NCBI GenBank assembly: GCA_963851265.1 | Contig: CAWKNZ010000001.1 | Location: 1 to 64,000, forward strand | Length of the DNA: 64,000 nt | Direction of reading: 5' to 3' | Source of the DNA: an uncultured Gemmatimonadales bacterium | GTDB lineage: Bacteria > Gemmatimonadota > Gemmatimonadetes > Gemmatimonadales > Gemmatimonadaceae | Shown here: piece after piece, positions 1-64,000 of the stretch | Layout of the letters: every line of letters begins with the position of its first letter | Position numbering within the stretch: the stretch's first letter is position 1 | Position numbers and translations under genes: made by a program | The notes under the pieces: generated by a model | What the model saw: the letters and a program-made list of their open reading frames with translations, nothing else | What the model was told of the DNA's origin: nothing | Database searches by the model: none

Positions 1-161
1 CGTCATGACATGGCGGGCAGGATGCCACAGGCGCGCGCGCCTCCTTCGCAGGCCTTCGCCGCAGCATACCCACGCGGCCCTCCCAGCCTGGCCTGAGTCC
101 GATCGCCCGTCCGCAACGCTCCCAAGCCGCTGCTCTGATCCCCTCTGCCCAAGGCACAATC

Positions 162-1148
162 ATGATCCAATTGGTTTCAAAGGCCGCGCTGGCGTGCGCC
201 GGCCTGCTTGTTCTCCGCGCCCCCTCAGCCTCGGCGCACGCCGTCGCCGGCGCGCGCGTATTCCCGGTCACCTGACGATCGACGACCCCGGCGTGGCTGA
301 CGAGGCTTCGCTTCCGACGTTCAGCCTGTCAGCGTCGGCGCGAATGATGCGGATCCCGGGCCCGGCTACCAGTACAGACCTGCGGCGAGTTCGATAAGCG
401 CATCACCGAACGGCTCGGCGTCGCCATCAACGGCGGCTACACGATCCGAGCACCGCAGACGGCAAGACACAGACCGGCTTTCAGGACATCGTCGCCACCG
501 TGAAGTACCAGACCTCGTCGACGGCCCGCACGAGGCGATCGTCTCGCTCGGGGGTGATCCGGGAGTTCGGCCGCACCGGCACGGCGCACACCGGTGCCGA
601 CCAGTATGGCAGCACGACGCCCACGGTCTATTTCGGCAAGGGATTGGGCGACCTACCCCGGCCTGCCCTGCGCCCGTTCGCGATCACGGGACGGTCGGCT
701 ACACGGTCGCCGACAAGAAGCTGAAGGCGATCGGCGACGGCCGTCCGACCTCGGCGCGAACGCGAACGCGCGATCACCGGCATCGCCGGCGCAGCAGTTC
801 AACAACGGCTACTCGAACCGCTGGGTGGGCGGCCTCTCGCTGCAGTACAGCCTGCCGTACCTGCAGTCGCAGGTGCGGGATTACGGCCTGCCTGGTTCTT
901 CGACCGCCTCGATGCCGTTGGTCGAGGTCGCCTACTCGTCGCCCGCTCCAAGCCGAGCAACCTGGGCACGCAGCTCGTGGTCGCGCCCGGCGTGATCTAC
1001 CAGGGCGACAGCTTATCAGGTCGGGGTCGAGGCGCTGATCCCGGCGAACCGGGCTTCGGGCACGTTCGTGGGCGTCATCGCCCAATTCCATGTGTTCTTC
1101 GATGACCTGTTCCCGAACAGCCTCGGCAAGCCGCTCCTCGATTTCTGA
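162..1148 (+). pseudogene. Exported protein of a copper-resistance locus (possible outer-membrane protein), multiply frameshifted
   Basis: Joining frames gives a signal peptide MIQLVSKAALACAGLLVLRAPSASA, then HAVAGARVFPVTLTIDDPGVADEASLPTF ... GGLSLQYSLPYLQSQVRD ... FFDDLFPNSLGKPLLDF*. It lies directly upstream of copC. The frameshifts may be read errors. Confidence 0.6.
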
Positions 1149-1200
1149 GCGCGACCTCGCCCGCCAACCTCCTCAAAACGCATCCCTGACGGAGATACCC

Positions 1201-1566
1201 ATGCCTGCCATCCGACTTGCCGCCCTGATCCTGACTGCCAGCGTGGCCGTGTCCGGGCCAGCCCTGGCTCACGCCTTCCTCAAATCCGCAACGCCCTCCG
1301 TGGGGAGCACCCTCCAGGCAGCGCCCTCGAACATCGTCATAGACTACACCGAGGGGGTCGAGCCAAAGTTCAGCTCAATTGAAGTGCAGGATGCTGCCGG
1401 TGCCCGCGTGGACTCGGGTGCGGTGCAGACCACTGCTGGCGATAACAAACGCCTGACGGTCGGCCTGAAGCCACTGCAGCCCGGAACCTACAAGGTGACC
1501 TGGCACGTCACGTCCACGGACACGCACAAGACGGAAGGCACCTACACCTTCACCGTGACCCCTTAG
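1201..1566 (+). CDS. copC: Periplasmic copper-binding protein CopC
   Basis: Signal peptide ending ALA-HAFL (mature N-terminal His), GTYKVTWHVTSTDTHKTEG C-terminal motif, GGAGA RBS upstream. Confidence 0.92.
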   Translation: MPAIRLAALILTASVAVSGPALAHAFLKSATPSVGSTLQAAPSNIVIDYTEGVEPKFSSIEVQDAAGARVDSGAVQTTAGDNKRLTVGLKPLQPGTYKVTWHVTSTDTHKTEGTYTFTVTP

Positions 1567-1574
1567 GCGCGCCG

Positions 1575-3495
1575 ATGAACGGGGCGGCGCTGCCAGCATT
1601 CAACCTTGAGGGAGGGCTCACGCTCGCCCTCGTGCGCGGGCTGTCGGTCGCCGCCCTGCTTTCCGTCTTCGGATCATTGCTCTTCCGCACGGCGCTGGCG
1701 CCGCCCGTGCTGGCCCGCATGGAAGCGGACGAAGCCGCCACATTCCGGCGGCGCTGGCATGGCCTGTTCTGGTCGAGCTGGGCTGTCGCCATCCTGGCAA
1801 CGCTCGGCTGGCTGCTGCTGCAAGCCGCTTCGATGGCCAATGCGCCCAGCATCCTTGCCGGCGCGGCTGCCGTTCCGACCGTGCTGGCGGATACGCAGTT
1901 CGGCCATCTCGTGCTGCTGCAGCTCGCAGCACTGTTGCTGACCGCACTCGCGACGGGCCGAGGCAAAGCGACGCCCCTGGATCGCGACCGGTTTCGCGGC
2001 CATAGCGACGGCGCTGCAAGCCGGGCACAGCCATGCCGCCTCCATGTACGACGGGCCGAGTTTCCTGCTGGCTCGGAGCTGGTCCATCTGCTGGCAGCGG
2101 GGGCCTGGTTAGGCGGCCTGGCGCCCCTTCTGCTGCTGGTCACCGCGGCCCCGCCGTTGGCGGCTGCGTACGCCTCCCGCCGCTTCTCGCCCGTGGGCGT
2201 GGCGTGCGTGTTGCTGCTCGCCGATCACGGCGGGCTTCCAATTCTGGGAACTGATCGGAAGCCTGCCGGGCCTGATCGGCACGGGCTACGGGCTCATGGC
2301 GCTGCTCAAGCTCGTGTTGTTCGCCGCCTTGATCGGCCTGGCCGGCAGCAACCGTTTCCGTCTTACGCCCGCGCTCGGGACAGCTTCGGCCGCTCGCGCA
2401 AAGAGCCGCCTCGGCCGGAGCATCGCGATCGAAACCGGCGTCGGCTTGCTGGTGGTGCTCGCGGCTGGGGTGCTGACCAATTTGCCACCCGCCATGCACG
2501 TCCAGCCGGTGTGGCCGTTTGCGCAGCGGCCGAGCCTGGTGACCATCGAGGAGGACGCAGATTTCCGGCTGGTAGTCATCCAGGCCGGACTCGCCTTGGC
2601 CGGCGCCTTGGCTTTGCTGGTGGTCGCCGCATTGGCACGGCGCGTCCGCTGGCCGGCTGTCGCCCTGGCGGCCTAATCTCCTGGTTCGCCGTGCCACACC
2701 TCGGTCTCCTGCTGGTCGAGGCCTATCCGACCAGCTTCTATCGCTCGCCAACCGGCTTTGCGACAGCAAGCATCGCCGCCGGCGCCCGGCTCTATCCGCA
2801 GCACTGTGCCGCCTGCCACGGGGCGGCCGGCTACGGCGACGGACCTGCGGCAAAGGGGTTGCCGATCCCCCCTGCCGATCTGACCGCCGGCCATCTATGG
2901 ATGCACAGCGACGGCGAGATGTTCTGGTGGCTCTCCCACGGCATCGACGCCCCCGAGGGCGGGTTGGCGATGCCGGGCTTCGCCGCCGTGCTCTCGGACG
3001 ACGAACGATGGGATCTGATCGACTACATCCGCGCCCACAACGCCGGCACGACGATGGGCAGCACCGGAGCATGGTCGCCACCTGTTCAGGCGCCGGAGCT
3101 GCAAGCCACCTGCGGCGAACGAACCCTCACCCTGCATGACCTCAGGGGCCGTTTCATCCGGCTGGTGATCGGGGAGATTGCCGCCGGCTGCGGCAAGCCC
3201 CGATGTCGTCACCATCATCGCCGCTCCGGCCGCAACCTCCATGAACGCCGGAGCTTGCATTGCCGATGATGAAACCGTGCCGCTCGCGTACTCCCTGATT
3301 TCGGGCATCCCAAAGCAGGACATGCCTGGCACTCAATTCCTGATTGATGACAAAGGCTGGCTGCGGGTACTGCAAAAGCCTGGCACACCCGGAAGCTGGA
3401 CCGATGCAAGCACCTTGGGCGCCGAAATCAGCACGCTGCGCGCGCACCCAGTCGCCGCATCGTCTGCCGACGATCACATGAACATGCGGATGTAG
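1575..3495 (+). pseudogene. copD: CopD membrane domain fused to a c-type cytochrome and a C-terminal domain, frameshifted
   Basis: CopD motifs HLLAAGAWLGGL and LKLVLFAALIGLAGSNRFRLTP (second frame). Then AYPTSFYRSP, heme motif CAACH and HSDGEMFWWLSHG. The tail continues in ORF 3178-3495. Confidence 0.8.
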
Positions 3496-3499
3496 AGAC

Positions 3500-4132
3500 A
3501 TGGCGCCAACGAAGCCGGGCCGTGCCGCCCGCCGGAAAAGCCGCGATCGAGCATCTCTCGCGAAAATGGCTGGCCTGGTCGCCTTCCTGTTGCTGCTGGC
3601 GAGCGGCTATCTATGGCTGATCGGTGCGGGCACGCCGCCACGCACCGCTGCGATCGGCGGCCCGTTCCGGCTCGTCCAAGGCGACGGACACCCCGTCACC
3701 GACCGCAGCTTTCCCGGCAAATACCTGCTGATCTACTTTGGTTACACATCGTGCCGCGACGTGTGTCCGATGACGCTCACGAACGTTGCCGCCGCTCTCG
3801 ACGATCTCGGCACGAAGGCCGACCGGGTGCAGCCGCTGTTCATCACCGTCGATCCCGACCGGGATACCCCGTCCGTCGTGCAGGGCTATGCCAACCATTT
3901 CACGCCCAGGCTCGTCGGGCTGACGGGCGAGGTGAGCGAGGTTCGCAAGGTTGCCGACGAATACCGGGTCAGCAGCGTCCGTCACGGGGATGCGGGGTCC
4001 GCGCATTACGAGGTGGATCACAGCTCGGTCCTCTACCTGATGGGGCCGGATGGGCGCTTCATCGCCCCTATCCGAGCCGATGAATCTCCATCGGGGATGG
4101 CCCGGAGCATCGCCGGCCACCTATCCTCGTGA
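3500..4132 (+). CDS. SCO1/SenC family copper chaperone
   Basis: N-terminal TM helix, IGGPF, FGYTSCRDVCP (CxxxC), ITVDPDRD and YEVDHS (His ligand). Confidence 0.93.
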   Translation: MAPTKPGRAARRKSRDRASLAKMAGLVAFLLLLASGYLWLIGAGTPPRTAAIGGPFRLVQGDGHPVTDRSFPGKYLLIYFGYTSCRDVCPMTLTNVAAALDDLGTKADRVQPLFITVDPDRDTPSVVQGYANHFTPRLVGLTGEVSEVRKVADEYRVSSVRHGDAGSAHYEVDHSSVLYLMGPDGRFIAPIRADESPSGMARSIAGHLSS

Positions 4133-4163
4133 TGGATGACACGCACACGACGCGGGAGACGCC

Positions 4164-4673
4164 ATGATCCGGGCAATTCGAGGTATGGCCGAGGCGCGAG
4201 CAGCAGCAAAGGCCGGGCAACCTTCCCGGTTTGGGCTGGATCTGGCCCTGGTCCTGGCCGAAATCGCCGCGATGGCGGCCGGCGCCACACTGCTCGTCGA
4301 GGCGGTGCATCGCGTCAGGCGGGCGTCGAGGCAACCCGAATTCGGCTCGGCCTCACTCTGGTCGGCTTCGCGACCGGGTTCGAGCTGGTGGTGCTGGCCT
4401 GGTCGGCGGCGCGTCGGGGCATCTCCGAGGCGGTGGTGGCCGGCGTGGTGGGCAGCTTCGCCTACAACGCGACCATGACGCTCGGCGCCGGCGCGCTCGC
4501 CCGGCCGCTAGTGTGCTTGACGATGCCGCCGTGCTGCACGGGCCGCTACTGCTGATGTTGGGATCGCTGGCCCTGGTCATCGCCCTTGCTATGCGCGGGG
4601 CGGTCTCACGCCGCACGAAGGCACGATCCTGCTCGCGGCCTACCCAGTGTTCGTCTGGGTGCTGGCGGGCTGA
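4164..4673 (+). pseudogene. Sodium:calcium exchanger family fragment (one repeat), frameshifted
   Basis: GFATGFELVVLAWSAARRGISEAVVAGVVGSFAYNATMTLG resembles a CaCA alpha-repeat. Hydrophobic segments are spread over three frames. Confidence 0.6.
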
Positions 4674-4997
4674 AACGAAGGAGTATCTGCGTATGACAAG
4701 CATTACGGTGAGAACCCTGGTCTCATTGCGAAGCCAACTGCGCTTGCTCCCGTTCGGAACTACGACGATGCTTTTCCCCGCAGCGCTCCTCGTCGCGCCA
4801 CTGCGACCCTGACCCGCTTAAACCGCGAGGACGGCCTTGCTGCTCCCGGTTCGGCATCACCAATGCATCGGGACGGATATGCTGCTGTGAAGCCACCAGC
4901 GACTTTGTCGGCGACCGCACCGATGCCGAATGCTCCACGAGCGGATACGGGGGTGGACGGCGCCCACGCCTATCGACTTCCGGCCGCGATCAACCCG

Positions 4998-5426
4998 ATG
5001 ACACTACGCCGTTATTTTACCCTGCACGCTGCGGACCGCGAGGAGGTCGGCCGGTGCCGGGGCGCTGAGAACACGCTGGGCTTCGCCGTCAGCTCTGCGC
5101 CCTGCGCTGGCGCGGCCACTTCCTGCGCGACATGGCCGGTGTGCCTTCGGCCGCCGTTGAGGCTTTAGCCGAACAGGTCGGCCTTCTGCCGCTGGCGCTG
5201 CGGCGTCGCTGCAGAGCTACCCTGCCAGCGAGGACACCCGGCTCGACCACCATAAGCGCCTGCGCCGTCATCTCGGCTTCAGCCGTTGCGAGACAACCGA
5301 ACGTCAGCGCCTGCTCGACCACATGGCGGCCACGGCGCGATCCGTGCCGCGGGCGGCGACGCTATACCCGCTCGCCTGCCGATGGCTGCTGGAGCAGCGC
5401 GTGGTTCGCGCAGGCCAGCCAGGCCG
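4998..5426 (+). pseudogene. Tn3-family transposase N-terminal (DUF4158-like) fragment truncated by the IS
   Basis: LRRYFTLHAADREEVGRCRGAENTLGFAV(Q)LCALRWRGHFLRDMAGVPSAAVEALAEQVG read across frameshifts. It stops at the IS end. Confidence 0.7.
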
Positions 5427-5452
5427 TGACCCTGCCCCCTTTGTGCCCTCGT

Positions 5453-6295
5453 TCATAAGCAGAGTCCGTTCTCTGTATGCCCCTGGGTGGGGCGGGCTGC
5501 AAAGGCTTCTGGGGTGAGCCCGTCGAGGCTCGTGTGTGGCCGTTCCGTGTTGTAGTCGATCCTCCATGCTTCGATGATCCGGCGCGCCCCGGGCAGGCTG
5601 CCGAACAGGTGCTCGTTCAGGCATTCGTCGCGGAACCGGCCGTTGAAGCTTTCCACGAACCCGTTCTGCTGCGGCTTGCCCGGCGCGATGTAGTGCCACA
5701 GCACCGACCGCTCCTCCTGCCAGCGCAGCATCGCGTGTGACGTCAGCTCGGTGCCGTTGTCGCTGACCACCATCGCCGGATAGCCACGTAGCCCGGCGAT
5801 CCGGTCCAGCTCGCGGCCGACACGCACGCCCGACAACGAGGTGTCCGCCACCAGGCCCAGGCACTCGCGGCTGTAATCGTCCACCACCGCCAGCACTCGA
5901 AACCGACGCGCGCTGGCCAGCGCGTCCGACACGAAATCCAGCGACCAGCGCTGGTTCGGCCCCCTCGGCAACGCCATCGGCGCTCGCGTGCCCAAAGCTC
6001 GCTTCCGGCCGCCTCGCTTGCGCACCCCAAGCCGCTCCTCGCGGTAAATCCGGAACAGCCGCTTGTGGTTCAGCCGCATGCCCTGCCGCGTCAGCAGAAT
6101 GTGCAGGCGGCGATAGCCGAACCGCCGCCGCTCACGCAAGCGCTCGCAGCCGCGCCCGCACCTCGCCGTCGTCGGGCCGCTTGGAGGCATACCGGTAGGC
6201 CTTCGGCGCCAGGCCCACCAGCATGCACGCCCGCCGCTGCGAGTGGCTCTTCTGTAATCGCCCAGGTCGCGGCCACGCCGCGAGCCAGGCGTCAG
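5453..6295 (-). CDS. IS3 transposase OrfB (DDE), 5' part frameshifted
   Basis: RRRFGYRRL, WSLDFVSD, VVDDYSRE, SDNGTE, GKPQQNGFVESFNGRFRDECLNE, YNTERPHTSL. Confidence 0.9.
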   Translation of the reverse strand: MTPGSRRGRDLGDYRRATRSGGRACWWAWRRRPTGMPPSGPTTARCGRGCERLRERRRFGYRRLHILLTRQGMRLNHKRLFRIYREERLGVRKRGGRKRALGTRAPMALPRGPNQRWSLDFVSDALASARRFRVLAVVDDYSRECLGLVADTSLSGVRVGRELDRIAGLRGYPAMVVSDNGTELTSHAMLRWQEERSVLWHYIAPGKPQQNGFVESFNGRFRDECLNEHLFGSLPGARRIIEAWRIDYNTERPHTSLDGLTPEAFAARPTQGHTENGLCL

Positions 6296-6558
6296 AAGTT
6301 TTTTGCCAGCATCTCCTTCAGCGTCGACACGTCCAGCATCGACTCCGCCAAGAGCCGCTTCAGCTTCGCGTTCTCCTCCTCCAGCCCCTTCAGCTTGCGC
6401 GCGTCGGAGACCTCCATGCCGCCATACTTCGATCGCCACGTGTAGAACGTCGCGTCGCTGATGCCGTGCTTGCGGCACAGATCGGCCGCCGACGCGCCCG
6501 CCTGATGCTCCTTCAGCACGCCGATGATCTGCTCCTGCGTAAACCTTGACCGCTTCAT
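6292..6558 (-). CDS. IS3 transposase OrfA (HTH)
   Basis: MKRSRFTQEQIIGVLKEHQAG...CRKHGISDATFYTWRSKYGGM. It ends in the slippery GCA AAA AAC TTC TGA. Confidence 0.93.
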   Translation of the reverse strand: MKRSRFTQEQIIGVLKEHQAGASAADLCRKHGISDATFYTWRSKYGGMEVSDARKLKGLEEENAKLKRLLAESMLDVSTLKEMLAKNF

Positions 6559-7222
6559 CGTCCGTCTCCTGTCGACGGACCCTAACTTCAGAGCGGGGGC
6601 ATTTCAGGGGGCAAGGTCAGGGGCTACAATACAATCACTTTCGCAAGCCATTGTCGGCTTAGATCCCGGAGACGACAATCACTGGAACGCTTCCCTACCA
6701 TTACGGCCACCTCCGCAATCTATATTCGACGTGGTGTATCCGGCGTTGGCGGGATCGGATGCCATTGACCCGCGACGGCGACGCGCTCGTCCCGTGCTGG
6801 GTGCTCGGCAACCGAACGCCTGACGATACCTTTCGTGGCGGACGTCGCATTCCGCACCGGCGCACATCCTCGGTCGCGGGCTCGAGGCGCGACCGCAACT
6901 CGGCGCGAGCGGCCCCTCGATGAAGCCGTCCTCGCTGTAGCTGGCTCTCGGGTTTGAGCGCTGCAAAGATCTCTGAGACGCCGAATAGCGGTAAAACCTC
7001 GACATCGACCCTGATCGTCGGGCCGGGTCTATCGCTGCAGGCGGCCAAGAACACGTCCGCTATTGGGAACTTGATCCGACAGCCTGAGTGGCCGAAATTA
7101 ACGCAAAGCCGCCGGTTTGGAACAGGCTATCGTCCCGCAGGCCGCCTTGGCCAAAGTGAATCGTTCTATAGTGGCCGATTGACGGGAAGCATCGCTGCTG
7201 GCGGTCGATGCGTAGGTCGCCT

Positions 7223-8447
7223 TCACGGCGTCGAGCTTACACAAAAAGCCGCCCATGCCTCGTTCAAGTCGCGGCGTTTGTGGAACAGTCCCCACGACGA
7301 TATGCCGCTTCGACTTTGTCATCGATTACATGGGCCAACGCAATTTCTGAAACCTCGCTGGGAAAGGATGTACACTCGATAGCCCAGTCCTTAAAAGAGC
7401 TTCTAAAGCCATGAGTTGTAACATCCGGCCTTTTTAGCCGCTCTAGCACCTTCAGCATGGTATTATTGCTTAGCATTCCGGCTGATATATTGCCACGAAA
7501 AATTATTGCAGATCGATCGTCACTTTCACGAAGTTTACGCATCTTCAAAAGAACGGTCAATGCAGGTTTTGATAACGGTATCCTGAACTCTCGTTGTCCT
7601 TTCATTCGTTCGGCCGGTACCGTCCAAGTTCCTTCGTCTATATCGATTTCAGACCATGTGGCGCCCAACGTCATTCCAGTTCGACCAACTGTAAGAGCTG
7701 TAAATTCTAAACCCACTCCGACGCCTTTGGCATCTTGGATCTGTCGGAAAAATGCTGGCGTTCAGCATAGGGTAATGCGGCGTGGTGTTCCACCGGAGCA
7801 ACCTTCCGAGCGGCAGGCAATATCTGTCGTAGGTGATCGCGCCAGCGAGCAGGGTTTTCTCCTTTCCGATGTCCCCTGACTTTTTCTGCGTCCAATATCA
7901 TTTCTATTCGTGCTCGAACACGGGTTGCGGTTTCGGTCTTGGTGCGCCAGATCGGCTCAAGTGCCGCGAGCACGTGTTCAGTATCGACGCTTGCTACTGG
8001 AATGTCGCCGAAGTGAGGATAGACATAATTTTCCAACGAGGACGGCCATTGCCCGGCATGGATGCTATTCCGCCATTCGGCCTTTTTACCGGCGATAAAT
8101 TCCTTCGGCTGCCTGCCCGGAAATTCCAAGTCATCAGCGCGCTTTGCTGGGCAGCCGCTCGCGCCACTAAGGCAGCAGTATCCTTCTCAGCGAGGGGATC
8201 CATTCCGGCACGCACGGCCCGGTGAGTCCGCCGGCTTTGACCGCGCTTCCGCCAGGGTAACCGAATTCGCGCCGCGAGCGCGCCCAAGACCCATCTCTCG
8301 CAGACGACCTGAACGAGTGTATCGGAACACCCAAAATGCGGTATCGGCTGTCCGGACGAGCAAATAAAGCCCGTCGCCATCACCATACCGGCCGGGAGAT
8401 GCTGTCCGCACCTTGGCCGCCGTCAGTCCAGCCGCACGTATTGGCAC
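7223..8447 (-). pseudogene. P4-type tyrosine integrase with Arm-DNA-binding domain, frameshifted
   Basis: PGRYGDGDGLYLLV...REMGLG...VTLAEAR, then LEPIWRTKTETATRVRARIEMILD...NPARW, then WTVPAERMK...HGFRSSFKDW...ALAHVIDDKVEAAYRRGD. Visibly more AT-rich than its flanks. Confidence 0.9.
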
Positions 8448-8646
8448 CAGTCCGCTCCTCAGCCGCACGACGAGTAGCGTCATTCATGAAGCCAGCTAGA
8501 AATCGTCCCCCGCTCCGTCCCCTAATCATGCGCTCGAATGAACGAACGTTGCCGAATGCCGACGGCTATGAAAGCGTTAGGATCCAACGATTTCCAATTA
8601 TAATTAGATACTAGCAACCGCAGGCGAACGCTGGCGATATATGGAA

Positions 8647-8735
8647 TGGCGGAGAGGGTGGGAATCGAACCCACGGTAGGGGTTAACTACAACGGGACTC
8701 CAGACCGCCACCTTAAGCCGCTCGGCCACCTCTCC
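8647..8735 (-). tRNA. tRNA-Ser(GGA)-like, atypical anticodon arm
   Basis: Acceptor stem GGAGAGG/CCTCTCC, discriminator G plus encoded CCA, T arm GTGGG-TTCGATT-CCCAC, long variable arm, loop CT-GGA-GT. Confidence 0.8.
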
Positions 8736-8744
8736 GTGCACCGG

Positions 8745-8773
8745 GTTATAATCGCCGCGCACGGTGTCGGCAA
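8745..8773 (-). promoter_or_regulatory. Sigma70-type promoter of the tRNA
   Basis: On the minus strand TTGCCG-17 nt-TATAAC, 9 nt upstream of the tRNA 5' end. Confidence 0.65.
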
Positions 8774-9228
8774 TCAGCCGATCGCGCGCGCTATTCAGCT
8801 TTCGTTCATCTCTTGCCAATACATTGGAGCTTCCAAAAGGAGCCTGACGTGCTGCAAGACACATTCGTCGAGCCGTCCTACCAGCAATTGGTGGCCGCCG
8901 CGACGTTGCCGCGTACGTATTGCTCCTCGCCTACGCCGGGCTGGTGCGGGCGGCTCAGCTGTTCAATCGCCGCGGTGGACGGTGAGCGCGGTGGCCACGG
9001 AGTTGGAGCATTCGAGCGCGCAGGCCTTTTCGCGGCACCTGTTCTCGCGACTCGGGCTACGGCCGCGCGAGTTCGGCGGCGGTACGACGCCGCCGGAATG
9101 TTGGAGCGGTTCGCGGACGAGCTGCTCGTGCCTTACGCGGCGGTGCTCGCCGGGTTCGATCCGTTCGACGCTGGGCGGCCGGTCGCGGCGGGCGGGTCGC
9201 CGCTGGTCAGGTCGCCCCGGCGTGCCCA

Positions 9229-9831
9229 TCAGCGCGCCGCCCCGGCCCGTCCCGGTCGTAAACGTCCGAGTGCGCCGCGGATCGCCTTGTACGCCGCACG
9301 CACGAGGAGCCCGGTGACGAACACGACGGCGATGCCGAGCGTGAGGGCGATGTAGGGATGCTGGGTGGCCCCGATTGTGAGCGCGCCGAACAGTCCCAAT
9401 TCGGCGATGTTGGCCGCCCCGTTGGTGAACGGCTCCGGGCTCGTGTCGATGGCGACGCGTGCGCCAAGTTTGGTGACGTTGGTGCCGAGTGCGAGCGTGC
9501 CGCCCAGCAGTGCGGCGGCGAGCGCGATGCGGGGGTCGGCGTGGGAAACCGTTGCCGCGGCGATCGCCGCGCCGGCGACCGGGCGGATGGCGGCATGAAC
9601 GGTTTCCCAGAGCGACGCGACGCCGGGGATGAGGGTGGCCGCGAACTCGAGCGCGTAGAGAGCCGCGGCGAGTCCGAAGATCAGCGGGTTCCCGATCGGG
9701 GCGAGGCTGCCCGGCAGCGCGTCGATGTAGCCGAAGTGGGCCGCGGCGCCGAGGAGGGCGACCGTGCCGTAGGTGCTGATGCCGGCGGCGGTCGCGAGGG
9801 CAAGCGCCTGGGCGAAGAGGGCGGTGGGCAT
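9229..9831 (-). CDS. DUF4126 family membrane protein
   Basis: ALATAAGISTYGTVALLG, LEFAATLIPGVASLWETVHAAIRPVAGA, DTSPEPFTN. Confidence 0.8.
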   Translation of the reverse strand: MPTALFAQALALATAAGISTYGTVALLGAAAHFGYIDALPGSLAPIGNPLIFGLAAALYALEFAATLIPGVASLWETVHAAIRPVAGAAIAAATVSHADPRIALAAALLGGTLALGTNVTKLGARVAIDTSPEPFTNGAANIAELGLFGALTIGATQHPYIALTLGIAVVFVTGLLVRAAYKAIRGALGRLRPGRAGAAR

Positions 9832-10015
9832 GGGTCGGCCGGAGTGTGAAACGGAACGCCTCGGAACCGCTGACGGCGTGGCGCGCGCGAGATGCCGGAT
9901 GCTGGCCCGCGTTCTACCCGGAACACGTGCGACGCGTACCACGACCAGGACTGGACGACAGAGGGGGGAGCGCGATAGCGCTCCCCCCATGCTCGCGCGC
10001 CGTCGTCGCGACCGT

Positions 10016-11131
10016 TCAGTCCATCAATCGCAGCGGCATCACCAGGCACAGGTACTTCGCCGGATCGCTCCACCCCTCCGGCTCGAGCGTCGCCGCCCGC
10101 TCGGGCGCGCGGAACGTCAGCTTCACCTCGTCCGTCGGCACGTAGCGCAGGATCTCGAGCAGGTAGCTCGCGTTGAAGCCGATGTCGAGCGGGTCGCCGT
10201 CGTAGCGGATGGGCAGCTCGTCGGCGGCCTCGCCCAGGTCTGGGGTCTGGACGGCGAACTTGAGCATGCCGGCGTTGAACGACAGGCGGATGCGGTGCGT
10301 CTGGTCGGAGGCGATCACCGACATGCGCCGCAGCGCCGACATGAGCGCGCCCTTGTCGGCGTACGCGACCTTGTCGTTGTCTTTCGGGATGACCTGCTCG
10401 TAATTCGGGTACGGGCCCTCGATGAGGCGCGTGTACACCGACGTGGTGGGCGAGCGGAAGCCGAGGTGGTTGTCGCCGCGGGCGATCTCGAGCTCGACGT
10501 CGGCGGGGAAGAGCTTGCGGATCTGGTCGAGCGCCTTGGGCGGGACGATCAGGTCGCCCGTCTGCGCGCCGCCGCCCTCGCCCGCCGGCAGCTCCATGCG
10601 CGCGAGGCGGTGGCCGTTGGTGGCGACCATGCGCATGCGCTCGGGGCGCAGCTCCCAGAGCACGCCGTTGAGGATCGGGCGGCTCTCCTCGGTCGAGACG
10701 GCGAACGCGGTGTGCTGGATGAGCTTCTGCAGGTCGCCGCTCTTGATCTTCCAGCTGTCGTCGAACTTGACGGCGGGGAAGGCGGGGAACTCGTCGCGCG
10801 GGAGGCCCAGGAGCTTGAAGCGCGCCCGGCCGCATTCGAGGGTGATGCGCTGCTCGCCGGCGGCCGCCACCTTGACGGGCGAGGGGGGCAGCTCGCGGGC
10901 GATCTCCTGCAGCTTCTTGGCGGGGATGGTGATCGCGCCCGGCGTCTCGACGTCGGCCGGCACCTCGGTGCTCACCGCGATGTCGAGGTCGGTGCCGGCG
11001 AGGCGGATGCCGCGCTCGGTGGTCTCGACGAGGAGGTTGGCGAGGACCGGGAGGGTCGTCTTGGCGGGGATGCTCGCCGCGACGGCGCCGAGTCCTTCCT
11101 GAAGCTTTTCGCGCGAGATCGTGAAGCGCAT
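10016..11131 (-). CDS. dnaN: DNA polymerase III beta clamp
   Basis: MRFTISREKL...TTLPVLANLL...TDLDIAV...ESRPILNGV...VATNGHRLA...IEGPYPNYEQVIP...IGFNASYL...LVMPLR. Confidence 0.98.
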   Translation of the reverse strand: MRFTISREKLQEGLGAVAASIPAKTTLPVLANLLVETTERGIRLAGTDLDIAVSTEVPADVETPGAITIPAKKLQEIARELPPSPVKVAAAGEQRITLECGRARFKLLGLPRDEFPAFPAVKFDDSWKIKSGDLQKLIQHTAFAVSTEESRPILNGVLWELRPERMRMVATNGHRLARMELPAGEGGGAQTGDLIVPPKALDQIRKLFPADVELEIARGDNHLGFRSPTTSVYTRLIEGPYPNYEQVIPKDNDKVAYADKGALMSALRRMSVIASDQTHRIRLSFNAGMLKFAVQTPDLGEAADELPIRYDGDPLDIGFNASYLLEILRYVPTDEVKLTFRAPERAATLEPEGWSDPAKYLCLVMPLRLMD

Positions 11132-11184
11132 GCGGACCGGAGGGGGGCGCGCGTGAACGGATACGTCCACGCGTTCACGCGAAG

Positions 11185-11475
11185 CTGCTGTTAGTAGTCT
11201 GTCTTTTTAGATCAAAAGAACAGTGGTAACAGCAGAGGGTGTGGAGGGCGTCGAGAACGCGCGGAAGTTACGGCCGCGCTTGGGCTTCGGTAGTGGGAAT
11301 CCGCGGCGCCGCGGTGTGGAACGCCGGGGACTCGGGCGGGCGGTGGGGAGAACTCTGCGCCGCGCACGGCGGGCGTGTGGAGACCGTGTGGAGCGCGTGT
11401 GGACGAACGCACGCCCCGGTGTGGACAACTGCCTAATTCCGGAGAGTTTCCAACAATCCGCGGATCTTTTCCACA
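11185..11475. promoter_or_regulatory. oriC: oriC, unwinding half (DUE, DnaA-trios and DnaA boxes) between dnaA and dnaN
   Basis: AT-rich tract 11190-11235. Co-oriented TGTGGA boxes at 11240, 11315, 11376, 11387, 11398 and 11420 (TGTGGACAA). TTTTCCACA at 11467. Confidence 0.85.
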
Positions 11476-13021
11476 CGGGCGCGGAAGGCGTCTTCCTCCT
11501 GCATCATGGCGGCGGCGCGTTCGAGGGAGTGGATCACGGTGGAGTGATCGCGGCCGCCGAAGGCGTTGCCGATCTCGACCAGTTGCAGCGAGAGCAGCTC
11601 GCGGCAGAGGTACATCGCGACCTGGCGCGGTACGGTGAGCGTCTTCGTCCGCACCTTGCTCTGCAGCCCGTCGGGCGTCACCCGCCACTCGGCGGCCACG
11701 GCCTGCTGGATGACGAACGGGGTGAGCGGCGAGCCGGGAACGATTCCGTTCGGCGCGCGCACGGGCACGCCGGTGCGCGCCGATTCGGCCAGCATGCCGA
11801 CGGCCTCCTCGGAGCGGAGCTTGTCGCGGAGCGCCTCGTGCGCGAGGTCGAGCGTGACGTCGCGGCGTTTGAGCGACGCGAACGCGAGCAGCTTGACGAT
11901 CGCGCCTTCCAGCTCGCGCACGCTCGACTTCACGTGCTGGGCGATGAATTCGAGCACGCCGCGCGGGATGGTCGCCTGCAGGTGCTCCTGCCCGGCCTTC
12001 TGCTGCAGGATGGCGAGCCGGTCCTCGAACGCCGGCAGGTCGACGTGGGCGACCATGCCCCACTCGAAGCGGCTCACGAGGCGCGCCTCGAGGCCGGGGA
12101 TCTCCTTGGGCGGGCGGTCGCTCGTGAGGCAGATCTGGCGGCCGGCCTCGTAGATCGCGTTGAAGGTGTGGAAGAACTCTTCCTGCGTGCTCTCTTTACC
12201 GCGCAGGAACTGCACGTCGTCGACGAGGAGGAGGTCGGTTGCGCGATAGCGGCGGCGGAACTCGGGGGTGCTGCGGCTCTGCAGGGCGGCGATGAAGTCG
12301 TTCGTGAACTGCTCGGTGCCGACGTAGGTGATGCGCGTGGCCGGGTTGCGTTCGAGCATCGCGTGCGCGACGGCCTGCATCAGGTGCGTCTTGCCGAGCC
12401 CGGTGTCGCCGTAGATGAAGAGCGGGTTGTAGACGCGTCCCGGCGCCTCGGCGGCGCCCATCGACGCGGCCGCGGCGACGTCGTTGGACTTGCCGACGAC
12501 GAAGTTGGGAAAGGTGTAGCGCGGGTTGAGCGGCGCGGACGGCGGGGCGTCCTGGGCGGGCGCGGCACGCGGGGGCGGATAGGTCGCGGGTCCGCGCGTG
12601 TCGCGCGAGAGCGGCTCGCGGGTGACGACGGCGGGGGCGCCGAACGCGGCCGTGCTCGTCGGCGCCGTGCCCCCGTCATCGCGGCTGTCCCCGTCGTCAC
12701 GGCCCCCGCGGCCGTGACCGGCGCGACGGGCGCCTCGACGAAGAAGTCGATCTGCGGGCGGGTCTTGAGCGCGTCGTCGACCTGGAAGGTCACCTCGAGC
12801 GGGTGGCCGAGCGCGACGGGCGCGTAGCTCGCCAGGAGGGGCGCGTGCTTCGACTCATTCCACTCGGCCGAAAACCGGTCCGGGGTGCCGACGACAAGCC
12901 GGCGACCGTCCACGGCAAGCGGGGCCGTGGGCTCGAGCCAGGTGCGGAACGTTTGTTCCGGCAGTTCCTGGCGAGCCCGGGCGAGGAGGCGGTCCCAGAC
13001 TTCGGCGGCCGTGAGTGACAT
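11433..13021 (-). CDS. dnaA: Replication initiator DnaA with one frameshift in the domain II linker
   Basis: Domain I in ORF 12380-13021 (EQTFRTWLEPT). LNPRYTFPNFVVGKSN, YNPLFIYGDTGLGKTHL and GGRDHSTVIHS are in another frame. One added base in the C-run at 12670-12674 restores a 529-aa frame. Confidence 0.97.
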
Positions 13022-13082
13022 GACGGGCGGGTGCGACGAACGAACCGATCGGGCGAGCGGGGGCGCGAACGTACGACGCGAA

Positions 13083-13154
13083 TGTGGAAAAAGTCAATTC
13101 TTCCACATCGCCCTTGCTCGCATTCACGGTCTTTCCACATCGCGCTGTGGGAAA
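13083..13154. promoter_or_regulatory. DnaA-box cluster upstream of dnaA
   Basis: TGTGGAAAA (13083), TCTTCCACA (13099), CTTTCCACA (13131), TGTGGGAAA (13146). Confidence 0.8.
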
Positions 13155-13359
13155 CGCATGGAAGTGCATGTGGGGCCACGACCTACGCGTTCGTAGCAGG
13201 GCCGCGTGCGCTTGACCCGGTGGGCCGATCCGGCTAGGATTGCGGGCGACGTCGGCGGCCGGGTGCGGATCGCGCACTGCCGCCGGCGTTCGTCGTTTCG
13301 TCGGGCCGACTGGTCAGACCGACGTTCGTTCACCTCGCTTCCACCCGCTGGAGTTCGTC

Positions 13360-13527
13360 ATGGGCAAGCCCACCTACCGCCCCCGCAACAAGCGCCGCGC
13401 GCGCACGCACGGATTCCGTGCGCGCATGGCGGACAAGTGGGGGCGCGAAGTGCTGAGCCGCCGCCGCAAGAAGGGGCGCAAGCGTCTCACCGTTCAGATC
13501 CCGACCAAGTACACGGCGGGCGCCTGA
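13360..13527 (+). CDS. rpmH: 50S ribosomal protein L34
   Basis: [23 protein letters not shown]...[16 protein letters not shown] with a GGAG RBS. Confidence 0.98.
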
Positions 13528-14042
13528 CGGGCAGTTCGACCGACGGTCGCGCGAGCGGGGGTGCGCACGCCGGCCAGCGGCCGGCAGGGAATACGTTCCC
13601 GCGCCCGCGCCGGGTGACGCGGGGGCGCGAGTTGGACGTCCTCCGACGCGAAGGGAAGCGGGTCCGGACCGAGCATCTCGACGTCCGGGTTCTCGCTTCC
13701 CTTCCCGCGTTTCACGGGCCGGGGGCGCCCGCTGCGGTGCCGATCGCGCCCGCGGAACCCGTGGCGCGGGTTGGGATCGTCGTCCCGAAGCACAAGCATT
13801 CGGGGGTGGAGCGGAACCTCGTGAAACGGCGCCTGCGCGAGCTCGCGCGGCTGCGGCTGCTCCCCGTGTTGCCCGGCGGCGCGGTGCTGCTGCGGGCACG
13901 TCCGGAGGCGTACGGGGCGTCGTTCGACGCGCTCGCGCGCGACGTGGAGCGGGCGGGGCGTGAGGCGACGCGGTGGTTGCAGGCGCGGCCCGCATCGTCC
14001 ACCGCGCCGAGTTCGGCTCCGCCGGGTATCACGCCGCCATGA
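13524..14042 (+). CDS. rnpA: RNase P protein component (start uncertain)
   Basis: [12 protein letters not shown]..., [25 protein letters not shown] (RNR-like motif), and synteny. Confidence 0.9.
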
Positions 14043-14359
14043 TGGATGCCACGACGGACGCCGCCGCCCCGCCCGGCGACGGCTCGCCCGGACCCGCCGT
14101 ACGCCGGGCCACCCTGCCCCAGGGCGCCCCTGCGAGCGCGCCCGGGATCGTGGCGCGTCTGCTCGTGCTCGGCGTGCGCGGCTATCAGGTCGCGCTCTCG
14201 CCGATGCTCGGCGGCCAGTGCCGGTATTTTCCGACCTGCTCCGCGTACGGCATCGAGGCGCTGGAGCGGCACGGAGCGGCGCGCGGCTCGTGGCTGACCG
14301 TGCGGCGCATCGGGCGGTGTCATCCGTTCCGGCCGGGCGGGTTCGATCCGGTGCCGTGA
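14039..14359 (+). CDS. yidD: Membrane protein insertion efficiency factor
   Basis: [35 protein letters not shown]...[13 protein letters not shown]. Confidence 0.96.
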
Positions 14360-14495
14360 GGGGCGCAGCGCGCCCGATGCGCATTCGTCGCCCCTGACAC
14401 GTTCGGACCGCTGACACGTTCTGATCTCTGACGTTTGCGGCGGGCTCGCCCCGTCGTCCGCGGCGCACGTGCGCCGCCCTTCTCTCTTCTCCCGC

Positions 14496-16355
14496 ATGGA
14501 CACGAATCGCCGGTTCCTGATCGCCGTCGCGCTCTCGATTCTCGTTTTCCTCGGCGTTCAGTTCCTCTTCCCGTCCCCGCCACAGCGCGCGGTGCCGGTG
14601 GCGGCCACGCCCGCGTCGGCGCCCGCCGTGGCCGGCGCGCCCGGCGCGCCCGCTCTCCCACCGGGCACGGCCGCGACCGCCGTGGCGGCGCAGCCCGGCG
14701 TGGGCGGCCAGACGACGGCCCAGGTCGCCGCGCCGGTCGAGACGACGGTGGTTGCCGGAACCCGGGCCGCGTACGCGGTGAGCTCGCAGGGCGCCGCGCT
14801 CGTCGGGGCGGAGATGCGCCGCTTCCCGAACCTGCGCGAGGTGCCGAAGCTGCGCGGCGCGCAGAAGGGTGACGCCGCGCCCTCGGAGCAGCCGCCGGTG
14901 CAGTTCGCCCGGCCGGGCGACGCGCTGCTCTCGTACCGCATGGTGATCGCGGGCGACACGGTGCCGCTGGCGCGGACGGTGTTCCGCCGCGCGCCCACGG
15001 GCGTGATGCCCGCCAACGGCGCGACGGTGCAGGAGATCCGCCTCGACGGCACCGCGACGACGCGCGCCGGCGTCTCGCTGCCGGTGGCGATCACGTACAC
15101 GTTCGCGCCCGACAGCTACACGGTGCGTGTGCGCGCCGACGCTCAGACGGCGGCCGGGCCGGCGTACCTGCTCGTCGACCTGCCGCCGACCTTCGCGGTG
15201 AGCGAGCGCGACACGCTCGACCACTACACGCACCTCGCGTACACGTGGAAGCAGAGCCGCGGGTCGGCGAAGAGCCAGGCATTCGCGAAGCTCGACCCGG
15301 GGCAGCACGACACCGTGGCCGGTCCGCTCGACTGGGCGGTGGCGAAGAGCAAGTACTTCCTGCTGGGCGTGCTCGCGCCGCGCGGGACGGGGGAGAACGC
15401 GGTGGCGCAGCCGTTCGGCGGGCTGATGCTCGTGGGCGGCGCGCGGACGACCAAGGTCGCCGAGCGCGCGCAGGCCACGCTCGTCGTGCCGATGTCGGCG
15501 CCGGGCACCATCGCGGGGGGCGGCACGTCGGCGCAGTTCGACGTTTACGCGGGGCCGCAGGAGTGGCGGCGCCTCGTCGCCCAGGGGCGCGCGTTCGAGG
15601 AGTCGAACCCCTACGGCGGCTGGCTGCAGGGGGTGGTGCAGCCGTTCGCGACGCTCGCCATCCGCGCCATCCTCTGGATGCACGACGCGCTCAAGCTCTC
15701 CTACGGCTGGGTGCTCGTCGCGCTCGGCGTGGGCATCCGGCTCGTGCTCTGGCCGCTGCAGCAGAACATGATGCGCAACCAGATCAAGATGCAGCGCGTG
15801 CAGCCGGAGATTCAGCTCGTGCAGTCGAAGTACAAGAACGACCCGCAGCGGCTGCAGCAGGAGATGGTGAAGGTGTATGCGGCGCACGGCATGACGCCGT
15901 TCGCGCCGCTCACCGGCTGCCTGCCGATGCTGATCCCGCTGCCGATCTTCTTCGCGCTGTTCTTCGTCTTCCAGAACACGATCGAGTTCCGGGGCGTGCC
16001 GTTCCTGTGGCTCGGCGACATCTCGCTGAAGGACCCGTTCTACGCGCTGCCGGTGCTGGTCGCGGCGACGCAGTTCCTGATCTCGTGGATCGGCATGCGG
16101 GGGCTGCCGCCCAACCCGCAGACGCAGATGATGGGCTACGTCGCTCCGGCGATGTTCCTGTTCTTCTTCCTGAACGTGGCGTCGGGGCTCAACCTGTACT
16201 ACCTGACGCAGAACATCGTCATGCTGCCGCAGCAGTGGTTGCTGGCCAAGGAGCGGGCGAAGGCGGGGGTCGGCGGCGCGGGCAGCGGGCCGACGGCCGT
16301 GGCGGCCAAGCCGATCGTCCAGGGGACGCCGGTGCGGAAGCCTCGCACGGCGTAG
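14496..16355 (+). CDS. yidC: Membrane protein insertase YidC
   Basis: N-terminal TM, periplasmic domain, YGWVLVALGVGIRLVLWPL, GCLPMLIPLPIFFALF, FLWLGDISLKDP, SGLNLYY. Confidence 0.97.
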   Translation: MDTNRRFLIAVALSILVFLGVQFLFPSPPQRAVPVAATPASAPAVAGAPGAPALPPGTAATAVAAQPGVGGQTTAQVAAPVETTVVAGTRAAYAVSSQGAALVGAEMRRFPNLREVPKLRGAQKGDAAPSEQPPVQFARPGDALLSYRMVIAGDTVPLARTVFRRAPTGVMPANGATVQEIRLDGTATTRAGVSLPVAITYTFAPDSYTVRVRADAQTAAGPAYLLVDLPPTFAVSERDTLDHYTHLAYTWKQSRGSAKSQAFAKLDPGQHDTVAGPLDWAVAKSKYFLLGVLAPRGTGENAVAQPFGGLMLVGGARTTKVAERAQATLVVPMSAPGTIAGGGTSAQFDVYAGPQEWRRLVAQGRAFEESNPYGGWLQGVVQPFATLAIRAILWMHDALKLSYGWVLVALGVGIRLVLWPLQQNMMRNQIKMQRVQPEIQLVQSKYKNDPQRLQQEMVKVYAAHGMTPFAPLTGCLPMLIPLPIFFALFFVFQNTIEFRGVPFLWLGDISLKDPFYALPVLVAATQFLISWIGMRGLPPNPQTQMMGYVAPAMFLFFFLNVASGLNLYYLTQNIVMLPQQWLLAKERAKAGVGGAGSGPTAVAAKPIVQGTPVRKPRTA

Positions 16356-16444
16356 CGGGTCGCCGCGCGGCGGCGACGCGGTGAGGGGGCGGGATCCGAT
16401 CGCGGATCCCGCCCCCTCGTGCGTATGGGCCGCGCGTCCGACGG

Positions 16445-16867
16445 TCAGCGCGCGATGCGCGTGCTGTCGGACGCGGCGGGCGCGGCGGGCGCGGACGCGG
16501 CGGGCGAGGGCGCGACGTAGCCGAGCCGTTCGAGTGGAATGCCGAGTTGGGCAGACGGAGCGCTGTTGGCACAGGTGGTGGTCACGTGGAGTGGCGTGTA
16601 GATGCCGTACGTGATCGCGCCGACGAGCCCGTTGAGAAAGCTCTGCTGGGTCTCGACGCGGGCGACGCCGCCCGGACACTGGCGGGTGACGTCGATCTGG
16701 GCGGCGGGGACGAGGCCGAAGACGAACGTGCTGACCCAGGGCTTCTGGACGACCGTGGTGCCGGCGGGACGGCCGGTATCGACGGTGGCGTGAAAGCAGG
16801 CCGTGGCGGCCGAGAGCGCGGTGACGAGACCGAGGGTGGCCGCGACGCGCTTGACACTACGGGGCAT
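16445..16867 (-). CDS. Bor/Iss family lipoprotein
   Basis: Lipobox ATAC, then FVFGLV...CPGGVARVETQQSFLNGLVGAITYGIYTP. Confidence 0.8.
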   Translation of the reverse strand: MPRSVKRVAATLGLVTALSAATACFHATVDTGRPAGTTVVQKPWVSTFVFGLVPAAQIDVTRQCPGGVARVETQQSFLNGLVGAITYGIYTPLHVTTTCANSAPSAQLGIPLERLGYVAPSPAASAPAAPAASDSTRIAR

Positions 16868-16924
16868 GAGTGGCGGGCTGGGCTGTGGGGCGATCCGTGG
16901 GCGCCGACAACATGTAGCGGCGTT

Positions 16925-17812
16925 GTGACATGGCAGGCGTTACAGCCGAGGGCGGCGCGTGGCGCACGGCGTGCATTTCCGGCCCGGGTGTACGTCACCT
17001 ACGTCGGCCACGCGACGCTGCTGCTGGAGCTCGGCGGCGCGACGCTGCTCACCGACCCGAACTTCGACGACGCGTTAGGCCCACTCGCCGTCGGCCGGCG
17101 GCTGCGGCGCGTGGCCGCACCCGGCGTCGCGCTCGGGGACCTGCCGCGGCTGGACGCGGTCCTGGTGACGCACGCGCACGTCGACCACCTGTCGCTCGCG
17201 TCGCTGCGCGCGATCGACGCGCGCGCGGACGCGCGGGGCGCGCCGCGGCCGCCGGTGCTCGCGCCGCCGACGGTCGCGCGCTGGCTGCGCGCCGAGGGGT
17301 TCGCGACGGCCGAGTCGCTCGCGCCCGGCGAGGTGCGGCGCGTGGGCGAGGTCGCGGTGCACACGGCGGCCGCGGCGCACGTGGGGGCGCGGTGGGGCGC
17401 GGTGGACCGGGTGCGCGGGCGCATCGAGGCGCAGCACTACCTGCTGGACGCGGGCGCGGGCGGCACGGCGTTCTTCGCGAGCGACACGGGCCTCGCGCCC
17501 GGCACGCACCGCCTCGCCCGCGAGGCGCTCGGCCGTCGCGCGCTCGACCTGGCGCTGCTGCCCATCGGGTACACGCCGGCGTGGAAGCGGGCGCGGTTCC
17601 GCGCGGGGCACCTCACCGCGGCCGACGCGCTGGAGCTGTTCACCCGGCTCGGGGCGCGGTGGATGGTGCCGCACCACTGGGGCACCTTCAACCACGTGAC
17701 GTCGGACGCGTACGGGGCGGTCGAGGAGCTGCGCGGGCTGGTGCCGGCGCATGCGTTAGGCGGGAGGGTGCGGGTGGTGGGGGTGGGGGAGCGGTTCGAG
17801 GTGCCGCGGTGA
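16925..17812 (+). CDS. Metallo-beta-lactamase-fold hydrolase (start uncertain)
   Basis: TYVGHATLLL, LTDPNF, THAHVDHL, FASDTG, LPIG, PHHWGTF. Confidence 0.9.
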   Translation: MTWQALQPRAARGARRAFPARVYVTYVGHATLLLELGGATLLTDPNFDDALGPLAVGRRLRRVAAPGVALGDLPRLDAVLVTHAHVDHLSLASLRAIDARADARGAPRPPVLAPPTVARWLRAEGFATAESLAPGEVRRVGEVAVHTAAAAHVGARWGAVDRVRGRIEAQHYLLDAGAGGTAFFASDTGLAPGTHRLAREALGRRALDLALLPIGYTPAWKRARFRAGHLTAADALELFTRLGARWMVPHHWGTFNHVTSDAYGAVEELRGLVPAHALGGRVRVVGVGERFEVPR

Positions 17813-17887
17813 GCTCGGGGGGCGCGGGGCGGCGGGGTCGCGCGTGTCGTCGGCCGGCCCCCGCCCTACGGCCCCAACCCGAGGTCT

Positions 17888-19843
17888 CTACCGATACCCC
17901 ACCGCCTGCAGCCCGAACAGCTCGGCGTACTCTCCTCCCGCCTCGAGCAGCGCGTCGTGCGACCCCTCCTCCACCACCCCGCCGCCGCCTAACACCACGA
18001 TCCGGTCGGCCATCCGCACCGTCGAGAAGCGGTGCGAGATGAGCACGGCCGTGCGCCCCGCCACCAGCTCGGCGAAGCGCTCGAACACCTCGAACTCGGC
18101 GCGCGCGTCGAGCGCCGCGGTGGGCTCGTCGAGCACGAGCACCTGGGCGTCGCGCAGGTAGGCGCGGGCGAGGGCGACCTTTTGCCACTCGCCGCCCGAG
18201 AGGTCCACGCCGCCGTCGAAGCGGCGGCCTAACATCTGGCGGTAGCCGGCCGGCAGCTTGGGCAGCAGCGTCGCGGCGAGCGAGCGCTCGGCGGCGTCGC
18301 GGATCGGGGCCGGCGTGTCGCCGCCCGGGGCGGCCGCGTCGAGCACCGCCACCTCGCCCACGCCGACGTTCTCGTCGAAGGCGAAGTCGTAGCGCACGAA
18401 GTCCTGGAAGATCACGCCCACGGTCGCGCGCAGCGACGCGAGGTCGTAGTCGCGCAGGTCGACGCCGTCGAGCAGGATGCGCCCCTCGGTGGGTTCGTAG
18501 AGGCGCGCGAGGAGCTTGGTGAGCGTGGTCTTCCCCGCCCCGTTCTCGCCGACGAGGGCGACGCGCTCGCCCGCGCGGATCGCGAGGTCGACGTGGCGCA
18601 CCGCCCAGCGCTCGCTGCCCGGGTAGCGGAAGCCGACGTCCTCGAAGCGGAAGCCCTCGCGGATGGGCGTCGGCACGGGCAGCGCGCCGGGCCGCGAGGC
18701 GATCGTCGGCTGCATCGCGAAGAACTCGAACAGGTCGCCGAGGTAGAGCGCCTGCTCGGCGACGTCGCTCGCGGAGCCGAGCAGGCGGCCGAGCAGGTCG
18801 CGCCCGCGGGCGAAGGCGCCGGCGAGGAAGGTGAGCGTGCCTAACGAGATCACGCCCGCCGCGGCGCGCACGAGGATGAGGACGTACGCGGCGTAGTAGC
18901 CGGCGGTGCTCAGCAGCCCCAGCGCGCCGCCCACCCCCGCGCGCCGCGCGGCGAGGCTCGCGTTCTCCGCGTCGAAGCGGTCGGCGAGGACGCGATACCG
19001 CCCGACCAGCCACGGCGCGAGCCCGAAGCTCTGCACCTCCTTCGCCGTCTTGTCGCTCGCGCCGACGTAGCGCAGGTAGTCGAGCTGCCGCCGTTCGGGG
19101 GTCCAGCGGAAGAGGAGCGAGTAGCCGAGCCCCGCGAAGTGCGTCTCGCCGACGAACGACGGGAGGATGGCCGCGACGAGGAGCAGCAGCAGCCGCCAGT
19201 CGAACGCGGCCATCGTCGCGACCAGGGAGGCGAGCGTCAGCGAGTCCTGCGCCATGCCCAGCAGTTGCGTGAAGAGGCCGATGCGTCCGGTCGTCTGCCG
19301 GCGGGCGCGCTCGAGCTTGTCGTAGAACGCCGGGTCCTCGAACTGCGCGAGGTCGAGCGTCGCGGCGTGCTCCATGAGGCGTATGCTCGTGCGGTTGCTG
19401 AAGCGGTCGCCGAGCAGCGATTCGAGCAGCGACGACGCGCGGCCGAGCAGGTCGCCGGCGACGACGAGGGCGACCTCGAGCGCGAGCAGGTGCCAGAGCC
19501 GCGTGAGGGCCGCGGCGTGCGCGGCCGCCGTCGGCGCCGCGGCCGCGCCGGCGGTCCGCGTGGCGGCGACCACGGCGTCGATGATGAGCTTCCCGACCCA
19601 GAGGGTGAGCACCGGGAAGGCGGCCCGCACGACCCGCAGCACCGCGACGCCTGCGGCGTAGCCGCGGTGCGTGCCCCAGACGAGGCGGAGGAGCGCTGGG
19701 ACGTGGCGGAGCGCGCGGAAGCGCTCGCGCCAGGTCGGCGTGGGTGCGTCGTCGGGGCGCGCCGGGCGGCCCGGGGTGACGGGGCCGTTCACCGGGCCGT
19801 TGATACGATTGCTGTGTCGGCCGTTGGCGCGAGTGGGAGGCAT
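17888..19843 (-). CDS. ABC transporter, fused permease and ATPase
   Basis: TM domain, Walker A GENGAGKT, signature LSGGEWQK, VLDEPT, ISHR. Confidence 0.95.
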   Translation of the reverse strand: MPPTRANGRHSNRINGPVNGPVTPGRPARPDDAPTPTWRERFRALRHVPALLRLVWGTHRGYAAGVAVLRVVRAAFPVLTLWVGKLIIDAVVAATRTAGAAAAPTAAAHAAALTRLWHLLALEVALVVAGDLLGRASSLLESLLGDRFSNRTSIRLMEHAATLDLAQFEDPAFYDKLERARRQTTGRIGLFTQLLGMAQDSLTLASLVATMAAFDWRLLLLLVAAILPSFVGETHFAGLGYSLLFRWTPERRQLDYLRYVGASDKTAKEVQSFGLAPWLVGRYRVLADRFDAENASLAARRAGVGGALGLLSTAGYYAAYVLILVRAAAGVISLGTLTFLAGAFARGRDLLGRLLGSASDVAEQALYLGDLFEFFAMQPTIASRPGALPVPTPIREGFRFEDVGFRYPGSERWAVRHVDLAIRAGERVALVGENGAGKTTLTKLLARLYEPTEGRILLDGVDLRDYDLASLRATVGVIFQDFVRYDFAFDENVGVGEVAVLDAAAPGGDTPAPIRDAAERSLAATLLPKLPAGYRQMLGRRFDGGVDLSGGEWQKVALARAYLRDAQVLVLDEPTAALDARAEFEVFERFAELVAGRTAVLISHRFSTVRMADRIVVLGGGGVVEEGSHDALLEAGGEYAELFGLQAVGYR

Positions 19844-19975
19844 CTCCCGGAACCTACGGAGCCCCGTCGAACGCCGGCATCAGGTGTTCGGGGGAGTGCG
19901 GGCAGGTGCCGCGGGCGGGGCGTACCTGTGGCGCTACATGTCGCGCAGTTGCCGGGCAGCCCGTATACTCGCCGG

Positions 19976-22900
19976 ATGACACCCCGATGGATCTGGCTCG
20001 CCGGTGTGGTGGCAGTCGCGACCGCCGCGCCCGGTCGGGCGCCGGCCGCGCAGGCGGCGTCCGACGTCCCGCCGCGCGCGGTCGTGCGCGAGGCCCTGCG
20101 CGCGGTCGAGGGCGACAGCGTCGCCGCCGCCCGCGCCCGCCTGGAGGCCCGGCTCCGCGCCGCGCCCGGGGACCGCGCCGCGGCGCTCGGACTCGCCTCG
20201 CTCGCGCGGTTCACCTACGACTATCCCGAGGCGGAACGGCGCTACGCCGCGCTGTACGACACCCTCGCCGTCGGCGGGCCCCTGGCCCCGGCCGCGGACG
20301 CGGTGGCGCGCTACGCCCTCCTCGGCGCGGCGTCGAGCCTGTACATGCGCGGCGAGGACGCGCGGAGCGTGCCCCTGTTCATGCGCGTCCGCGCGGCCGC
20401 CCACGCGGCGGGGGACCGTGCGCTCGAAGTGCAGACCCTCGGCCCTCTGGCGATGAAGCGCGGCGCGGCGCGTGGCGTCCCCGCGGGGTTGGCCCTGCTC
20501 GACACCGCGGACCGACTGGTGCCGCCCGGTGATGCCGCCCTCGCCGCGAGCCTGGCGTGGCGCCGCGTCATCTTTCTCGCCTTTCTGTCCGACCGCCGCG
20601 CGTCCACCGAGGGCACGCGCGCCCTCGCTCTCGCCCGCCGGGCCGCCGATCGCCGCGCCGAGGCCCAGGTGTGGCGGGCGCTCGCCGTGTACCACCACCT
20701 GCGGGCGGACGACGATTCCGCCCTCATCGCCTACGCCGCCGCGGAGCCGCTGATGCGCGCGAGCGGTGATCGTGGCGTGCTCGCCGAGACGCTCATCAAG
20801 CACGCCGACATCTATCGCGAGCGGAACGACTACACGCGCGCGCGGGCGCTCGCGACGCAGGCGGTCGCCGAGGCCGAGGCGTCGCACAGCCTGTACGCGC
20901 TCGCCGTGGCGCACGACGTCCTCGGCGGCCTCGAGCGCGTGTTCGGCAACCTGGCCGCGGCGGACGCCCACTACGAGGAGTCCGTGCGCCGGAGCGAGGC
21001 GCTCCGCGACTCGAACACGCTGATCGACGTGCGGGTGTCGCAGGCGAACCTCGCGGTCGAGCGCGGTGACGTCGCGCGCGCGCGGCGGTACGCGCTCGCG
21101 GTGCGTGCGTTCCACCACCGGACGGCCGACGCGCACGACGAGTTCGTGGCGCTGCGTACGCTCGCCGCCGTCGAGCGGCGCGCCGGCAACTACGCGGCGG
21201 CGCTCGCCTGGATCGACACGGCGCGGGCGCTCGCCGACGGGCCCGAGCGCCGCGCGTGGCGGCTGGAACTCGACCGCGACCGCGCGGCCGTCGCGTTCGC
21301 GCGGGGGGACCTGCCGCAGGCGCGGCAGCTCATCACCCGCGTGCTCGCGGTTCCGGACACGAGCGACCGGGTGACGCGTTATCGCATGCGCGAGCAGTTG
21401 GCCGAGGTGGACGCGCGGACGGGCGACCTGGCCGGGGCGGAGCGAGAGCTGACGGCCGCAGGGGCCGAACTGGACGCGTGGCGCGCGACGCTCTCGGATC
21501 GGCAGATGCGCGCGCTCGCCTTCCAGGCCCGCGGCGACATCGTCGGCGAGACGGGGAACAGCGCGCCGGCCGTGCTCGCCGCGCTCGCGGCGCACGGTCG
21601 CGAGGCGGCGGCGTTCGAGCTCGCCGAGCGTCGGCGCGCCCGCACGCTCGCCGACGAGCTGACGCGGACGGCGGCGCTCGCCGAGACGTCGGTCGCGGGC
21701 CGCCGCGCGGCCGGCGGTGCGATGGTCGCGCGCGCGGGATCCGCCCTGCCGGCCGCCGCGGCGCTCGTCGCCGACGGCCGGACCGCGCTGCTCGAGTTCG
21801 TCGCGGGGGACGGCGCGACGCCGACCACGCTGTTCGTCGTCACGCGCGGCACCGGCGCCGGGCCGACGGTGCGCGCCGCTCGGCTCGCGCCGGCCGACTC
21901 GCTCGCGCGGCGCGTCGCGCGGTTCACCGCGCTGCTCGAGGCGGGCGGCGACCCCGGCCCGCTCGCTCGGGCGCTCGGCGACGCGGTGCTCGCGCCCGCG
22001 CTGGCCGGGCTCGATCCGGGCGTCCAGCGGCTCGTCGTCGTCCCGGACGGCCCGCTGCACCTGCTGCCCTTCGACGCGCTCCGCACCGCGGATGGCCGCT
22101 ACGCCGTCGAGCGGTATGCGGTGAGCGTCGCGCCGTCGGCGGTGGTCGTGGCGGCCCTGCGCGGGCGCCCCGCCCCGCCGCCCCGACCGGTTCGGCTACT
22201 CGCCTTCGGCGACCCCGCGTTCGCGCCCGCGGGCGGTGCGCCCGCGGCCGGTGCGCCCGCGGGCCGTGCGCCCGTGGCGGGCGCGGCCGCCGCGCGGGCG
22301 CGCGACGCGGACGATGGGGGCGCGACCTTCCGGTCCGCGTTCGACTCGACCGGCGGCCTGCCCCGGCTCGCCGCGTCGGGCGACGAGGCACGCGATGTGG
22401 CGCGCTACGCCCCCGACGCGGTCGTGCGGGTCGGCGACGAGGCCACGGCCGCCTACCTCAAGCACGCCGCGCTGATGCCGTACGACGTCATCCATTTCGC
22501 GACGCACGCGCTCGTCGACGACCGCTCGATCGCCCGCACCTCGCTCGCCCTCGCCCCGGGTGACGGCGAGAGCGGATTCGTCTCGGCGGGCGACCTCGCC
22601 GCCCTGCACCTCACGGCACGGGTCGTCGTGCTTTCTGCGTGTCGCAGCGCTGGCGGTATTGTGGTGGATGGCGAGGGGGTGCAAGGGCTCACGGCCCCGC
22701 TGCTCGAAGCGGGGGCACAGTCGGTGGTCGCGACGCAGTGGCGCATCCGCGATCGTGGGACCGCGGCGTTCGTCGACCGGTTCTACGACCACCTCGCGCG
22801 CGGGCTGACGGTGGGCGACGCGCTGCGGGCGGCCAAGCGCGACGCGATCGCCCGGGGCGCCCCACCCGCGGAGTGGGCGGCGTTCACCGTCGTCGGCGAC

Positions 22901-23026
22901 CCGGCGGTGCGCGTCCCGCTCCGCACGCCCGGTGCACCCGCGCGCTGGCCGCTGCTCGCGGCCGGCGGTGCCACGCTGCTCGCCGTGGGCGGCCTGGCGC
23001 GCGCACGCCGGCGCCCGGCAGCCTGA
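19976..23026 (+). CDS. TPR-repeat CHAT (caspase-like) protease with signal peptide and C-terminal TM anchor
   Basis: Helical repeats, AFELAERRRARTL, VVVPDGPLHLLPFDAL, LPRLAASGDEA, catalytic HFATHA and VVLSAC, SVVATQW, WAAF. Both termini are hydrophobic. Confidence 0.9.
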   Translation: MTPRWIWLAGVVAVATAAPGRAPAAQAASDVPPRAVVREALRAVEGDSVAAARARLEARLRAAPGDRAAALGLASLARFTYDYPEAERRYAALYDTLAVGGPLAPAADAVARYALLGAASSLYMRGEDARSVPLFMRVRAAAHAAGDRALEVQTLGPLAMKRGAARGVPAGLALLDTADRLVPPGDAALAASLAWRRVIFLAFLSDRRASTEGTRALALARRAADRRAEAQVWRALAVYHHLRADDDSALIAYAAAEPLMRASGDRGVLAETLIKHADIYRERNDYTRARALATQAVAEAEASHSLYALAVAHDVLGGLERVFGNLAAADAHYEESVRRSEALRDSNTLIDVRVSQANLAVERGDVARARRYALAVRAFHHRTADAHDEFVALRTLAAVERRAGNYAAALAWIDTARALADGPERRAWRLELDRDRAAVAFARGDLPQARQLITRVLAVPDTSDRVTRYRMREQLAEVDARTGDLAGAERELTAAGAELDAWRATLSDRQMRALAFQARGDIVGETGNSAPAVLAALAAHGREAAAFELAERRRARTLADELTRTAALAETSVAGRRAAGGAMVARAGSALPAAAALVADGRTALLEFVAGDGATPTTLFVVTRGTGAGPTVRAARLAPADSLARRVARFTALLEAGGDPGPLARALGDAVLAPALAGLDPGVQRLVVVPDGPLHLLPFDALRTADGRYAVERYAVSVAPSAVVVAALRGRPAPPPRPVRLLAFGDPAFAPAGGAPAAGAPAGRAPVAGAAAARARDADDGGATFRSAFDSTGGLPRLAASGDEARDVARYAPDAVVRVGDEATAAYLKHAALMPYDVIHFATHALVDDRSIARTSLALAPGDGESGFVSAGDLAALHLTARVVVLSACRSAGGIVVDGEGVQGLTAPLLEAGAQSVVATQWRIRDRGTAAFVDRFYDHLARGLTVGDALRAAKRDAIARGAPPAEWAAFTVVGDPAVRVPLRTPGAPARWPLLAAGGATLLAVGGLARARRRPAA

Positions 23027-23133
23027 CGACGGCCTACCCGGGCGTCGTCGGGCCCGGGCCGAGCGGCTCCGGCAGGTCAGGGCACGAACATCGATCTCGC
23101 ACGTGAGCCTCCGGCGCGGCTGGAACGCGACGA

Positions 23134-23796
23134 CTACCGGGCGACGGCGACGAGGCCGAGGGGGACGTCGCGCCAGCCGCGCCAGGCGTGCACGCCGCCT
23201 TGCCCATCCCGCAGGAGCAGTTGCCCCGAGATCCCACCGTCGAGCAGCGCGGCCGTCTCGCAGCCGAGCGCACCCATCAGCGCCGCCATCTCGGGCACGG
23301 TCAGCCCCACGGGGAGCTGCGACAGTGGCCCGCTCAGCGCGTCGAAGCGCGTGAGCGCGAGGAGCAGTCGTCCGTCGCGCAGGCGGCCGATGGCGAGGCG
23401 CGAGTCGCGGTCGGCGAGGTCGATGTTCGGGCCGTCGTGCCGAAGCAGGGTGGGCACCTCGCCACCCGGGAGCAGCAGCGCGGGGTAGGTCTGGAACGCC
23501 TCGCGTACGCCGCCGGCCTCGCGCACCGCGTCGACGCTGTCGTTTGGGACGAGGCGCACGCGACCGGCGGTGTCGACGACCACGGCGACGGCGAGCGGCC
23601 CGTGCCCGGGTGGCTTGAGTTCGGCGCCGCGACGCACCACCCACCCCTTCTGGGCGGCGGTACGGGCGATCATTCCGCGCAGCCCGCCGAACTGGGCTGC
23701 GGCACGCGCGGGCGCGAGCGCGGCGCCCGCGGCGAGGGCGAGCGAGACGAGGAGGGTGGCGCGCGTCGGGATCGGGTGGGGAGAGCGGCGGGACAC
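23134..23796 (-). CDS. Phosphodiester glycosidase (DUF2233/NAGPA)-like protein, apparently missing its N-terminal part
   Basis: AFQTYPALL, RDSRLAIG, LTVPEMAALMGALGCETAALLDGGISGQL, preceded by a signal peptide. Confidence 0.65.
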   Translation of the reverse strand: MSRRSPHPIPTRATLLVSLALAAGAALAPARAAAQFGGLRGMIARTAAQKGWVVRRGAELKPPGHGPLAVAVVVDTAGRVRLVPNDSVDAVREAGGVREAFQTYPALLLPGGEVPTLLRHDGPNIDLADRDSRLAIGRLRDGRLLLALTRFDALSGPLSQLPVGLTVPEMAALMGALGCETAALLDGGISGQLLLRDGQGGVHAWRGWRDVPLGLVAVAR

Positions 23797-23846
23797 GACC
23801 CGGGTGGTGTGGGGAGAGCGCGTGAGGCGGAGGTCGGGTTGCGCGC

Positions 23847-25085
23847 TCACTGCCGGACGAGCTCCACGCGCCGGTTCGTCTGCCGCCCCTCGGCCGTGGT
23901 GTTGGGCGCGGCCGGCTTGCCCGCGCCCATCCCCGTGGCCGTGAGCCGCGCGCCGTCGGCGTGGTAGGTGCCGACGAGCGCCTGCTTCACGGCGTCGGCG
24001 CGGCGCTGCGACAGCGCCTGGTTCGCGGCGGCGTCGCCCACGTTGTCCGTATGGCCCTCGATGGTCAGCTTCAAATCGGGGTGGTCGGCGAGCATCGCGC
24101 CGATCTCCTTCAGCGTGGGCGAGCTCTCGGGGCGGATCTGGTCGGAGGCGGTGGCGAAGTAGATGCCCTGCGTCGCGACGCGCCCGGCGGCGGCGAGCGC
24201 GTCGTAGAGCGGCCGCCCGCCGGCCATCACGCGGAGGTTGGCGAGCATCACCGCCGAGTTGGTGCCGTCGCCGCCCATGGTCACGTAGAGCTTGTTGGAG
24301 CGTTGCAGGCGCGCGTTGGGCACGTTGGCGACGCGCTTCTCGTTCACGTACGCCTTGGCGTAGTCGCCGTCCACCTGGATCGCCACGTGCACCGGGGTGG
24401 TGAACGTCGAGAAGCCGAGCGAAGTGGTCGCGTCGCGGTCGGAGCCCTTGATCCCCGCCTGCCAGTCGTAGAAGTAGAACCAGTCGGTGTTCTGCGGGTG
24501 CCGCTCGACGCCGTTCTTGGGGTCGGCGCTCAGCTCCACGACGTGCCCGCCCGCCATGTCGAACTCGATCGTGTAGCGCTGCGGCAGGACCTGGCCGAGC
24601 GGGACGCGGAAGTGGGCGTCGTCGCGGGTCGACAGCCAGCGCCTGCCCTGCCACTCGACGAGTTCCGCCGACCCGTCCTTGAACTCCAGCCGGCGCGGGA
24701 AGTTGCCGACCACGTCCTGCGAGAAGTCGTCGGCGAAGAGCGTCTTCTCGCCGGGCTTGAAGTCGTAGTTGGCCCACGCGCCCTCGCCGGGCTTCGCCGC
24801 GGCGGTCGTGCCGTTAGGCGCGGCGGAGTCGCGGACGATCGTCACCGTCTTGCCGGCGGCCGTGGCGGAGTCGGCGCACGCCGCGTCCCCCACCGCGCAC
24901 CGCACCGCGCGGTCGGCCTTCTTCGTGGCCGTCTGGGTCGCGGCGTTGCCCGCGGCGTCGCCCGCCTGCCCGACCGCCCCCTTGGCTTTGTCCTTGACCT
25001 TGTTGAGCCACCCCTGGGCGTGCGCGGGGGCGGCGGCGAGGGCGAGTGTGGCGACGACGGTGACCAGGGCTCTGGGGCGCGACAT
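23847..25085 (-). CDS. OmpA-family peptidoglycan-binding protein
   Basis: Signal peptide, NYDFKPGEKTLFADDF, IYFATASDQI, IEGHTDNVG...NQALSQRRADAV...NRRVEL. Confidence 0.92.
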   Translation of the reverse strand: MSRPRALVTVVATLALAAAPAHAQGWLNKVKDKAKGAVGQAGDAAGNAATQTATKKADRAVRCAVGDAACADSATAAGKTVTIVRDSAAPNGTTAAAKPGEGAWANYDFKPGEKTLFADDFSQDVVGNFPRRLEFKDGSAELVEWQGRRWLSTRDDAHFRVPLGQVLPQRYTIEFDMAGGHVVELSADPKNGVERHPQNTDWFYFYDWQAGIKGSDRDATTSLGFSTFTTPVHVAIQVDGDYAKAYVNEKRVANVPNARLQRSNKLYVTMGGDGTNSAVMLANLRVMAGGRPLYDALAAAGRVATQGIYFATASDQIRPESSPTLKEIGAMLADHPDLKLTIEGHTDNVGDAAANQALSQRRADAVKQALVGTYHADGARLTATGMGAGKPAAPNTTAEGRQTNRRVELVRQ

Positions 25086-25256
25086 GGGCGGGGGCCTCGA
25101 AGGGGGCGAGCAGAAAGGATCCAGCGGACCGATCCGCCGGCTGCGGCGTCGTGCGCGCCGCGTTGCCCCATGTGACGCACCCGCACCGCGCGGATTCTCA
25201 CTCCCCCGCCGCCTCCCACGCGGCCGCGCACGGCCGCGGCCGCGCGCTCCTTCAGG

Positions 25257-25952
25257 TCACCGCCGCGCGACCCGAAGGGGGCGCAGCGCCGACCGGCGCG
25301 CCGCGGCGCCGTCGTCGCCCACCGCGCTCACCCACCACCGGTAGGTCGTGCCCGGGGCGAGGCGGCGCGCGTCCGCCAGCGCGAAGACCGTATCGGCGGT
25401 GGTGCCCGACGCCACGGCCGCACCGTCCGCCGCCAGCACTTCGACCTCGTAGCGCGTGGCCCGCGGCACGGCATGCCAGACGAAGCGGAGCGGCGCGCCC
25501 GCGGGCACGTCGCCGGGCGCGGGCGCGACGAGCGCCACGGCGTCCCCCGCGCCGCGTTCGAGGTCCGTGTCACCACGCGCCCGGTACTGGCGGACGCCGA
25601 CCGCGAGGACGAGCGACGCGGCGACGGCGAGGCCGACCCCGCCCGGCCACCGCCGCAGCGCGGGCGCGATGCGCGCGGGGCGCAGCGGTCGGACGATCGC
25701 TCCCTCCCCCTCCACGAGCTGCCGCCCGGCCGTCTCGACCGAGCGCAGCATGTCGAACTCCGCGCGGCAGCGCGCGCAGCTCATGACGTGGTCGAGCACG
25801 GCCAGGCGGCGTGCCTCGGGCCCCTCGCCGCGGACGAGCGTGAGGATGTCCTCGAGCGACGCACACGCGTCCGACGTCGGCCCGCGTGCGTCGGGCGGTT
25901 GCGCGCGGCGCAGGTGCGCGGCGTACGCGTCGCGCAGCTCGTCATCCGTCAT
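25257..25952 (-). CDS. Zinc-finger (HxxxCxxC) membrane anti-sigma factor
   Basis: LDHVMSCARC, TM GLAVAASLVLAVGV, beta-rich C-terminal domain. Start overlaps the sigma gene stop (ATGA). Confidence 0.85.
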   Translation of the reverse strand: MTDDELRDAYAAHLRRAQPPDARGPTSDACASLEDILTLVRGEGPEARRLAVLDHVMSCARCRAEFDMLRSVETAGRQLVEGEGAIVRPLRPARIAPALRRWPGGVGLAVAASLVLAVGVRQYRARGDTDLERGAGDAVALVAPAPGDVPAGAPLRFVWHAVPRATRYEVEVLAADGAAVASGTTADTVFALADARRLAPGTTYRWWVSAVGDDGAAARRSALRPLRVARR

Positions 25953-26500
25953 CGGGTCCCTCTCGGGTCGACGCCCCACTCGGCGAGCCGCGCGCGTAAG
26001 TCATCGAGTCCGCGGTAGAGCAGGTTACGGGTCTTGGGTTCCGTCCAGCCGAGCAGGGCGGCGATCTCCTCGCGCGGATAGCCGGCGAGGTACATGCGCA
26101 CGACCGGCCGGCGCGAGGCCGGGATGGTTTCGATCGCACGCGCAACGGTGGCGGCGAGCTCCGACGCGGCGAGTTCCTCCTCGGGTCCCCCGCGCGCGGC
26201 CGTGTGGGCGAGCGCGGCGGGCCCCGAGTCGTGCGCGTCGGCCCGACGCGCCCGGCGGCGTCGCATCAGGTCGAGCGCGGCCGACACCGCGGTCTGGTAC
26301 ACGTAAGACGCGGAGACCGCGTCGATCTTCTCGCCGTCGTCGGCGTGCACGCGCCAGAGGCGGACGCGGACCTCCTGGAGCAGCTCGTCGACGTCGGCGC
26401 CGGACAGCCGGTGGCGCCACCCCACGCGGCGGACGAGCGCCGCGAAGTTGGAAACGACGGTCTCGATTGCCGTCGAGGCCGAGGCGGGGGCGCGCGACAT
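25949..26500 (-). CDS. ECF sigma-70 factor
   Basis: DVDELLQEVRVRLW, YVYQTAVSAALDLMRRR, GYPREEIAALLGWTEPKTRNLLYRG. Confidence 0.93.
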   Translation of the reverse strand: MSRAPASASTAIETVVSNFAALVRRVGWRHRLSGADVDELLQEVRVRLWRVHADDGEKIDAVSASYVYQTAVSAALDLMRRRRARRADAHDSGPAALAHTAARGGPEEELAASELAATVARAIETIPASRRPVVRMYLAGYPREEIAALLGWTEPKTRNLLYRGLDDLRARLAEWGVDPRGTR

Positions 26501-26580
26501 ACGGGGGGCGAAGGTATAACGTGACGCGCGACGCGTGGCGTACCTCGTGCACGCGGGCCCGTCCTCTCCTACTTCAATCC

Positions 26581-27720
26581 GTGATCGTTCGTCACACCCT
26601 GTCGCTCCGCCGCGCCTTCGCGACGGTCGGCCGTCCCTTGATCCTCTACACGGCCATCGCGGCCGTGGTCAGCGCGGCACACGTCGCGGGGTGGCATCAG
26701 GTCGACGTGCCGGCGCTGCCGATCTCGCTCATCGCCGCGACGCTCGGCATTCTGCTCGGCTTTCGGAACAACTCCGGCTACAACCGCTGGTGGGAGGCGC
26801 GCACGCTCTGGGGCGGCGTGGTGAACCAGTCGCGGACGTTCGCCCGCCAGCTGCTCACCTTGCTGCCCGCCGAGGCGCCGTCTGCCGTCGCGGTGGAGGG
26901 CGAGCGCCGGGCCGCGGTCGCGTCGCTCGTTCCCTCGCCGCTGCTCGAGACCGCGCTCGCGGGCGCCGGAGCGGCCGAGCGGCGGAGCGACGACGGGTTC
27001 GACGGCGCGGTGCGTGATCGCGACGGGGCGGCCCGCCGCGCGTCGATCCCGGCGGCTCCGTCGGGTGTCACGCGCGCGGACGGCGGCGCGACGTCCGCCG
27101 GGGCCGCGCCGGCGAGCGCGGTGGATGCCGAGGTGCGCGAGCTGGTGTACGCGCAGATCGGGTTCGTCAACGCGCTGCGCTGTCACCTGCGGCGCGAGGA
27201 CCCGATCCCCGCGATCGCGCCCTTCTTCGCGCCGGCCGTGGTCGACGCGATGCGCGGCGAGCAGAACGTGCCGGCCGCGGTGCTCGCCTGGACCGCCACC
27301 CGGCTGCGCCGCGTGCTCGACGGCCGCCGCGCCGACGACACCTTCCGCCTCGTCGCGTTCGACCGCACGCTCACCGAGCTGACCAACCTGCTCGGCGGGT
27401 GCGAGCGCATCAAGAACACGCCGGTCCCGCGGCCCTACGACTGGCTGCCCAACGTGATGGTGCGGCTCTACCTCCTCATCCTGCCGCTCGGCATGGTCGT
27501 GGACCTGGGGCTCCTCACCCCGGTGGTGACGGCCGTGATCGGGCTCCTCTTCCTGGGGCTCGACGCCGTCGGGCGGGCGGTCGAGACGCCGTTCGAGGGC
27601 GAGGCGAACGACACGCCGATGACCGCCCTCTGCCGCACCATCGAGATCAACCTGCGCCAGATGCTCGGCGAGCGCGAGCTGCCCCCTCCCGTGCAGCCGG
27701 TGGACGGGATTCTCTACTGA
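26581..27720 (+). CDS. Bestrophin-family ion channel with a low-complexity insertion
   Basis: LLGFRNNSGYNRWWEARTLWG, GGCERIKNTPVP, ETPF...NDTPMTALCRTIEINL. Confidence 0.92.
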   Translation: MIVRHTLSLRRAFATVGRPLILYTAIAAVVSAAHVAGWHQVDVPALPISLIAATLGILLGFRNNSGYNRWWEARTLWGGVVNQSRTFARQLLTLLPAEAPSAVAVEGERRAAVASLVPSPLLETALAGAGAAERRSDDGFDGAVRDRDGAARRASIPAAPSGVTRADGGATSAGAAPASAVDAEVRELVYAQIGFVNALRCHLRREDPIPAIAPFFAPAVVDAMRGEQNVPAAVLAWTATRLRRVLDGRRADDTFRLVAFDRTLTELTNLLGGCERIKNTPVPRPYDWLPNVMVRLYLLILPLGMVVDLGLLTPVVTAVIGLLFLGLDAVGRAVETPFEGEANDTPMTALCRTIEINLRQMLGERELPPPVQPVDGILY

Positions 27721-27771
27721 CTTCGGCGGGCGCGCATTCGTGCGCCCGCCGCTCCTCTCGTTCTCTCGCTC

Positions 27772-28314
27772 ATGCCAACTGCCGCCGTGTCCCGACCGGG
27801 CACGTCTCTCGTCCCGCTCGCGCTGGCCACGTGCTGCGCCCTCGTCCTCACCGCGGCCGCCGGCGCGGGCGCGCAGGCGCGGCCCAAGCGCGGCGCCACG
27901 CCGGCCACCCGCGCCGCGACCGTCGCGCGCGCCACGCGTCCCGAGTCGACGTACATCGGCTCGCAGGTGGACACGCTCGCCGAGCCAAACCCGGTGACGT
28001 TCGTTCCACAGTACCCGCCGGCGCTTCGGGCGAAGGGCGTGACCGGGACGGTGGTCGTGCAGTTCGTCGTCGACACGAACGGGCGCCCCGAGATGCGGAC
28101 GTTCAAGGTGCTCTCCAGCACCGACACCGCCTTCACGACGGCGGTGCGCGCCGCGGTGGCCCGGACGGACTTCCTGCCGGCGCTGCTCGACGGGCGCAAG
28201 GTGCGGCAGCTGTACCAGCAGCCGTTCACCTTCGCGGTGGATCAGGTGGCGCGGCCGAGGACGCGGGACACGTCGGCGGTGCGCCCGGCGTCGACGGCGG
28301 GTTCGCCGCCGTAA
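27772..28314 (+). CDS. TonB C-terminal domain protein
   Basis: PQYPPALRAKGVTGTVVVQFVVDTNGR...FLPALLDGRKVRQLYQQPFTF. Confidence 0.88.
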   Translation: MPTAAVSRPGTSLVPLALATCCALVLTAAAGAGAQARPKRGATPATRAATVARATRPESTYIGSQVDTLAEPNPVTFVPQYPPALRAKGVTGTVVVQFVVDTNGRPEMRTFKVLSSTDTAFTTAVRAAVARTDFLPALLDGRKVRQLYQQPFTFAVDQVARPRTRDTSAVRPASTAGSPP

Positions 28315-28366
28315 GTCGCACGGCGCACCTTCGCGCCTGCGTTTTTCTCTTGTTGGGGTGGCAGCC

Positions 28367-28904
28367 ATGTCGAGCACCGTCGTCCACGATCCCGTACGTC
28401 CGCGCGCCGCGGTCGCCGCGTCAGGTGCGCGCCCGGTAAGCGCGCGGCCGGTAAGCGCGCGCGCCGGTAAGCGCACGCCGGCCGGCGGGGGCCGCGTGGC
28501 ACGCCCTACCGTGGACGACGGCGCTGGTCGTCGGCGGCGTCGCGGCCTGTGTCGGGGCCGGCGTGCTCGCCATGCCGGGATCCGCGGCGCGGATCGCCGC
28601 GGATCCCGACCTCGCCCGCCTGCTGCGGGCGATGGCCCTCATCAAGGGCATGCTCGTCGCGCTCGGCGCGGGCGCCGTGGGGTGGAGATTCCGGCGCCCG
28701 ACGCCGTGGCCTTTCGCGGCCGCGTACCTCGGGCTGGTCTGGGCGGCGTGCGCGGCCACCGGGGCCCTCTGGCAGCTCGCCGGCGTCGGCCGTGCCGCGG
28801 TCGCGCTGCACGCGGCGGGCGCGCTCCTCGTCGTGCTGGCGTGGCGGGACCGCGAGTTCTTTCCGCGGCCGGCTCAGCAGAGAGCCGGCGCAGCTCCGGA
28901 CTAG
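28367..28904 (+). CDS. Hypothetical membrane protein, frameshifted inside a tandem repeat
   Basis: MSSTVVHDP...(PVSAR)n joins WTTALVVGG...DPDLARLLRAMALIKG if one base is removed near 28460. Confidence 0.55.
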
Positions 28905-29920
28905 AACTCCCCCACCATCCCGATCTCCGTCTCGAGACGGTGCCCCGTCTCGCGCTCCACCGCGTTCTGTGCGAGCGCGATCAACTCCCGCACGTCTTTC
29001 GCCGTGGCCCGGCCGCGGTTGACGATGATGTTGGCGTGCAGCGGCGAGATCTGCGCGCCGCCGTGGCGGTGCCCCTTCATCCCCACCTGGTCCACGAGCC
29101 GCCCCGCGCCCACCCCGTCGAGCTTCTTGAAGATCGAGCCCGCGCTCGGGTGGATCTGCAGCCACGGGTGGCGCGCGCCGCGCCAGCTCAGATTCTCGTG
29201 CAGGATGCGGTGCATGCGGTCCACGTCGCCGCGTGTGAGGCGGAAGGTGGCCGAGAGGACGATGTCGCGCCGGTGGTGGAACACGGTGTCGTCGTAGCCG
29301 AAGGCGACGTACGCGGCGTCGACCGCCTTGCGCTCGTTCTCTTCGGAGAGGATGTCGGCCGACTCGAACACGTCGGCGATGAACATCGTGCGGTCGCGTT
29401 CGGGGGCGGGGGAGAGGAAGTGCAGGTTCTGCCATACCGCACCGCCCACCGTGCTCGGGATCCCGATGAAATGTTCGAGCCCACTCCACCCGCGCTCGAC
29501 GGCGTCGAGGATGAGGTCCTGCATCACCGCGCCGCTCTCCGCGACCAGGTCGGCGCGTTCGCCGCTCGCGCGGAAGCGGAAGTGGTCGGCGCGGTTCCGG
29601 ATGACGAGGCCGCGATAGCCGCGGTCGCCGACGAGGATGTTGGCGCCGAGCCCGAGGAGGAAGTACGGCAGCCCGAGTTCGCGGGCGGCGAGGACGGCCG
29701 CGGCGAGTTCGTCGGCGCTGCGGGCGGTGTAGAGGGCGTCGGCCGGACCCCCGATCCGGAACGACGTGTACTGGGCGAGCGCGACGCGCCGCCGCACGCG
29801 CCCGGCGCCGAGCCGGGCGTCGAGCGCGGCGAGGGTGTCGGGACGAAGCGGGAGGGATGGCGCCGGCGCGGATGGCGCGGGCGGGGAAGGTACGGCGGTC
29901 GATGACGGTGCGGCGGACAT
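28901..29920 (-). CDS. murB: UDP-N-acetylenolpyruvoylglucosamine reductase
   Basis: LAQYTSFRIGGPAD, LLGLGANILVGD, GLEHFIGIPSTVGGAV, PSAGSIFK, HANIIVN, LETEI. Confidence 0.95.
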   Translation of the reverse strand: MSAAPSSTAVPSPPAPSAPAPSLPLRPDTLAALDARLGAGRVRRRVALAQYTSFRIGGPADALYTARSADELAAAVLAARELGLPYFLLGLGANILVGDRGYRGLVIRNRADHFRFRASGERADLVAESGAVMQDLILDAVERGWSGLEHFIGIPSTVGGAVWQNLHFLSPAPERDRTMFIADVFESADILSEENERKAVDAAYVAFGYDDTVFHHRRDIVLSATFRLTRGDVDRMHRILHENLSWRGARHPWLQIHPSAGSIFKKLDGVGAGRLVDQVGMKGHRHGGAQISPLHANIIVNRGRATAKDVRELIALAQNAVERETGHRLETEIGMVGEF

Positions 29921-30002
29921 GCGCGTAAAGGAAGTCGCGACAGGCGCATCGAGCCACCAGAGCCGTGCGCCTTCGTGCCGGCTCCCGCGCCAGCCCCGGC
30001 GC

Positions 30003-30047
30003 GCCGAGCGGAGCGCGAGCCCTCCTCGGCTCCTCGCTCCGCTCGGC
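30003..30047. repeat. REP-like intergenic inverted repeat
   Basis: Perfect 13-bp IR: GCCGAGCGGAGCG (30003-30015) and CGCTCCGCTCGGC (30035-30047). Confidence 0.55.
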
Positions 30048-30099
30048 ACGACACGCGCGCTTCTGGTGTTGCACCTTACCTCCGCATCCGCCGTCTCTC

Positions 30100-31635
30100 G
30101 TGCGTAACCGCTCGTCCGTCGTTTCCGCCCTTTCGCGTTCCTCCGTGCGTCGTCTCCGCCCTCTCGCCGCCCTCGTCGCCGGCGCCTGCGTCTCGGCCTG
30201 CCTCGCCGCCGTGCCGGCCGTCGCGCGCGCACAGTCGCGCGCCGAACTCTCGCGCGTGATCCGCCGGCTCGTCATGTCCAACGGCCTCGAAGTCGTGGTC
30301 GTCGAGAACCACGGCGTTCCCCTCGCCACGGTCGAGATCGACGTGAAGAACGGCTCCTACACGCAGACGCCCGACTACGCCGGGCTCGCGCACATGTACG
30401 AGCACATGTTCTTCAAGGCGAGCCGCGACTACCCGGCCCCGGACGAGTTCACCCAGCGCCTCGGCGAACTCGGCGCGGTGTTCAACGCGACCACGCAGGA
30501 GGAGGACGTCAGCTACTACATGACCCTCCCCGCCGACTCGGCGCGCGTCGCGATGGAGGCGATGGCGAGCGCGGTGCGCTCCCCCCTCTTCCGCGAGGAC
30601 GAACTCGCGCGCGAGAAGGAGGTCGTGCTGGGCGAGTACGACCGCAACCAGTCGGGGCCGGGATTCGACTTCCAGCAGGAGATGACCCGCCGGCTCTATC
30701 CGGGCAGCTTCAGCCGCAAGAACGTGATCGGCGACCGCGAGGTGCTGCGGACGGTCACGCCGGCCAAGATGCGCGAGATCCAGAAGCGCTACTACGTCCC
30801 GAACAACGCCGCGCTCGTCGTCACCGGCGACGTCCGCCCCGACTCGGTGTTCGCGTGGGCCGCCCGGTTCTACGGCGCGTGGGAGCGCCAGCCCAATCCG
30901 TTTCAGGCCAACCCCATCCCGCCGATCGCCCCGCTCACCACGGACCAGGGCGTGATTGCCGCCGCGCCGGTCAGTGCGACGACGGTGTTCGTGCAGTGGC
31001 AGGGGCCGAGCGTGCGGCGGGATCGCGCGAGCACGTACGCGGCCGACGTGTTGAGCGACGCGCTCAACACCGACGGCTCGCGCTTCCAGCACCGGCTCGT
31101 CGACAGCGGACTCTGGCAGGGCATCGCGGTCAACTACTACACGCTCGACCAGAAGGGACCGATCACGATCTCGGGCCAGCCCGCGCCGGGGCGCGCGCGC
31201 GAGGCGCTCGAGGCGCTCTTCGACGAGGTTGAGCACGTCGCCGATCCGGGCTACTTCACCGCCGACGAGTTGCAGGCCGTGAAGGCGCAGCGCACGATGA
31301 ATTCCGCCCTCGGTGCGGAGAAGACGAGTTCGCTCACGCACACGGTCGGCTTCTGGTGGGCCGTGGCCGACATCGAATACTTCATGGGATACGGCGACAC
31401 GATGGCGCGGCAGACGCCCGAGGACCTGCGGCGCTACGCCGCCGCATACATCGTCGGCCAGCCGCGCGTCACGGGCGTGCTGCTGCCCTCGGGTGAACGG
31501 TCCAAGTTCCCGTTCCGCGAGTCGGACCTGGCCGTATTCTGGCGTCAGGTGCTCGCGAGCCGACCGGCGCCGAAGCCGGCGACGCCGACCACGCCGGTGC
31601 GCGCCGCCGCGAGCCGGAAGGGAGATCTGCGCTGA
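30100..31635 (+). CDS. M16 zinc peptidase, catalytic subunit
   Basis: GLAHMYEHMFFK (HxxEH), NATT, REKEVVLGE, YYVPNNA. Signal peptide. Confidence 0.93.
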   Translation: MRNRSSVVSALSRSSVRRLRPLAALVAGACVSACLAAVPAVARAQSRAELSRVIRRLVMSNGLEVVVVENHGVPLATVEIDVKNGSYTQTPDYAGLAHMYEHMFFKASRDYPAPDEFTQRLGELGAVFNATTQEEDVSYYMTLPADSARVAMEAMASAVRSPLFREDELAREKEVVLGEYDRNQSGPGFDFQQEMTRRLYPGSFSRKNVIGDREVLRTVTPAKMREIQKRYYVPNNAALVVTGDVRPDSVFAWAARFYGAWERQPNPFQANPIPPIAPLTTDQGVIAAAPVSATTVFVQWQGPSVRRDRASTYAADVLSDALNTDGSRFQHRLVDSGLWQGIAVNYYTLDQKGPITISGQPAPGRAREALEALFDEVEHVADPGYFTADELQAVKAQRTMNSALGAEKTSSLTHTVGFWWAVADIEYFMGYGDTMARQTPEDLRRYAAAYIVGQPRVTGVLLPSGERSKFPFRESDLAVFWRQVLASRPAPKPATPTTPVRAAASRKGDLR

Positions 31636-33140
31636 TGCGCCGCCCGATGATGGGCCGCGTGCGCGGCGCACTGCTCGGTGCCGTGCTCGCGGCCACCACG
31701 GCCCTTGGCGGCGCACCGGCCGCGGTCGCGGCGCAGGTGCCCACGCCCCAGCCTGCCCCGCAGCCCACGCCGGTCCCGACGCAGCCGGCCCCGACGCCCA
31801 CGCCGTCACCGACGCCCACCGCGCCGGCCGTTCCGGTGCAGGCGAACGCGCCGCAGGGCGCCGCGTCGCCACCGCCGGCCGCGCCGGCCCGCACGGCCGG
31901 GCGCGACAGCAGCACGTCGAGCTTCGAGATCGGCGGCATGCAGGTGATCCTGCGCCGCGTCACCGCCAACCAGGTGGTCGCGGCCAACCTCTACCTGCTG
32001 GGTGGCACCCGGCAGACGCCTCCGGAGCAGGCGGGGCTCGAACCCTTCCTGCTGGAGGCGAGCGAGCAGGGCACGCTGAACTATCCGCGCGAACGGCTCC
32101 GCAGCCAGATGGCCCGGCTCGGCACGAGCATCGGCGTGAGCGCGGACCACGACTGGAGCACGTTCGCCCTCCGCAGCACGCCCGCCACGCTCGATTCGAC
32201 CTGGGCCGTCTTCGCCGACCGCCTGCTCCACCCGACCCTCGACTCCGCCGGCGTCGAACTCGTCCGCGCGCAGCTCCTCGGCGCCATCCGCCAGCGCCGC
32301 GACGACCCCGACGCGTCGCTCGACTACCTCGCCGACAGCGTCGCGTACACGGGAACGTCGTACGCGCTCGCCCCCGTCGGCACTACCAGCTCGATCGCCG
32401 GCCTGACCATCGCCGACCTGCGCCGGTACCAGCAGCAGCAGATGGTCACGTCGCGCATGCTCCTCGTCGTCGTCGGCGACGTCACGCGCGAGCACCTGCT
32501 CCGGCTGGTGACCACGACGATCGGCCAGCTCCCGCGCGGCGATTACCGCTGGACGCCCCCCACGCTCCCGGGCTCCTGGAACAGCGCCCTCGCCGTCGAG
32601 CGCCGCACCCTGCCCACCAACTACGTCCTGGGCTACTTCCCCGGTGCGGCCGCGACCGGTCCCGACTACGTCCCGCTCCGCATCGCGGCCGCCGTGCTCT
32701 CGGGCCGCTTCTTCTCCGAGATTCGCTCCAAGCGCAACCTGAGCTACGCGGTCGACGCCCGCTTCCTCGAGCGCGCGAGTGGAGCGGCCGGGCTGTACGT
32801 GACCACCGTCGACCCGCGCACCACGCTTCGCATCATGCGTGAGGAGCTGTCCAACCTGCAGGAAGGGTGGATCACCCCGCACGGCCTCGAACAGCTCACG
32901 CAGCACTTCATCACCGAGTACTTCCTCGAGAACGAGACGAACAGCGATCAGGCCAACTTCCTGGCGCGCGCGCAGCTGTACCGCGGCGACTGGCACCGCG
33001 CGTCGCGGTTCGCGGACGAACTCCGCGCGGTGACGCCGGCCGACGTACGGCGGGTGTCGCGGCAGTACCTGCATGGGCTGCGGTTGGCCTACATCGGAGA
33101 TCCGAACAAGCTGGATCCGGGGATCGCGGGGGAGTTTTGA
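31635..33140 (+). CDS. M16 peptidase, non-catalytic partner
   Basis: No HxxEH. GRFFSEIRSKRNLSY (R/Y pair). Pro/Thr-rich N-terminus. Coupled to the upstream gene. Confidence 0.9.
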   Translation: MRRPMMGRVRGALLGAVLAATTALGGAPAAVAAQVPTPQPAPQPTPVPTQPAPTPTPSPTPTAPAVPVQANAPQGAASPPPAAPARTAGRDSSTSSFEIGGMQVILRRVTANQVVAANLYLLGGTRQTPPEQAGLEPFLLEASEQGTLNYPRERLRSQMARLGTSIGVSADHDWSTFALRSTPATLDSTWAVFADRLLHPTLDSAGVELVRAQLLGAIRQRRDDPDASLDYLADSVAYTGTSYALAPVGTTSSIAGLTIADLRRYQQQQMVTSRMLLVVVGDVTREHLLRLVTTTIGQLPRGDYRWTPPTLPGSWNSALAVERRTLPTNYVLGYFPGAAATGPDYVPLRIAAAVLSGRFFSEIRSKRNLSYAVDARFLERASGAAGLYVTTVDPRTTLRIMREELSNLQEGWITPHGLEQLTQHFITEYFLENETNSDQANFLARAQLYRGDWHRASRFADELRAVTPADVRRVSRQYLHGLRLAYIGDPNKLDPGIAGEF

Positions 33141-33320
33141 TGGAGGGAGCCGGGAGCGTTGGACTCGTCAGTCCGTGACCGGCCGGTTCATCCCCGGCCG
33201 GTCACGGACTGGCGCGACCCTACCCACCCCGCGCACCCAACACCCCCCACCCTGCACACCCGACCGTCGACGGCCTGCCCTTTGCCCGACCAGGGGTCCT
33301 TCCCAACCAGGACACCGCCC

Positions 33321-34037
33321 ATGCCGCCGCGCCTCCAAGAGCTTCACCCGTCGATCGTGCACTTCCCGATCGCCGTCCTCCCCATCGCCCTCGGCGCCGA
33401 CCTGCTCGGCCGTCTGACCGGCAGCCGCGCGCTGTCCGAAGTCGGTCGCGTGCTGATGCCGGTCGCCGCCGCGGGTGCGGCCGTGTCGGCCGCGACCGGC
33501 CTCATCGCGCAGCAGGAAGTCAACGCGGGCGGCGTGGCGGGTGACATTCTCGTCACCCATCGCAACCTCAACCTGTCGCTCACCGCGATCACGGCCCTCA
33601 TGGCCGCTCGTCGCTGGAGCGAGGACGAGGCCGGGGTCGGCTACCTCGCGCTCGGTCTCGCGGGGTTGGGCGCGTTGAGCTACAGCGCCTACCTGGGCGG
33701 CAAGATGGTGTACGAGCACGGGGTCGGTGTGAAGCCCGCCGACGGCCTCGCCCATGGCGACAGCCCCGCGCTGTCGCCGAGCGAGGCGCCGAGTGCGGCG
33801 CGTCGGGCGCTCAACGATCTGCGGGACGGAGCCGCCGTGGCCGTGGCCGATGTGAAAGCAGGCCGAATCGCCCCGGCGATCGGCGAGTCGCTCGAGAACC
33901 CGACCGGCGCCTCGCCGCGACGGAACGGGAACGGCCAGCACGCCGCGTCGAGCGCCGGCGCGGCACCTTCGAGCGCTGCCGGGGGTACGGACCGTCTCGC
34001 CGACCACGGCGCGGGGTCGCCCGAAACGCTGCCCTGA
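33321..34037 (+). CDS. DUF2231 membrane protein
   Basis: LHPSIVHFPIAVL ... AYLGGKMVYEHGVGV. Confidence 0.85.
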   Translation: MPPRLQELHPSIVHFPIAVLPIALGADLLGRLTGSRALSEVGRVLMPVAAAGAAVSAATGLIAQQEVNAGGVAGDILVTHRNLNLSLTAITALMAARRWSEDEAGVGYLALGLAGLGALSYSAYLGGKMVYEHGVGVKPADGLAHGDSPALSPSEAPSAARRALNDLRDGAAVAVADVKAGRIAPAIGESLENPTGASPRRNGNGQHAASSAGAAPSSAAGGTDRLADHGAGSPETLP

Positions 34038-34211
34038 CGTAGTGTGTGCTGCTCGCCGCGCACGCCCGACCGGCGCACGGCGAGCCCAATGCCCGTAGCG
34101 CCCCGCGCGGGCGCGTCCTGCACCCCGCGACGGCTCGCGGGGAACGGGCGCGTCCGCGGTGTGCTCGTTTCTCCGCCGTCCTCTCAGGCCTCTTACGCCG
34201 GAGCGCTCCAC

Positions 34212-35084
34212 ATGCCGACCCGTCCCAAGCCGTCCTCCAAGTCCGTGCCCGTAACCAAGGGGAGCGCGAAGACCACCGCCAAGCGTGCGAGTTCGTCGGC
34301 CAAGCCGGCGTCACGCGCCGCGGTGAAGACGACGGTGAAGGCCGCGTCGACCAAGGCCGGCGCGAAGGCCGCCCCCAAGGCGGCCGCGCCCGCGAAGAAG
34401 GCCGCCACCAAGACGGCCACCGCGGCCAAGCGCCCGGCGGCGAAGGTCGCCAGCCCCGTCAGCCGTGCGAAGGCGACGACCGCTGCGGCCCCGGCGGCCG
34501 CGCCGGTCAAGCGCAGGCCGGCTCCGAAGGGCGCCCCCGCCGCACCGCCGGCCGTAACGGCCACGTTGCCCGACGTCGAGGTCGAGGCGCGGCAGCCCGT
34601 CCTCGTGGCGGAGCCGGTCGCGGCCAACGCGGTGGTCGAGGCGGCGCCGGTCGCGCCCGCGACGGCCGCTCCGGTCGCTGCGGCCCCCGACGTGCCGGAG
34701 GCGCCGACCGGCGAGGAGGCCGTCATCGCGGACGCCGACGTCGCGGCCGCGACGCCCACCGCGCCGCGCCAGGTCATGGTCACCGTCATCCCGAGCGAGC
34801 CGCCGGCGTCGTCCCGTCCCCCGCGCGAGCCCTCGGACGAACCGCATCCGGAGCTTGGCGCCGAGCAGTGGTATCAGCGCGAGAAGGCGCGCCGTACGAA
34901 GCCGCTCACCAACGACCTCATGGCCGAAGCGCGTGAGCTGCTGCTGCAGGCGGTGGCCGAAGCCGGACCACGGCGCGGCCGCCCGGTGCGCGTGGGTGCA
35001 GCGGCGAAGCCGAAGCCCAAGACGCGCGCCGCCGACGACTTCGATCTCGACGAGTACCGCCCGGGCGAGAAGAAGACGACGTAA
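34212..35084 (+). CDS. Histone H1-like Lys/Ala-rich protein
   Basis: KAAPKAAAPAKKAATKTATAAKRPAAK N-terminus, acidic middle, basic tail. Codon usage matches the host. Confidence 0.6.
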   Translation: MPTRPKPSSKSVPVTKGSAKTTAKRASSSAKPASRAAVKTTVKAASTKAGAKAAPKAAAPAKKAATKTATAAKRPAAKVASPVSRAKATTAAAPAAAPVKRRPAPKGAPAAPPAVTATLPDVEVEARQPVLVAEPVAANAVVEAAPVAPATAAPVAAAPDVPEAPTGEEAVIADADVAAATPTAPRQVMVTVIPSEPPASSRPPREPSDEPHPELGAEQWYQREKARRTKPLTNDLMAEARELLLQAVAEAGPRRGRPVRVGAAAKPKPKTRAADDFDLDEYRPGEKKTT

Positions 35085-35102
35085 GCGGGCCGGCCGGGCG
35101 GC

Positions 35103-35723
35103 CTAGCCCGCCCGCGCGGCCAGGACGCGCCGCACGTCGTCGAGCGAGACGCCGACGGCGCGCAGCGCGACGAGGGCGTGGTACACGAGGTCCGCGCCCT
35201 CTTCGGCGGCGCGCCCCGGATCGCCGTCCGCGCAGGCGGTGACCAGTTCGGCGCTTTCCTCGCCGATCTTCTTCAACCGCAGGTTGCGGTCGGCGAGCAG
35301 GCGCTGCGTGTAGCTCGGCCGGTCGGCCGTGGTGGCCCCGGCGGCGGCCGACGCGCGGAGGGCGATCGTCGCGTCGAGGGCGGAGAGCGCGTCCGCGGCC
35401 GGCGGTGGGCCGTCCTGCGCGAAGCAGCTGACCGCCCCCGTGTGGCACGCCGGCCCGGCCGGCGCCACGCGCGCCAGCACCGCGTCGCGGTCGCAGTCGG
35501 CCGCGAGCGCGACCACGCGCTGCACGTTCCCGCTCGTCGCGCCCTTGTGCCACAGGCCGCGGCTGCGCGACCGGTAGTGCATCTCGCCCGTGGACAGCGT
35601 CAGCTGCAGCGCCTCGCGGTCGGCGTGCGCCACCATCAGCACGGCCCCCGTGACGGCGTCCTGCGCGACCACGGTGACGAGGCCGTTCCCCTTCTGAAAG
35701 TCGAGCGTGTCGAGATCGAGCAT
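35103..35723 (-). CDS. hisIE: Bifunctional PR-AMP cyclohydrolase / PR-ATP pyrophosphatase
   Basis: [45 protein letters not shown]. Confidence 0.97.
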
Positions 35724-36098
35724 CCGCGCAAGCTAGAGCCAATCACGGGGGGGTGCAGCAGGCGCGGGCGTGCCGGCGGTATTGCCGATGCGGGCCGTCG
35801 TGGGCGCATCTCGGAGCAGCGGTGATGACCGGGCCTACTCGCAGCACCTGCGCGACCGCGTGTGCGCCGCGGCGCACGCGGAGCTGGCCGACGGACCGGG
35901 CGGTCGTGCGGCGTCTTCGTGGAGCACCCCCGCGCCGGCCTACTCGGATAGGCAGTAAGTGATCGACTACGCGCACGGATACGGTACGCCTCCTTGCCCG
36001 ACAGTCGTCGGGAACGCGACGCGCCGGCCCCGGACAACGGTCGGCGCGCGCGCACATGGCCACCCCGCACACCCGGGGCGGAGCGGAGGGCGGGCGCG

Positions 36099-37004
36099 AT
36101 GCGCAGACCGACGTTCTACCGACCGATGAACCTGCGCGAAGCGTCGTACGCGTACGACGTGTTCCGCGGGACCCTGCCGCGCACCGACCAGATCGGGGTT
36201 GGCGACGGCCTCGGGTTCGGCGACCGGCCCTGGACCGACGAGGGCTTCGACGCGGGCGCGCGCATGCCCGCCATGCGGTACCAGATGAACGTCGGCGACA
36301 TGGCCAGCATGGACCTGACATCGACGCAATACTTCGGCGGCTTCGGGCGCGTCTGCGACACGTTCATCCACGAACTCACGCACGTATGGCAGTACGCCCA
36401 CGGCGACTTCGTCAAGAGCAGTTCAGTCGCCGCCCAGGCGTGGGAATTTCTCACGAGCGAGGTCGACTACTCGAGCCGCGGGGCGCGGGTAGTCGTCGTA
36501 CACGACGCGTACGAGTATGCACCGCTCGACCACGACAAGGCGTGGGACGATTACAACGCGGAGCAACAGGCACACATCGTCGAAGACTGGAATCTGCACG
36601 GGCGCAGTCAGAGCGACGACCTGTTCCCGTTCATCTCCGAGGTGATCCGCAGTCACGGCGACCCACGGGCGCGTGGGCAGTCGCTCGCCGAGCTGCGGCG
36701 ACAGCTCTACATCCCGACCCCGGTCACATCCTTCCAACTCGAGTCGCCCGACCCCGTCCTCCTGCCGCTGCTCGCGCCGCGCTACGCGGCCACCGACGTG
36801 GCGGGATTCGGCGGACGCGTGCGGCGATTGGAGGACGCCTTCCGGGCGCTCGATCCGTTGCAGGCGCGCGCGCTCCTCGGCCGGCTCACGTCACGTCGGC
36901 ATGGAGACACGTTGTCCGTGTACTTCCACGACCACTTGAGCACCGCCACACGGGTCGCGCTGCTCGGCACGCTGCGCCGTACGGCAACGCTACCAATGCT
37001 GTAA
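36099..37004 (+). CDS. HExxH zinc-metallopeptidase-like protein (DUF4157-like)
   Basis: TFIHELTHVWQY and downstream YNAEQQAHIVEDW. Confidence 0.7.
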   Translation: MRRPTFYRPMNLREASYAYDVFRGTLPRTDQIGVGDGLGFGDRPWTDEGFDAGARMPAMRYQMNVGDMASMDLTSTQYFGGFGRVCDTFIHELTHVWQYAHGDFVKSSSVAAQAWEFLTSEVDYSSRGARVVVVHDAYEYAPLDHDKAWDDYNAEQQAHIVEDWNLHGRSQSDDLFPFISEVIRSHGDPRARGQSLAELRRQLYIPTPVTSFQLESPDPVLLPLLAPRYAATDVAGFGGRVRRLEDAFRALDPLQARALLGRLTSRRHGDTLSVYFHDHLSTATRVALLGTLRRTATLPML

Positions 37005-37222
37005 CGCAGTCACGGTACCCCCCCGGCCTGTTCGCACACGCGCTCTTGCCGCGGCTCGGCACCACCAACGAGGGCGGTGTCACGTGAGCGGTCGCGCGCG
37101 AGTCGCGTGGCGGCAGTGCTCCCGATTTACCCGCGCCGGCAGCATCTCCTGCGGGACCGCCGCATCGCCGGGCAGCACGCCGCCGGGCATCCCAGAACGC
37201 TACCGATACGAGAACACCACGG

Positions 37223-37990
37223 ATGACGGAGACGAACGACCCCACGCGAGTGCTGGATTGGGCATACGCGGATCGGGCCAACTTCACGGCGCGCTGGAAT
37301 CGCGCCAACGTCCTCAATCTGCTGCGACCTTCGAACGGATTCGAGGAGTACCGGACGATCGGACAACGCGCCGAGTTCTACAACTGGTTCGACCAGATCC
37401 GCGAAGCCCAGGGTCACGAGACCCTCTGGCCCGCGGCCGCCATGATCGTGGCGACTCAGATGCGAAGCCTCGAGGACCCGTTCCGGACGCTCGCGATGAC
37501 GCTGCGCCGGGCCGTCAGCTTGCGGTTCGAGACGAGCGAAGCGCTGATCGCATTTGGCGAGCGCGGTAACAAGATGATTTTCGACGACGTGTTCCCGAAG
37601 TTAGGTGACCTGTACCGCCAGGGGCTTGCAGGAAACCCGCTCAAGGGCGAGGCGGCGGCGAGCTGGGACCGGGCGACGCTGCACCACGAACAGTTCGACG
37701 TCGTGCAGCCCATCTACGTGCAAGCCGTGCACGCGAACCCCGAGTTGAGGGACGAGCTAGAAGACATGGCCGCGGGGCACGACGTGTTCTGGCTCGGCGG
37801 CGTCGCGATCGGATCCAGACTCGACTTCACAGGCGACATTCTGAGCGCGCAAGACAGGTACAACCACGGCATGAACGTCGTCGTCCCGTTCTATAAACAG
37901 TTCAAGGCTGCGCTCGACAGCGGGCGGCGGCGGTCCCAAGTCGCGAAACCGGATCCGGCGGCCGGCGGGATGGTATCGATCCACACGTGA
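37223..37990 (+). CDS. Hypothetical protein resembling a polymorphic-toxin C-terminal domain
   Basis: Clean 255-aa ORF. WNRANVLNL...EYRTIGQRAEFYNWF...GHETLWPAAAMIVA...GNKMIFDDVFPKL...EQFDVVQPIY. Family resemblance is from memory only. Confidence 0.55.
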   Translation: MTETNDPTRVLDWAYADRANFTARWNRANVLNLLRPSNGFEEYRTIGQRAEFYNWFDQIREAQGHETLWPAAAMIVATQMRSLEDPFRTLAMTLRRAVSLRFETSEALIAFGERGNKMIFDDVFPKLGDLYRQGLAGNPLKGEAAASWDRATLHHEQFDVVQPIYVQAVHANPELRDELEDMAAGHDVFWLGGVAIGSRLDFTGDILSAQDRYNHGMNVVVPFYKQFKAALDSGRRRSQVAKPDPAAGGMVSIHT

Positions 37991-38218
37991 GCGCGGGCGC
38001 CAGCCATCGCGCGGTATCACCCGCAACGGAACGACGCCGGCTCCCGAACTCACGCGGCACGCACCGCTGCGCGCCGCGCACGCCACGCTCGGTCCCCAGC
38101 GTCCCGTCGGTCATCCACGCGCGGGTTGTGGCAGTGGAGCGGGTGCGCCTTGCGCGAAGGTAGAAGCGCGTCGCATCGGAAGCCCGCACATCGCGCGCCG
38201 GCCTACCGGGATAGGCTG

Positions 38219-39061
38219 TTAGCCGCGTCCGGACCGGGTGTGTCCGCCGTCCAGCACGCGCCGCACCGAGCCCGCGAGCGCGCCGTTGGTGGCGACCGCC
38301 GACCCGCCGAACGCCGTGCGCACGCCCTCCCACGAGGTGAACGTACCGCCCGCCTCCTCGATCACCGGGAGCAGGGCGGCCACGTCCCAGTCGCCGACCA
38401 CCGCGTCGACCATCGCCTCCGCGCGCCCGGTCGCGACCAGCAGATAGCCGTAGCAGTCCCCCCACGACCGGGCCAGGGCCGCCGACGCTTCGAGCCGCCC
38501 CCACGCGTCGCGCCGGTCGGGGCGGTGCGAGAACTTCGGATCGGTGGTGCACACGGCGGCCGCGGCCAGCTGGTCGACCCCCGACACGCGCGCGCGCGCG
38601 CCGTTCCACCAACACCCTTCGCCGGGCGCAGCGGCCACCAGCTCGCCCACCGCCGGGAAGTACGCGGCACCGGCGAGCACCTCGCCCAGGGCCCCATCCG
38701 TGCCCTGCTCGACGCACGCGACGAGCGTGCCCCACAGCGGCACGCCGCGCACGTAGGTCTTCGTGCCGTCGATCGGGTCGAGCACCCAGCACCGTGACGC
38801 GCCGTGCCCCGAGCGGCCGAACTCCTCGCCGAGGATCGCGTCGTCCGGGTATCGCTCGGCGAGCCATGCGCGGGCCGCCGTCTCCGCCGACCGGTCGGCG
38901 ACCGTGACCGGCGATCCGTCTCCCTTGGTCTCGACGTCGAGCGCGCCCCCGGCCGGGCCGGCGCGGAAGTGCCGGAGGGCCACGTCGCCGGCCATCCGGG
39001 CGACGTCGGCGGCCGCGTGGAGGAGCAGGGCGGGCGTATCGGGAGCGCGGCGATCGGGCAT
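38219..39061 (-). CDS. hisN: Histidinol-phosphatase, inositol monophosphatase family
   Basis: KGDGSPVTVAD, ILGEE, WVLDPIDGTKTYVRGVPLWGTL, WGDCYGY, WDVAAL. Lies within the his cluster. Confidence 0.88.
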   Translation of the reverse strand: MPDRRAPDTPALLLHAAADVARMAGDVALRHFRAGPAGGALDVETKGDGSPVTVADRSAETAARAWLAERYPDDAILGEEFGRSGHGASRCWVLDPIDGTKTYVRGVPLWGTLVACVEQGTDGALGEVLAGAAYFPAVGELVAAAPGEGCWWNGARARVSGVDQLAAAAVCTTDPKFSHRPDRRDAWGRLEASAALARSWGDCYGYLLVATGRAEAMVDAVVGDWDVAALLPVIEEAGGTFTSWEGVRTAFGGSAVATNGALAGSVRRVLDGGHTRSGRG

Positions 39062-39163
39062 GCGGCAAGTATGAGTGTGGTCGGCGTCTTGCGCAGCGGT
39101 GTGCGCCGACGATCTTCGGCCGATCATCTCGTCCGCACGGTCTCTCTCGTCCGCTTTTCTCGC

Positions 39164-40030
39164 ATGCGCATCCTCGTCCTCGATGTCGGTGGCACCCACG
39201 TCAAGGCGCTCGTTCTCAGCGGTCCAGACGCTGACGGCCCGATCGGGGATCCGGAGGTCCAGCAATCGGCCAGCCGTCACGCGCCGCCCGAGACGGCCGA
39301 GGCCGCGTCGGGGCAGTTCCAGGCGGCCGGCGAGAATGACGCCGATCCGACCAACGGCGCCTCGTCGGTCCCCACGCCCGCCCGCATCGATTCCGGCCCC
39401 ACGCTCACGGCGGCCGACATGGTGGTCGGGGTGAAGGCCGCCACGGCGGGATGGACGTTCGATGCGGTCTCGATCGGCTACCCCGGCCCGGTGGTCGACG
39501 GCCGCCCGGCGGTCGAGCCGCACAACCTCGGCACGGGGTGGGTGGGCTTCGACTTCGCCGGCGCGTTCGGCCGCCCGGTGCGCGTCATCAACGACGCCGC
39601 CATGCAGGCGCTCGGCGGCTACCGCGGGGGGCGCATGCTCTTCCTCGGCCTCGGCACCGGGCTCGGCTCCGCGCTCGTGATCTCGGGGCATCTGCAGCCG
39701 CTCGAGCTCGCGCACCTGCCCTACAAGCGCGGCCGCACCTTCGAGGAGTACGTCGGCGAGCCGGCCCGCGAGCGCGACGGCACGCACCGCTGGCGCCGCA
39801 ACGTGACGGACGTGATCTCCCGCCTGCACGTCGCGATGCAGGTCGACACGGTGCTGCTCGGCGGCGGCAACGCGCGCCGCATGGAGAAGGTGCTCGGCAA
39901 GCTGCCGCCCTTCACCCGCCTCGGCTCCAACGCCGACGCCCTCCGCGGCGGCGTCCGCCTGTGGGTGGGGCCGAGCGAGCGCGCGGGGGTGGAGCTGGCG
40001 ATGGGGGCGGAGGAGGCCGCGGCGCGGTAG
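39164..40030 (+). CDS. ROK-family / polyphosphate glucokinase-like sugar kinase with an N-terminal insertion
   Basis: LDVGGTHVK, SIGYPGPV, NLGTGW, INDAAMQALG, LGLGTGLGSA, ELAHL, LGGGN. Confidence 0.88.
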   Translation: MRILVLDVGGTHVKALVLSGPDADGPIGDPEVQQSASRHAPPETAEAASGQFQAAGENDADPTNGASSVPTPARIDSGPTLTAADMVVGVKAATAGWTFDAVSIGYPGPVVDGRPAVEPHNLGTGWVGFDFAGAFGRPVRVINDAAMQALGGYRGGRMLFLGLGTGLGSALVISGHLQPLELAHLPYKRGRTFEEYVGEPARERDGTHRWRRNVTDVISRLHVAMQVDTVLLGGGNARRMEKVLGKLPPFTRLGSNADALRGGVRLWVGPSERAGVELAMGAEEAAAR

Positions 40031-40039
40031 GCGCCGCGG

Positions 40040-40798
40040 CTACCGGACGGCCAGCCCCGCCCCGCGCATGGCCCCCTTGAGCGCGGCCACCGTGGTCACG
40101 CCGTCGTGCAGGATCCCCGCGACGAGCGCCGCGTCCGCCCCGCCCGCCGCGATCGCCTCCGCCACGTGCGCCGCCTCGCCCGCCCCGCCCGAGGCGATCA
40201 CGGGCACGTCCACCGCCGCGGCGACGGCGCGCGTGAGCGGCAGGTCGTAGCCCGTGCGCGCGCCGTCGCGGTCGATGCTCGTGAGCAGCACCTCCCCAGC
40301 GCCGCGCTCGACGCACGCGCGCGCCCACGCGACCGCGTCGAGCGCGGTCGGCTCGCGCCCGCCCTTCACGTACACGCGGAAGATGCCGGCCGCGGGGTCC
40401 CACTTGGCGTCGATGCTCGCCACCACGCACTGCGCGCCGTAGCGCCACGCGCTCTCGGTGAGCACCTCCGGGCGCGTGACCGCGGCGGAGTTGATGCTGA
40501 CCTTGTCGGCCCCCGCCCGCAGCGCGCGCCCGACGTCGTCCGCGGTGCGCACCCCGCCGCCCACCGTGAGCGGCACGAACAGCCGCTCCGCCGTGCGCGC
40601 CACCACGTCGAGCAGCGTCGCGCGCTCCTCCGCGCTCGCCGAGATGTCGAGGAAGGTGATCTCGTCGGCCCCTTCGGCTTCGTAGCGTTCGGCGAGTAAT
40701 ACGGGGTCGCCCACGTCGCGCAGCGCGACGAACTGCGTGCCCTTCACCACGCGCCCGCCGCGCACGTCGAGGCAGACGATCAGCCGGCGGGTGAGCAC
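40040..40798 (-). CDS. hisF: IGP synthase cyclase subunit
   Basis: [45 protein letters not shown]. Confidence 0.97.
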
Positions 40799-41361
40799 TA
40801 CGGCGCCCCGCCCGGGTTCGCGGCGCCGTCGACGACGGTGCTCACGGCCCCCTTGGTCGAGAACACCGCCCCCGTGTCGGCGAGCGCGTCGCGCAGCGCG
40901 AGGCCCAGCGCCTTGAACGCCGCCTCGACGACGTGGTGCCGGTCGCGCCCGCGCAGCACGCGCAGGTGCAGCGTGGCGCGCGCGTTGAAGGCGAACGACT
41001 GCATCCAGTGGTCGTAGAGCCGCGCCGGCAGCGGCCCCTCGTACCACGCGCGCCCGCCGAGGTCGATCGAGGCGTGGACGAGCGCGTCGTCCATCGGGAT
41101 CGTGCGGTCGCCGTAGCGCGCCGCGGTCGCGGGGGCGAACGCGCGCAGCGCCTCGCCCATCGCGATGCCCACGTCCTCGATGAGGTGATGCTTGAGGTCG
41201 CCGCGCGCGTGTACCGCGAGGTCGAGCCCCGAATAGCGCGCGAGCGCGACGAGCATGTGGTCGAGGAACGGCTCCGACGTGTCGACGTCGGCCTGGCCGG
41301 TACCGCGGCTGATGGTCACGCGAATCTGCGTCTCGCGCGTCTCGCGAACGACGACGGTCAT
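40798..41361 (-). CDS. hisB: Imidazoleglycerol-phosphate dehydratase
   Basis: [40 protein letters not shown]. Confidence 0.96.
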
Positions 41362-42077
41362 GCGCCTCCGAACTCTTCGGCCACCGCGCGCGCGTCGAGC
41401 GCGCCCGTGTACAACGCCATCCCCACCACCGCGCCCGCCGCCCCACACTCCGCGAGCACGCGAAGATCCTCCACCGACCCCACGCCGCCGGAGGCCAGCA
41501 CCGGCACCGTGGCCACCTCGACCACGTCCTCGATGAGTCGGCGGTCGACGCCCTGCATCTGCCCCTCCTTGTGCACCGCCGTGACGAGGAGTCCGGCCAG
41601 CGGCACGCCCGCCAGCTCCTCGACGAGGTCGGTGACGCGCTTCGTGAGCGTGCGTTCCCACCCGCGCGTCACGACCAGCCGCTCGCGCACGTCGGCCGCG
41701 AGGACGAGCGCGCCGGGAAAGCGGTCCGCCGTCTCGGCGAGCCAGTCCGGGTCCTCGACGCCCCGCGTCCCGACCACCACGGCGGCCGCGCCTAACGCGA
41801 GCACCCGGTCGACGGCGTCGGCGTCGCGCACGCCGCCGCCCACCTGCACCGCGTCGAAGCCGCCGTGCCGGACGAGCTCCTCCACCACGCCCGCGTTGGA
41901 GCCGCGCCCGGTGGCCGCGTCGAGGTCGACCACGTGCAGGCGGTGGAAGCCGAGCCGCGCCCACTCGCGCGCGGCGGCGAGCGGGTCGTCGAGGCGGACG
42001 CGCTCGTCGGCGTACGCGCCGCCGACGAGCTGCACGCACGCGCCCTCGCGCAGGTCGACCGCTGGAAGGACGATCAT
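41358..42077 (-). CDS. hisA: ProFAR isomerase
   Basis: [37 protein letters not shown]. Confidence 0.96.
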
Positions 42078-42706
42078 GGGTGCAGGCTGGTGAGGGACGC
42101 CACCCAGGCGGCCACGAACGCCACCCCCGGCGCGCTCGACTTCTCGGGGTGGAACTGCACGCCGACCGTCCCGCCCGCGCGCACCGCGGCCGGGAACCGG
42201 TCGCCCTCGTGCGCGCTCCACGCCGTCACGCACGCGGCGGGGTCGTCCGGCCGGCAGACGAAGCTGTTCGCGTAGTACGCCGTCTCGAGCCCCGACGCGG
42301 TGACGAGCGCGTCCGGCGCCGCGGCGTCGGCCGGCTCGACCGCGTTCCAGCCGATCTGCGGCACGCGCCGCGCCCGGATGCGCGTCACGCGCCCCGGCAG
42401 CAGCCCGAGGCCGGCGCCCGGCCCCTCGTCGCTGTCGTCGAAGAGGAGCTGCATGCCGAGGCAGATGCCTAACGACGGCAGCCCGCCGGCGAGCGCCGCG
42501 CGCATCGCGTCGCGCCCCGGCGCGAGCCGTTCGGCCGCCGCGGCGAAGGCGCCCACGCCCGGGAGCACGAGCGCGTCGGTGTGCTCGACGGCCGCGGCGG
42601 GGTCGGTCTCGACCCGCACCGTGGCGCCCGCGCGCTCGACCGCCTTGGCGAGCGAGTGCAGGTTGCCCGCGCCGTAGTCGAAGAGGGTGATCGTGGGCGG
42701 CGTCAT
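42074..42706 (-). CDS. hisH: IGP synthase glutaminase subunit
   Basis: DYGAGNLHS, LPGVGAF, GICLGMQ, VPQIGWN, QFHPEKS. Confidence 0.96.
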   Translation of the reverse strand: MTPPTITLFDYGAGNLHSLAKAVERAGATVRVETDPAAAVEHTDALVLPGVGAFAAAAERLAPGRDAMRAALAGGLPSLGICLGMQLLFDDSDEGPGAGLGLLPGRVTRIRARRVPQIGWNAVEPADAAAPDALVTASGLETAYYANSFVCRPDDPAACVTAWSAHEGDRFPAAVRAGGTVGVQFHPEKSSAPGVAFVAAWVASLTSLHP

Positions 42707-43838
42707 CGGGTCAGCTCCGCCGTGAGCGCGTCGAGCACGCGCCGCTGCACGTCGTCGGGCCCCACGTTGAGCCGGAACGCCGAGCCCCCGCTCGCCGCGA
42801 GCGCGGGCACCGCGCGGGGCCGCGTCGTGGGCAGGCCGTCGAACACCCGCACGCCCACGCCGTGCCGCGCGCGCAGGCGGGCCGCGACCGCGCGCGCCTC
42901 GGGCACGGGCACGAAGACGAAGTGCGCCGCGGCCGGCGCGGGCTCGAGGCCCAGCGCACGCAGCGCCGCCACGAGCGCGTCGCGCTGCGCGACCGCGCGC
43001 CGCGCGTGCGTGCGCACCCACCCGAGCGCGCCCTCGCCCGGGCCGAGCGCGGCGCGCACCGCTGCCTCGGCGGGGAAGGTGACCTTGAACGGCCCGCGCG
43101 CCTTCTCCACCGCGCGCACCACGTCCGGGTGCCCCACCCCGTAGCCCACGCGCAGCCCCGCCAGCCCGAACGCCTTGCTCAGCGTGCGCGTCGCGAGCAC
43201 GCGCCCCCACCCCGGCGCCTCGGCCGTGAACACCTCCGCCGAGGCGCGTGCGTCGGCCCGCACGTACTCCGCGTACGCCTCGTCGAGGATCACGAGCCCG
43301 CGCGCGCCCGCGACCACCCGCTCGACGAGCGCGCGCGCGAGCGGCGTCGACGTCGGGTTGTTGGGCGAGCAGAGGTAGATCACCGCCGCGTCGGTGGCGA
43401 GTAGCGCCTCGGCATCGGCCTCGTAGTCGTCGCCCGCGAGCGGGACGCCGACCGGGGTCATCCCGTTGGCCCGCGCGTACGCGGGCACCATCGAGAACGT
43501 CGGCGCCGCGTGCGCGACCACGCCGCCGGGCTCGGCGAACGCGCGCAGCGCGCAGTCGATCACGTCGTCCGAGCCGCAGCCGGTCATCAGCGCGTCGGCG
43601 TCCACCCCCGCGTACGCGGCGAGCGGCGCCTTGAGCGCGTTGTTGTAGAGCGCGGGGTAGGTCGAGAGCATGGCCGCCGTGGCCGCGCTCCCCATCGCCG
43701 CGATCGCGTCGGGCGGCGCGCCCCACAGATTGATGGTGTCGCTCGCGTCGGCCACGCACGGCGACTCCGCCTCGCCCCCGGTCGCCGGCGCGTAGAGCGG
43801 GATCGCGTCGTAGCCCGCGCGGGGGGTGGCCGTCCCAC

Positions 43839-43842
<4 letters not shown>
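42703..43842 (-). CDS. hisC: Histidinol-phosphate aminotransferase
   Basis: GSDDVID, CSPNNPT, LDEAYAE, RTLSKAFGLAGLRVGY. Confidence 0.94.
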
Positions 43843-45379
<1,537 letters not shown>

Positions 45380-45383
<4 letters not shown>

Positions 45384-46267
45384 GGCATCAACCGTTCGAT
45401 GCGCGTCACGAGGATGCCCTCGGCGCCTAACGACTTCAGCTGCGCGATGGTGCGGTAGATCGTCGACGCGGCGGCCACGGCGTGCACGGCCACGTGCGCG
45501 CCGCCGTCGAGGATGTCGATCACGGTGGGGCCGTTGAGGCCGGGGAGCACGCGCTTGACCTCGTCGAGCGCGGCGCGCGGCACGTTGGCCATCACGTAGC
45601 GCTTGTCGCGCGCGCGGAGCACCGAGGCGAGCGCGGTGACGAGTTCTTCCATGGCGTGCTGCTTGGGCGAGGGCGCCGCGCCCGCGGCGGCGAGGGCGCC
45701 CGGCGCGGCGACGAGGCGCGCGCTGGACTCGAGCACCGTGGCCACCTCCCGCAGCCCGTTCATCTTGAGCGTCGACCCGGTGGAGGTGAGGTCGACGATC
45801 ACGTCGGCGATGCCGAGGTGCGGGGCGACCTCGACCGCGCCCGACATCGGCACTACGTCGAAGGCGCGGCCGGCCTCGGCGAAGTGGCGCGCGGTGAGGC
45901 GCGGAAAGACCGTGGCGACGCGCACCGGCGGCGCGGCGCCGGCGTCGCGGTGCCAGTCGTCGTGGCGGCCGTCGTCCTTGACCGCGACGACGATGCGGCA
46001 GCGGCCGAAGCCGAGGTCGAGGAGGGCGTCGAGGGTGCGGCCGCTCTCGCAGACGAGGTCCCAGCCCGTCACGCCCGCGTCGGCCGCGCCGTCGGCGACG
46101 AACTCGGGGATGTCGGCCGCGCGGACGAAGATGGCCTCGAACTCGCCGCCTAACGACGCGGTGAGGGCGCGGTCGCCGCGCACGCGCGCGGGCAGCCCGG
46201 CGTCGGCGAACAGTTCGCGCGCGTCGTCGGCGAGGCGGCCTTTGTTGGGGAGGGCGATGCGGAGCAT
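45380..46267 (-). CDS. hisG: ATP phosphoribosyltransferase, long form
   Basis: LRIALPNKGRL, VRAADIP, LGFGRC, SGAVEVAP, DLTSTGSTL, plus the C-terminal regulatory domain. Confidence 0.97.
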
Positions 46268-46422
46268 CCGCGCAAGAAAGCGAAACGGGCGGCCCGGGTG
46301 CTAGCGGCCGCGCGCCGCGGTCGCGGCGCGGCCCGCCCTTGCGAAAGCCCGGACCGGCGGCAAGACTGCCGCGCCCCATGCTGGTCCGTTCACCCCTCTC
46401 TCCATCGGCACGACTCCCGTCC

Positions 46423-46731
46423 ATGAACAAATCGGAACTCATCCAGCACGTGGCCGACGAGGCCGAGCTGCCGCGCGCGCAGGCGGCGCGCATCGTGAAC
46501 ATGCTGTTCGACCCGTCGGTCGGGGTGATCGCGAAGGCGATCAAGAAGGGCGAGACGGTGTCGATCACGGGGTTCGGCAACTTCGAACAGCGGCAGCGCG
46601 GCGCGCGCACGTTCCGGAACCCGAGGACGGGAGACCCCGTTAAGTCCAAGGCGATGAAGGTGCCCGCGTTCCGCGCGGGGGCCACGCTCAAGGCGACGAT
46701 CAAGGGTGGGAAGAAGGTCGCCAAGTCTTGA
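46423..46731 (+). CDS. hup: HU family DNA-binding protein
   Basis: MNKSELIQHVA...VSITGFGNF...RNPRTG...VPAFRAGATLK. Confidence 0.95.
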   Translation: MNKSELIQHVADEAELPRAQAARIVNMLFDPSVGVIAKAIKKGETVSITGFGNFEQRQRGARTFRNPRTGDPVKSKAMKVPAFRAGATLKATIKGGKKVAKS

Positions 46732-46841
46732 AGCAGCATTCGCTTGTGAATAGATTCACAAGCTCGCCGGGGACGCCCGGCGGGTGCGGCTCGCGCACAC
46801 GGCGCGCCCGCACGACCGAACGGCACTGGAGAGATTTTTAC

Positions 46842-47375
46842 ATGCGTTTTTCTGCGATGACGCTCGCGGCCAGCGTGCTCCTGCTCGGGGCGTGCGGCGG
46901 CGGGGATAAGAAGGCGACGGCGGATACGGCGGCGGCTTCGGCCGACGCGAGCGCGGCGACCGCGGCTCCGGCCGGCGGCGCGGCGGCGGGTGCGGCGGGC
47001 GGCGCGGCCGCGGGCGGTGTCGCGGCCAAGCCGGCGACCGGCGCGACCCACGAGGTCAAGATGTACGGCGACGACAAGGGCTACCGCTTCGAGCCCGCCA
47101 ACCTCACGGTCAAGCAGGGCGACGCGGTCAAGTTCACCATGGTCAACGGCGGCCCGCACAACGTCGCGTTCGACCCGGCCGGCATCCCGTCGGGCGCCGC
47201 GGCGCAGCTGAACGCCAACATGTCGCCGGCGTCCACCGACGAGTCGAGCCCGATGCTCATGAACCCGAACGACGCGGTCACCGTCTCGTTCGCGGGCGTG
47301 CCGGCCGGTGCGTACAACTACCACTGCACGCCGCACCTCGCCATGAACATGAAGGGCGTCATCACGGTCCAGTAA
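46842..47375 (+). CDS. Plastocyanin/azurin-family blue copper lipoprotein
   Basis: Lipobox LGAC, Ala-rich linker, GPHNV and YHCTPHLAMNM type-1 Cu ligands. Confidence 0.92.
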   Translation: MRFSAMTLAASVLLLGACGGGDKKATADTAAASADASAATAAPAGGAAAGAAGGAAAGGVAAKPATGATHEVKMYGDDKGYRFEPANLTVKQGDAVKFTMVNGGPHNVAFDPAGIPSGAAAQLNANMSPASTDESSPMLMNPNDAVTVSFAGVPAGAYNYHCTPHLAMNMKGVITVQ

Positions 47376-47398
47376 GGCCGTTCTCGCAGGGGCAGTAC

Positions 47399-47437
47399 CG
47401 AGCGCGCCGGACATCCCGTCCGGCGCGCTCGTTCTTT
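47399..47437 (+). terminator. Intrinsic terminator
   Basis: 14-bp stem CGAGCGCGCCGGAC/GTCCGGCGCGCTCG followed by TTCTTT. Confidence 0.75.
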
Positions 47438-47452
47438 GCTAGTATCGCGGCC

Positions 47453-48403
47453 ATGATCCGCTGGGGCCTCTGCTGCCAGTTCGTCGACGCCGCCATCAAG
47501 TTCCGGACGGCCACGCACCGCTACGTCTCGGGGCTGGAGCCCGGCGCGCGTCGCGACTACCTCGCCGCCATCGCGCGCGACAACGCCGCCGCCCTCGCCA
47601 GCGCGGTCGAGTTCTGCCACGTGCTCGGCATCGGCGCGTTCCGCATCAACAGCCAGATCCTTCCGCTGGCGACGCACCCCGTCACCGGCTACACGCTCGG
47701 CGCGCTGGACGAAGCCGCCGATCTCGCGGGCGAATTCGCCGCGGTCCGGCCGCTCGCGGCGTCGCTCGGCGTGCGCCTCTCGTTCCACCCCGACCAGTTC
47801 GTCGTGCTCAACTCCGAGCGCGAACGCGTGCGCGACGCCTCGCGCCAGGAACTCGAGATGCAGGCGTACCTCGCCGAGCTCGTCGGCGCCGACCTGCTCA
47901 CGCTCCACGTCGGCGGCGCGACCGGCGGCGTCGACGCGGCCATCGAACGCCTCGAACGCTCCCTCGACGCGCTCTCCCCACGCGTCCGCGACCGTCTCGG
48001 CTTCGAGAACGATGACCGCCTGTTCTCACCCGCCGACCTGCTGCCACTCTGCGCGCGCACGGGTGTCGCCCTGGTGTACGATTCGCACCATCACCGCTGC
48101 CACCCCGACGCGCTCACGGCGGACGAGGCGTCGCGGCGCGCTGCCGAGACGTGGGCGGGGCGCGACCCGTCGCTCGGGTTCGCGGCGCGCGAGCCCTACT
48201 TCCACGTCTCGTCGCCGCGCGACGGCTGGGACGCGAAGAACCCGCGCCCGCACGCCGACTACGTCGACCCCGCCGACGTCCCGGCCGTCTGGCGCGAGAT
48301 GGACGTCACGGTCGACGTCGAGGCCAAGGAGAAGGAACGGGCCGTGCTCGCGATCAAGGCCGCGGTCGAGGGGGCGCCCACCGCGCTGGAGCTGGCCGCC
48401 TGA
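47453..48403 (+). CDS. uvsE: UV-damage endonuclease
   Basis: FRINSQILP, RLSFHPDQFVVLNS, LHVGG, ENDD, YDSHHH, HADY, DVEAKEKE. Confidence 0.94.
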   Translation: MIRWGLCCQFVDAAIKFRTATHRYVSGLEPGARRDYLAAIARDNAAALASAVEFCHVLGIGAFRINSQILPLATHPVTGYTLGALDEAADLAGEFAAVRPLAASLGVRLSFHPDQFVVLNSERERVRDASRQELEMQAYLAELVGADLLTLHVGGATGGVDAAIERLERSLDALSPRVRDRLGFENDDRLFSPADLLPLCARTGVALVYDSHHHRCHPDALTADEASRRAAETWAGRDPSLGFAAREPYFHVSSPRDGWDAKNPRPHADYVDPADVPAVWREMDVTVDVEAKEKERAVLAIKAAVEGAPTALELAA

Positions 48404-50346
48404 CCGCGCCCGCGACCCCGGCCGCGGCGCCCGCGTCCAGCCCGGCGCCCGCGCTCTCGCCCGGCCTGCGCATCCGCGCGGTGTGGGCCCATGCGCGGGC
48501 GCGCAACGCGCTGCGCCGTCGCCGGATCATCACCGGCGTGGGGCTGGTCGCGTTCGGCAGCACGCTCGCCGCGCTCATCCTCGTCCCGCGCGAGGCCATC
48601 CGCGAGGCGCGCAACGCGGCCCCACTGCCGGGCGAGAAGGTCGACAGCATCCCCCTGGTGGCCGCGCTCGCGGCCGTTCAGGAGGAGTACCGCACCGCCA
48701 ACGGCGCGGTCGCCGCCAAGCGCGCGGCGGCCGCCCGCGCGACGGCGGCGCTCGTCGCCGCCCGCCAGCGCGCCCTGGCCGCCGCCCTGGCCGCCGCGCG
48801 TCCCGTGGGGAACCGGGACTCGCTGCGGGCCGCGTCCGCGGAACTCGGGCGACTGATCGACCGCGCGCGCACCTCGCCGCTGCCCAGCTCGTACCGCGCG
48901 CTGGCCGAAGCGCCCGGCGTGCGCGGCGATCCGCGGGTGCGCGCCCTCGTCGATTCGCTCGACGACGTGGAGCGTGAGCGCGAGTCGTACGGCGTGGGCG
49001 GCGTCGATCCCGTCTACGTCTCGCTCACCAACCGCGCCACGCAACTCGGCCGCGCGGTCGAGGCCATCGCGGAACGCCGGCGCGCCGCCCTCGAAGATCA
49101 GCTCAACGCACCCGATGTGCCCCCGCCGGTCGCCCCGGCGCCGCCCGTGCCCGCACCGGTCGCCGCCGCCCCTGCCGCGACGGCGTCTGGTACGACGGCG
49201 TCTGGTACGACGGCGCCTGCAGTGCGCGACAGCACGGGCGAGCCCGTGCGCGCCGCGGTGCGGGTCGCGCCGCGCGCGGTGGTGGCCGACACCGCCGTCG
49301 AAGCCGGGCAGCGGGCGGTCGTCGCCACGCGGCTCGCCCAGGCGCAGCGTGCGCTCGCCGCGGCGCGGATACGCGACGTCGCCGCCGACCGGCGCGTCGA
49401 AGCCGCACGCGCCCGCGCCGGATTCGACACGCCGCCGCTCGCGATCGCCGCCGCGGCGCTCATCCTCGGCGCCGCCCTCGGCTTCGGCGTGGCGTTCCTG
49501 ACCGAGGTGCGGCGCCCGCGTGTGGCCGACGCCGAGGAGGCGGAGCGCGTGACGCGCTCGCGCGTGCTGGCCGTGGTGCGGCCGAGCGCGGGCGTGACGC
49601 CCGAACGCGGCCGGCGACTCGTCGACGAGCGGTTGGACGGCGCCGGGGCGGGCGTGCGGATACCGGCCCTCGTCGACCCCGCCGTCGAGGGCTACCGCCT
49701 GCTCTATCTCGGCCTCGCGCCGATCGGGGCGGCGGTGCCGCGCATGGCGATCACCGCGGCCGAGCCCGCGGTCGCCGCGGCGGTCGCGCTCAACCTCGCC
49801 GCGGCCGCGGCGGAGGACGGGCGGAGCACGCTGATCGTGGACGCCGACCCACGATCGGCGGTGCTCTCCGCCGCGTTGGGCGTCCGCGACCGCATCGGGC
49901 TGGTGGACCTCGCGCGTGCGGGCTTCGCGCCGCGCGAGGCCGTGGTGCCGGTGGCCGTCGGCCGCGACGTGTCGGTCGACGTGCTGCCGGCGGGGCTCAC
50001 CGCGATCGCGTCGGGCGGCCGTCCGCCTGCGCCCGCCGCGGTGCCCGAGGAGGACGACCCGCGGGCGGTGCTCGCGCGGCTCGCGCGCGCGTACGACGTC
50101 ACGGTGACCAGCATCCCGCCCGCGCCCGCGCCGGGCGGCCAGTCGGCCGCCGCGGTGGCCACGCCGCAGGCGGCGGCCGAATCGCTCGCGCGCGAGGTGC
50201 TGGCGCGCGAGGTGATCGTCTGCGCGCGCGCGGGGCACACGCCGCTCGCGTCGCTCACGCGCGAGATCGCGCGGCTCAACGCGGCGGGGGCGCGCGTGCG
50301 GGGGCTGGTGGTGTGGGACGACGCGCTGCCGGCGGTGCGGGGGTAA
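48400..50346 (+). CDS. Wzc/GumC-like polysaccharide co-polymerase with a degenerate tyrosine-kinase domain (start uncertain)
   Basis: Two TM helices flank a coiled coil. Then RPRVADAEEAERVTRSRVLA, EGYRLL, VALNLA, TLIVDAD. No GK[ST] motif. Confidence 0.65.
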   Translation: MTAPATPAAAPASSPAPALSPGLRIRAVWAHARARNALRRRRIITGVGLVAFGSTLAALILVPREAIREARNAAPLPGEKVDSIPLVAALAAVQEEYRTANGAVAAKRAAAARATAALVAARQRALAAALAAARPVGNRDSLRAASAELGRLIDRARTSPLPSSYRALAEAPGVRGDPRVRALVDSLDDVERERESYGVGGVDPVYVSLTNRATQLGRAVEAIAERRRAALEDQLNAPDVPPPVAPAPPVPAPVAAAPAATASGTTASGTTAPAVRDSTGEPVRAAVRVAPRAVVADTAVEAGQRAVVATRLAQAQRALAAARIRDVAADRRVEAARARAGFDTPPLAIAAAALILGAALGFGVAFLTEVRRPRVADAEEAERVTRSRVLAVVRPSAGVTPERGRRLVDERLDGAGAGVRIPALVDPAVEGYRLLYLGLAPIGAAVPRMAITAAEPAVAAAVALNLAAAAAEDGRSTLIVDADPRSAVLSAALGVRDRIGLVDLARAGFAPREAVVPVAVGRDVSVDVLPAGLTAIASGGRPPAPAAVPEEDDPRAVLARLARAYDVTVTSIPPAPAPGGQSAAAVATPQAAAESLAREVLAREVIVCARAGHTPLASLTREIARLNAAGARVRGLVVWDDALPAVRG

Positions 50347-50354
50347 CGTCGCGC

Positions 50355-52457
<2,103 letters not shown>

Positions 52458-52573
52458 GAGGCAAAGCTCTCCGTGCACGTTCGCCGCCGGCAACCCCTTG
52501 GCACACCGGCGCGCCGCGCGCAACCGCGACGACGTGCCCCCCGGGCCCGCGCTCCCCGCGGTAAGGCCCGACG

Positions 52574-53872
52574 TTACCCGGCGGCCGGCACCGGCAGTGG
52601 CCGCCCCGCCCGCGCGGCCTCGTAGATGAGTTCCATGATCTGGATGTCGCGCAGGCCCATCTCGCCCGGGGTCCGCGGCGCGCGGTGCTCGCGCACCGCG
52701 CTCACGAACTCGTCGAGCATCCCCGTGAACTGCTGCTCCGACTCCCCGACCTGCGGCGTGCGCTCGGTCCCGTGGGTGCGCACGCGCAGCGCGTTCCCCG
52801 TGTAGCCGGTGGCCGGCGAGAGTTCGAGCGACCCCGAGTCGCCGAGCACCTGCAGCCGGTTCATCTCGGCGTCGTAGGCCGAGGCCGCCGTCGCGACCGC
52901 GCCGCTCGGGAAGCGCGCCGACCAGTCGACGCCCATCTCCACGTCCACCGGGTGCCCGCGCACCTGCTGCGGCGGCGGGCGGCGCAGCGTCGCGCGGATC
53001 TCGACCGGGTCCTCGCCGGCGAACCAGCGCAGCCCGTTGAGCGAGTAGATCCCGATGTCCCACAGCGAGCCGCCGCCGGCGAGTGAGCGCTGCACGCGCC
53101 ACTCGCCGTGCGGGGTGGTCGGGTCGACGGGCCCGCCGTGCTGGCCGATCATCTGGCGCACGGTCCCCAACTCGCCGGCGCGGATGAGCCGTTCGGCCTC
53201 GACGTTGTGCGGCTCCCAGTGCACGCGGTAGCCGATCATGAGCCGGCGGTCGGCCGCGCGGCACGCGTCGACCATCTGCCGGCACTCCGCGGCGGTGGGC
53301 GCCATCGGCTTCTCGCAGAGCACGTGCTTGCCCAGCCGTGCCGCGCGCACCGTGTACTCGGCGTGGAGCGCGACCGGGAGGACGACGTAGACCGCGTCGA
53401 CGGCGGCGTCGTCGCGCAGGCGGTCGAACGTGTCATACGTGTAGAGGCTGCGTTCGGGCACGCCGTAGGCGGCGGCAACGGCGCGGGCCTTGGCCGGGTC
53501 GCCGCTCACGAGGCCCGTGAGGCGGAGGTGCTGCGTGCGCGCGATGCGCGGCAGGATCTGGCCGAGCGCGTAATTGCCGAGCCCGACGACGGCGATGCCG
53601 AGTCGCTGCGCCGGCGGATCGCCGAGGTTGGCGGAGGCCGGCATCGGGCGGCCGACGGCACGCGGCGGCACGGGAGCGGCCGCCGATCCCGGGTCCGTGG
53701 CGTCCGCGCCGGCCGTGCCCGCGTCGGGAGTGCCCGCGTGGGGCACCGCGCGTTCGGCCACGGCCGCGGCGCCGGCGAGGGGGAGCGCGGCCAGGCCGAC
53801 GCCGGCCGCGGTGACGAAGGCGCGGCGCGTGACGGGGCGCCCGGTCGGGGCTGGCGTGCGGTCGTGCTGCAT
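52574..53872 (-). CDS. Tat-exported Gfo/Idh/MocA (glucose-fructose oxidoreductase-like) oxidoreductase
   Basis: TRRAFV Tat motif, AVVGLGNYA, HVLCEKPMA, GGGSLWDIGIY. Confidence 0.9.
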   Translation of the reverse strand: MQHDRTPAPTGRPVTRRAFVTAAGVGLAALPLAGAAAVAERAVPHAGTPDAGTAGADATDPGSAAAPVPPRAVGRPMPASANLGDPPAQRLGIAVVGLGNYALGQILPRIARTQHLRLTGLVSGDPAKARAVAAAYGVPERSLYTYDTFDRLRDDAAVDAVYVVLPVALHAEYTVRAARLGKHVLCEKPMAPTAAECRQMVDACRAADRRLMIGYRVHWEPHNVEAERLIRAGELGTVRQMIGQHGGPVDPTTPHGEWRVQRSLAGGGSLWDIGIYSLNGLRWFAGEDPVEIRATLRRPPPQQVRGHPVDVEMGVDWSARFPSGAVATAASAYDAEMNRLQVLGDSGSLELSPATGYTGNALRVRTHGTERTPQVGESEQQFTGMLDEFVSAVREHRAPRTPGEMGLRDIQIMELIYEAARAGRPLPVPAAG

Positions 53873-54096
53873 CGGTCCGGGGGTGCGGGGGCGGTGCGCC
53901 TAACGTGCTGCGGCCGGCGCGCGGTGCGCCCGACCACGGCCGCAAGGCCCGTTCCCCGCCGGACCCCGCGCCGGCCGGCGCACCGGGCGCGCCACGCCCC
54001 CGTGGCCCGTCGTATGCCCCGCCCTCCGGTCCGCCTCGCGACGCGCGCCCGCGTCCGCGGCCGTCCGCGTGCGCCTCCCTGTACGCCCCTCCCGTC

Positions 54097-54846
54097 ATGC
54101 ACACCTTCAACGCGAGACCCGGCACCGAATCGGGGGAATCGCTCTCCGCCGCGGTCCGCCGCGAGTACATCGGCCAGACGGTGGTGGCGGGCGACGCGTC
54201 GGACGTCGCGTCCAGCCTGGCCGTGCTGCAGGCCGCCGCGGCGGCCCCCGACGCGCCCGCCGAGCGCCCGCGCGAGGTCGAGGTGCGGCTGCGCGTGAAC
54301 GGGCGCGAGACGGCGGTCGTGGTCGACACGCGCACGAGCCTGCTCGACGCGCTGCGCGAACGGTTGCAGCTGACGGGGAGCAAGAAGGGGTGCGACCACG
54401 GCCAGTGTGGCGCGTGCACCGTGCTGCTGAACGGGCGGCGCGTGAACAGCTGCCTCACGCTCGCCGTCGCGGTCGGGGGTGACGAGGTCGTGACCATCGA
54501 GGGGCTCGCCGGGGAGGGCGCCGACGGAGGCGACGCGCTCCACCCCATGCAGCAGGCGTTCATCACGCACGACGGCTTTCAGTGCGGCTACTGCACGCCC
54601 GGGCAGATCTGCTCCGCGGTCGCGATGCTCGACGAGGTGCGCGCGGGATGGCCGAGCTACGTCACGCCCGACGTCGCGGCCACGGTCGCGCTCGAGACGT
54701 TGGGCGACGAGGAGCTGCGCGAGCGTATGAGCGGCAACCTGTGCCGCTGCGGCGCGTACGCGGGGATCCTCGCCGCGGTGCGCGAGGCGGGCGGGATCGG
54801 CGCCGCGCCCCCGCGTCCCGTCGCCGCGCCCCCCGCCGCCGCATGA
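54097..54846 (+). CDS. paoA: Aldehyde oxidoreductase 2Fe-2S subunit, copy 1
   Basis: LTGSKKGCDHGQCGACT, FQCGYCTPGQ, MSGNLCRCGAY. No Tat motif. Confidence 0.9.
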   Translation: MHTFNARPGTESGESLSAAVRREYIGQTVVAGDASDVASSLAVLQAAAAAPDAPAERPREVEVRLRVNGRETAVVVDTRTSLLDALRERLQLTGSKKGCDHGQCGACTVLLNGRRVNSCLTLAVAVGGDEVVTIEGLAGEGADGGDALHPMQQAFITHDGFQCGYCTPGQICSAVAMLDEVRAGWPSYVTPDVAATVALETLGDEELRERMSGNLCRCGAYAGILAAVREAGGIGAAPPRPVAAPPAAA

Positions 54847-54853
54847 ACCCCGC

Positions 54854-55876
54854 ATGAACCCCTTCGACTACGAGCGCGCGACGAGCGTGGCGGGCGCGGT
54901 GGAGGCGCTCGTCGCCGACCCGCACGCGCACATCCTCGCCGGCGGCACCAACCTCGTCGACCTCATGAAGGCCGGCGTCGAACGGCCGCGCCGGCTGATC
55001 GACATCACGCGGCTGCCGGCGTTGGGCACGATCGATGAGCTGCCCGACGGCGGGCTCCGCGTGGGCGCGCTCGTGCTCAACAGCGACCTCGCGGCCGACC
55101 GGCGCGTGCGGGAGCGCTACCCGCTGCTGGCCGAGGCGCTGCTCGCGGCGGCCTCGCCCCAGCTGCGCAACCGCGCGACCACGGCGGGCAACATGCTGCA
55201 GCGCACGCGGTGCTCGTGGTTCTACGACCCGTCCACGCCGTGCAACAAGCGCCAGCCGGGCTCGGGTTGCTCGGCCATCGGCGGCGGGTACAACCGCTAC
55301 CACGCCGTGCTCGGCTGGAGCGAGCACTGCATCGCGGTGAACGCGTCGGACATGGCCGTAGCGCTGGCCGCGCTCGACGCGACCGTGGTGGCGGTGGGGC
55401 CGGGCGGCGAGCGGCGGATTCCGTTCGTCGAGTTCCACACGCTGCCGGGCGACCACCCCGAGCGCGACCACGTCCTGGAGCGCGGAGAGGTGATCACCGC
55501 GGTCGAGCTGCCCGCCGCGGCCGCCGGGCGGCGCGCGCGCTACGTGAAGGTCCGCGACCGCGCGTCGTACGCGTTCGCGGTGGTGTCGGTGGCCGCGGAG
55601 CTGGAGCTGGACGGCGACCCCGCGGCCGGCGGCACGGTGCGGCGCGCGCGCGTCGCGTTGGGCGGCGTGGCGCACAGGCCGTGGCGCGCGGCGCGCGCGG
55701 AGTCGGTGCTGGCCGGTGCGCCGGCCACGCGCGCGGTGTTCGAGCGGGCCGCCGACGCCGAGCTGGCGGACGCGCGGCCGGGCGGCGACAACGCGTTCAA
55801 GATCCCGCTCGCGCGCCGGACGCTCGTGCGCGCGCTCGCCGACCTGGCGGCGGACCCGGGCGCGCCGCGGAGCTGA
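54854..55876 (+). CDS. paoB: Aldehyde oxidoreductase FAD subunit, copy 1
   Basis: AGGTNLVDLMK, ASPQLRNRAT, QRTRC...CNKRQPGSGC, KVRDRASYAFA. Confidence 0.92.
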   Translation: MNPFDYERATSVAGAVEALVADPHAHILAGGTNLVDLMKAGVERPRRLIDITRLPALGTIDELPDGGLRVGALVLNSDLAADRRVRERYPLLAEALLAAASPQLRNRATTAGNMLQRTRCSWFYDPSTPCNKRQPGSGCSAIGGGYNRYHAVLGWSEHCIAVNASDMAVALAALDATVVAVGPGGERRIPFVEFHTLPGDHPERDHVLERGEVITAVELPAAAAGRRARYVKVRDRASYAFAVVSVAAELELDGDPAAGGTVRRARVALGGVAHRPWRAARAESVLAGAPATRAVFERAADAELADARPGGDNAFKIPLARRTLVRALADLAADPGAPRS

Positions 55877-55878
55877 CG

Positions 55879-58245
55879 GTGCCGCCCAACGACATCCGCC
55901 TCACGCCCCGCGCGCACGACGCGGCCGTCGACGCGCCCGCCGGCGCGGCCGTCGGCGCGCCCGCGGACCGCGTCGACGGCCGCGACAAGGTGACCGGCGC
56001 CGCGCGCTACTCCGCCGAGTTCCCGTTCGACGGCCTGCTCTACGGCGTGACCGTGGAGAGCAAGATCGCGCGGGGCCGGCTGGCCGCGGTGGACGCGTCG
56101 GCGGCGGAGCGCGCGCCGGGCGTGGTGCGCGTGTTCACCCACGAGAACGCGCGCACGATGCACCGCACCGAGCCCGACCCGTCGGAGCAGCGCTACAAGC
56201 GCCCGGTGCCGGCGCTGCAGGACGACGGCGTCCCGTTCAACGGCGCGTACGTCGCGCTCGTCGTCGCGCGCACGTTCGAGGAGGCGCGGCACGCGGCTGA
56301 CCTCGTCGCGGTCCGCTACGAAGCGGAGGCGCCGCACCTCGACTTCCGCGGCTCGCTCGGCGAGGCCAAGACGCCCGAGTCGATGCTCGGCGAGCCCCCG
56401 AAGCCCGACACGTCCAAAGGGCACTTCGCGTCGGCGTTCGAGGCGGCGCCGGTCAGGGTCGACGCGAACTACGAGACGCCCTACGAGCACAACAACCCGA
56501 TCGAGCCGCACGCGACCATCGCCGTGTGGAGCGACGACGAGCGCCTCACGCTCTACGACGCGACGCAGAGCGCGGACAACGCGCGCACCGCCGTGGCCCA
56601 AACGTTCGGGCTGCAGGAGGAGCAGGTGCGCGTCGTCTGCAAGTTCATCGGCGGCGGGTTCGGGTCGAAGGGCCAGACGTGGGGGCACGCCACGCTCGCC
56701 GCGATGGCGGCGATGGAGCTGAAGCGGCCGGTCAAGGTGGTCGTCGGGCGGCGCGAGATGTTCATGACCACGGGGCACCGCCCGGGCACGATCCAGCGTG
56801 TGCGGCTGGGCGCCGAGCCCGACGGCCGCCTCACGGCCATCGCGCACGACAGCTTCCTGCAGAACTCCGCGATCGACGAGTACTGCGAGGCGGTGGGCTC
56901 GACGACGCGCGTGATGTACGCCGCGGACCACCGCCAGACGACGCACCGCGTGGTGCCGCTCGACCTGCCCACGCCCAACATCATGCGCGCGCCGGGCGAG
57001 GCGCCGGGGAGCTTCGCGCTCGAGAGCGCGATGGACGAGCTGGCCGTCGCGTTAGGCATGGACCCGATCGCGCTGCGCGTCCGCAACGAGCCCGAGACCG
57101 ACCCCGAGAGCGGGCACCCGTTCTCGAGCCGGTCGCTCGTCGTGTGCCTGCGCGAGGGCGCCGAGCGCTTCGGGTGGGCGCGGCGCGACCCGCGGCCGCG
57201 GTCGATGCGCGACGGGCGAACGCTCGTCGGCTACGGCGTGGCCGCGTCCACCTACCCCGCGCGCACGCAGCCCTCCGAGGCCACGGTCACCGTGGACGCC
57301 GGCGGGCGCGCGCACGTGCGCACGGCGGCCACCGACATCGGCACGGGGACGTGGACGGTGCTGGCGCAGGTCGCGGCCGACGCGCTGGGCTTCCCGCTCG
57401 ACCGGGTGACGATCGAGATCGGCGACTCCGACCTGCCGAAGAGCGCGGGCTCCGGCGGCTCGCGCGCGGCGTCGAGCAACGGGTCGGCGGTGCACGACGC
57501 GTGCACCGCGATGCGCGCGCAGCTCGCCGCGCTGGCGCGGCACGACGCGCGCTCCCCGCTGCACCACGAGCCGCTGGACCGCATCCGGTTCCGCGGCGGG
57601 CGCGTGGAACACGCCGACGATCCGGCACGCGGTGAGCCGGCGGCCGCGCTGTTCGCGCGCAACGCCGGCGCCTTTCCGCTCCAGGCGCACGGCGCGCTCG
57701 GGCGGCGGCTGTCGTCGCGCACGCACGCCATGCACGCCTTCGGCGCGCAGTTCGCGGAGGTGGCCGTGGACGAGGACACCGGCGTGGTGCGACTCCGGCG
57801 CATGCTCGGCGTGTTCGCCTGCGGGCGCATCCTCAACGCCAAGACGGCGCGCTCGCAGCTGTTGGGCGCGATGGTGATGGGCGCGGGGATGGCGCTCATG
57901 GAGGAGTCGTACGTCGACGCGCGGTTCGGGCACTTCGTGAACCACGACCTCGCGGACTACCACGTGCCCGTGCAACTCGACATCGCGGCGATCGACGCGG
58001 CGTTCCTGCCTGAGCACGACGACAAGGTGAACCCGCTGGGGACCAAGGGCGTCGGCGAGATCGGCATCGTCGGGCCGGCCGCGGCGATCGCGAACGCGGT
58101 GTACCACGCGACCGGCGTGCGCGTGCGCGACCTGCCGATCACGATGGACAAGGTGCTCACGGGCATGGGAGTCGCCGCGCCCGGGACGGCAGGCGCGCCG
58201 GGGCTGTACGCGTCGACCGCGGATGGGCTTCACTCACGAGACTGA
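55879..58245 (+). CDS. paoC: Aldehyde oxidoreductase molybdopterin subunit, copy 1
   Basis: KVTGAARY, HNNPIEPHA, GGGFGSK, MRAPGE, DIGTG, KGVGEIGIVG. Confidence 0.92.
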   Translation: MPPNDIRLTPRAHDAAVDAPAGAAVGAPADRVDGRDKVTGAARYSAEFPFDGLLYGVTVESKIARGRLAAVDASAAERAPGVVRVFTHENARTMHRTEPDPSEQRYKRPVPALQDDGVPFNGAYVALVVARTFEEARHAADLVAVRYEAEAPHLDFRGSLGEAKTPESMLGEPPKPDTSKGHFASAFEAAPVRVDANYETPYEHNNPIEPHATIAVWSDDERLTLYDATQSADNARTAVAQTFGLQEEQVRVVCKFIGGGFGSKGQTWGHATLAAMAAMELKRPVKVVVGRREMFMTTGHRPGTIQRVRLGAEPDGRLTAIAHDSFLQNSAIDEYCEAVGSTTRVMYAADHRQTTHRVVPLDLPTPNIMRAPGEAPGSFALESAMDELAVALGMDPIALRVRNEPETDPESGHPFSSRSLVVCLREGAERFGWARRDPRPRSMRDGRTLVGYGVAASTYPARTQPSEATVTVDAGGRAHVRTAATDIGTGTWTVLAQVAADALGFPLDRVTIEIGDSDLPKSAGSGGSRAASSNGSAVHDACTAMRAQLAALARHDARSPLHHEPLDRIRFRGGRVEHADDPARGEPAAALFARNAGAFPLQAHGALGRRLSSRTHAMHAFGAQFAEVAVDEDTGVVRLRRMLGVFACGRILNAKTARSQLLGAMVMGAGMALMEESYVDARFGHFVNHDLADYHVPVQLDIAAIDAAFLPEHDDKVNPLGTKGVGEIGIVGPAAAIANAVYHATGVRVRDLPITMDKVLTGMGVAAPGTAGAPGLYASTADGLHSRD

Positions 58246-58253
58246 CGAGGAGC

Positions 58254-58856
58254 GTGGCGATGTCGATGGACGGGGAGAAAGACGGGACAAAGGAGCTGCT
58301 CGCCCGGGGGCTGGAGGTGGTGGGGGCGCACCAGCGGGGCGCCGTTGTGGCGGCCGCGAACAGCGGGCCCGTGCGGGACGCGGTCGCCGCGCTGTTCGCC
58401 CGCGCGCTGCGGCGGCTGTACGCCGCGCACCGGCAGGGAGGCGCGCAGGCGGCCGAGAACCGCGACCTGGCGTCGAACCCGGAGCTGAAGGCCGCGCTCG
58501 CGAAAGGCGTCGAGGAGAACGACGCACAGGTCGAGCGGCTGGAGCGCGTGTTCCGGTTCGCCGACCACGCGGTCGAGGGCACGCCGGACAGGGCGATGCA
58601 GGGCCTCGTCGACGACAACAAGGCGGCCAACGCCGCCCTGACCGACCCGGTGGCGCGCGACCAGCAGCTGATCGCCTCCGCGCAGCTGGCGGCGCATTAC
58701 TACCTCGCGAGCTACGGCACGCTGCACAGCTACGCCCGCACGCTCGGCAACGCCGATGCGGCGGACCTCTTGCAAGACACGCTCGACGAAACGGTTCGTG
58801 TTGACGAACGATTTACCGTGTTGGCTCACCACCTGCTGGTCGCGGCGGCGGGCTGA
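58254..58856 (+). CDS. DUF892/YciF ferritin-like protein, divergent
   Basis: LRRLYAAH, QVERLERVF, AMQGLV, RDQQLIASAQLAAHYYLASYGTL, LLQDTLDE. Confidence 0.75.
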   Translation: MAMSMDGEKDGTKELLARGLEVVGAHQRGAVVAAANSGPVRDAVAALFARALRRLYAAHRQGGAQAAENRDLASNPELKAALAKGVEENDAQVERLERVFRFADHAVEGTPDRAMQGLVDDNKAANAALTDPVARDQQLIASAQLAAHYYLASYGTLHSYARTLGNADAADLLQDTLDETVRVDERFTVLAHHLLVAAAG

Positions 58857-58884
58857 GGCTCCCCATTTTGTTCTGCGAGTGGCC

Positions 58885-60150
58885 ATGAACATCCCTGCAC
58901 CGTCCGTCGGCGGCGGTCGTCCGATCGGCGTCGGCGAGCCCGCCCCCGACTTTGCGCTCGCCGACGCGGCGGGGCACGCGCGCCGGCTGTCCGACCTGCG
59001 CGGGTCGCCGGTGGTGCTCGCGTTCCCCGCGCGCGCGGCCGAACCGTGGGACCCCGCGCGGGCCGAGTACGTCGACGCCTACAACCGGCTCGTCGCGCGG
59101 ATGCCGGGGGGCGCCGGGGCCCGACTGCTGCGGGTGGGCGGCGGGGGCGACGCGTGGCGCGAGCTGACGTTCGCCGGCGATGGGGACGGCGGCGCGAGCG
59201 CGGTGTCGATCCCCGTCGTCGCGCAGGACGACGCCGCGGTCGCGGCGGCGTACGGCGTCGCCGGCGGCGCGGCGGTGTTCGTGCTCGACGAGGCGGGCAC
59301 GGTGCGCTGGCGCTCGGGCGACCCGGCGGCCGACGCGTTGGGCGGCACGCTGCCGCACCCCGACGAGGTGGCCGCGGCCCTCGCCGCACTCGCGCCGAAG
59401 GAGGACGCGGCGGCGGGCGCGGCGGAGACCGCAGATCGCGAGTCGGCCGGATGGAGCCGGCGCGCGTTCGTCGCGACGCTGTTCGGCGCGAGCGTCGCGC
59501 TCGTGCTGGTGCCGGGTCGGGCGCGGGCGGCGGCGCCGGGTGCGGCGCGCGATGCCGCCGCGGACCGCGCGATGGACCGTGCCGTCGGCACCGCGATGCC
59601 GGTCACGCTGCACGTGAACGGGCGCGACCTCGCGCTGCAGCTGGAGCCGCGCGTGACGCTGCTCGACGCGCTCCGCGAGTACGCCGGCCTCACGGGTACC
59701 AAGAAGGGGTGCGGGCACGGCCAGTGCGGCGCGTGCACCGTCCACGTCGAGGGGCGGCGCGTGCTCTCGTGCATGTCGCTCGCGGTGATGCAGCAGGGCA
59801 AGGCGATCACGACGATCGAGGGGCTCGCGCCGGTGGCGCTCGCCGAGGCCGCCGCGCCCAAGCCCGAGGCGGGGCAGAGTCCGGGCGTGCTGCACCCCAT
59901 GCAGCAGGCCTTCCTGACGCACGACGGCTACCAGTGCGGCTACTGCACGTCGGGGCAGATCATGTCGGCGGTCGCGGTCCTGCGCGAGCCCTGGGGACCG
60001 GGCGACGACGACGTGCGCGAGGCGATGAGCGGCAACATCTGTCGGTGCGGGGCGTACCCGGGCATCGTCGCCGCCATTCAGGAGGTGCGCGGGCACACGG
60101 CGATGCGCACGAGTTCGAACGCGAGCCCGATGCAGCCCTTCGACGCATGA
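58885..60150 (+). CDS. Fusion of an AhpC/TSA-like domain, an internal Tat motif and a PaoA-type 2Fe-2S subunit (copy 2)
   Basis: VGEPAPDFAL...LSDLRGSPVVLAF...AVFVLDEAGTVRW, then WSRRAFVATL, then GCGHGQCGACT and CGYC...CRC. Confidence 0.85.
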   Translation: MNIPAPSVGGGRPIGVGEPAPDFALADAAGHARRLSDLRGSPVVLAFPARAAEPWDPARAEYVDAYNRLVARMPGGAGARLLRVGGGGDAWRELTFAGDGDGGASAVSIPVVAQDDAAVAAAYGVAGGAAVFVLDEAGTVRWRSGDPAADALGGTLPHPDEVAAALAALAPKEDAAAGAAETADRESAGWSRRAFVATLFGASVALVLVPGRARAAAPGAARDAAADRAMDRAVGTAMPVTLHVNGRDLALQLEPRVTLLDALREYAGLTGTKKGCGHGQCGACTVHVEGRRVLSCMSLAVMQQGKAITTIEGLAPVALAEAAAPKPEAGQSPGVLHPMQQAFLTHDGYQCGYCTSGQIMSAVAVLREPWGPGDDDVREAMSGNICRCGAYPGIVAAIQEVRGHTAMRTSSNASPMQPFDA

Positions 60151-61142
60151 ACAACTTCGACTACGTGGTCGCCGCCGACCTGGACGCCGCCACCCGCGCG
60201 GGCGCGGTGCAGGGCACGCGCTTCATCGCCGGCGGCACCAACCTCGTCGACCTGATGCAGCTCGGCGTCGAGGCGCCGGCGCACGTGGTCGACGTGAACG
60301 CCCTCGCGGCGCGCGACCCGTCGCTCGCGGCGATCACGATCCTGCCCGACGGCGGCATGCGCCTCGGCGCGCTCGCCCGGATGAGCGACACGGGATGGGA
60401 CGCGCGCGTGCGCGAGCGCTACCCCGCGGTGAGCGAGGCACTGCTGCTGGCCGCGTCGGGGCAGATCCGCAACATGGCGACGTTGGGCGGCAACGTGCTG
60501 CAGCGCACGCGCTGCCCGTACTTCCGCGACACGGGCACGCCATGCAACAAGCGCGAGCCCGGCTCCGGCTGCCCGTCGATTCCGGGGCACAACCGCGAGA
60601 ACGCCGTGCTCGGCACGAGCAAGCACTGCATCGCGACGTACGCCTCGGACTTCGCCATCGCCCTGGCGGCGTTCGACGCGACCGTGCACGTGCGGACGCC
60701 CGAGGGCACCGACCGCACGATCGCCTTCACCGAGTTCCACCTCACGCCCGGTGACCACCCCGAGCGCGAGCACGTGTTGCGGCCGGGCGAGTTGATCACC
60801 GCGTACGACCTGCCGCCCCTCACCGCCGCGCGGCGTTCGACGTACCGCAAGGTGCGCGACCGCGCGAGCTACGCCTACGCGCTCGTGTCGACCGCGGTCG
60901 CGCTCGACGTGCAGGGCGGCACCGTCCGCGACGCGCGCATCGCCCTGGGCGGGCTGGCCACCAAACCCTGGCGTGCGCGCGACGCGGAGCGGGCACTGGT
61001 GGGCCGCCCCGCGACCGAGGCGAGCTACCGCGCCGCGGCCGAGGTGGCGCTCAAGGGCGCGGTGCCCCAGAGCGAAAACGCGTTCAAGATCGAGCTGGCC
61101 AAGCGCACCATCGTGCGCGCGCTGACGGAGGTGTCGGCATGA
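60147..61142 (+). CDS. paoB: Aldehyde oxidoreductase FAD subunit, copy 2
   Basis: IAGGTNLVDLM, ASGQIRNMAT, QRTRCPYF...CNKREPGSGC, KVRDRASY. Confidence 0.92.
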   Translation: MNNFDYVVAADLDAATRAGAVQGTRFIAGGTNLVDLMQLGVEAPAHVVDVNALAARDPSLAAITILPDGGMRLGALARMSDTGWDARVRERYPAVSEALLLAASGQIRNMATLGGNVLQRTRCPYFRDTGTPCNKREPGSGCPSIPGHNRENAVLGTSKHCIATYASDFAIALAAFDATVHVRTPEGTDRTIAFTEFHLTPGDHPEREHVLRPGELITAYDLPPLTAARRSTYRKVRDRASYAYALVSTAVALDVQGGTVRDARIALGGLATKPWRARDAERALVGRPATEASYRAAAEVALKGAVPQSENAFKIELAKRTIVRALTEVSA

Positions 61143-63370
61143 AGAAGGGAGCCCCGGAGGGGCCGAGCATCGGCGCACCGATCGACCGCGTCGACGGCCA
61201 CCTCAAGGTCACGGGCGGCGCACGCTACTCGGCCGAGATGCCCGTCGAACACGTCGCGTACGCGGTGATGGTGACCAGCACCATCGCGCGCGGCCGCGTG
61301 CGGAGCGCGGATACCGCCGCGGCCGAGCGCGCCCAGGGCGTGCTCGCCGTCTACACGCCGGCCAACGCGCCCAAGCTGCCCACGTCGGACAAGGCACTGC
61401 TCAAGCCGCCCGAGGGACGCAAGCTCACGACGCTGCAGGACGACCGGGTCTACTACAACGGGCAGCCGGTCGGGCTCGTCGTGGCCGACACGCTCGAGCA
61501 CGCGATGGCCGCGGCCGAGCTCGTGCGCTTCACGTACGACGCCGAGCGCCCGGAGCTGGACATGGCGACCGCGCCGCGCGGCCAGACGAACAACGGCCGG
61601 CCGGGCGGCAACGAGCCACCATCGTCCAACCGCGGCGACGTCGACGCGGGGCTCGCGGCCGCGGCCGTGCGCCTCGACCACACGTACACGACGCCCATCG
61701 AGCAGCACAACCCGATGGAGCTGCACGCGACGCTGTCGGTGTGGAACGGCGACCACCTCACGCTCTACGACGCGACGCAGGGCATCTTCGGCGTGCGCAA
61801 CACGGTCGCCAAGGCGTTCCAACTGCCGCCCGAGAACGTGCGCGTGGTGTCGTACTTCGTCGGCGGCGGCTTCGGTTCCAAGGGCTCGGCGTGGTCGCAC
61901 GTGCTGCTCTCGGCGCTCGCCGCCAAACAGCTCGACCGGCCGGTGAAGCTGGTCGTCTCGCGGAAGCAGATGTTCGGCCCCGTGGGCGCGCGGCCGCGCA
62001 CCGTACAGCGCGTCCAGCTGGGCGCGATGCGTGACGGACAGCTGACGGCGCTGCGGCACGTGAGCACGTCCAACACGTCGATGCTCGAGGACTGGCTCGA
62101 GCCCTCGGCGGTGTCGACGCGCATCCTGTACGCGGTGCCCAACTGCCAGACCGACCACGTGCTGGCCCGCCTCAACGTGGGGACGCCCACGTTCATGCGC
62201 GCGCCCGGCGAGGCGAGCGGCACGTTCGCCGTCGAGAGCGCGATGGACGAGCTGTCGTACGCGCTGCAGATGGACCCGGTCGCGCTCCGGCTCCGCAACT
62301 ACGCCGAGCAGGACCCCGAGAGCCACAAGCCGTGGTCGAGCAAGTCGCTGCGGCAGTGTTACCACGAGGGGATGGAGCGCTTCGGCTGGTCGCGGCGCAC
62401 GCCGCAGCCGCGCTCGATGACCGACGGACGGTGGCTCGTCGGCTACGGCATGGCCACGGCCACGTACCCGGCGCGGCGCGGCAAGGCACAGGCGCTCGCG
62501 CGCATCTTCCCCGACGGGCGCGGCTGGGTGCTGGCCGGCTCGCAGGACATCGGCACCGGCACGTACACGGTGATGACGCAGATCGCCGCCGACGGGCTGG
62601 GCCTCCCGCCCGAGCGCGTGCGCTTCGAACTCGGCGACACCACCATGCCCGAGAACCCCGGGTCGGGCGGCTCGCGCACGGCGGCGTCCACCGGGTCGGC
62701 GGTGCAGGCGGCGGCGCAGGGCGCGCGACGCGCGGCGGTCCGCATGGCGATCAACGACGCGGCGTCGCCGCTGCACGCCGCCAGGGAGGACGACGTGCGC
62801 GTGACCGACGGGCGCATGCACCTCGCCTCCAACCCGAGCGTGGGCGAGACGTACGCCCAGCTCATCGCCCGCAACGGCAACCAGCCGATCGAGGCGCTCG
62901 AGACCGCACAGCCGGGCGACGAGACCAAGCAGTACTCGATGCACTCGTTCGGCGCGGTGTTCACCGAGGTGCGCGTCGACCGCGACCTCGGCGAGATCCG
63001 CATCCCGCGCGTGGTGGGCGTGTACGGCGTGGGCAACCGCCTGAACGCGAAGACGGCGCAGAGCCAGCTCATCGGCGGCATCGTCTTCGGCATCGGGATG
63101 GCGCTCATGGAGGAGGTGCACGTCGACCCGCACTCGGGTCGCTACGTGAACTCCGACCTCGCCAACTACCACGTGCCGGTGAACGCCGACGTGCACGCGA
63201 TCGACGTGCACTTCGTCGACGAACAGGACCCATACGTGAACCCGTTAGGCATCAAGGGGATCGGCGAGATCGGCATCACCGGGCTGTCGGCGGCGATCGC
63301 CAACGCCGTGTACCACGCCACGGGCAGGCGGATCCGCGACCTGCCGCTGACGCCCGACAAGCTGATCTAG
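61139..63370 (+). CDS. paoC: Aldehyde oxidoreductase molybdopterin subunit, copy 2
   Basis: KVTGGARY, HNPMELHA, GGGFGSK, MRAPGE, KGIGEIGITG. Confidence 0.92.
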   Translation: MKKGAPEGPSIGAPIDRVDGHLKVTGGARYSAEMPVEHVAYAVMVTSTIARGRVRSADTAAAERAQGVLAVYTPANAPKLPTSDKALLKPPEGRKLTTLQDDRVYYNGQPVGLVVADTLEHAMAAAELVRFTYDAERPELDMATAPRGQTNNGRPGGNEPPSSNRGDVDAGLAAAAVRLDHTYTTPIEQHNPMELHATLSVWNGDHLTLYDATQGIFGVRNTVAKAFQLPPENVRVVSYFVGGGFGSKGSAWSHVLLSALAAKQLDRPVKLVVSRKQMFGPVGARPRTVQRVQLGAMRDGQLTALRHVSTSNTSMLEDWLEPSAVSTRILYAVPNCQTDHVLARLNVGTPTFMRAPGEASGTFAVESAMDELSYALQMDPVALRLRNYAEQDPESHKPWSSKSLRQCYHEGMERFGWSRRTPQPRSMTDGRWLVGYGMATATYPARRGKAQALARIFPDGRGWVLAGSQDIGTGTYTVMTQIAADGLGLPPERVRFELGDTTMPENPGSGGSRTAASTGSAVQAAAQGARRAAVRMAINDAASPLHAAREDDVRVTDGRMHLASNPSVGETYAQLIARNGNQPIEALETAQPGDETKQYSMHSFGAVFTEVRVDRDLGEIRIPRVVGVYGVGNRLNAKTAQSQLIGGIVFGIGMALMEEVHVDPHSGRYVNSDLANYHVPVNADVHAIDVHFVDEQDPYVNPLGIKGIGEIGITGLSAAIANAVYHATGRRIRDLPLTPDKLI

Positions 63371-63397
63371 CGCGGCGGCCCGCCCGCGTGACCGACC

Positions 63398-64000
63398 GTG
63401 AGTGACCAACGCAGGGTGGTCGCCGAGCTGGCCGAGCTGGCCGAGCGCGGCGACCCGGTGGTGCTGGCGAGCGTGGTGCGCGTGGTCGGCGCCGCCTACC
63501 GCGGCGTGGGCGCGCGCATGCTCGTCCGCGCCGACGGCAGCACGGTCGGCATGGTGAGCGCGGGGTGCCTCGAGGCCGACCTCGTCGCGCACGCCGCGCG
63601 CGTGCGGGCGGCGGGCGAGGCCGCGCTCGTCACCTACAACAACGACGCGGGCGAGGACGTGGTCTGGGGCCTCGGGCTCGGCTGTGACGGCACGGTCGAG
63701 GTGCTGCTGGAGCCGCTCGCCCCCGCGCGCGCCGCCTCGCTCGCCGCGCTGCTCGAACGCGCGCTCGCCGGCGACGAGCCGGCCCCGCTCGCCACGGTGG
63801 TGCGCACGTCGCGCTCCGATCCGCCCGACGGCGCCTCGGCCGACGGCGCGCCGGAGGTCGGGGCGCGCGTGCTCGTCACGCCCGACGGCCCGCGCTGCGA
63901 CGGCGCGTGGGGCGACGGCGCGGTGCTCGCGCGCGTGCTCGCCGACGTGAGCGCGTCCCCGACCACGCTCGACGTGGGCGGCGTGCGGATCGCGGTCGAG
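63398..64000 (+). CDS. XdhC/CoxI molybdenum-cofactor chaperone, runs off the window
   Basis: My translation: VVLASVVRVVGAAYRGVGARMLV...GMVSAGCLEADL...WGLGLGCDGTVEVLLEP. Confidence 0.9.
   Translation, partial: MSDQRRVVAELAELAERGDPVVLASVVRVVGAAYRGVGARMLVRADGSTVGMVSAGCLEADLVAHAARVRAAGEAALVTYNNDAGEDVVWGLGLGCDGTVEVLLEPLAPARAASLAALLERALAGDEPAPLATVVRTSRSDPPDGASADGAPEVGARVLVTPDGPRCDGAWGDGAVLARVLADVSASPTTLDVGGVRIAVE

Follow-up and report, generated by a model that had tools for sequence, protein, structure and literature searches.

The window analysed here, a 64-kb stretch of DNA from an uncultured Gemmatimonadales bacterium, carries 17 copies of the heptamer GTTAGGC in and between genes that include the his operon, an ABC transporter gene and two paoC-like genes. 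Sixteen of these had been picked out in a sequence-only reading as the octamer YGTTAGGC, and every one was found where that reading had placed it, as were the 13 in-frame NYG-TTA-GGC copies and the three copies lying outside leucine codons (antisense Pro-Asn at 24813 in the OmpA-domain gene, a TAG stop at 50353 and intergenic at 53898). The rule that a pyrimidine always precedes the word holds for those 16 copies (14 C and 2 T) but not for the additional heptamer at 2108, which is preceded by G. The in-frame TTA at 37601 had been the only other one noticed in the host part, but our gene calls gave four more outside the motif (5458, 9261, 25999 and 40699). The two paoC-like genes do differ as described, copy 1 having CTG GGG where copy 2 has TTA GGC. 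However, these paralogues are only 51% identical and therefore their differing word positions say little about independent gains or losses.

Table 1 Copies of GTTAGGC in the 64-kb window
Word	Reading	Location	Positions	Strand	Remark
GTTAGGC (G-led)		outside gene calls	2108..2114	+	missing from the earlier list
CGTTAGGC	Ala-Leu-Gly (GCG TTA GGC)	metallo-beta-lactamase-fold gene 16988-17812	17073..17080	+	
CGTTAGGC	Ala-Leu-Gly	metallo-beta-lactamase-fold gene 16988-17812	17754..17761	+	
TGTTAGGC	Val-Leu-Gly	ABC transporter gene 17888-19792	17987..17994	-	
TGTTAGGC	Met-Leu-Gly	ABC transporter gene 17888-19792	18227..18234	-	
CGTTAGGC	Ser-Leu-Gly	ABC transporter gene 17888-19792	18839..18846	-	
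CGTTAGGC	antisense (GCG CCT AAC, Ala-Pro-Asn)	OmpA-domain gene 23847-25085	24812..24819	+	Pfam
CGTTAGGC	Ala-Leu-Gly	his operon gene 41358-42077	41790..41797	-	hisA by inspection
CGTTAGGC	Ser-Leu-Gly	gene 42074-42706	42467..42474	-	hisH by inspection
CGTTAGGC	Pro-Leu-Gly	hisD	44856..44863	-	
CGTTAGGC	Ser-Leu-Gly	hisG	45425..45432	-	
CGTTAGGC	Ser-Leu-Gly	hisG	46148..46155	-	
CGTTAGGC	over stop codon (CGT TAG GC)	PAS histidine kinase gene 50355-52457	50353..50360	-	
CGTTAGGC	Ala-Leu-Gly	PAS histidine kinase gene 50355-52457	52191..52198	-	
CGTTAGGC		intergenic	53898..53905	-	
CGTTAGGC	Ala-Leu-Gly	molybdopterin-binding subunit gene 55879-58245	57050..57057	+	paoC-like copy 1
CGTTAGGC	Pro-Leu-Gly	paoC-like copy 2 (61139-63370)	63243..63250	+	

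The 16 octamers compare with 1.57 expected, close to the earlier estimate of about 2, and none of 100 shuffles of the window reached 16. The excess is not confined to the window: in the Gemmatimonadaceae genome G000 the heptamer occurs 1,762 times versus 96 expected under an order-2 Markov model. Enrichment survives a codon-preserving null, the main codon frame holding 991 copies versus 36 under synonymous-codon shuffling, and 991 of the 1,269 TTA codons with scored context (78%) read G-TTA-GGC, rather than lying mostly in other contexts. As to the proposed octamer, the preference for C or T in front stood, but the core is the heptamer and the preceding base is graded (C > T > A/G). One-mismatch variants are not enriched except for GTTGGGC (~2.5-fold), and the word is asymmetric and non-palindromic. 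Among relatives its density ranges from background up to 1.4 per kb, with enrichment limited to certain lineages and patchy over three families. Comparison with sequencing runs gave a best share of words of 0.11 and no habitat was assigned. Most copies lie on the sense strand of genes, and the excess extends to each of the four usable codon frames as well as to stop codons and spacers. Because antisense frames (7-11-fold), spacers (10-fold) and stops (GCC TAA C accounts for at least 113 of the 419 TAA stops) are enriched, congeners conserve the sites and the enrichment is lineage-restricted, these data support (C)GTTAGGC as a DNA-level signal of the lineage, as the sequence-only reading had proposed. 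TTA-dependent translational control like that of Streptomyces bldA, or an RNA-level signal, would fit the capture of most TTA codons by the word and the predominance of sense-strand copies, but is refuted by the antisense, spacer and stop-codon counts and we give it virtually no credence.

The sites are conserved well beyond other rare leucine codons. In two congener comparisons motif TTA was kept at 75/116 and 87/119 orthologous leucine codons, versus 54/527 and 67/509 for TTG, and retention was 65-73% for motif TTA versus 5-13% for other rare leucine codons. In the orthologue alignments sites pair with codon variants, without indels. A repeat or mobile element was rejected as the source of the word, as the flanks have no consensus and duplicated contexts are almost absent. 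In-frame sites also avoid one another, with 15 pairs less than 300 bp apart versus 69 expected. The word is rarer in recently acquired genes: 66 sites occur in the 203 kb of genes shared with both congeners and 1 in the 15 kb of genes with an orthologue in neither, although the numbers are small. Cassette-array genes have 1 internal site in 15 kb versus 4.8 expected, again a small sample.

Each site is surrounded by a zone depleted in A/T, which we call the halo. At fourfold sites A/T is 3.5% at 10-50 bp from the word versus 8.6% beyond 5 kb, symmetrically on both sides, whereas six control words gave flat or nearly flat profiles. Silent-position A/T near sites is ~0.55 of normal with a best decay length of ~250 bp, the within-gene odds ratio is 0.66 [0.61-0.70], and away from sites A/T shows little patchiness of its own (autocorrelation <=0.004). 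In a branch-stratified test of 128 three-way genes, the lineage holding a site at a given position was compared with those lacking it there. Silent S-to-W change was 0.51 [0.45-0.60] in the site-holding lineage, whereas G/C-neutral S-to-S change was unaffected (1.03). W-to-S change was 1.11-1.23, a borderline value near saturation, and the rise was absent when fourfold sites of the same genes were compared (8/35 W retained near and 19/94 far). The halo is present only in the lineage currently carrying the site, is independent of neighbouring bases and lacks 5'/3' asymmetry. Transitions account for most of the effect. The pure transversion pair AGG versus CGG showed no halo and codon positions 1-2 showed a clear drop only for G:C-to-A:T transitions (0.76), and thus the pattern suits lesion-specific repair as well; apparent silent transversions were also about halved, but this value is blurred by saturation. 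The halo was not significant in G012, in G211 plus G173 or in G165 plus G121 plus G193, and the window by itself (9 genes) is too small to reveal it. Amino-acid change also seemed slower near sites, but around sites unique to one lineage the effect weakened to 0.93 [0.82-1.07] and hence was discounted. Spacing and halo have one common length scale. These data suggest that at every copy DNA is exchanged or repaired unusually often over a short stretch, with a putative protein recognising the word.

The integron recombination core of attC and attI is GTTRRRY (available part of PMC8876359), and the match to it noted earlier is exact. GTTAGGC is letter-for-letter the commonest core in the attC arms of the order, and the C or T that precedes it matches too. 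In two kin genomes both arms carry it in 22 of 31 attC, usually with a leading C in one arm and a leading T in its partner. In G000 the full layout, with two inverted arms separated by 60-140 bp and a hairpin behind a cassette gene, was found only for a handful of true attC (C6:1592 and on C10), and word pairs in attC orientation within 160 bp number 12 among the 1,762 sites, which is below chance.

Candidate readers were profiled across the relatives. Competence genes are present (ComEC in 47/49 genomes, DprA in 5/5 and three minor-pilin operons in G000), but they are found in motif-poor kin too. None of ComEC, UDG, a PilW-like pilin or the IntI SAM domain (49 genomes each), IntI (41 genomes), or DUF559, NucS and DprA (5 genomes each) separates motif-high from motif-low genomes. 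The single PilW-like query matched in 38 of the 49 genomes, high and low. An order-wide orphan Eco57I/IIG-type adenine (N6) methyltransferase, encoded at G000:C7:582086-585511 beside a SNF2-type helicase gene, is present in 76 of 80 genomes, mostly in single copy and with conserved catalytic and C-terminal blocks. It is equally conserved in motif-poor genomes and no alignment column convincingly splits high from low, but this protein and its helicase neighbour could mark or read the word. We take GCCTAAC to resemble the sites of the MmeI family in being asymmetric with a penultimate A. The Atlas search named only methyltransferase clusters, and a search for methylomes gave none.

We propose that molecular drive spreads (C)GTTAGGC as a tag for recombination or uptake and that GC-biased conversion (gBGC) acts around it, a reading that we hold to be about evenly poised between right and wrong. 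A factor reading the word on DNA would favour word-bearing DNA for uptake, or for integration by homologous recombination over short word-centred tracts, and drive would put the word wherever the protein code tolerates it. A second copy within one tract length would bring no added advantage, which would account for the deficit of close pairs, and repeated heteroduplex repair favouring G and C in the flanks would account for the halo. gBGC has been argued to act in bacteria (PMC4450053, in the part available). In Neisseria, DUS-proximal DNA is slightly more divergent (available part of PMC2397512), whereas word-proximal DNA in the Gemmatimonadaceae genome is not. A further reading, which we rate as unlikely, is that some Gemmatimonadales evolved an uptake or integration factor for the integron-cassette core, which would be a cassette-capture signal. 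That preference would have driven the word into their chromosomes more than once, its copies being gBGC hot spots similar to those of PRDM9, but gaining. Note that at 7-8 bases the word is shorter than known uptake sequences and that terminator-type inverted pairs are nearly absent, both of which count against a tag, as do the lack of a reader among the proteins profiled, the halo-free DUS control, the borderline W-to-S rise, the flat AGG/CGG pair and the genomes in which the halo is not significant.

The main rival, which we rate as unlikely but a real contender, is that the word is a loading or marking site for repair that turns G:T or G:U mismatches within ~300 bp back into G:C. Sites would then be selected for the lowered local G:C-to-A:T load, a second site in range would add nothing, and the methyltransferase-helicase pair could do the marking or reading. 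This would fit the predominance of transitions with S-to-S change unaltered, the length scale shared by spacing and halo, the lack of terminator pairs, the halo-free DUS control given below and the wide, mostly single-copy conservation of the methyltransferase. Against it are the equal conservation of that enzyme in motif-poor genomes, the absence of NucS from 5 of 5 genomes and of a DUF559/Vsr-like protein from 3 of 3 motif-high genomes, a halo without the sequence-context dependence of methyl-cytosine patch repair, the upward lean of W-to-S change and the near-halving of silent transversions, blurred by saturation as it is. Alternatively, the word would be bound by a protein that organises the chromosome, covering or wrapping a few hundred bases at each site, with weak selection for GC-rich flanks, and would be disfavoured where ParB spreads. 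The sites are non-polar, spaced and conserved, and the largest word-free gap in G000 (C1:182,877-227,963, 45 kb), which exceeds all 2,000 simulated maxima, contains parA, parB and three parS-like palindromes. Moreover, eight pooled genomes show the word at 0.51-0.76 of its mean density up to 40 kb from parS. However, parS exclusion was rejected and does no more than lend this reading some support, since after GC3 correction the gap (1 site seen versus 6.4 expected) is unremarkable, being the extreme case among a few hundred windows. G012 and G240 retain sites within 1 kb of parS, the effect is absent in the densest genomes and word density falls to background in some relatives. The organiser is further weakened because selection on flank GC should affect transversions too, yet AGG/CGG is flat, and we consider it improbable.

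A polar signal of the Chi or KOPS kind, both put forward earlier as analogues, would fit the word's Chi-like density and the flip of its raw strand counts at dif on contig C2, where lagging-strand genes within 250 kb of dif have 6/96 opportunities filled versus 86/638. These analogues failed the polarity test: on this one contig of a draft assembly the flip tracks gene orientation, no strand bias relative to dif being left once orientation is controlled. Over all of C2 the leading and lagging strands have 222/1,784 and 133/1,018 opportunities filled, and the halo is symmetric. The XerD arm of dif was likewise rejected as the source of the motif, the dif at C2:1,368,947 having another arm sequence. 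We regard a polar signal as extremely improbable. The identity of the word with the core found on either arm of local attC raises the possibility that the copies are by-products of the integron integrase, either scars or landing sites where cassettes went in away from att sites, and insertion of cassettes at genomic attG sites can occur (10.1101/2022.09.11.507474, in the part available). The available part of the same source describes attG as differing greatly from classical att sites, and the dispersed copies occupy synonymous positions in intact genes, have no flanking consensus and are free of indels relative to orthologues. Integrase presence does not explain the word: IntI scored above the cut-off in 25 of 41 relatives, many of them motif-poor, and in G000, G001, G008 and G012 it is either broken or absent. 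For a Thauera locus, none of 201 genomes of its phylum showed word enrichment. The scar version is largely refuted and the integrase explanation as a whole seems very improbable.

Whether bacterial genomes become GC-rich through gBGC or through selection is an open debate, fought largely over correlations at the level of genes. A direct handle is offered by thousands of mapped 7-base marks, around each of which lies a 300-bp zone where G:C-to-A:T change is halved and which follows the mark, and the readings differ in what they predict for mutation-accumulation, uptake and population data at known coordinates. If the word is a tag, it would be an uptake or recombination tag tied to integron cassettes in a phylum for which the literature searched describes none. 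If it serves repair, it would be a cis-acting site that lowers local mutation load. Either outcome would be new, and the word could also help to make transformation workable in a soil phylum that is hard to manipulate.

Several known systems resemble the word in part. Chi and KOPS are also asymmetric 7-8-mers found about once per few kb, but GTTAGGC lacks replichore or dif polarity once gene orientation is controlled. The DUS of Neisseriaceae are read by ComP. For the USS of Pasteurellaceae, ComN/PpdA is the predicted reader (available part of PMC12616744). Like these, GTTAGGC has thousands of dispersed, non-palindromic, non-polar copies in genes that turn over, yet are conserved at orthologous positions beyond codon expectation; it is rarer in accessory genes and deficient in close pairs, and competence genes are present. 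It differs in its shortness, its mostly unenriched one-mismatch variants, its near lack of terminator pairs, its halo, its identity with the attC core, its patchiness and a putative rather than established role in uptake. Control genomes were represented by one part each. The DUS control also lacked pairs at 50-500 bp, but had no halo (odds ratio 1.11 [0.9-1.4], 45 genes) and was 4.7-fold enriched in terminator-type inverted pairs, whereas only 6 short pairs occur among the 1,762 GTTAGGC sites. HIP1 (GCGATCGC) of cyanobacteria is 15- to 300-fold over-represented and, running counter to codon preference, conserved in every frame as well as in spacers (PMC5861425, in part), and has been linked to transformation and orphan methyltransferases (10.1101/2024.09.10.611283 and PMC13756078, both in part). 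The HIP1 analogy drawn earlier stands for over-representation and dispersal through all frames and spacers, but HIP1 is a palindromic octamer with known methylases, and the single cyanobacterial control (278 kb) showed neither short-range spacing nor halo. The integron attC shares the GTTRRRY core, whereas the dispersed copies are single and unpaired, without inner boxes or hairpin, in intact genes and independent of integrase. PRDM9 sites in mammals are motif-directed recombination hot spots whose motifs are eroded by their own activity. In both cases GC is raised symmetrically around a short motif, in step with the lineage that holds it, but GTTAGGC would be driven up where the PRDM9 motif is eroded. 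Bacterial gBGC as presented in the available part of PMC4450053 is a gene-level correlation, whereas the signal around GTTAGGC is a peak centred on a motif.

All 16 copies of the octamer YGTTAGGC that the sequence-only reading had located in the window were confirmed (expectation 1.57), and the codon readings given for them agreed on checking. In the source genome (G000, a 4.6-Mb draft of 73% GC) the heptamer GTTAGGC totals 1,762 copies, 18 times what an order-2 Markov model predicts, and together with the words overlapping it leads the ranking at lengths 6–9. The preceding base is C in 79% and T in 14% of copies, with no consensus beyond that one base, and no one-mismatch variant was clearly enriched save GTTGGGC (2.5-fold versus codon shuffles). 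Under ten synonymous shuffles per gene the excess remained: 991 observed versus 36 shuffled for x-Leu-Gly, 198 versus 18 for antisense Pro-Asn, and 69 versus 9.5 and 23 versus 1.1 in the other two usable frames. Spacers hold 276 copies versus 26 expected, and GCC TAA C occurs at at least 113 of the 419 TAA stops. Given this antisense, spacer and stop-codon enrichment, the constraint acts on DNA rather than on the Leu codon, as had been proposed. Genes were called with a purpose-built codon model (3,805 genes, 3,617 over the score used), so the gene ends are somewhat imprecise. The genome also strongly avoids homopolymer runs of G or C, words that contain CCTGG, and CTAG.

The window opens contig C1 and contains dnaN and dnaA. 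The closest relatives of its HisD are 56–70% identical, most of the best 18 matches bearing Gemmatimonadaceae or Gemmatimonadales names. Amid these Gemmatimonadota matches a Polyangiaceae-titled record (L020) has a 60% identical HisD, a case of transfer or binning error. Other features are collected in the table.

Coordinates of features in the source genome
Feature	Contig	Position	Remarks
Contig-end stretch	C1	1-9000	lower GC; IS-type transposase pieces (rve domain 5453-5896); genes scored poorly by the codon model; one heptamer
Lower-GC gene	C1	37223-37990	no Pfam match; contains variant GTTAGGT
parS-like palindromes	C1	186278, 192711, 195717	variant TGTGGCACGTGCCACA
Second dif-like sequence	C2	1302954	66 kb from dif
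dif	C2	1,368,947	
Interrupted intI	C6	3005-6044	L006, L007
Methyltransferase and SNF2-type helicase	C7	579717-585511	L257, L261
Rep-like, ParB-like and ParA genes	C8	254382-260526	inside 21-kb word gap, rest of C8 at chromosome-like density; probable secondary replicon
Cassette array	C10	188900-215000	at least 7 attC-like sites; contig without full intI match

Among 448 and 413 orthologues in two congeners (coding alignments of about 0.45 Mb each, not entire genomes; fourfold identity near 0.65), the TTA of the motif was retained at 75/116 and 87/119 positions. Retention was 54/527 and 67/509 for TTG and 6/99 and 8/88 for CTA. Turnover relative to the congener G001 left 81 sites shared, with 70 and 143 unshared. 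All five genomes of the genus are rich in the octamer (887–3,045 copies). Across the phylum 9 of 251 sampled genomes exceed 500 copies, namely G000, 5/53 in its family and 3/113 in a second family (a single genus), with 0/81 outside the order; the unpublished G011, G085, G124 and G203 enter these denominators solely as low rows. The compared genome G012 holds 7,189 octamers and accepts GTTAGGT too, and G040, of a third family, holds 625, some of which may be cassette arrays. No outlier was found in 201 members of the phylum that a Thauera locus belongs to. A quick tree of 26 orthologues of the methyltransferase requires five changes for the rich genomes, three of them forced by strong branches, which makes a single origin without losses unlikely. 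Shuffle enrichment, congener conservation and restricted distribution uphold the lineage signal that the sequence-only reading had postulated: the word is a genuine DNA signal of the iterated-motif class, under selection and restricted to its lineage.

In kin poor in the motif, cassette arrays carry the octamer as inverted pairs, and at three loci GTTAGGC lies on both arms of 22 of 31 attC sites. The available text of PMC8876359 gives the integron core as GTTRRRY. Contigs C6 and C10 of G000 carry true attC sites, and one of these sites folds into a long hairpin; the intI of G000 is interrupted by an element with a large serine recombinase. This element may be excisable, as an 11-bp direct repeat lies at both junctions; one attC and small cassette-like genes come after it. 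IntI scored over the cut-off in 25 of 41 relatives, whatever their motif density, and each dispersed copy stands alone, at a synonymous position. The match to the attC core is exact and probably not due to chance.

Each site is surrounded by a halo of A/T deficit at silent positions, a motif-centred footprint that makes the mechanism of the word testable. Fourfold A/T is 3.5% at 10–50 bp, 5.4% at 300–400 bp and 8.6% past 5 kb; the within-gene residual amounts to 11 standard errors and is the same on either side. Six control words were flat or almost so, and the flanks of other rare codons are richer in A/T. The halo is present in fourfold A, fourfold T, twofold sites, TTG versus CTG, Ile versus Val, Thr versus Ala and spacer DNA, is absent in G versus C, CTC versus CTG and AGG versus CGG, and persists after removal of 210 bp at gene ends. 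It lacks sequence-context dependence and 5'/3' asymmetry. A fit with gene effects gave 0.56 at the site, decaying near 250 bp. Within-gene odds ratios were 0.66 [0.61–0.70] in G000, 0.59 and 0.53 in the congeners G001 and G004, and 0.73 [0.59–0.91] in G240. The halo was not significant in G012 (0.91; sites about 700 bp apart), in G211 plus G173 (0.94, 21 genes) or in G165 plus G121 plus G193 (0.75, 14 genes).

In a test stratified by branch (128 of 300 three-way genes with a site), silent S-to-W change (S, G/C; W, A/T) was 0.51 [0.45–0.60] in the site-bearing lineage versus lineages without a site at that position and 0.57 [0.44–0.70] for lineage-unique sites; positions with a site in another genome only resembled far positions (0.99). 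S-to-S was unchanged (1.03), so a general drop in mutation rate near sites is unlikely. W-to-S was 1.11–1.23, borderline and close to saturation, with no rise in the fourfold same-gene subset; a less controlled 83% versus 64% was inflated by site-less genes. At codon positions 1–2, G:C-to-A:T transitions fell to 0.76, with the remaining five classes at 0.78–1.00. The halo is compatible both with GC-biased conversion and with repair specific to G:T.

Word strand counts flip at dif, and this tracks gene orientation: 222/1,784 opportunities are filled in leading genes and 133/1,018 in lagging genes, so a replichore bias, for which the sequence-only reading had asked a test, did not hold up. Close to dif the lagging genes dip to 6/96, and the replichores bear no GC-skew mark in the assembly. 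Site pairs within 300 bp number 79 versus 202 expected; for in-frame sites the count is 15 versus 69, and under 100 bp 0 versus 23. Eight control words showed no such mutual avoidance. It recurs in G001, G004 and G012, and is not clear in G240, where pairs are few.

No tested gene family divides rich from poor genomes, including the integrase, competence and methyltransferase families to which the earlier reading had looked for a correlate. Scanning the called genes of G000 for motifs turned up a single large N6 methyltransferase, Eco57I/type IIG-like, adjoining an SNF2-type helicase. Present in 76 of 80 Gemmatimonadota genomes tested, mostly in single copy, with C-terminal blocks conserved in rich and poor alike, it is an order-wide orphan, which may or may not touch the word. 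Such a near-universal single-copy state is atypical of a restriction-type gene. GCCTAAC resembles MmeI-family sites in being asymmetric with a penultimate A. ComP reads the DUS of Neisseriaceae, and mammalian PRDM9 motifs erode through their own activity.

We give an even chance to the word being a recombination tag spread by molecular drive, with GC-biased conversion acting over short tracts around it. This is favoured because one process would cover the enrichment, the DUS-like spacing, the depletion in accessory genes (proposed as a check from the sequence alone and borne out on small numbers), the symmetry, the absence of any context effect and the small rise in W-to-S. Local repair of G:T to G:C around the word is better matched than the tag by the transition bias of the halo and by the missing terminator pairs, and we nevertheless consider it rather unlikely. 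Binding by a structural protein has its basis in a word gap around parS, but that gap is weak after correction and the reading is improbable. Integrase by-products, polar signals and unknowns take the remaining probability. The genus (G000, and G001 and G004 near parB) carries the variant parS-like palindrome given in the table, and other genera near parB the usual TGTTTCACGTGAAACA; parAB of G000 lies about 185 kb from dnaA.

In the literature searched, which covered main texts and few subscription journals, GTTAGGC occurs as a whole word in one unrelated paper, and no gemmatimonad uptake sequence was found. Among the matches listed on methylation, motifs or integrons, none contained GCCTAAC, GTTAGGC or CCTAAC, and among those listed for methylomes none gave one from Gemmatimonadota. 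gBGC and uptake sequences meet in a single paper, whose available part reports no motif-centred GC peak. Related work, as far as its available text goes, covers HIP1 (PMC5861425, PMC13756078, 10.1101/2024.09.10.611283), a predicted USS reader (PMC12616744), Neisseria DUS (PMC2397512), bacterial gBGC (PMC4450053), genomic attG (10.1101/2022.09.11.507474) and further related subjects (PMC7811141, PMC4866539, PMC13340088).

Two known systems served as controls, each part of one dense-site genome in which a weak or overlapping halo could escape notice. The DUS genome, whose family is presumed, has 1,437 copies of the Neisseria-type 12-mer. In the 140 kb read, pairs at 50–500 bp stood at 0.34–0.88 of expectation, a deficit of close pairs shared with GTTAGGC, whereas terminator-distance pairs were up 4.7-fold, an excess that GTTAGGC lacks; there was no halo (1.11 [0.9–1.4]). 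Unlike GTTAGGC in G000, HIP1 in 278 kb of one Nodosilinea genome had neither clear spacing nor a halo (1.05 [0.93–1.18]). By the features tested, the word belongs to none of DUS, HIP1, attC and Chi.
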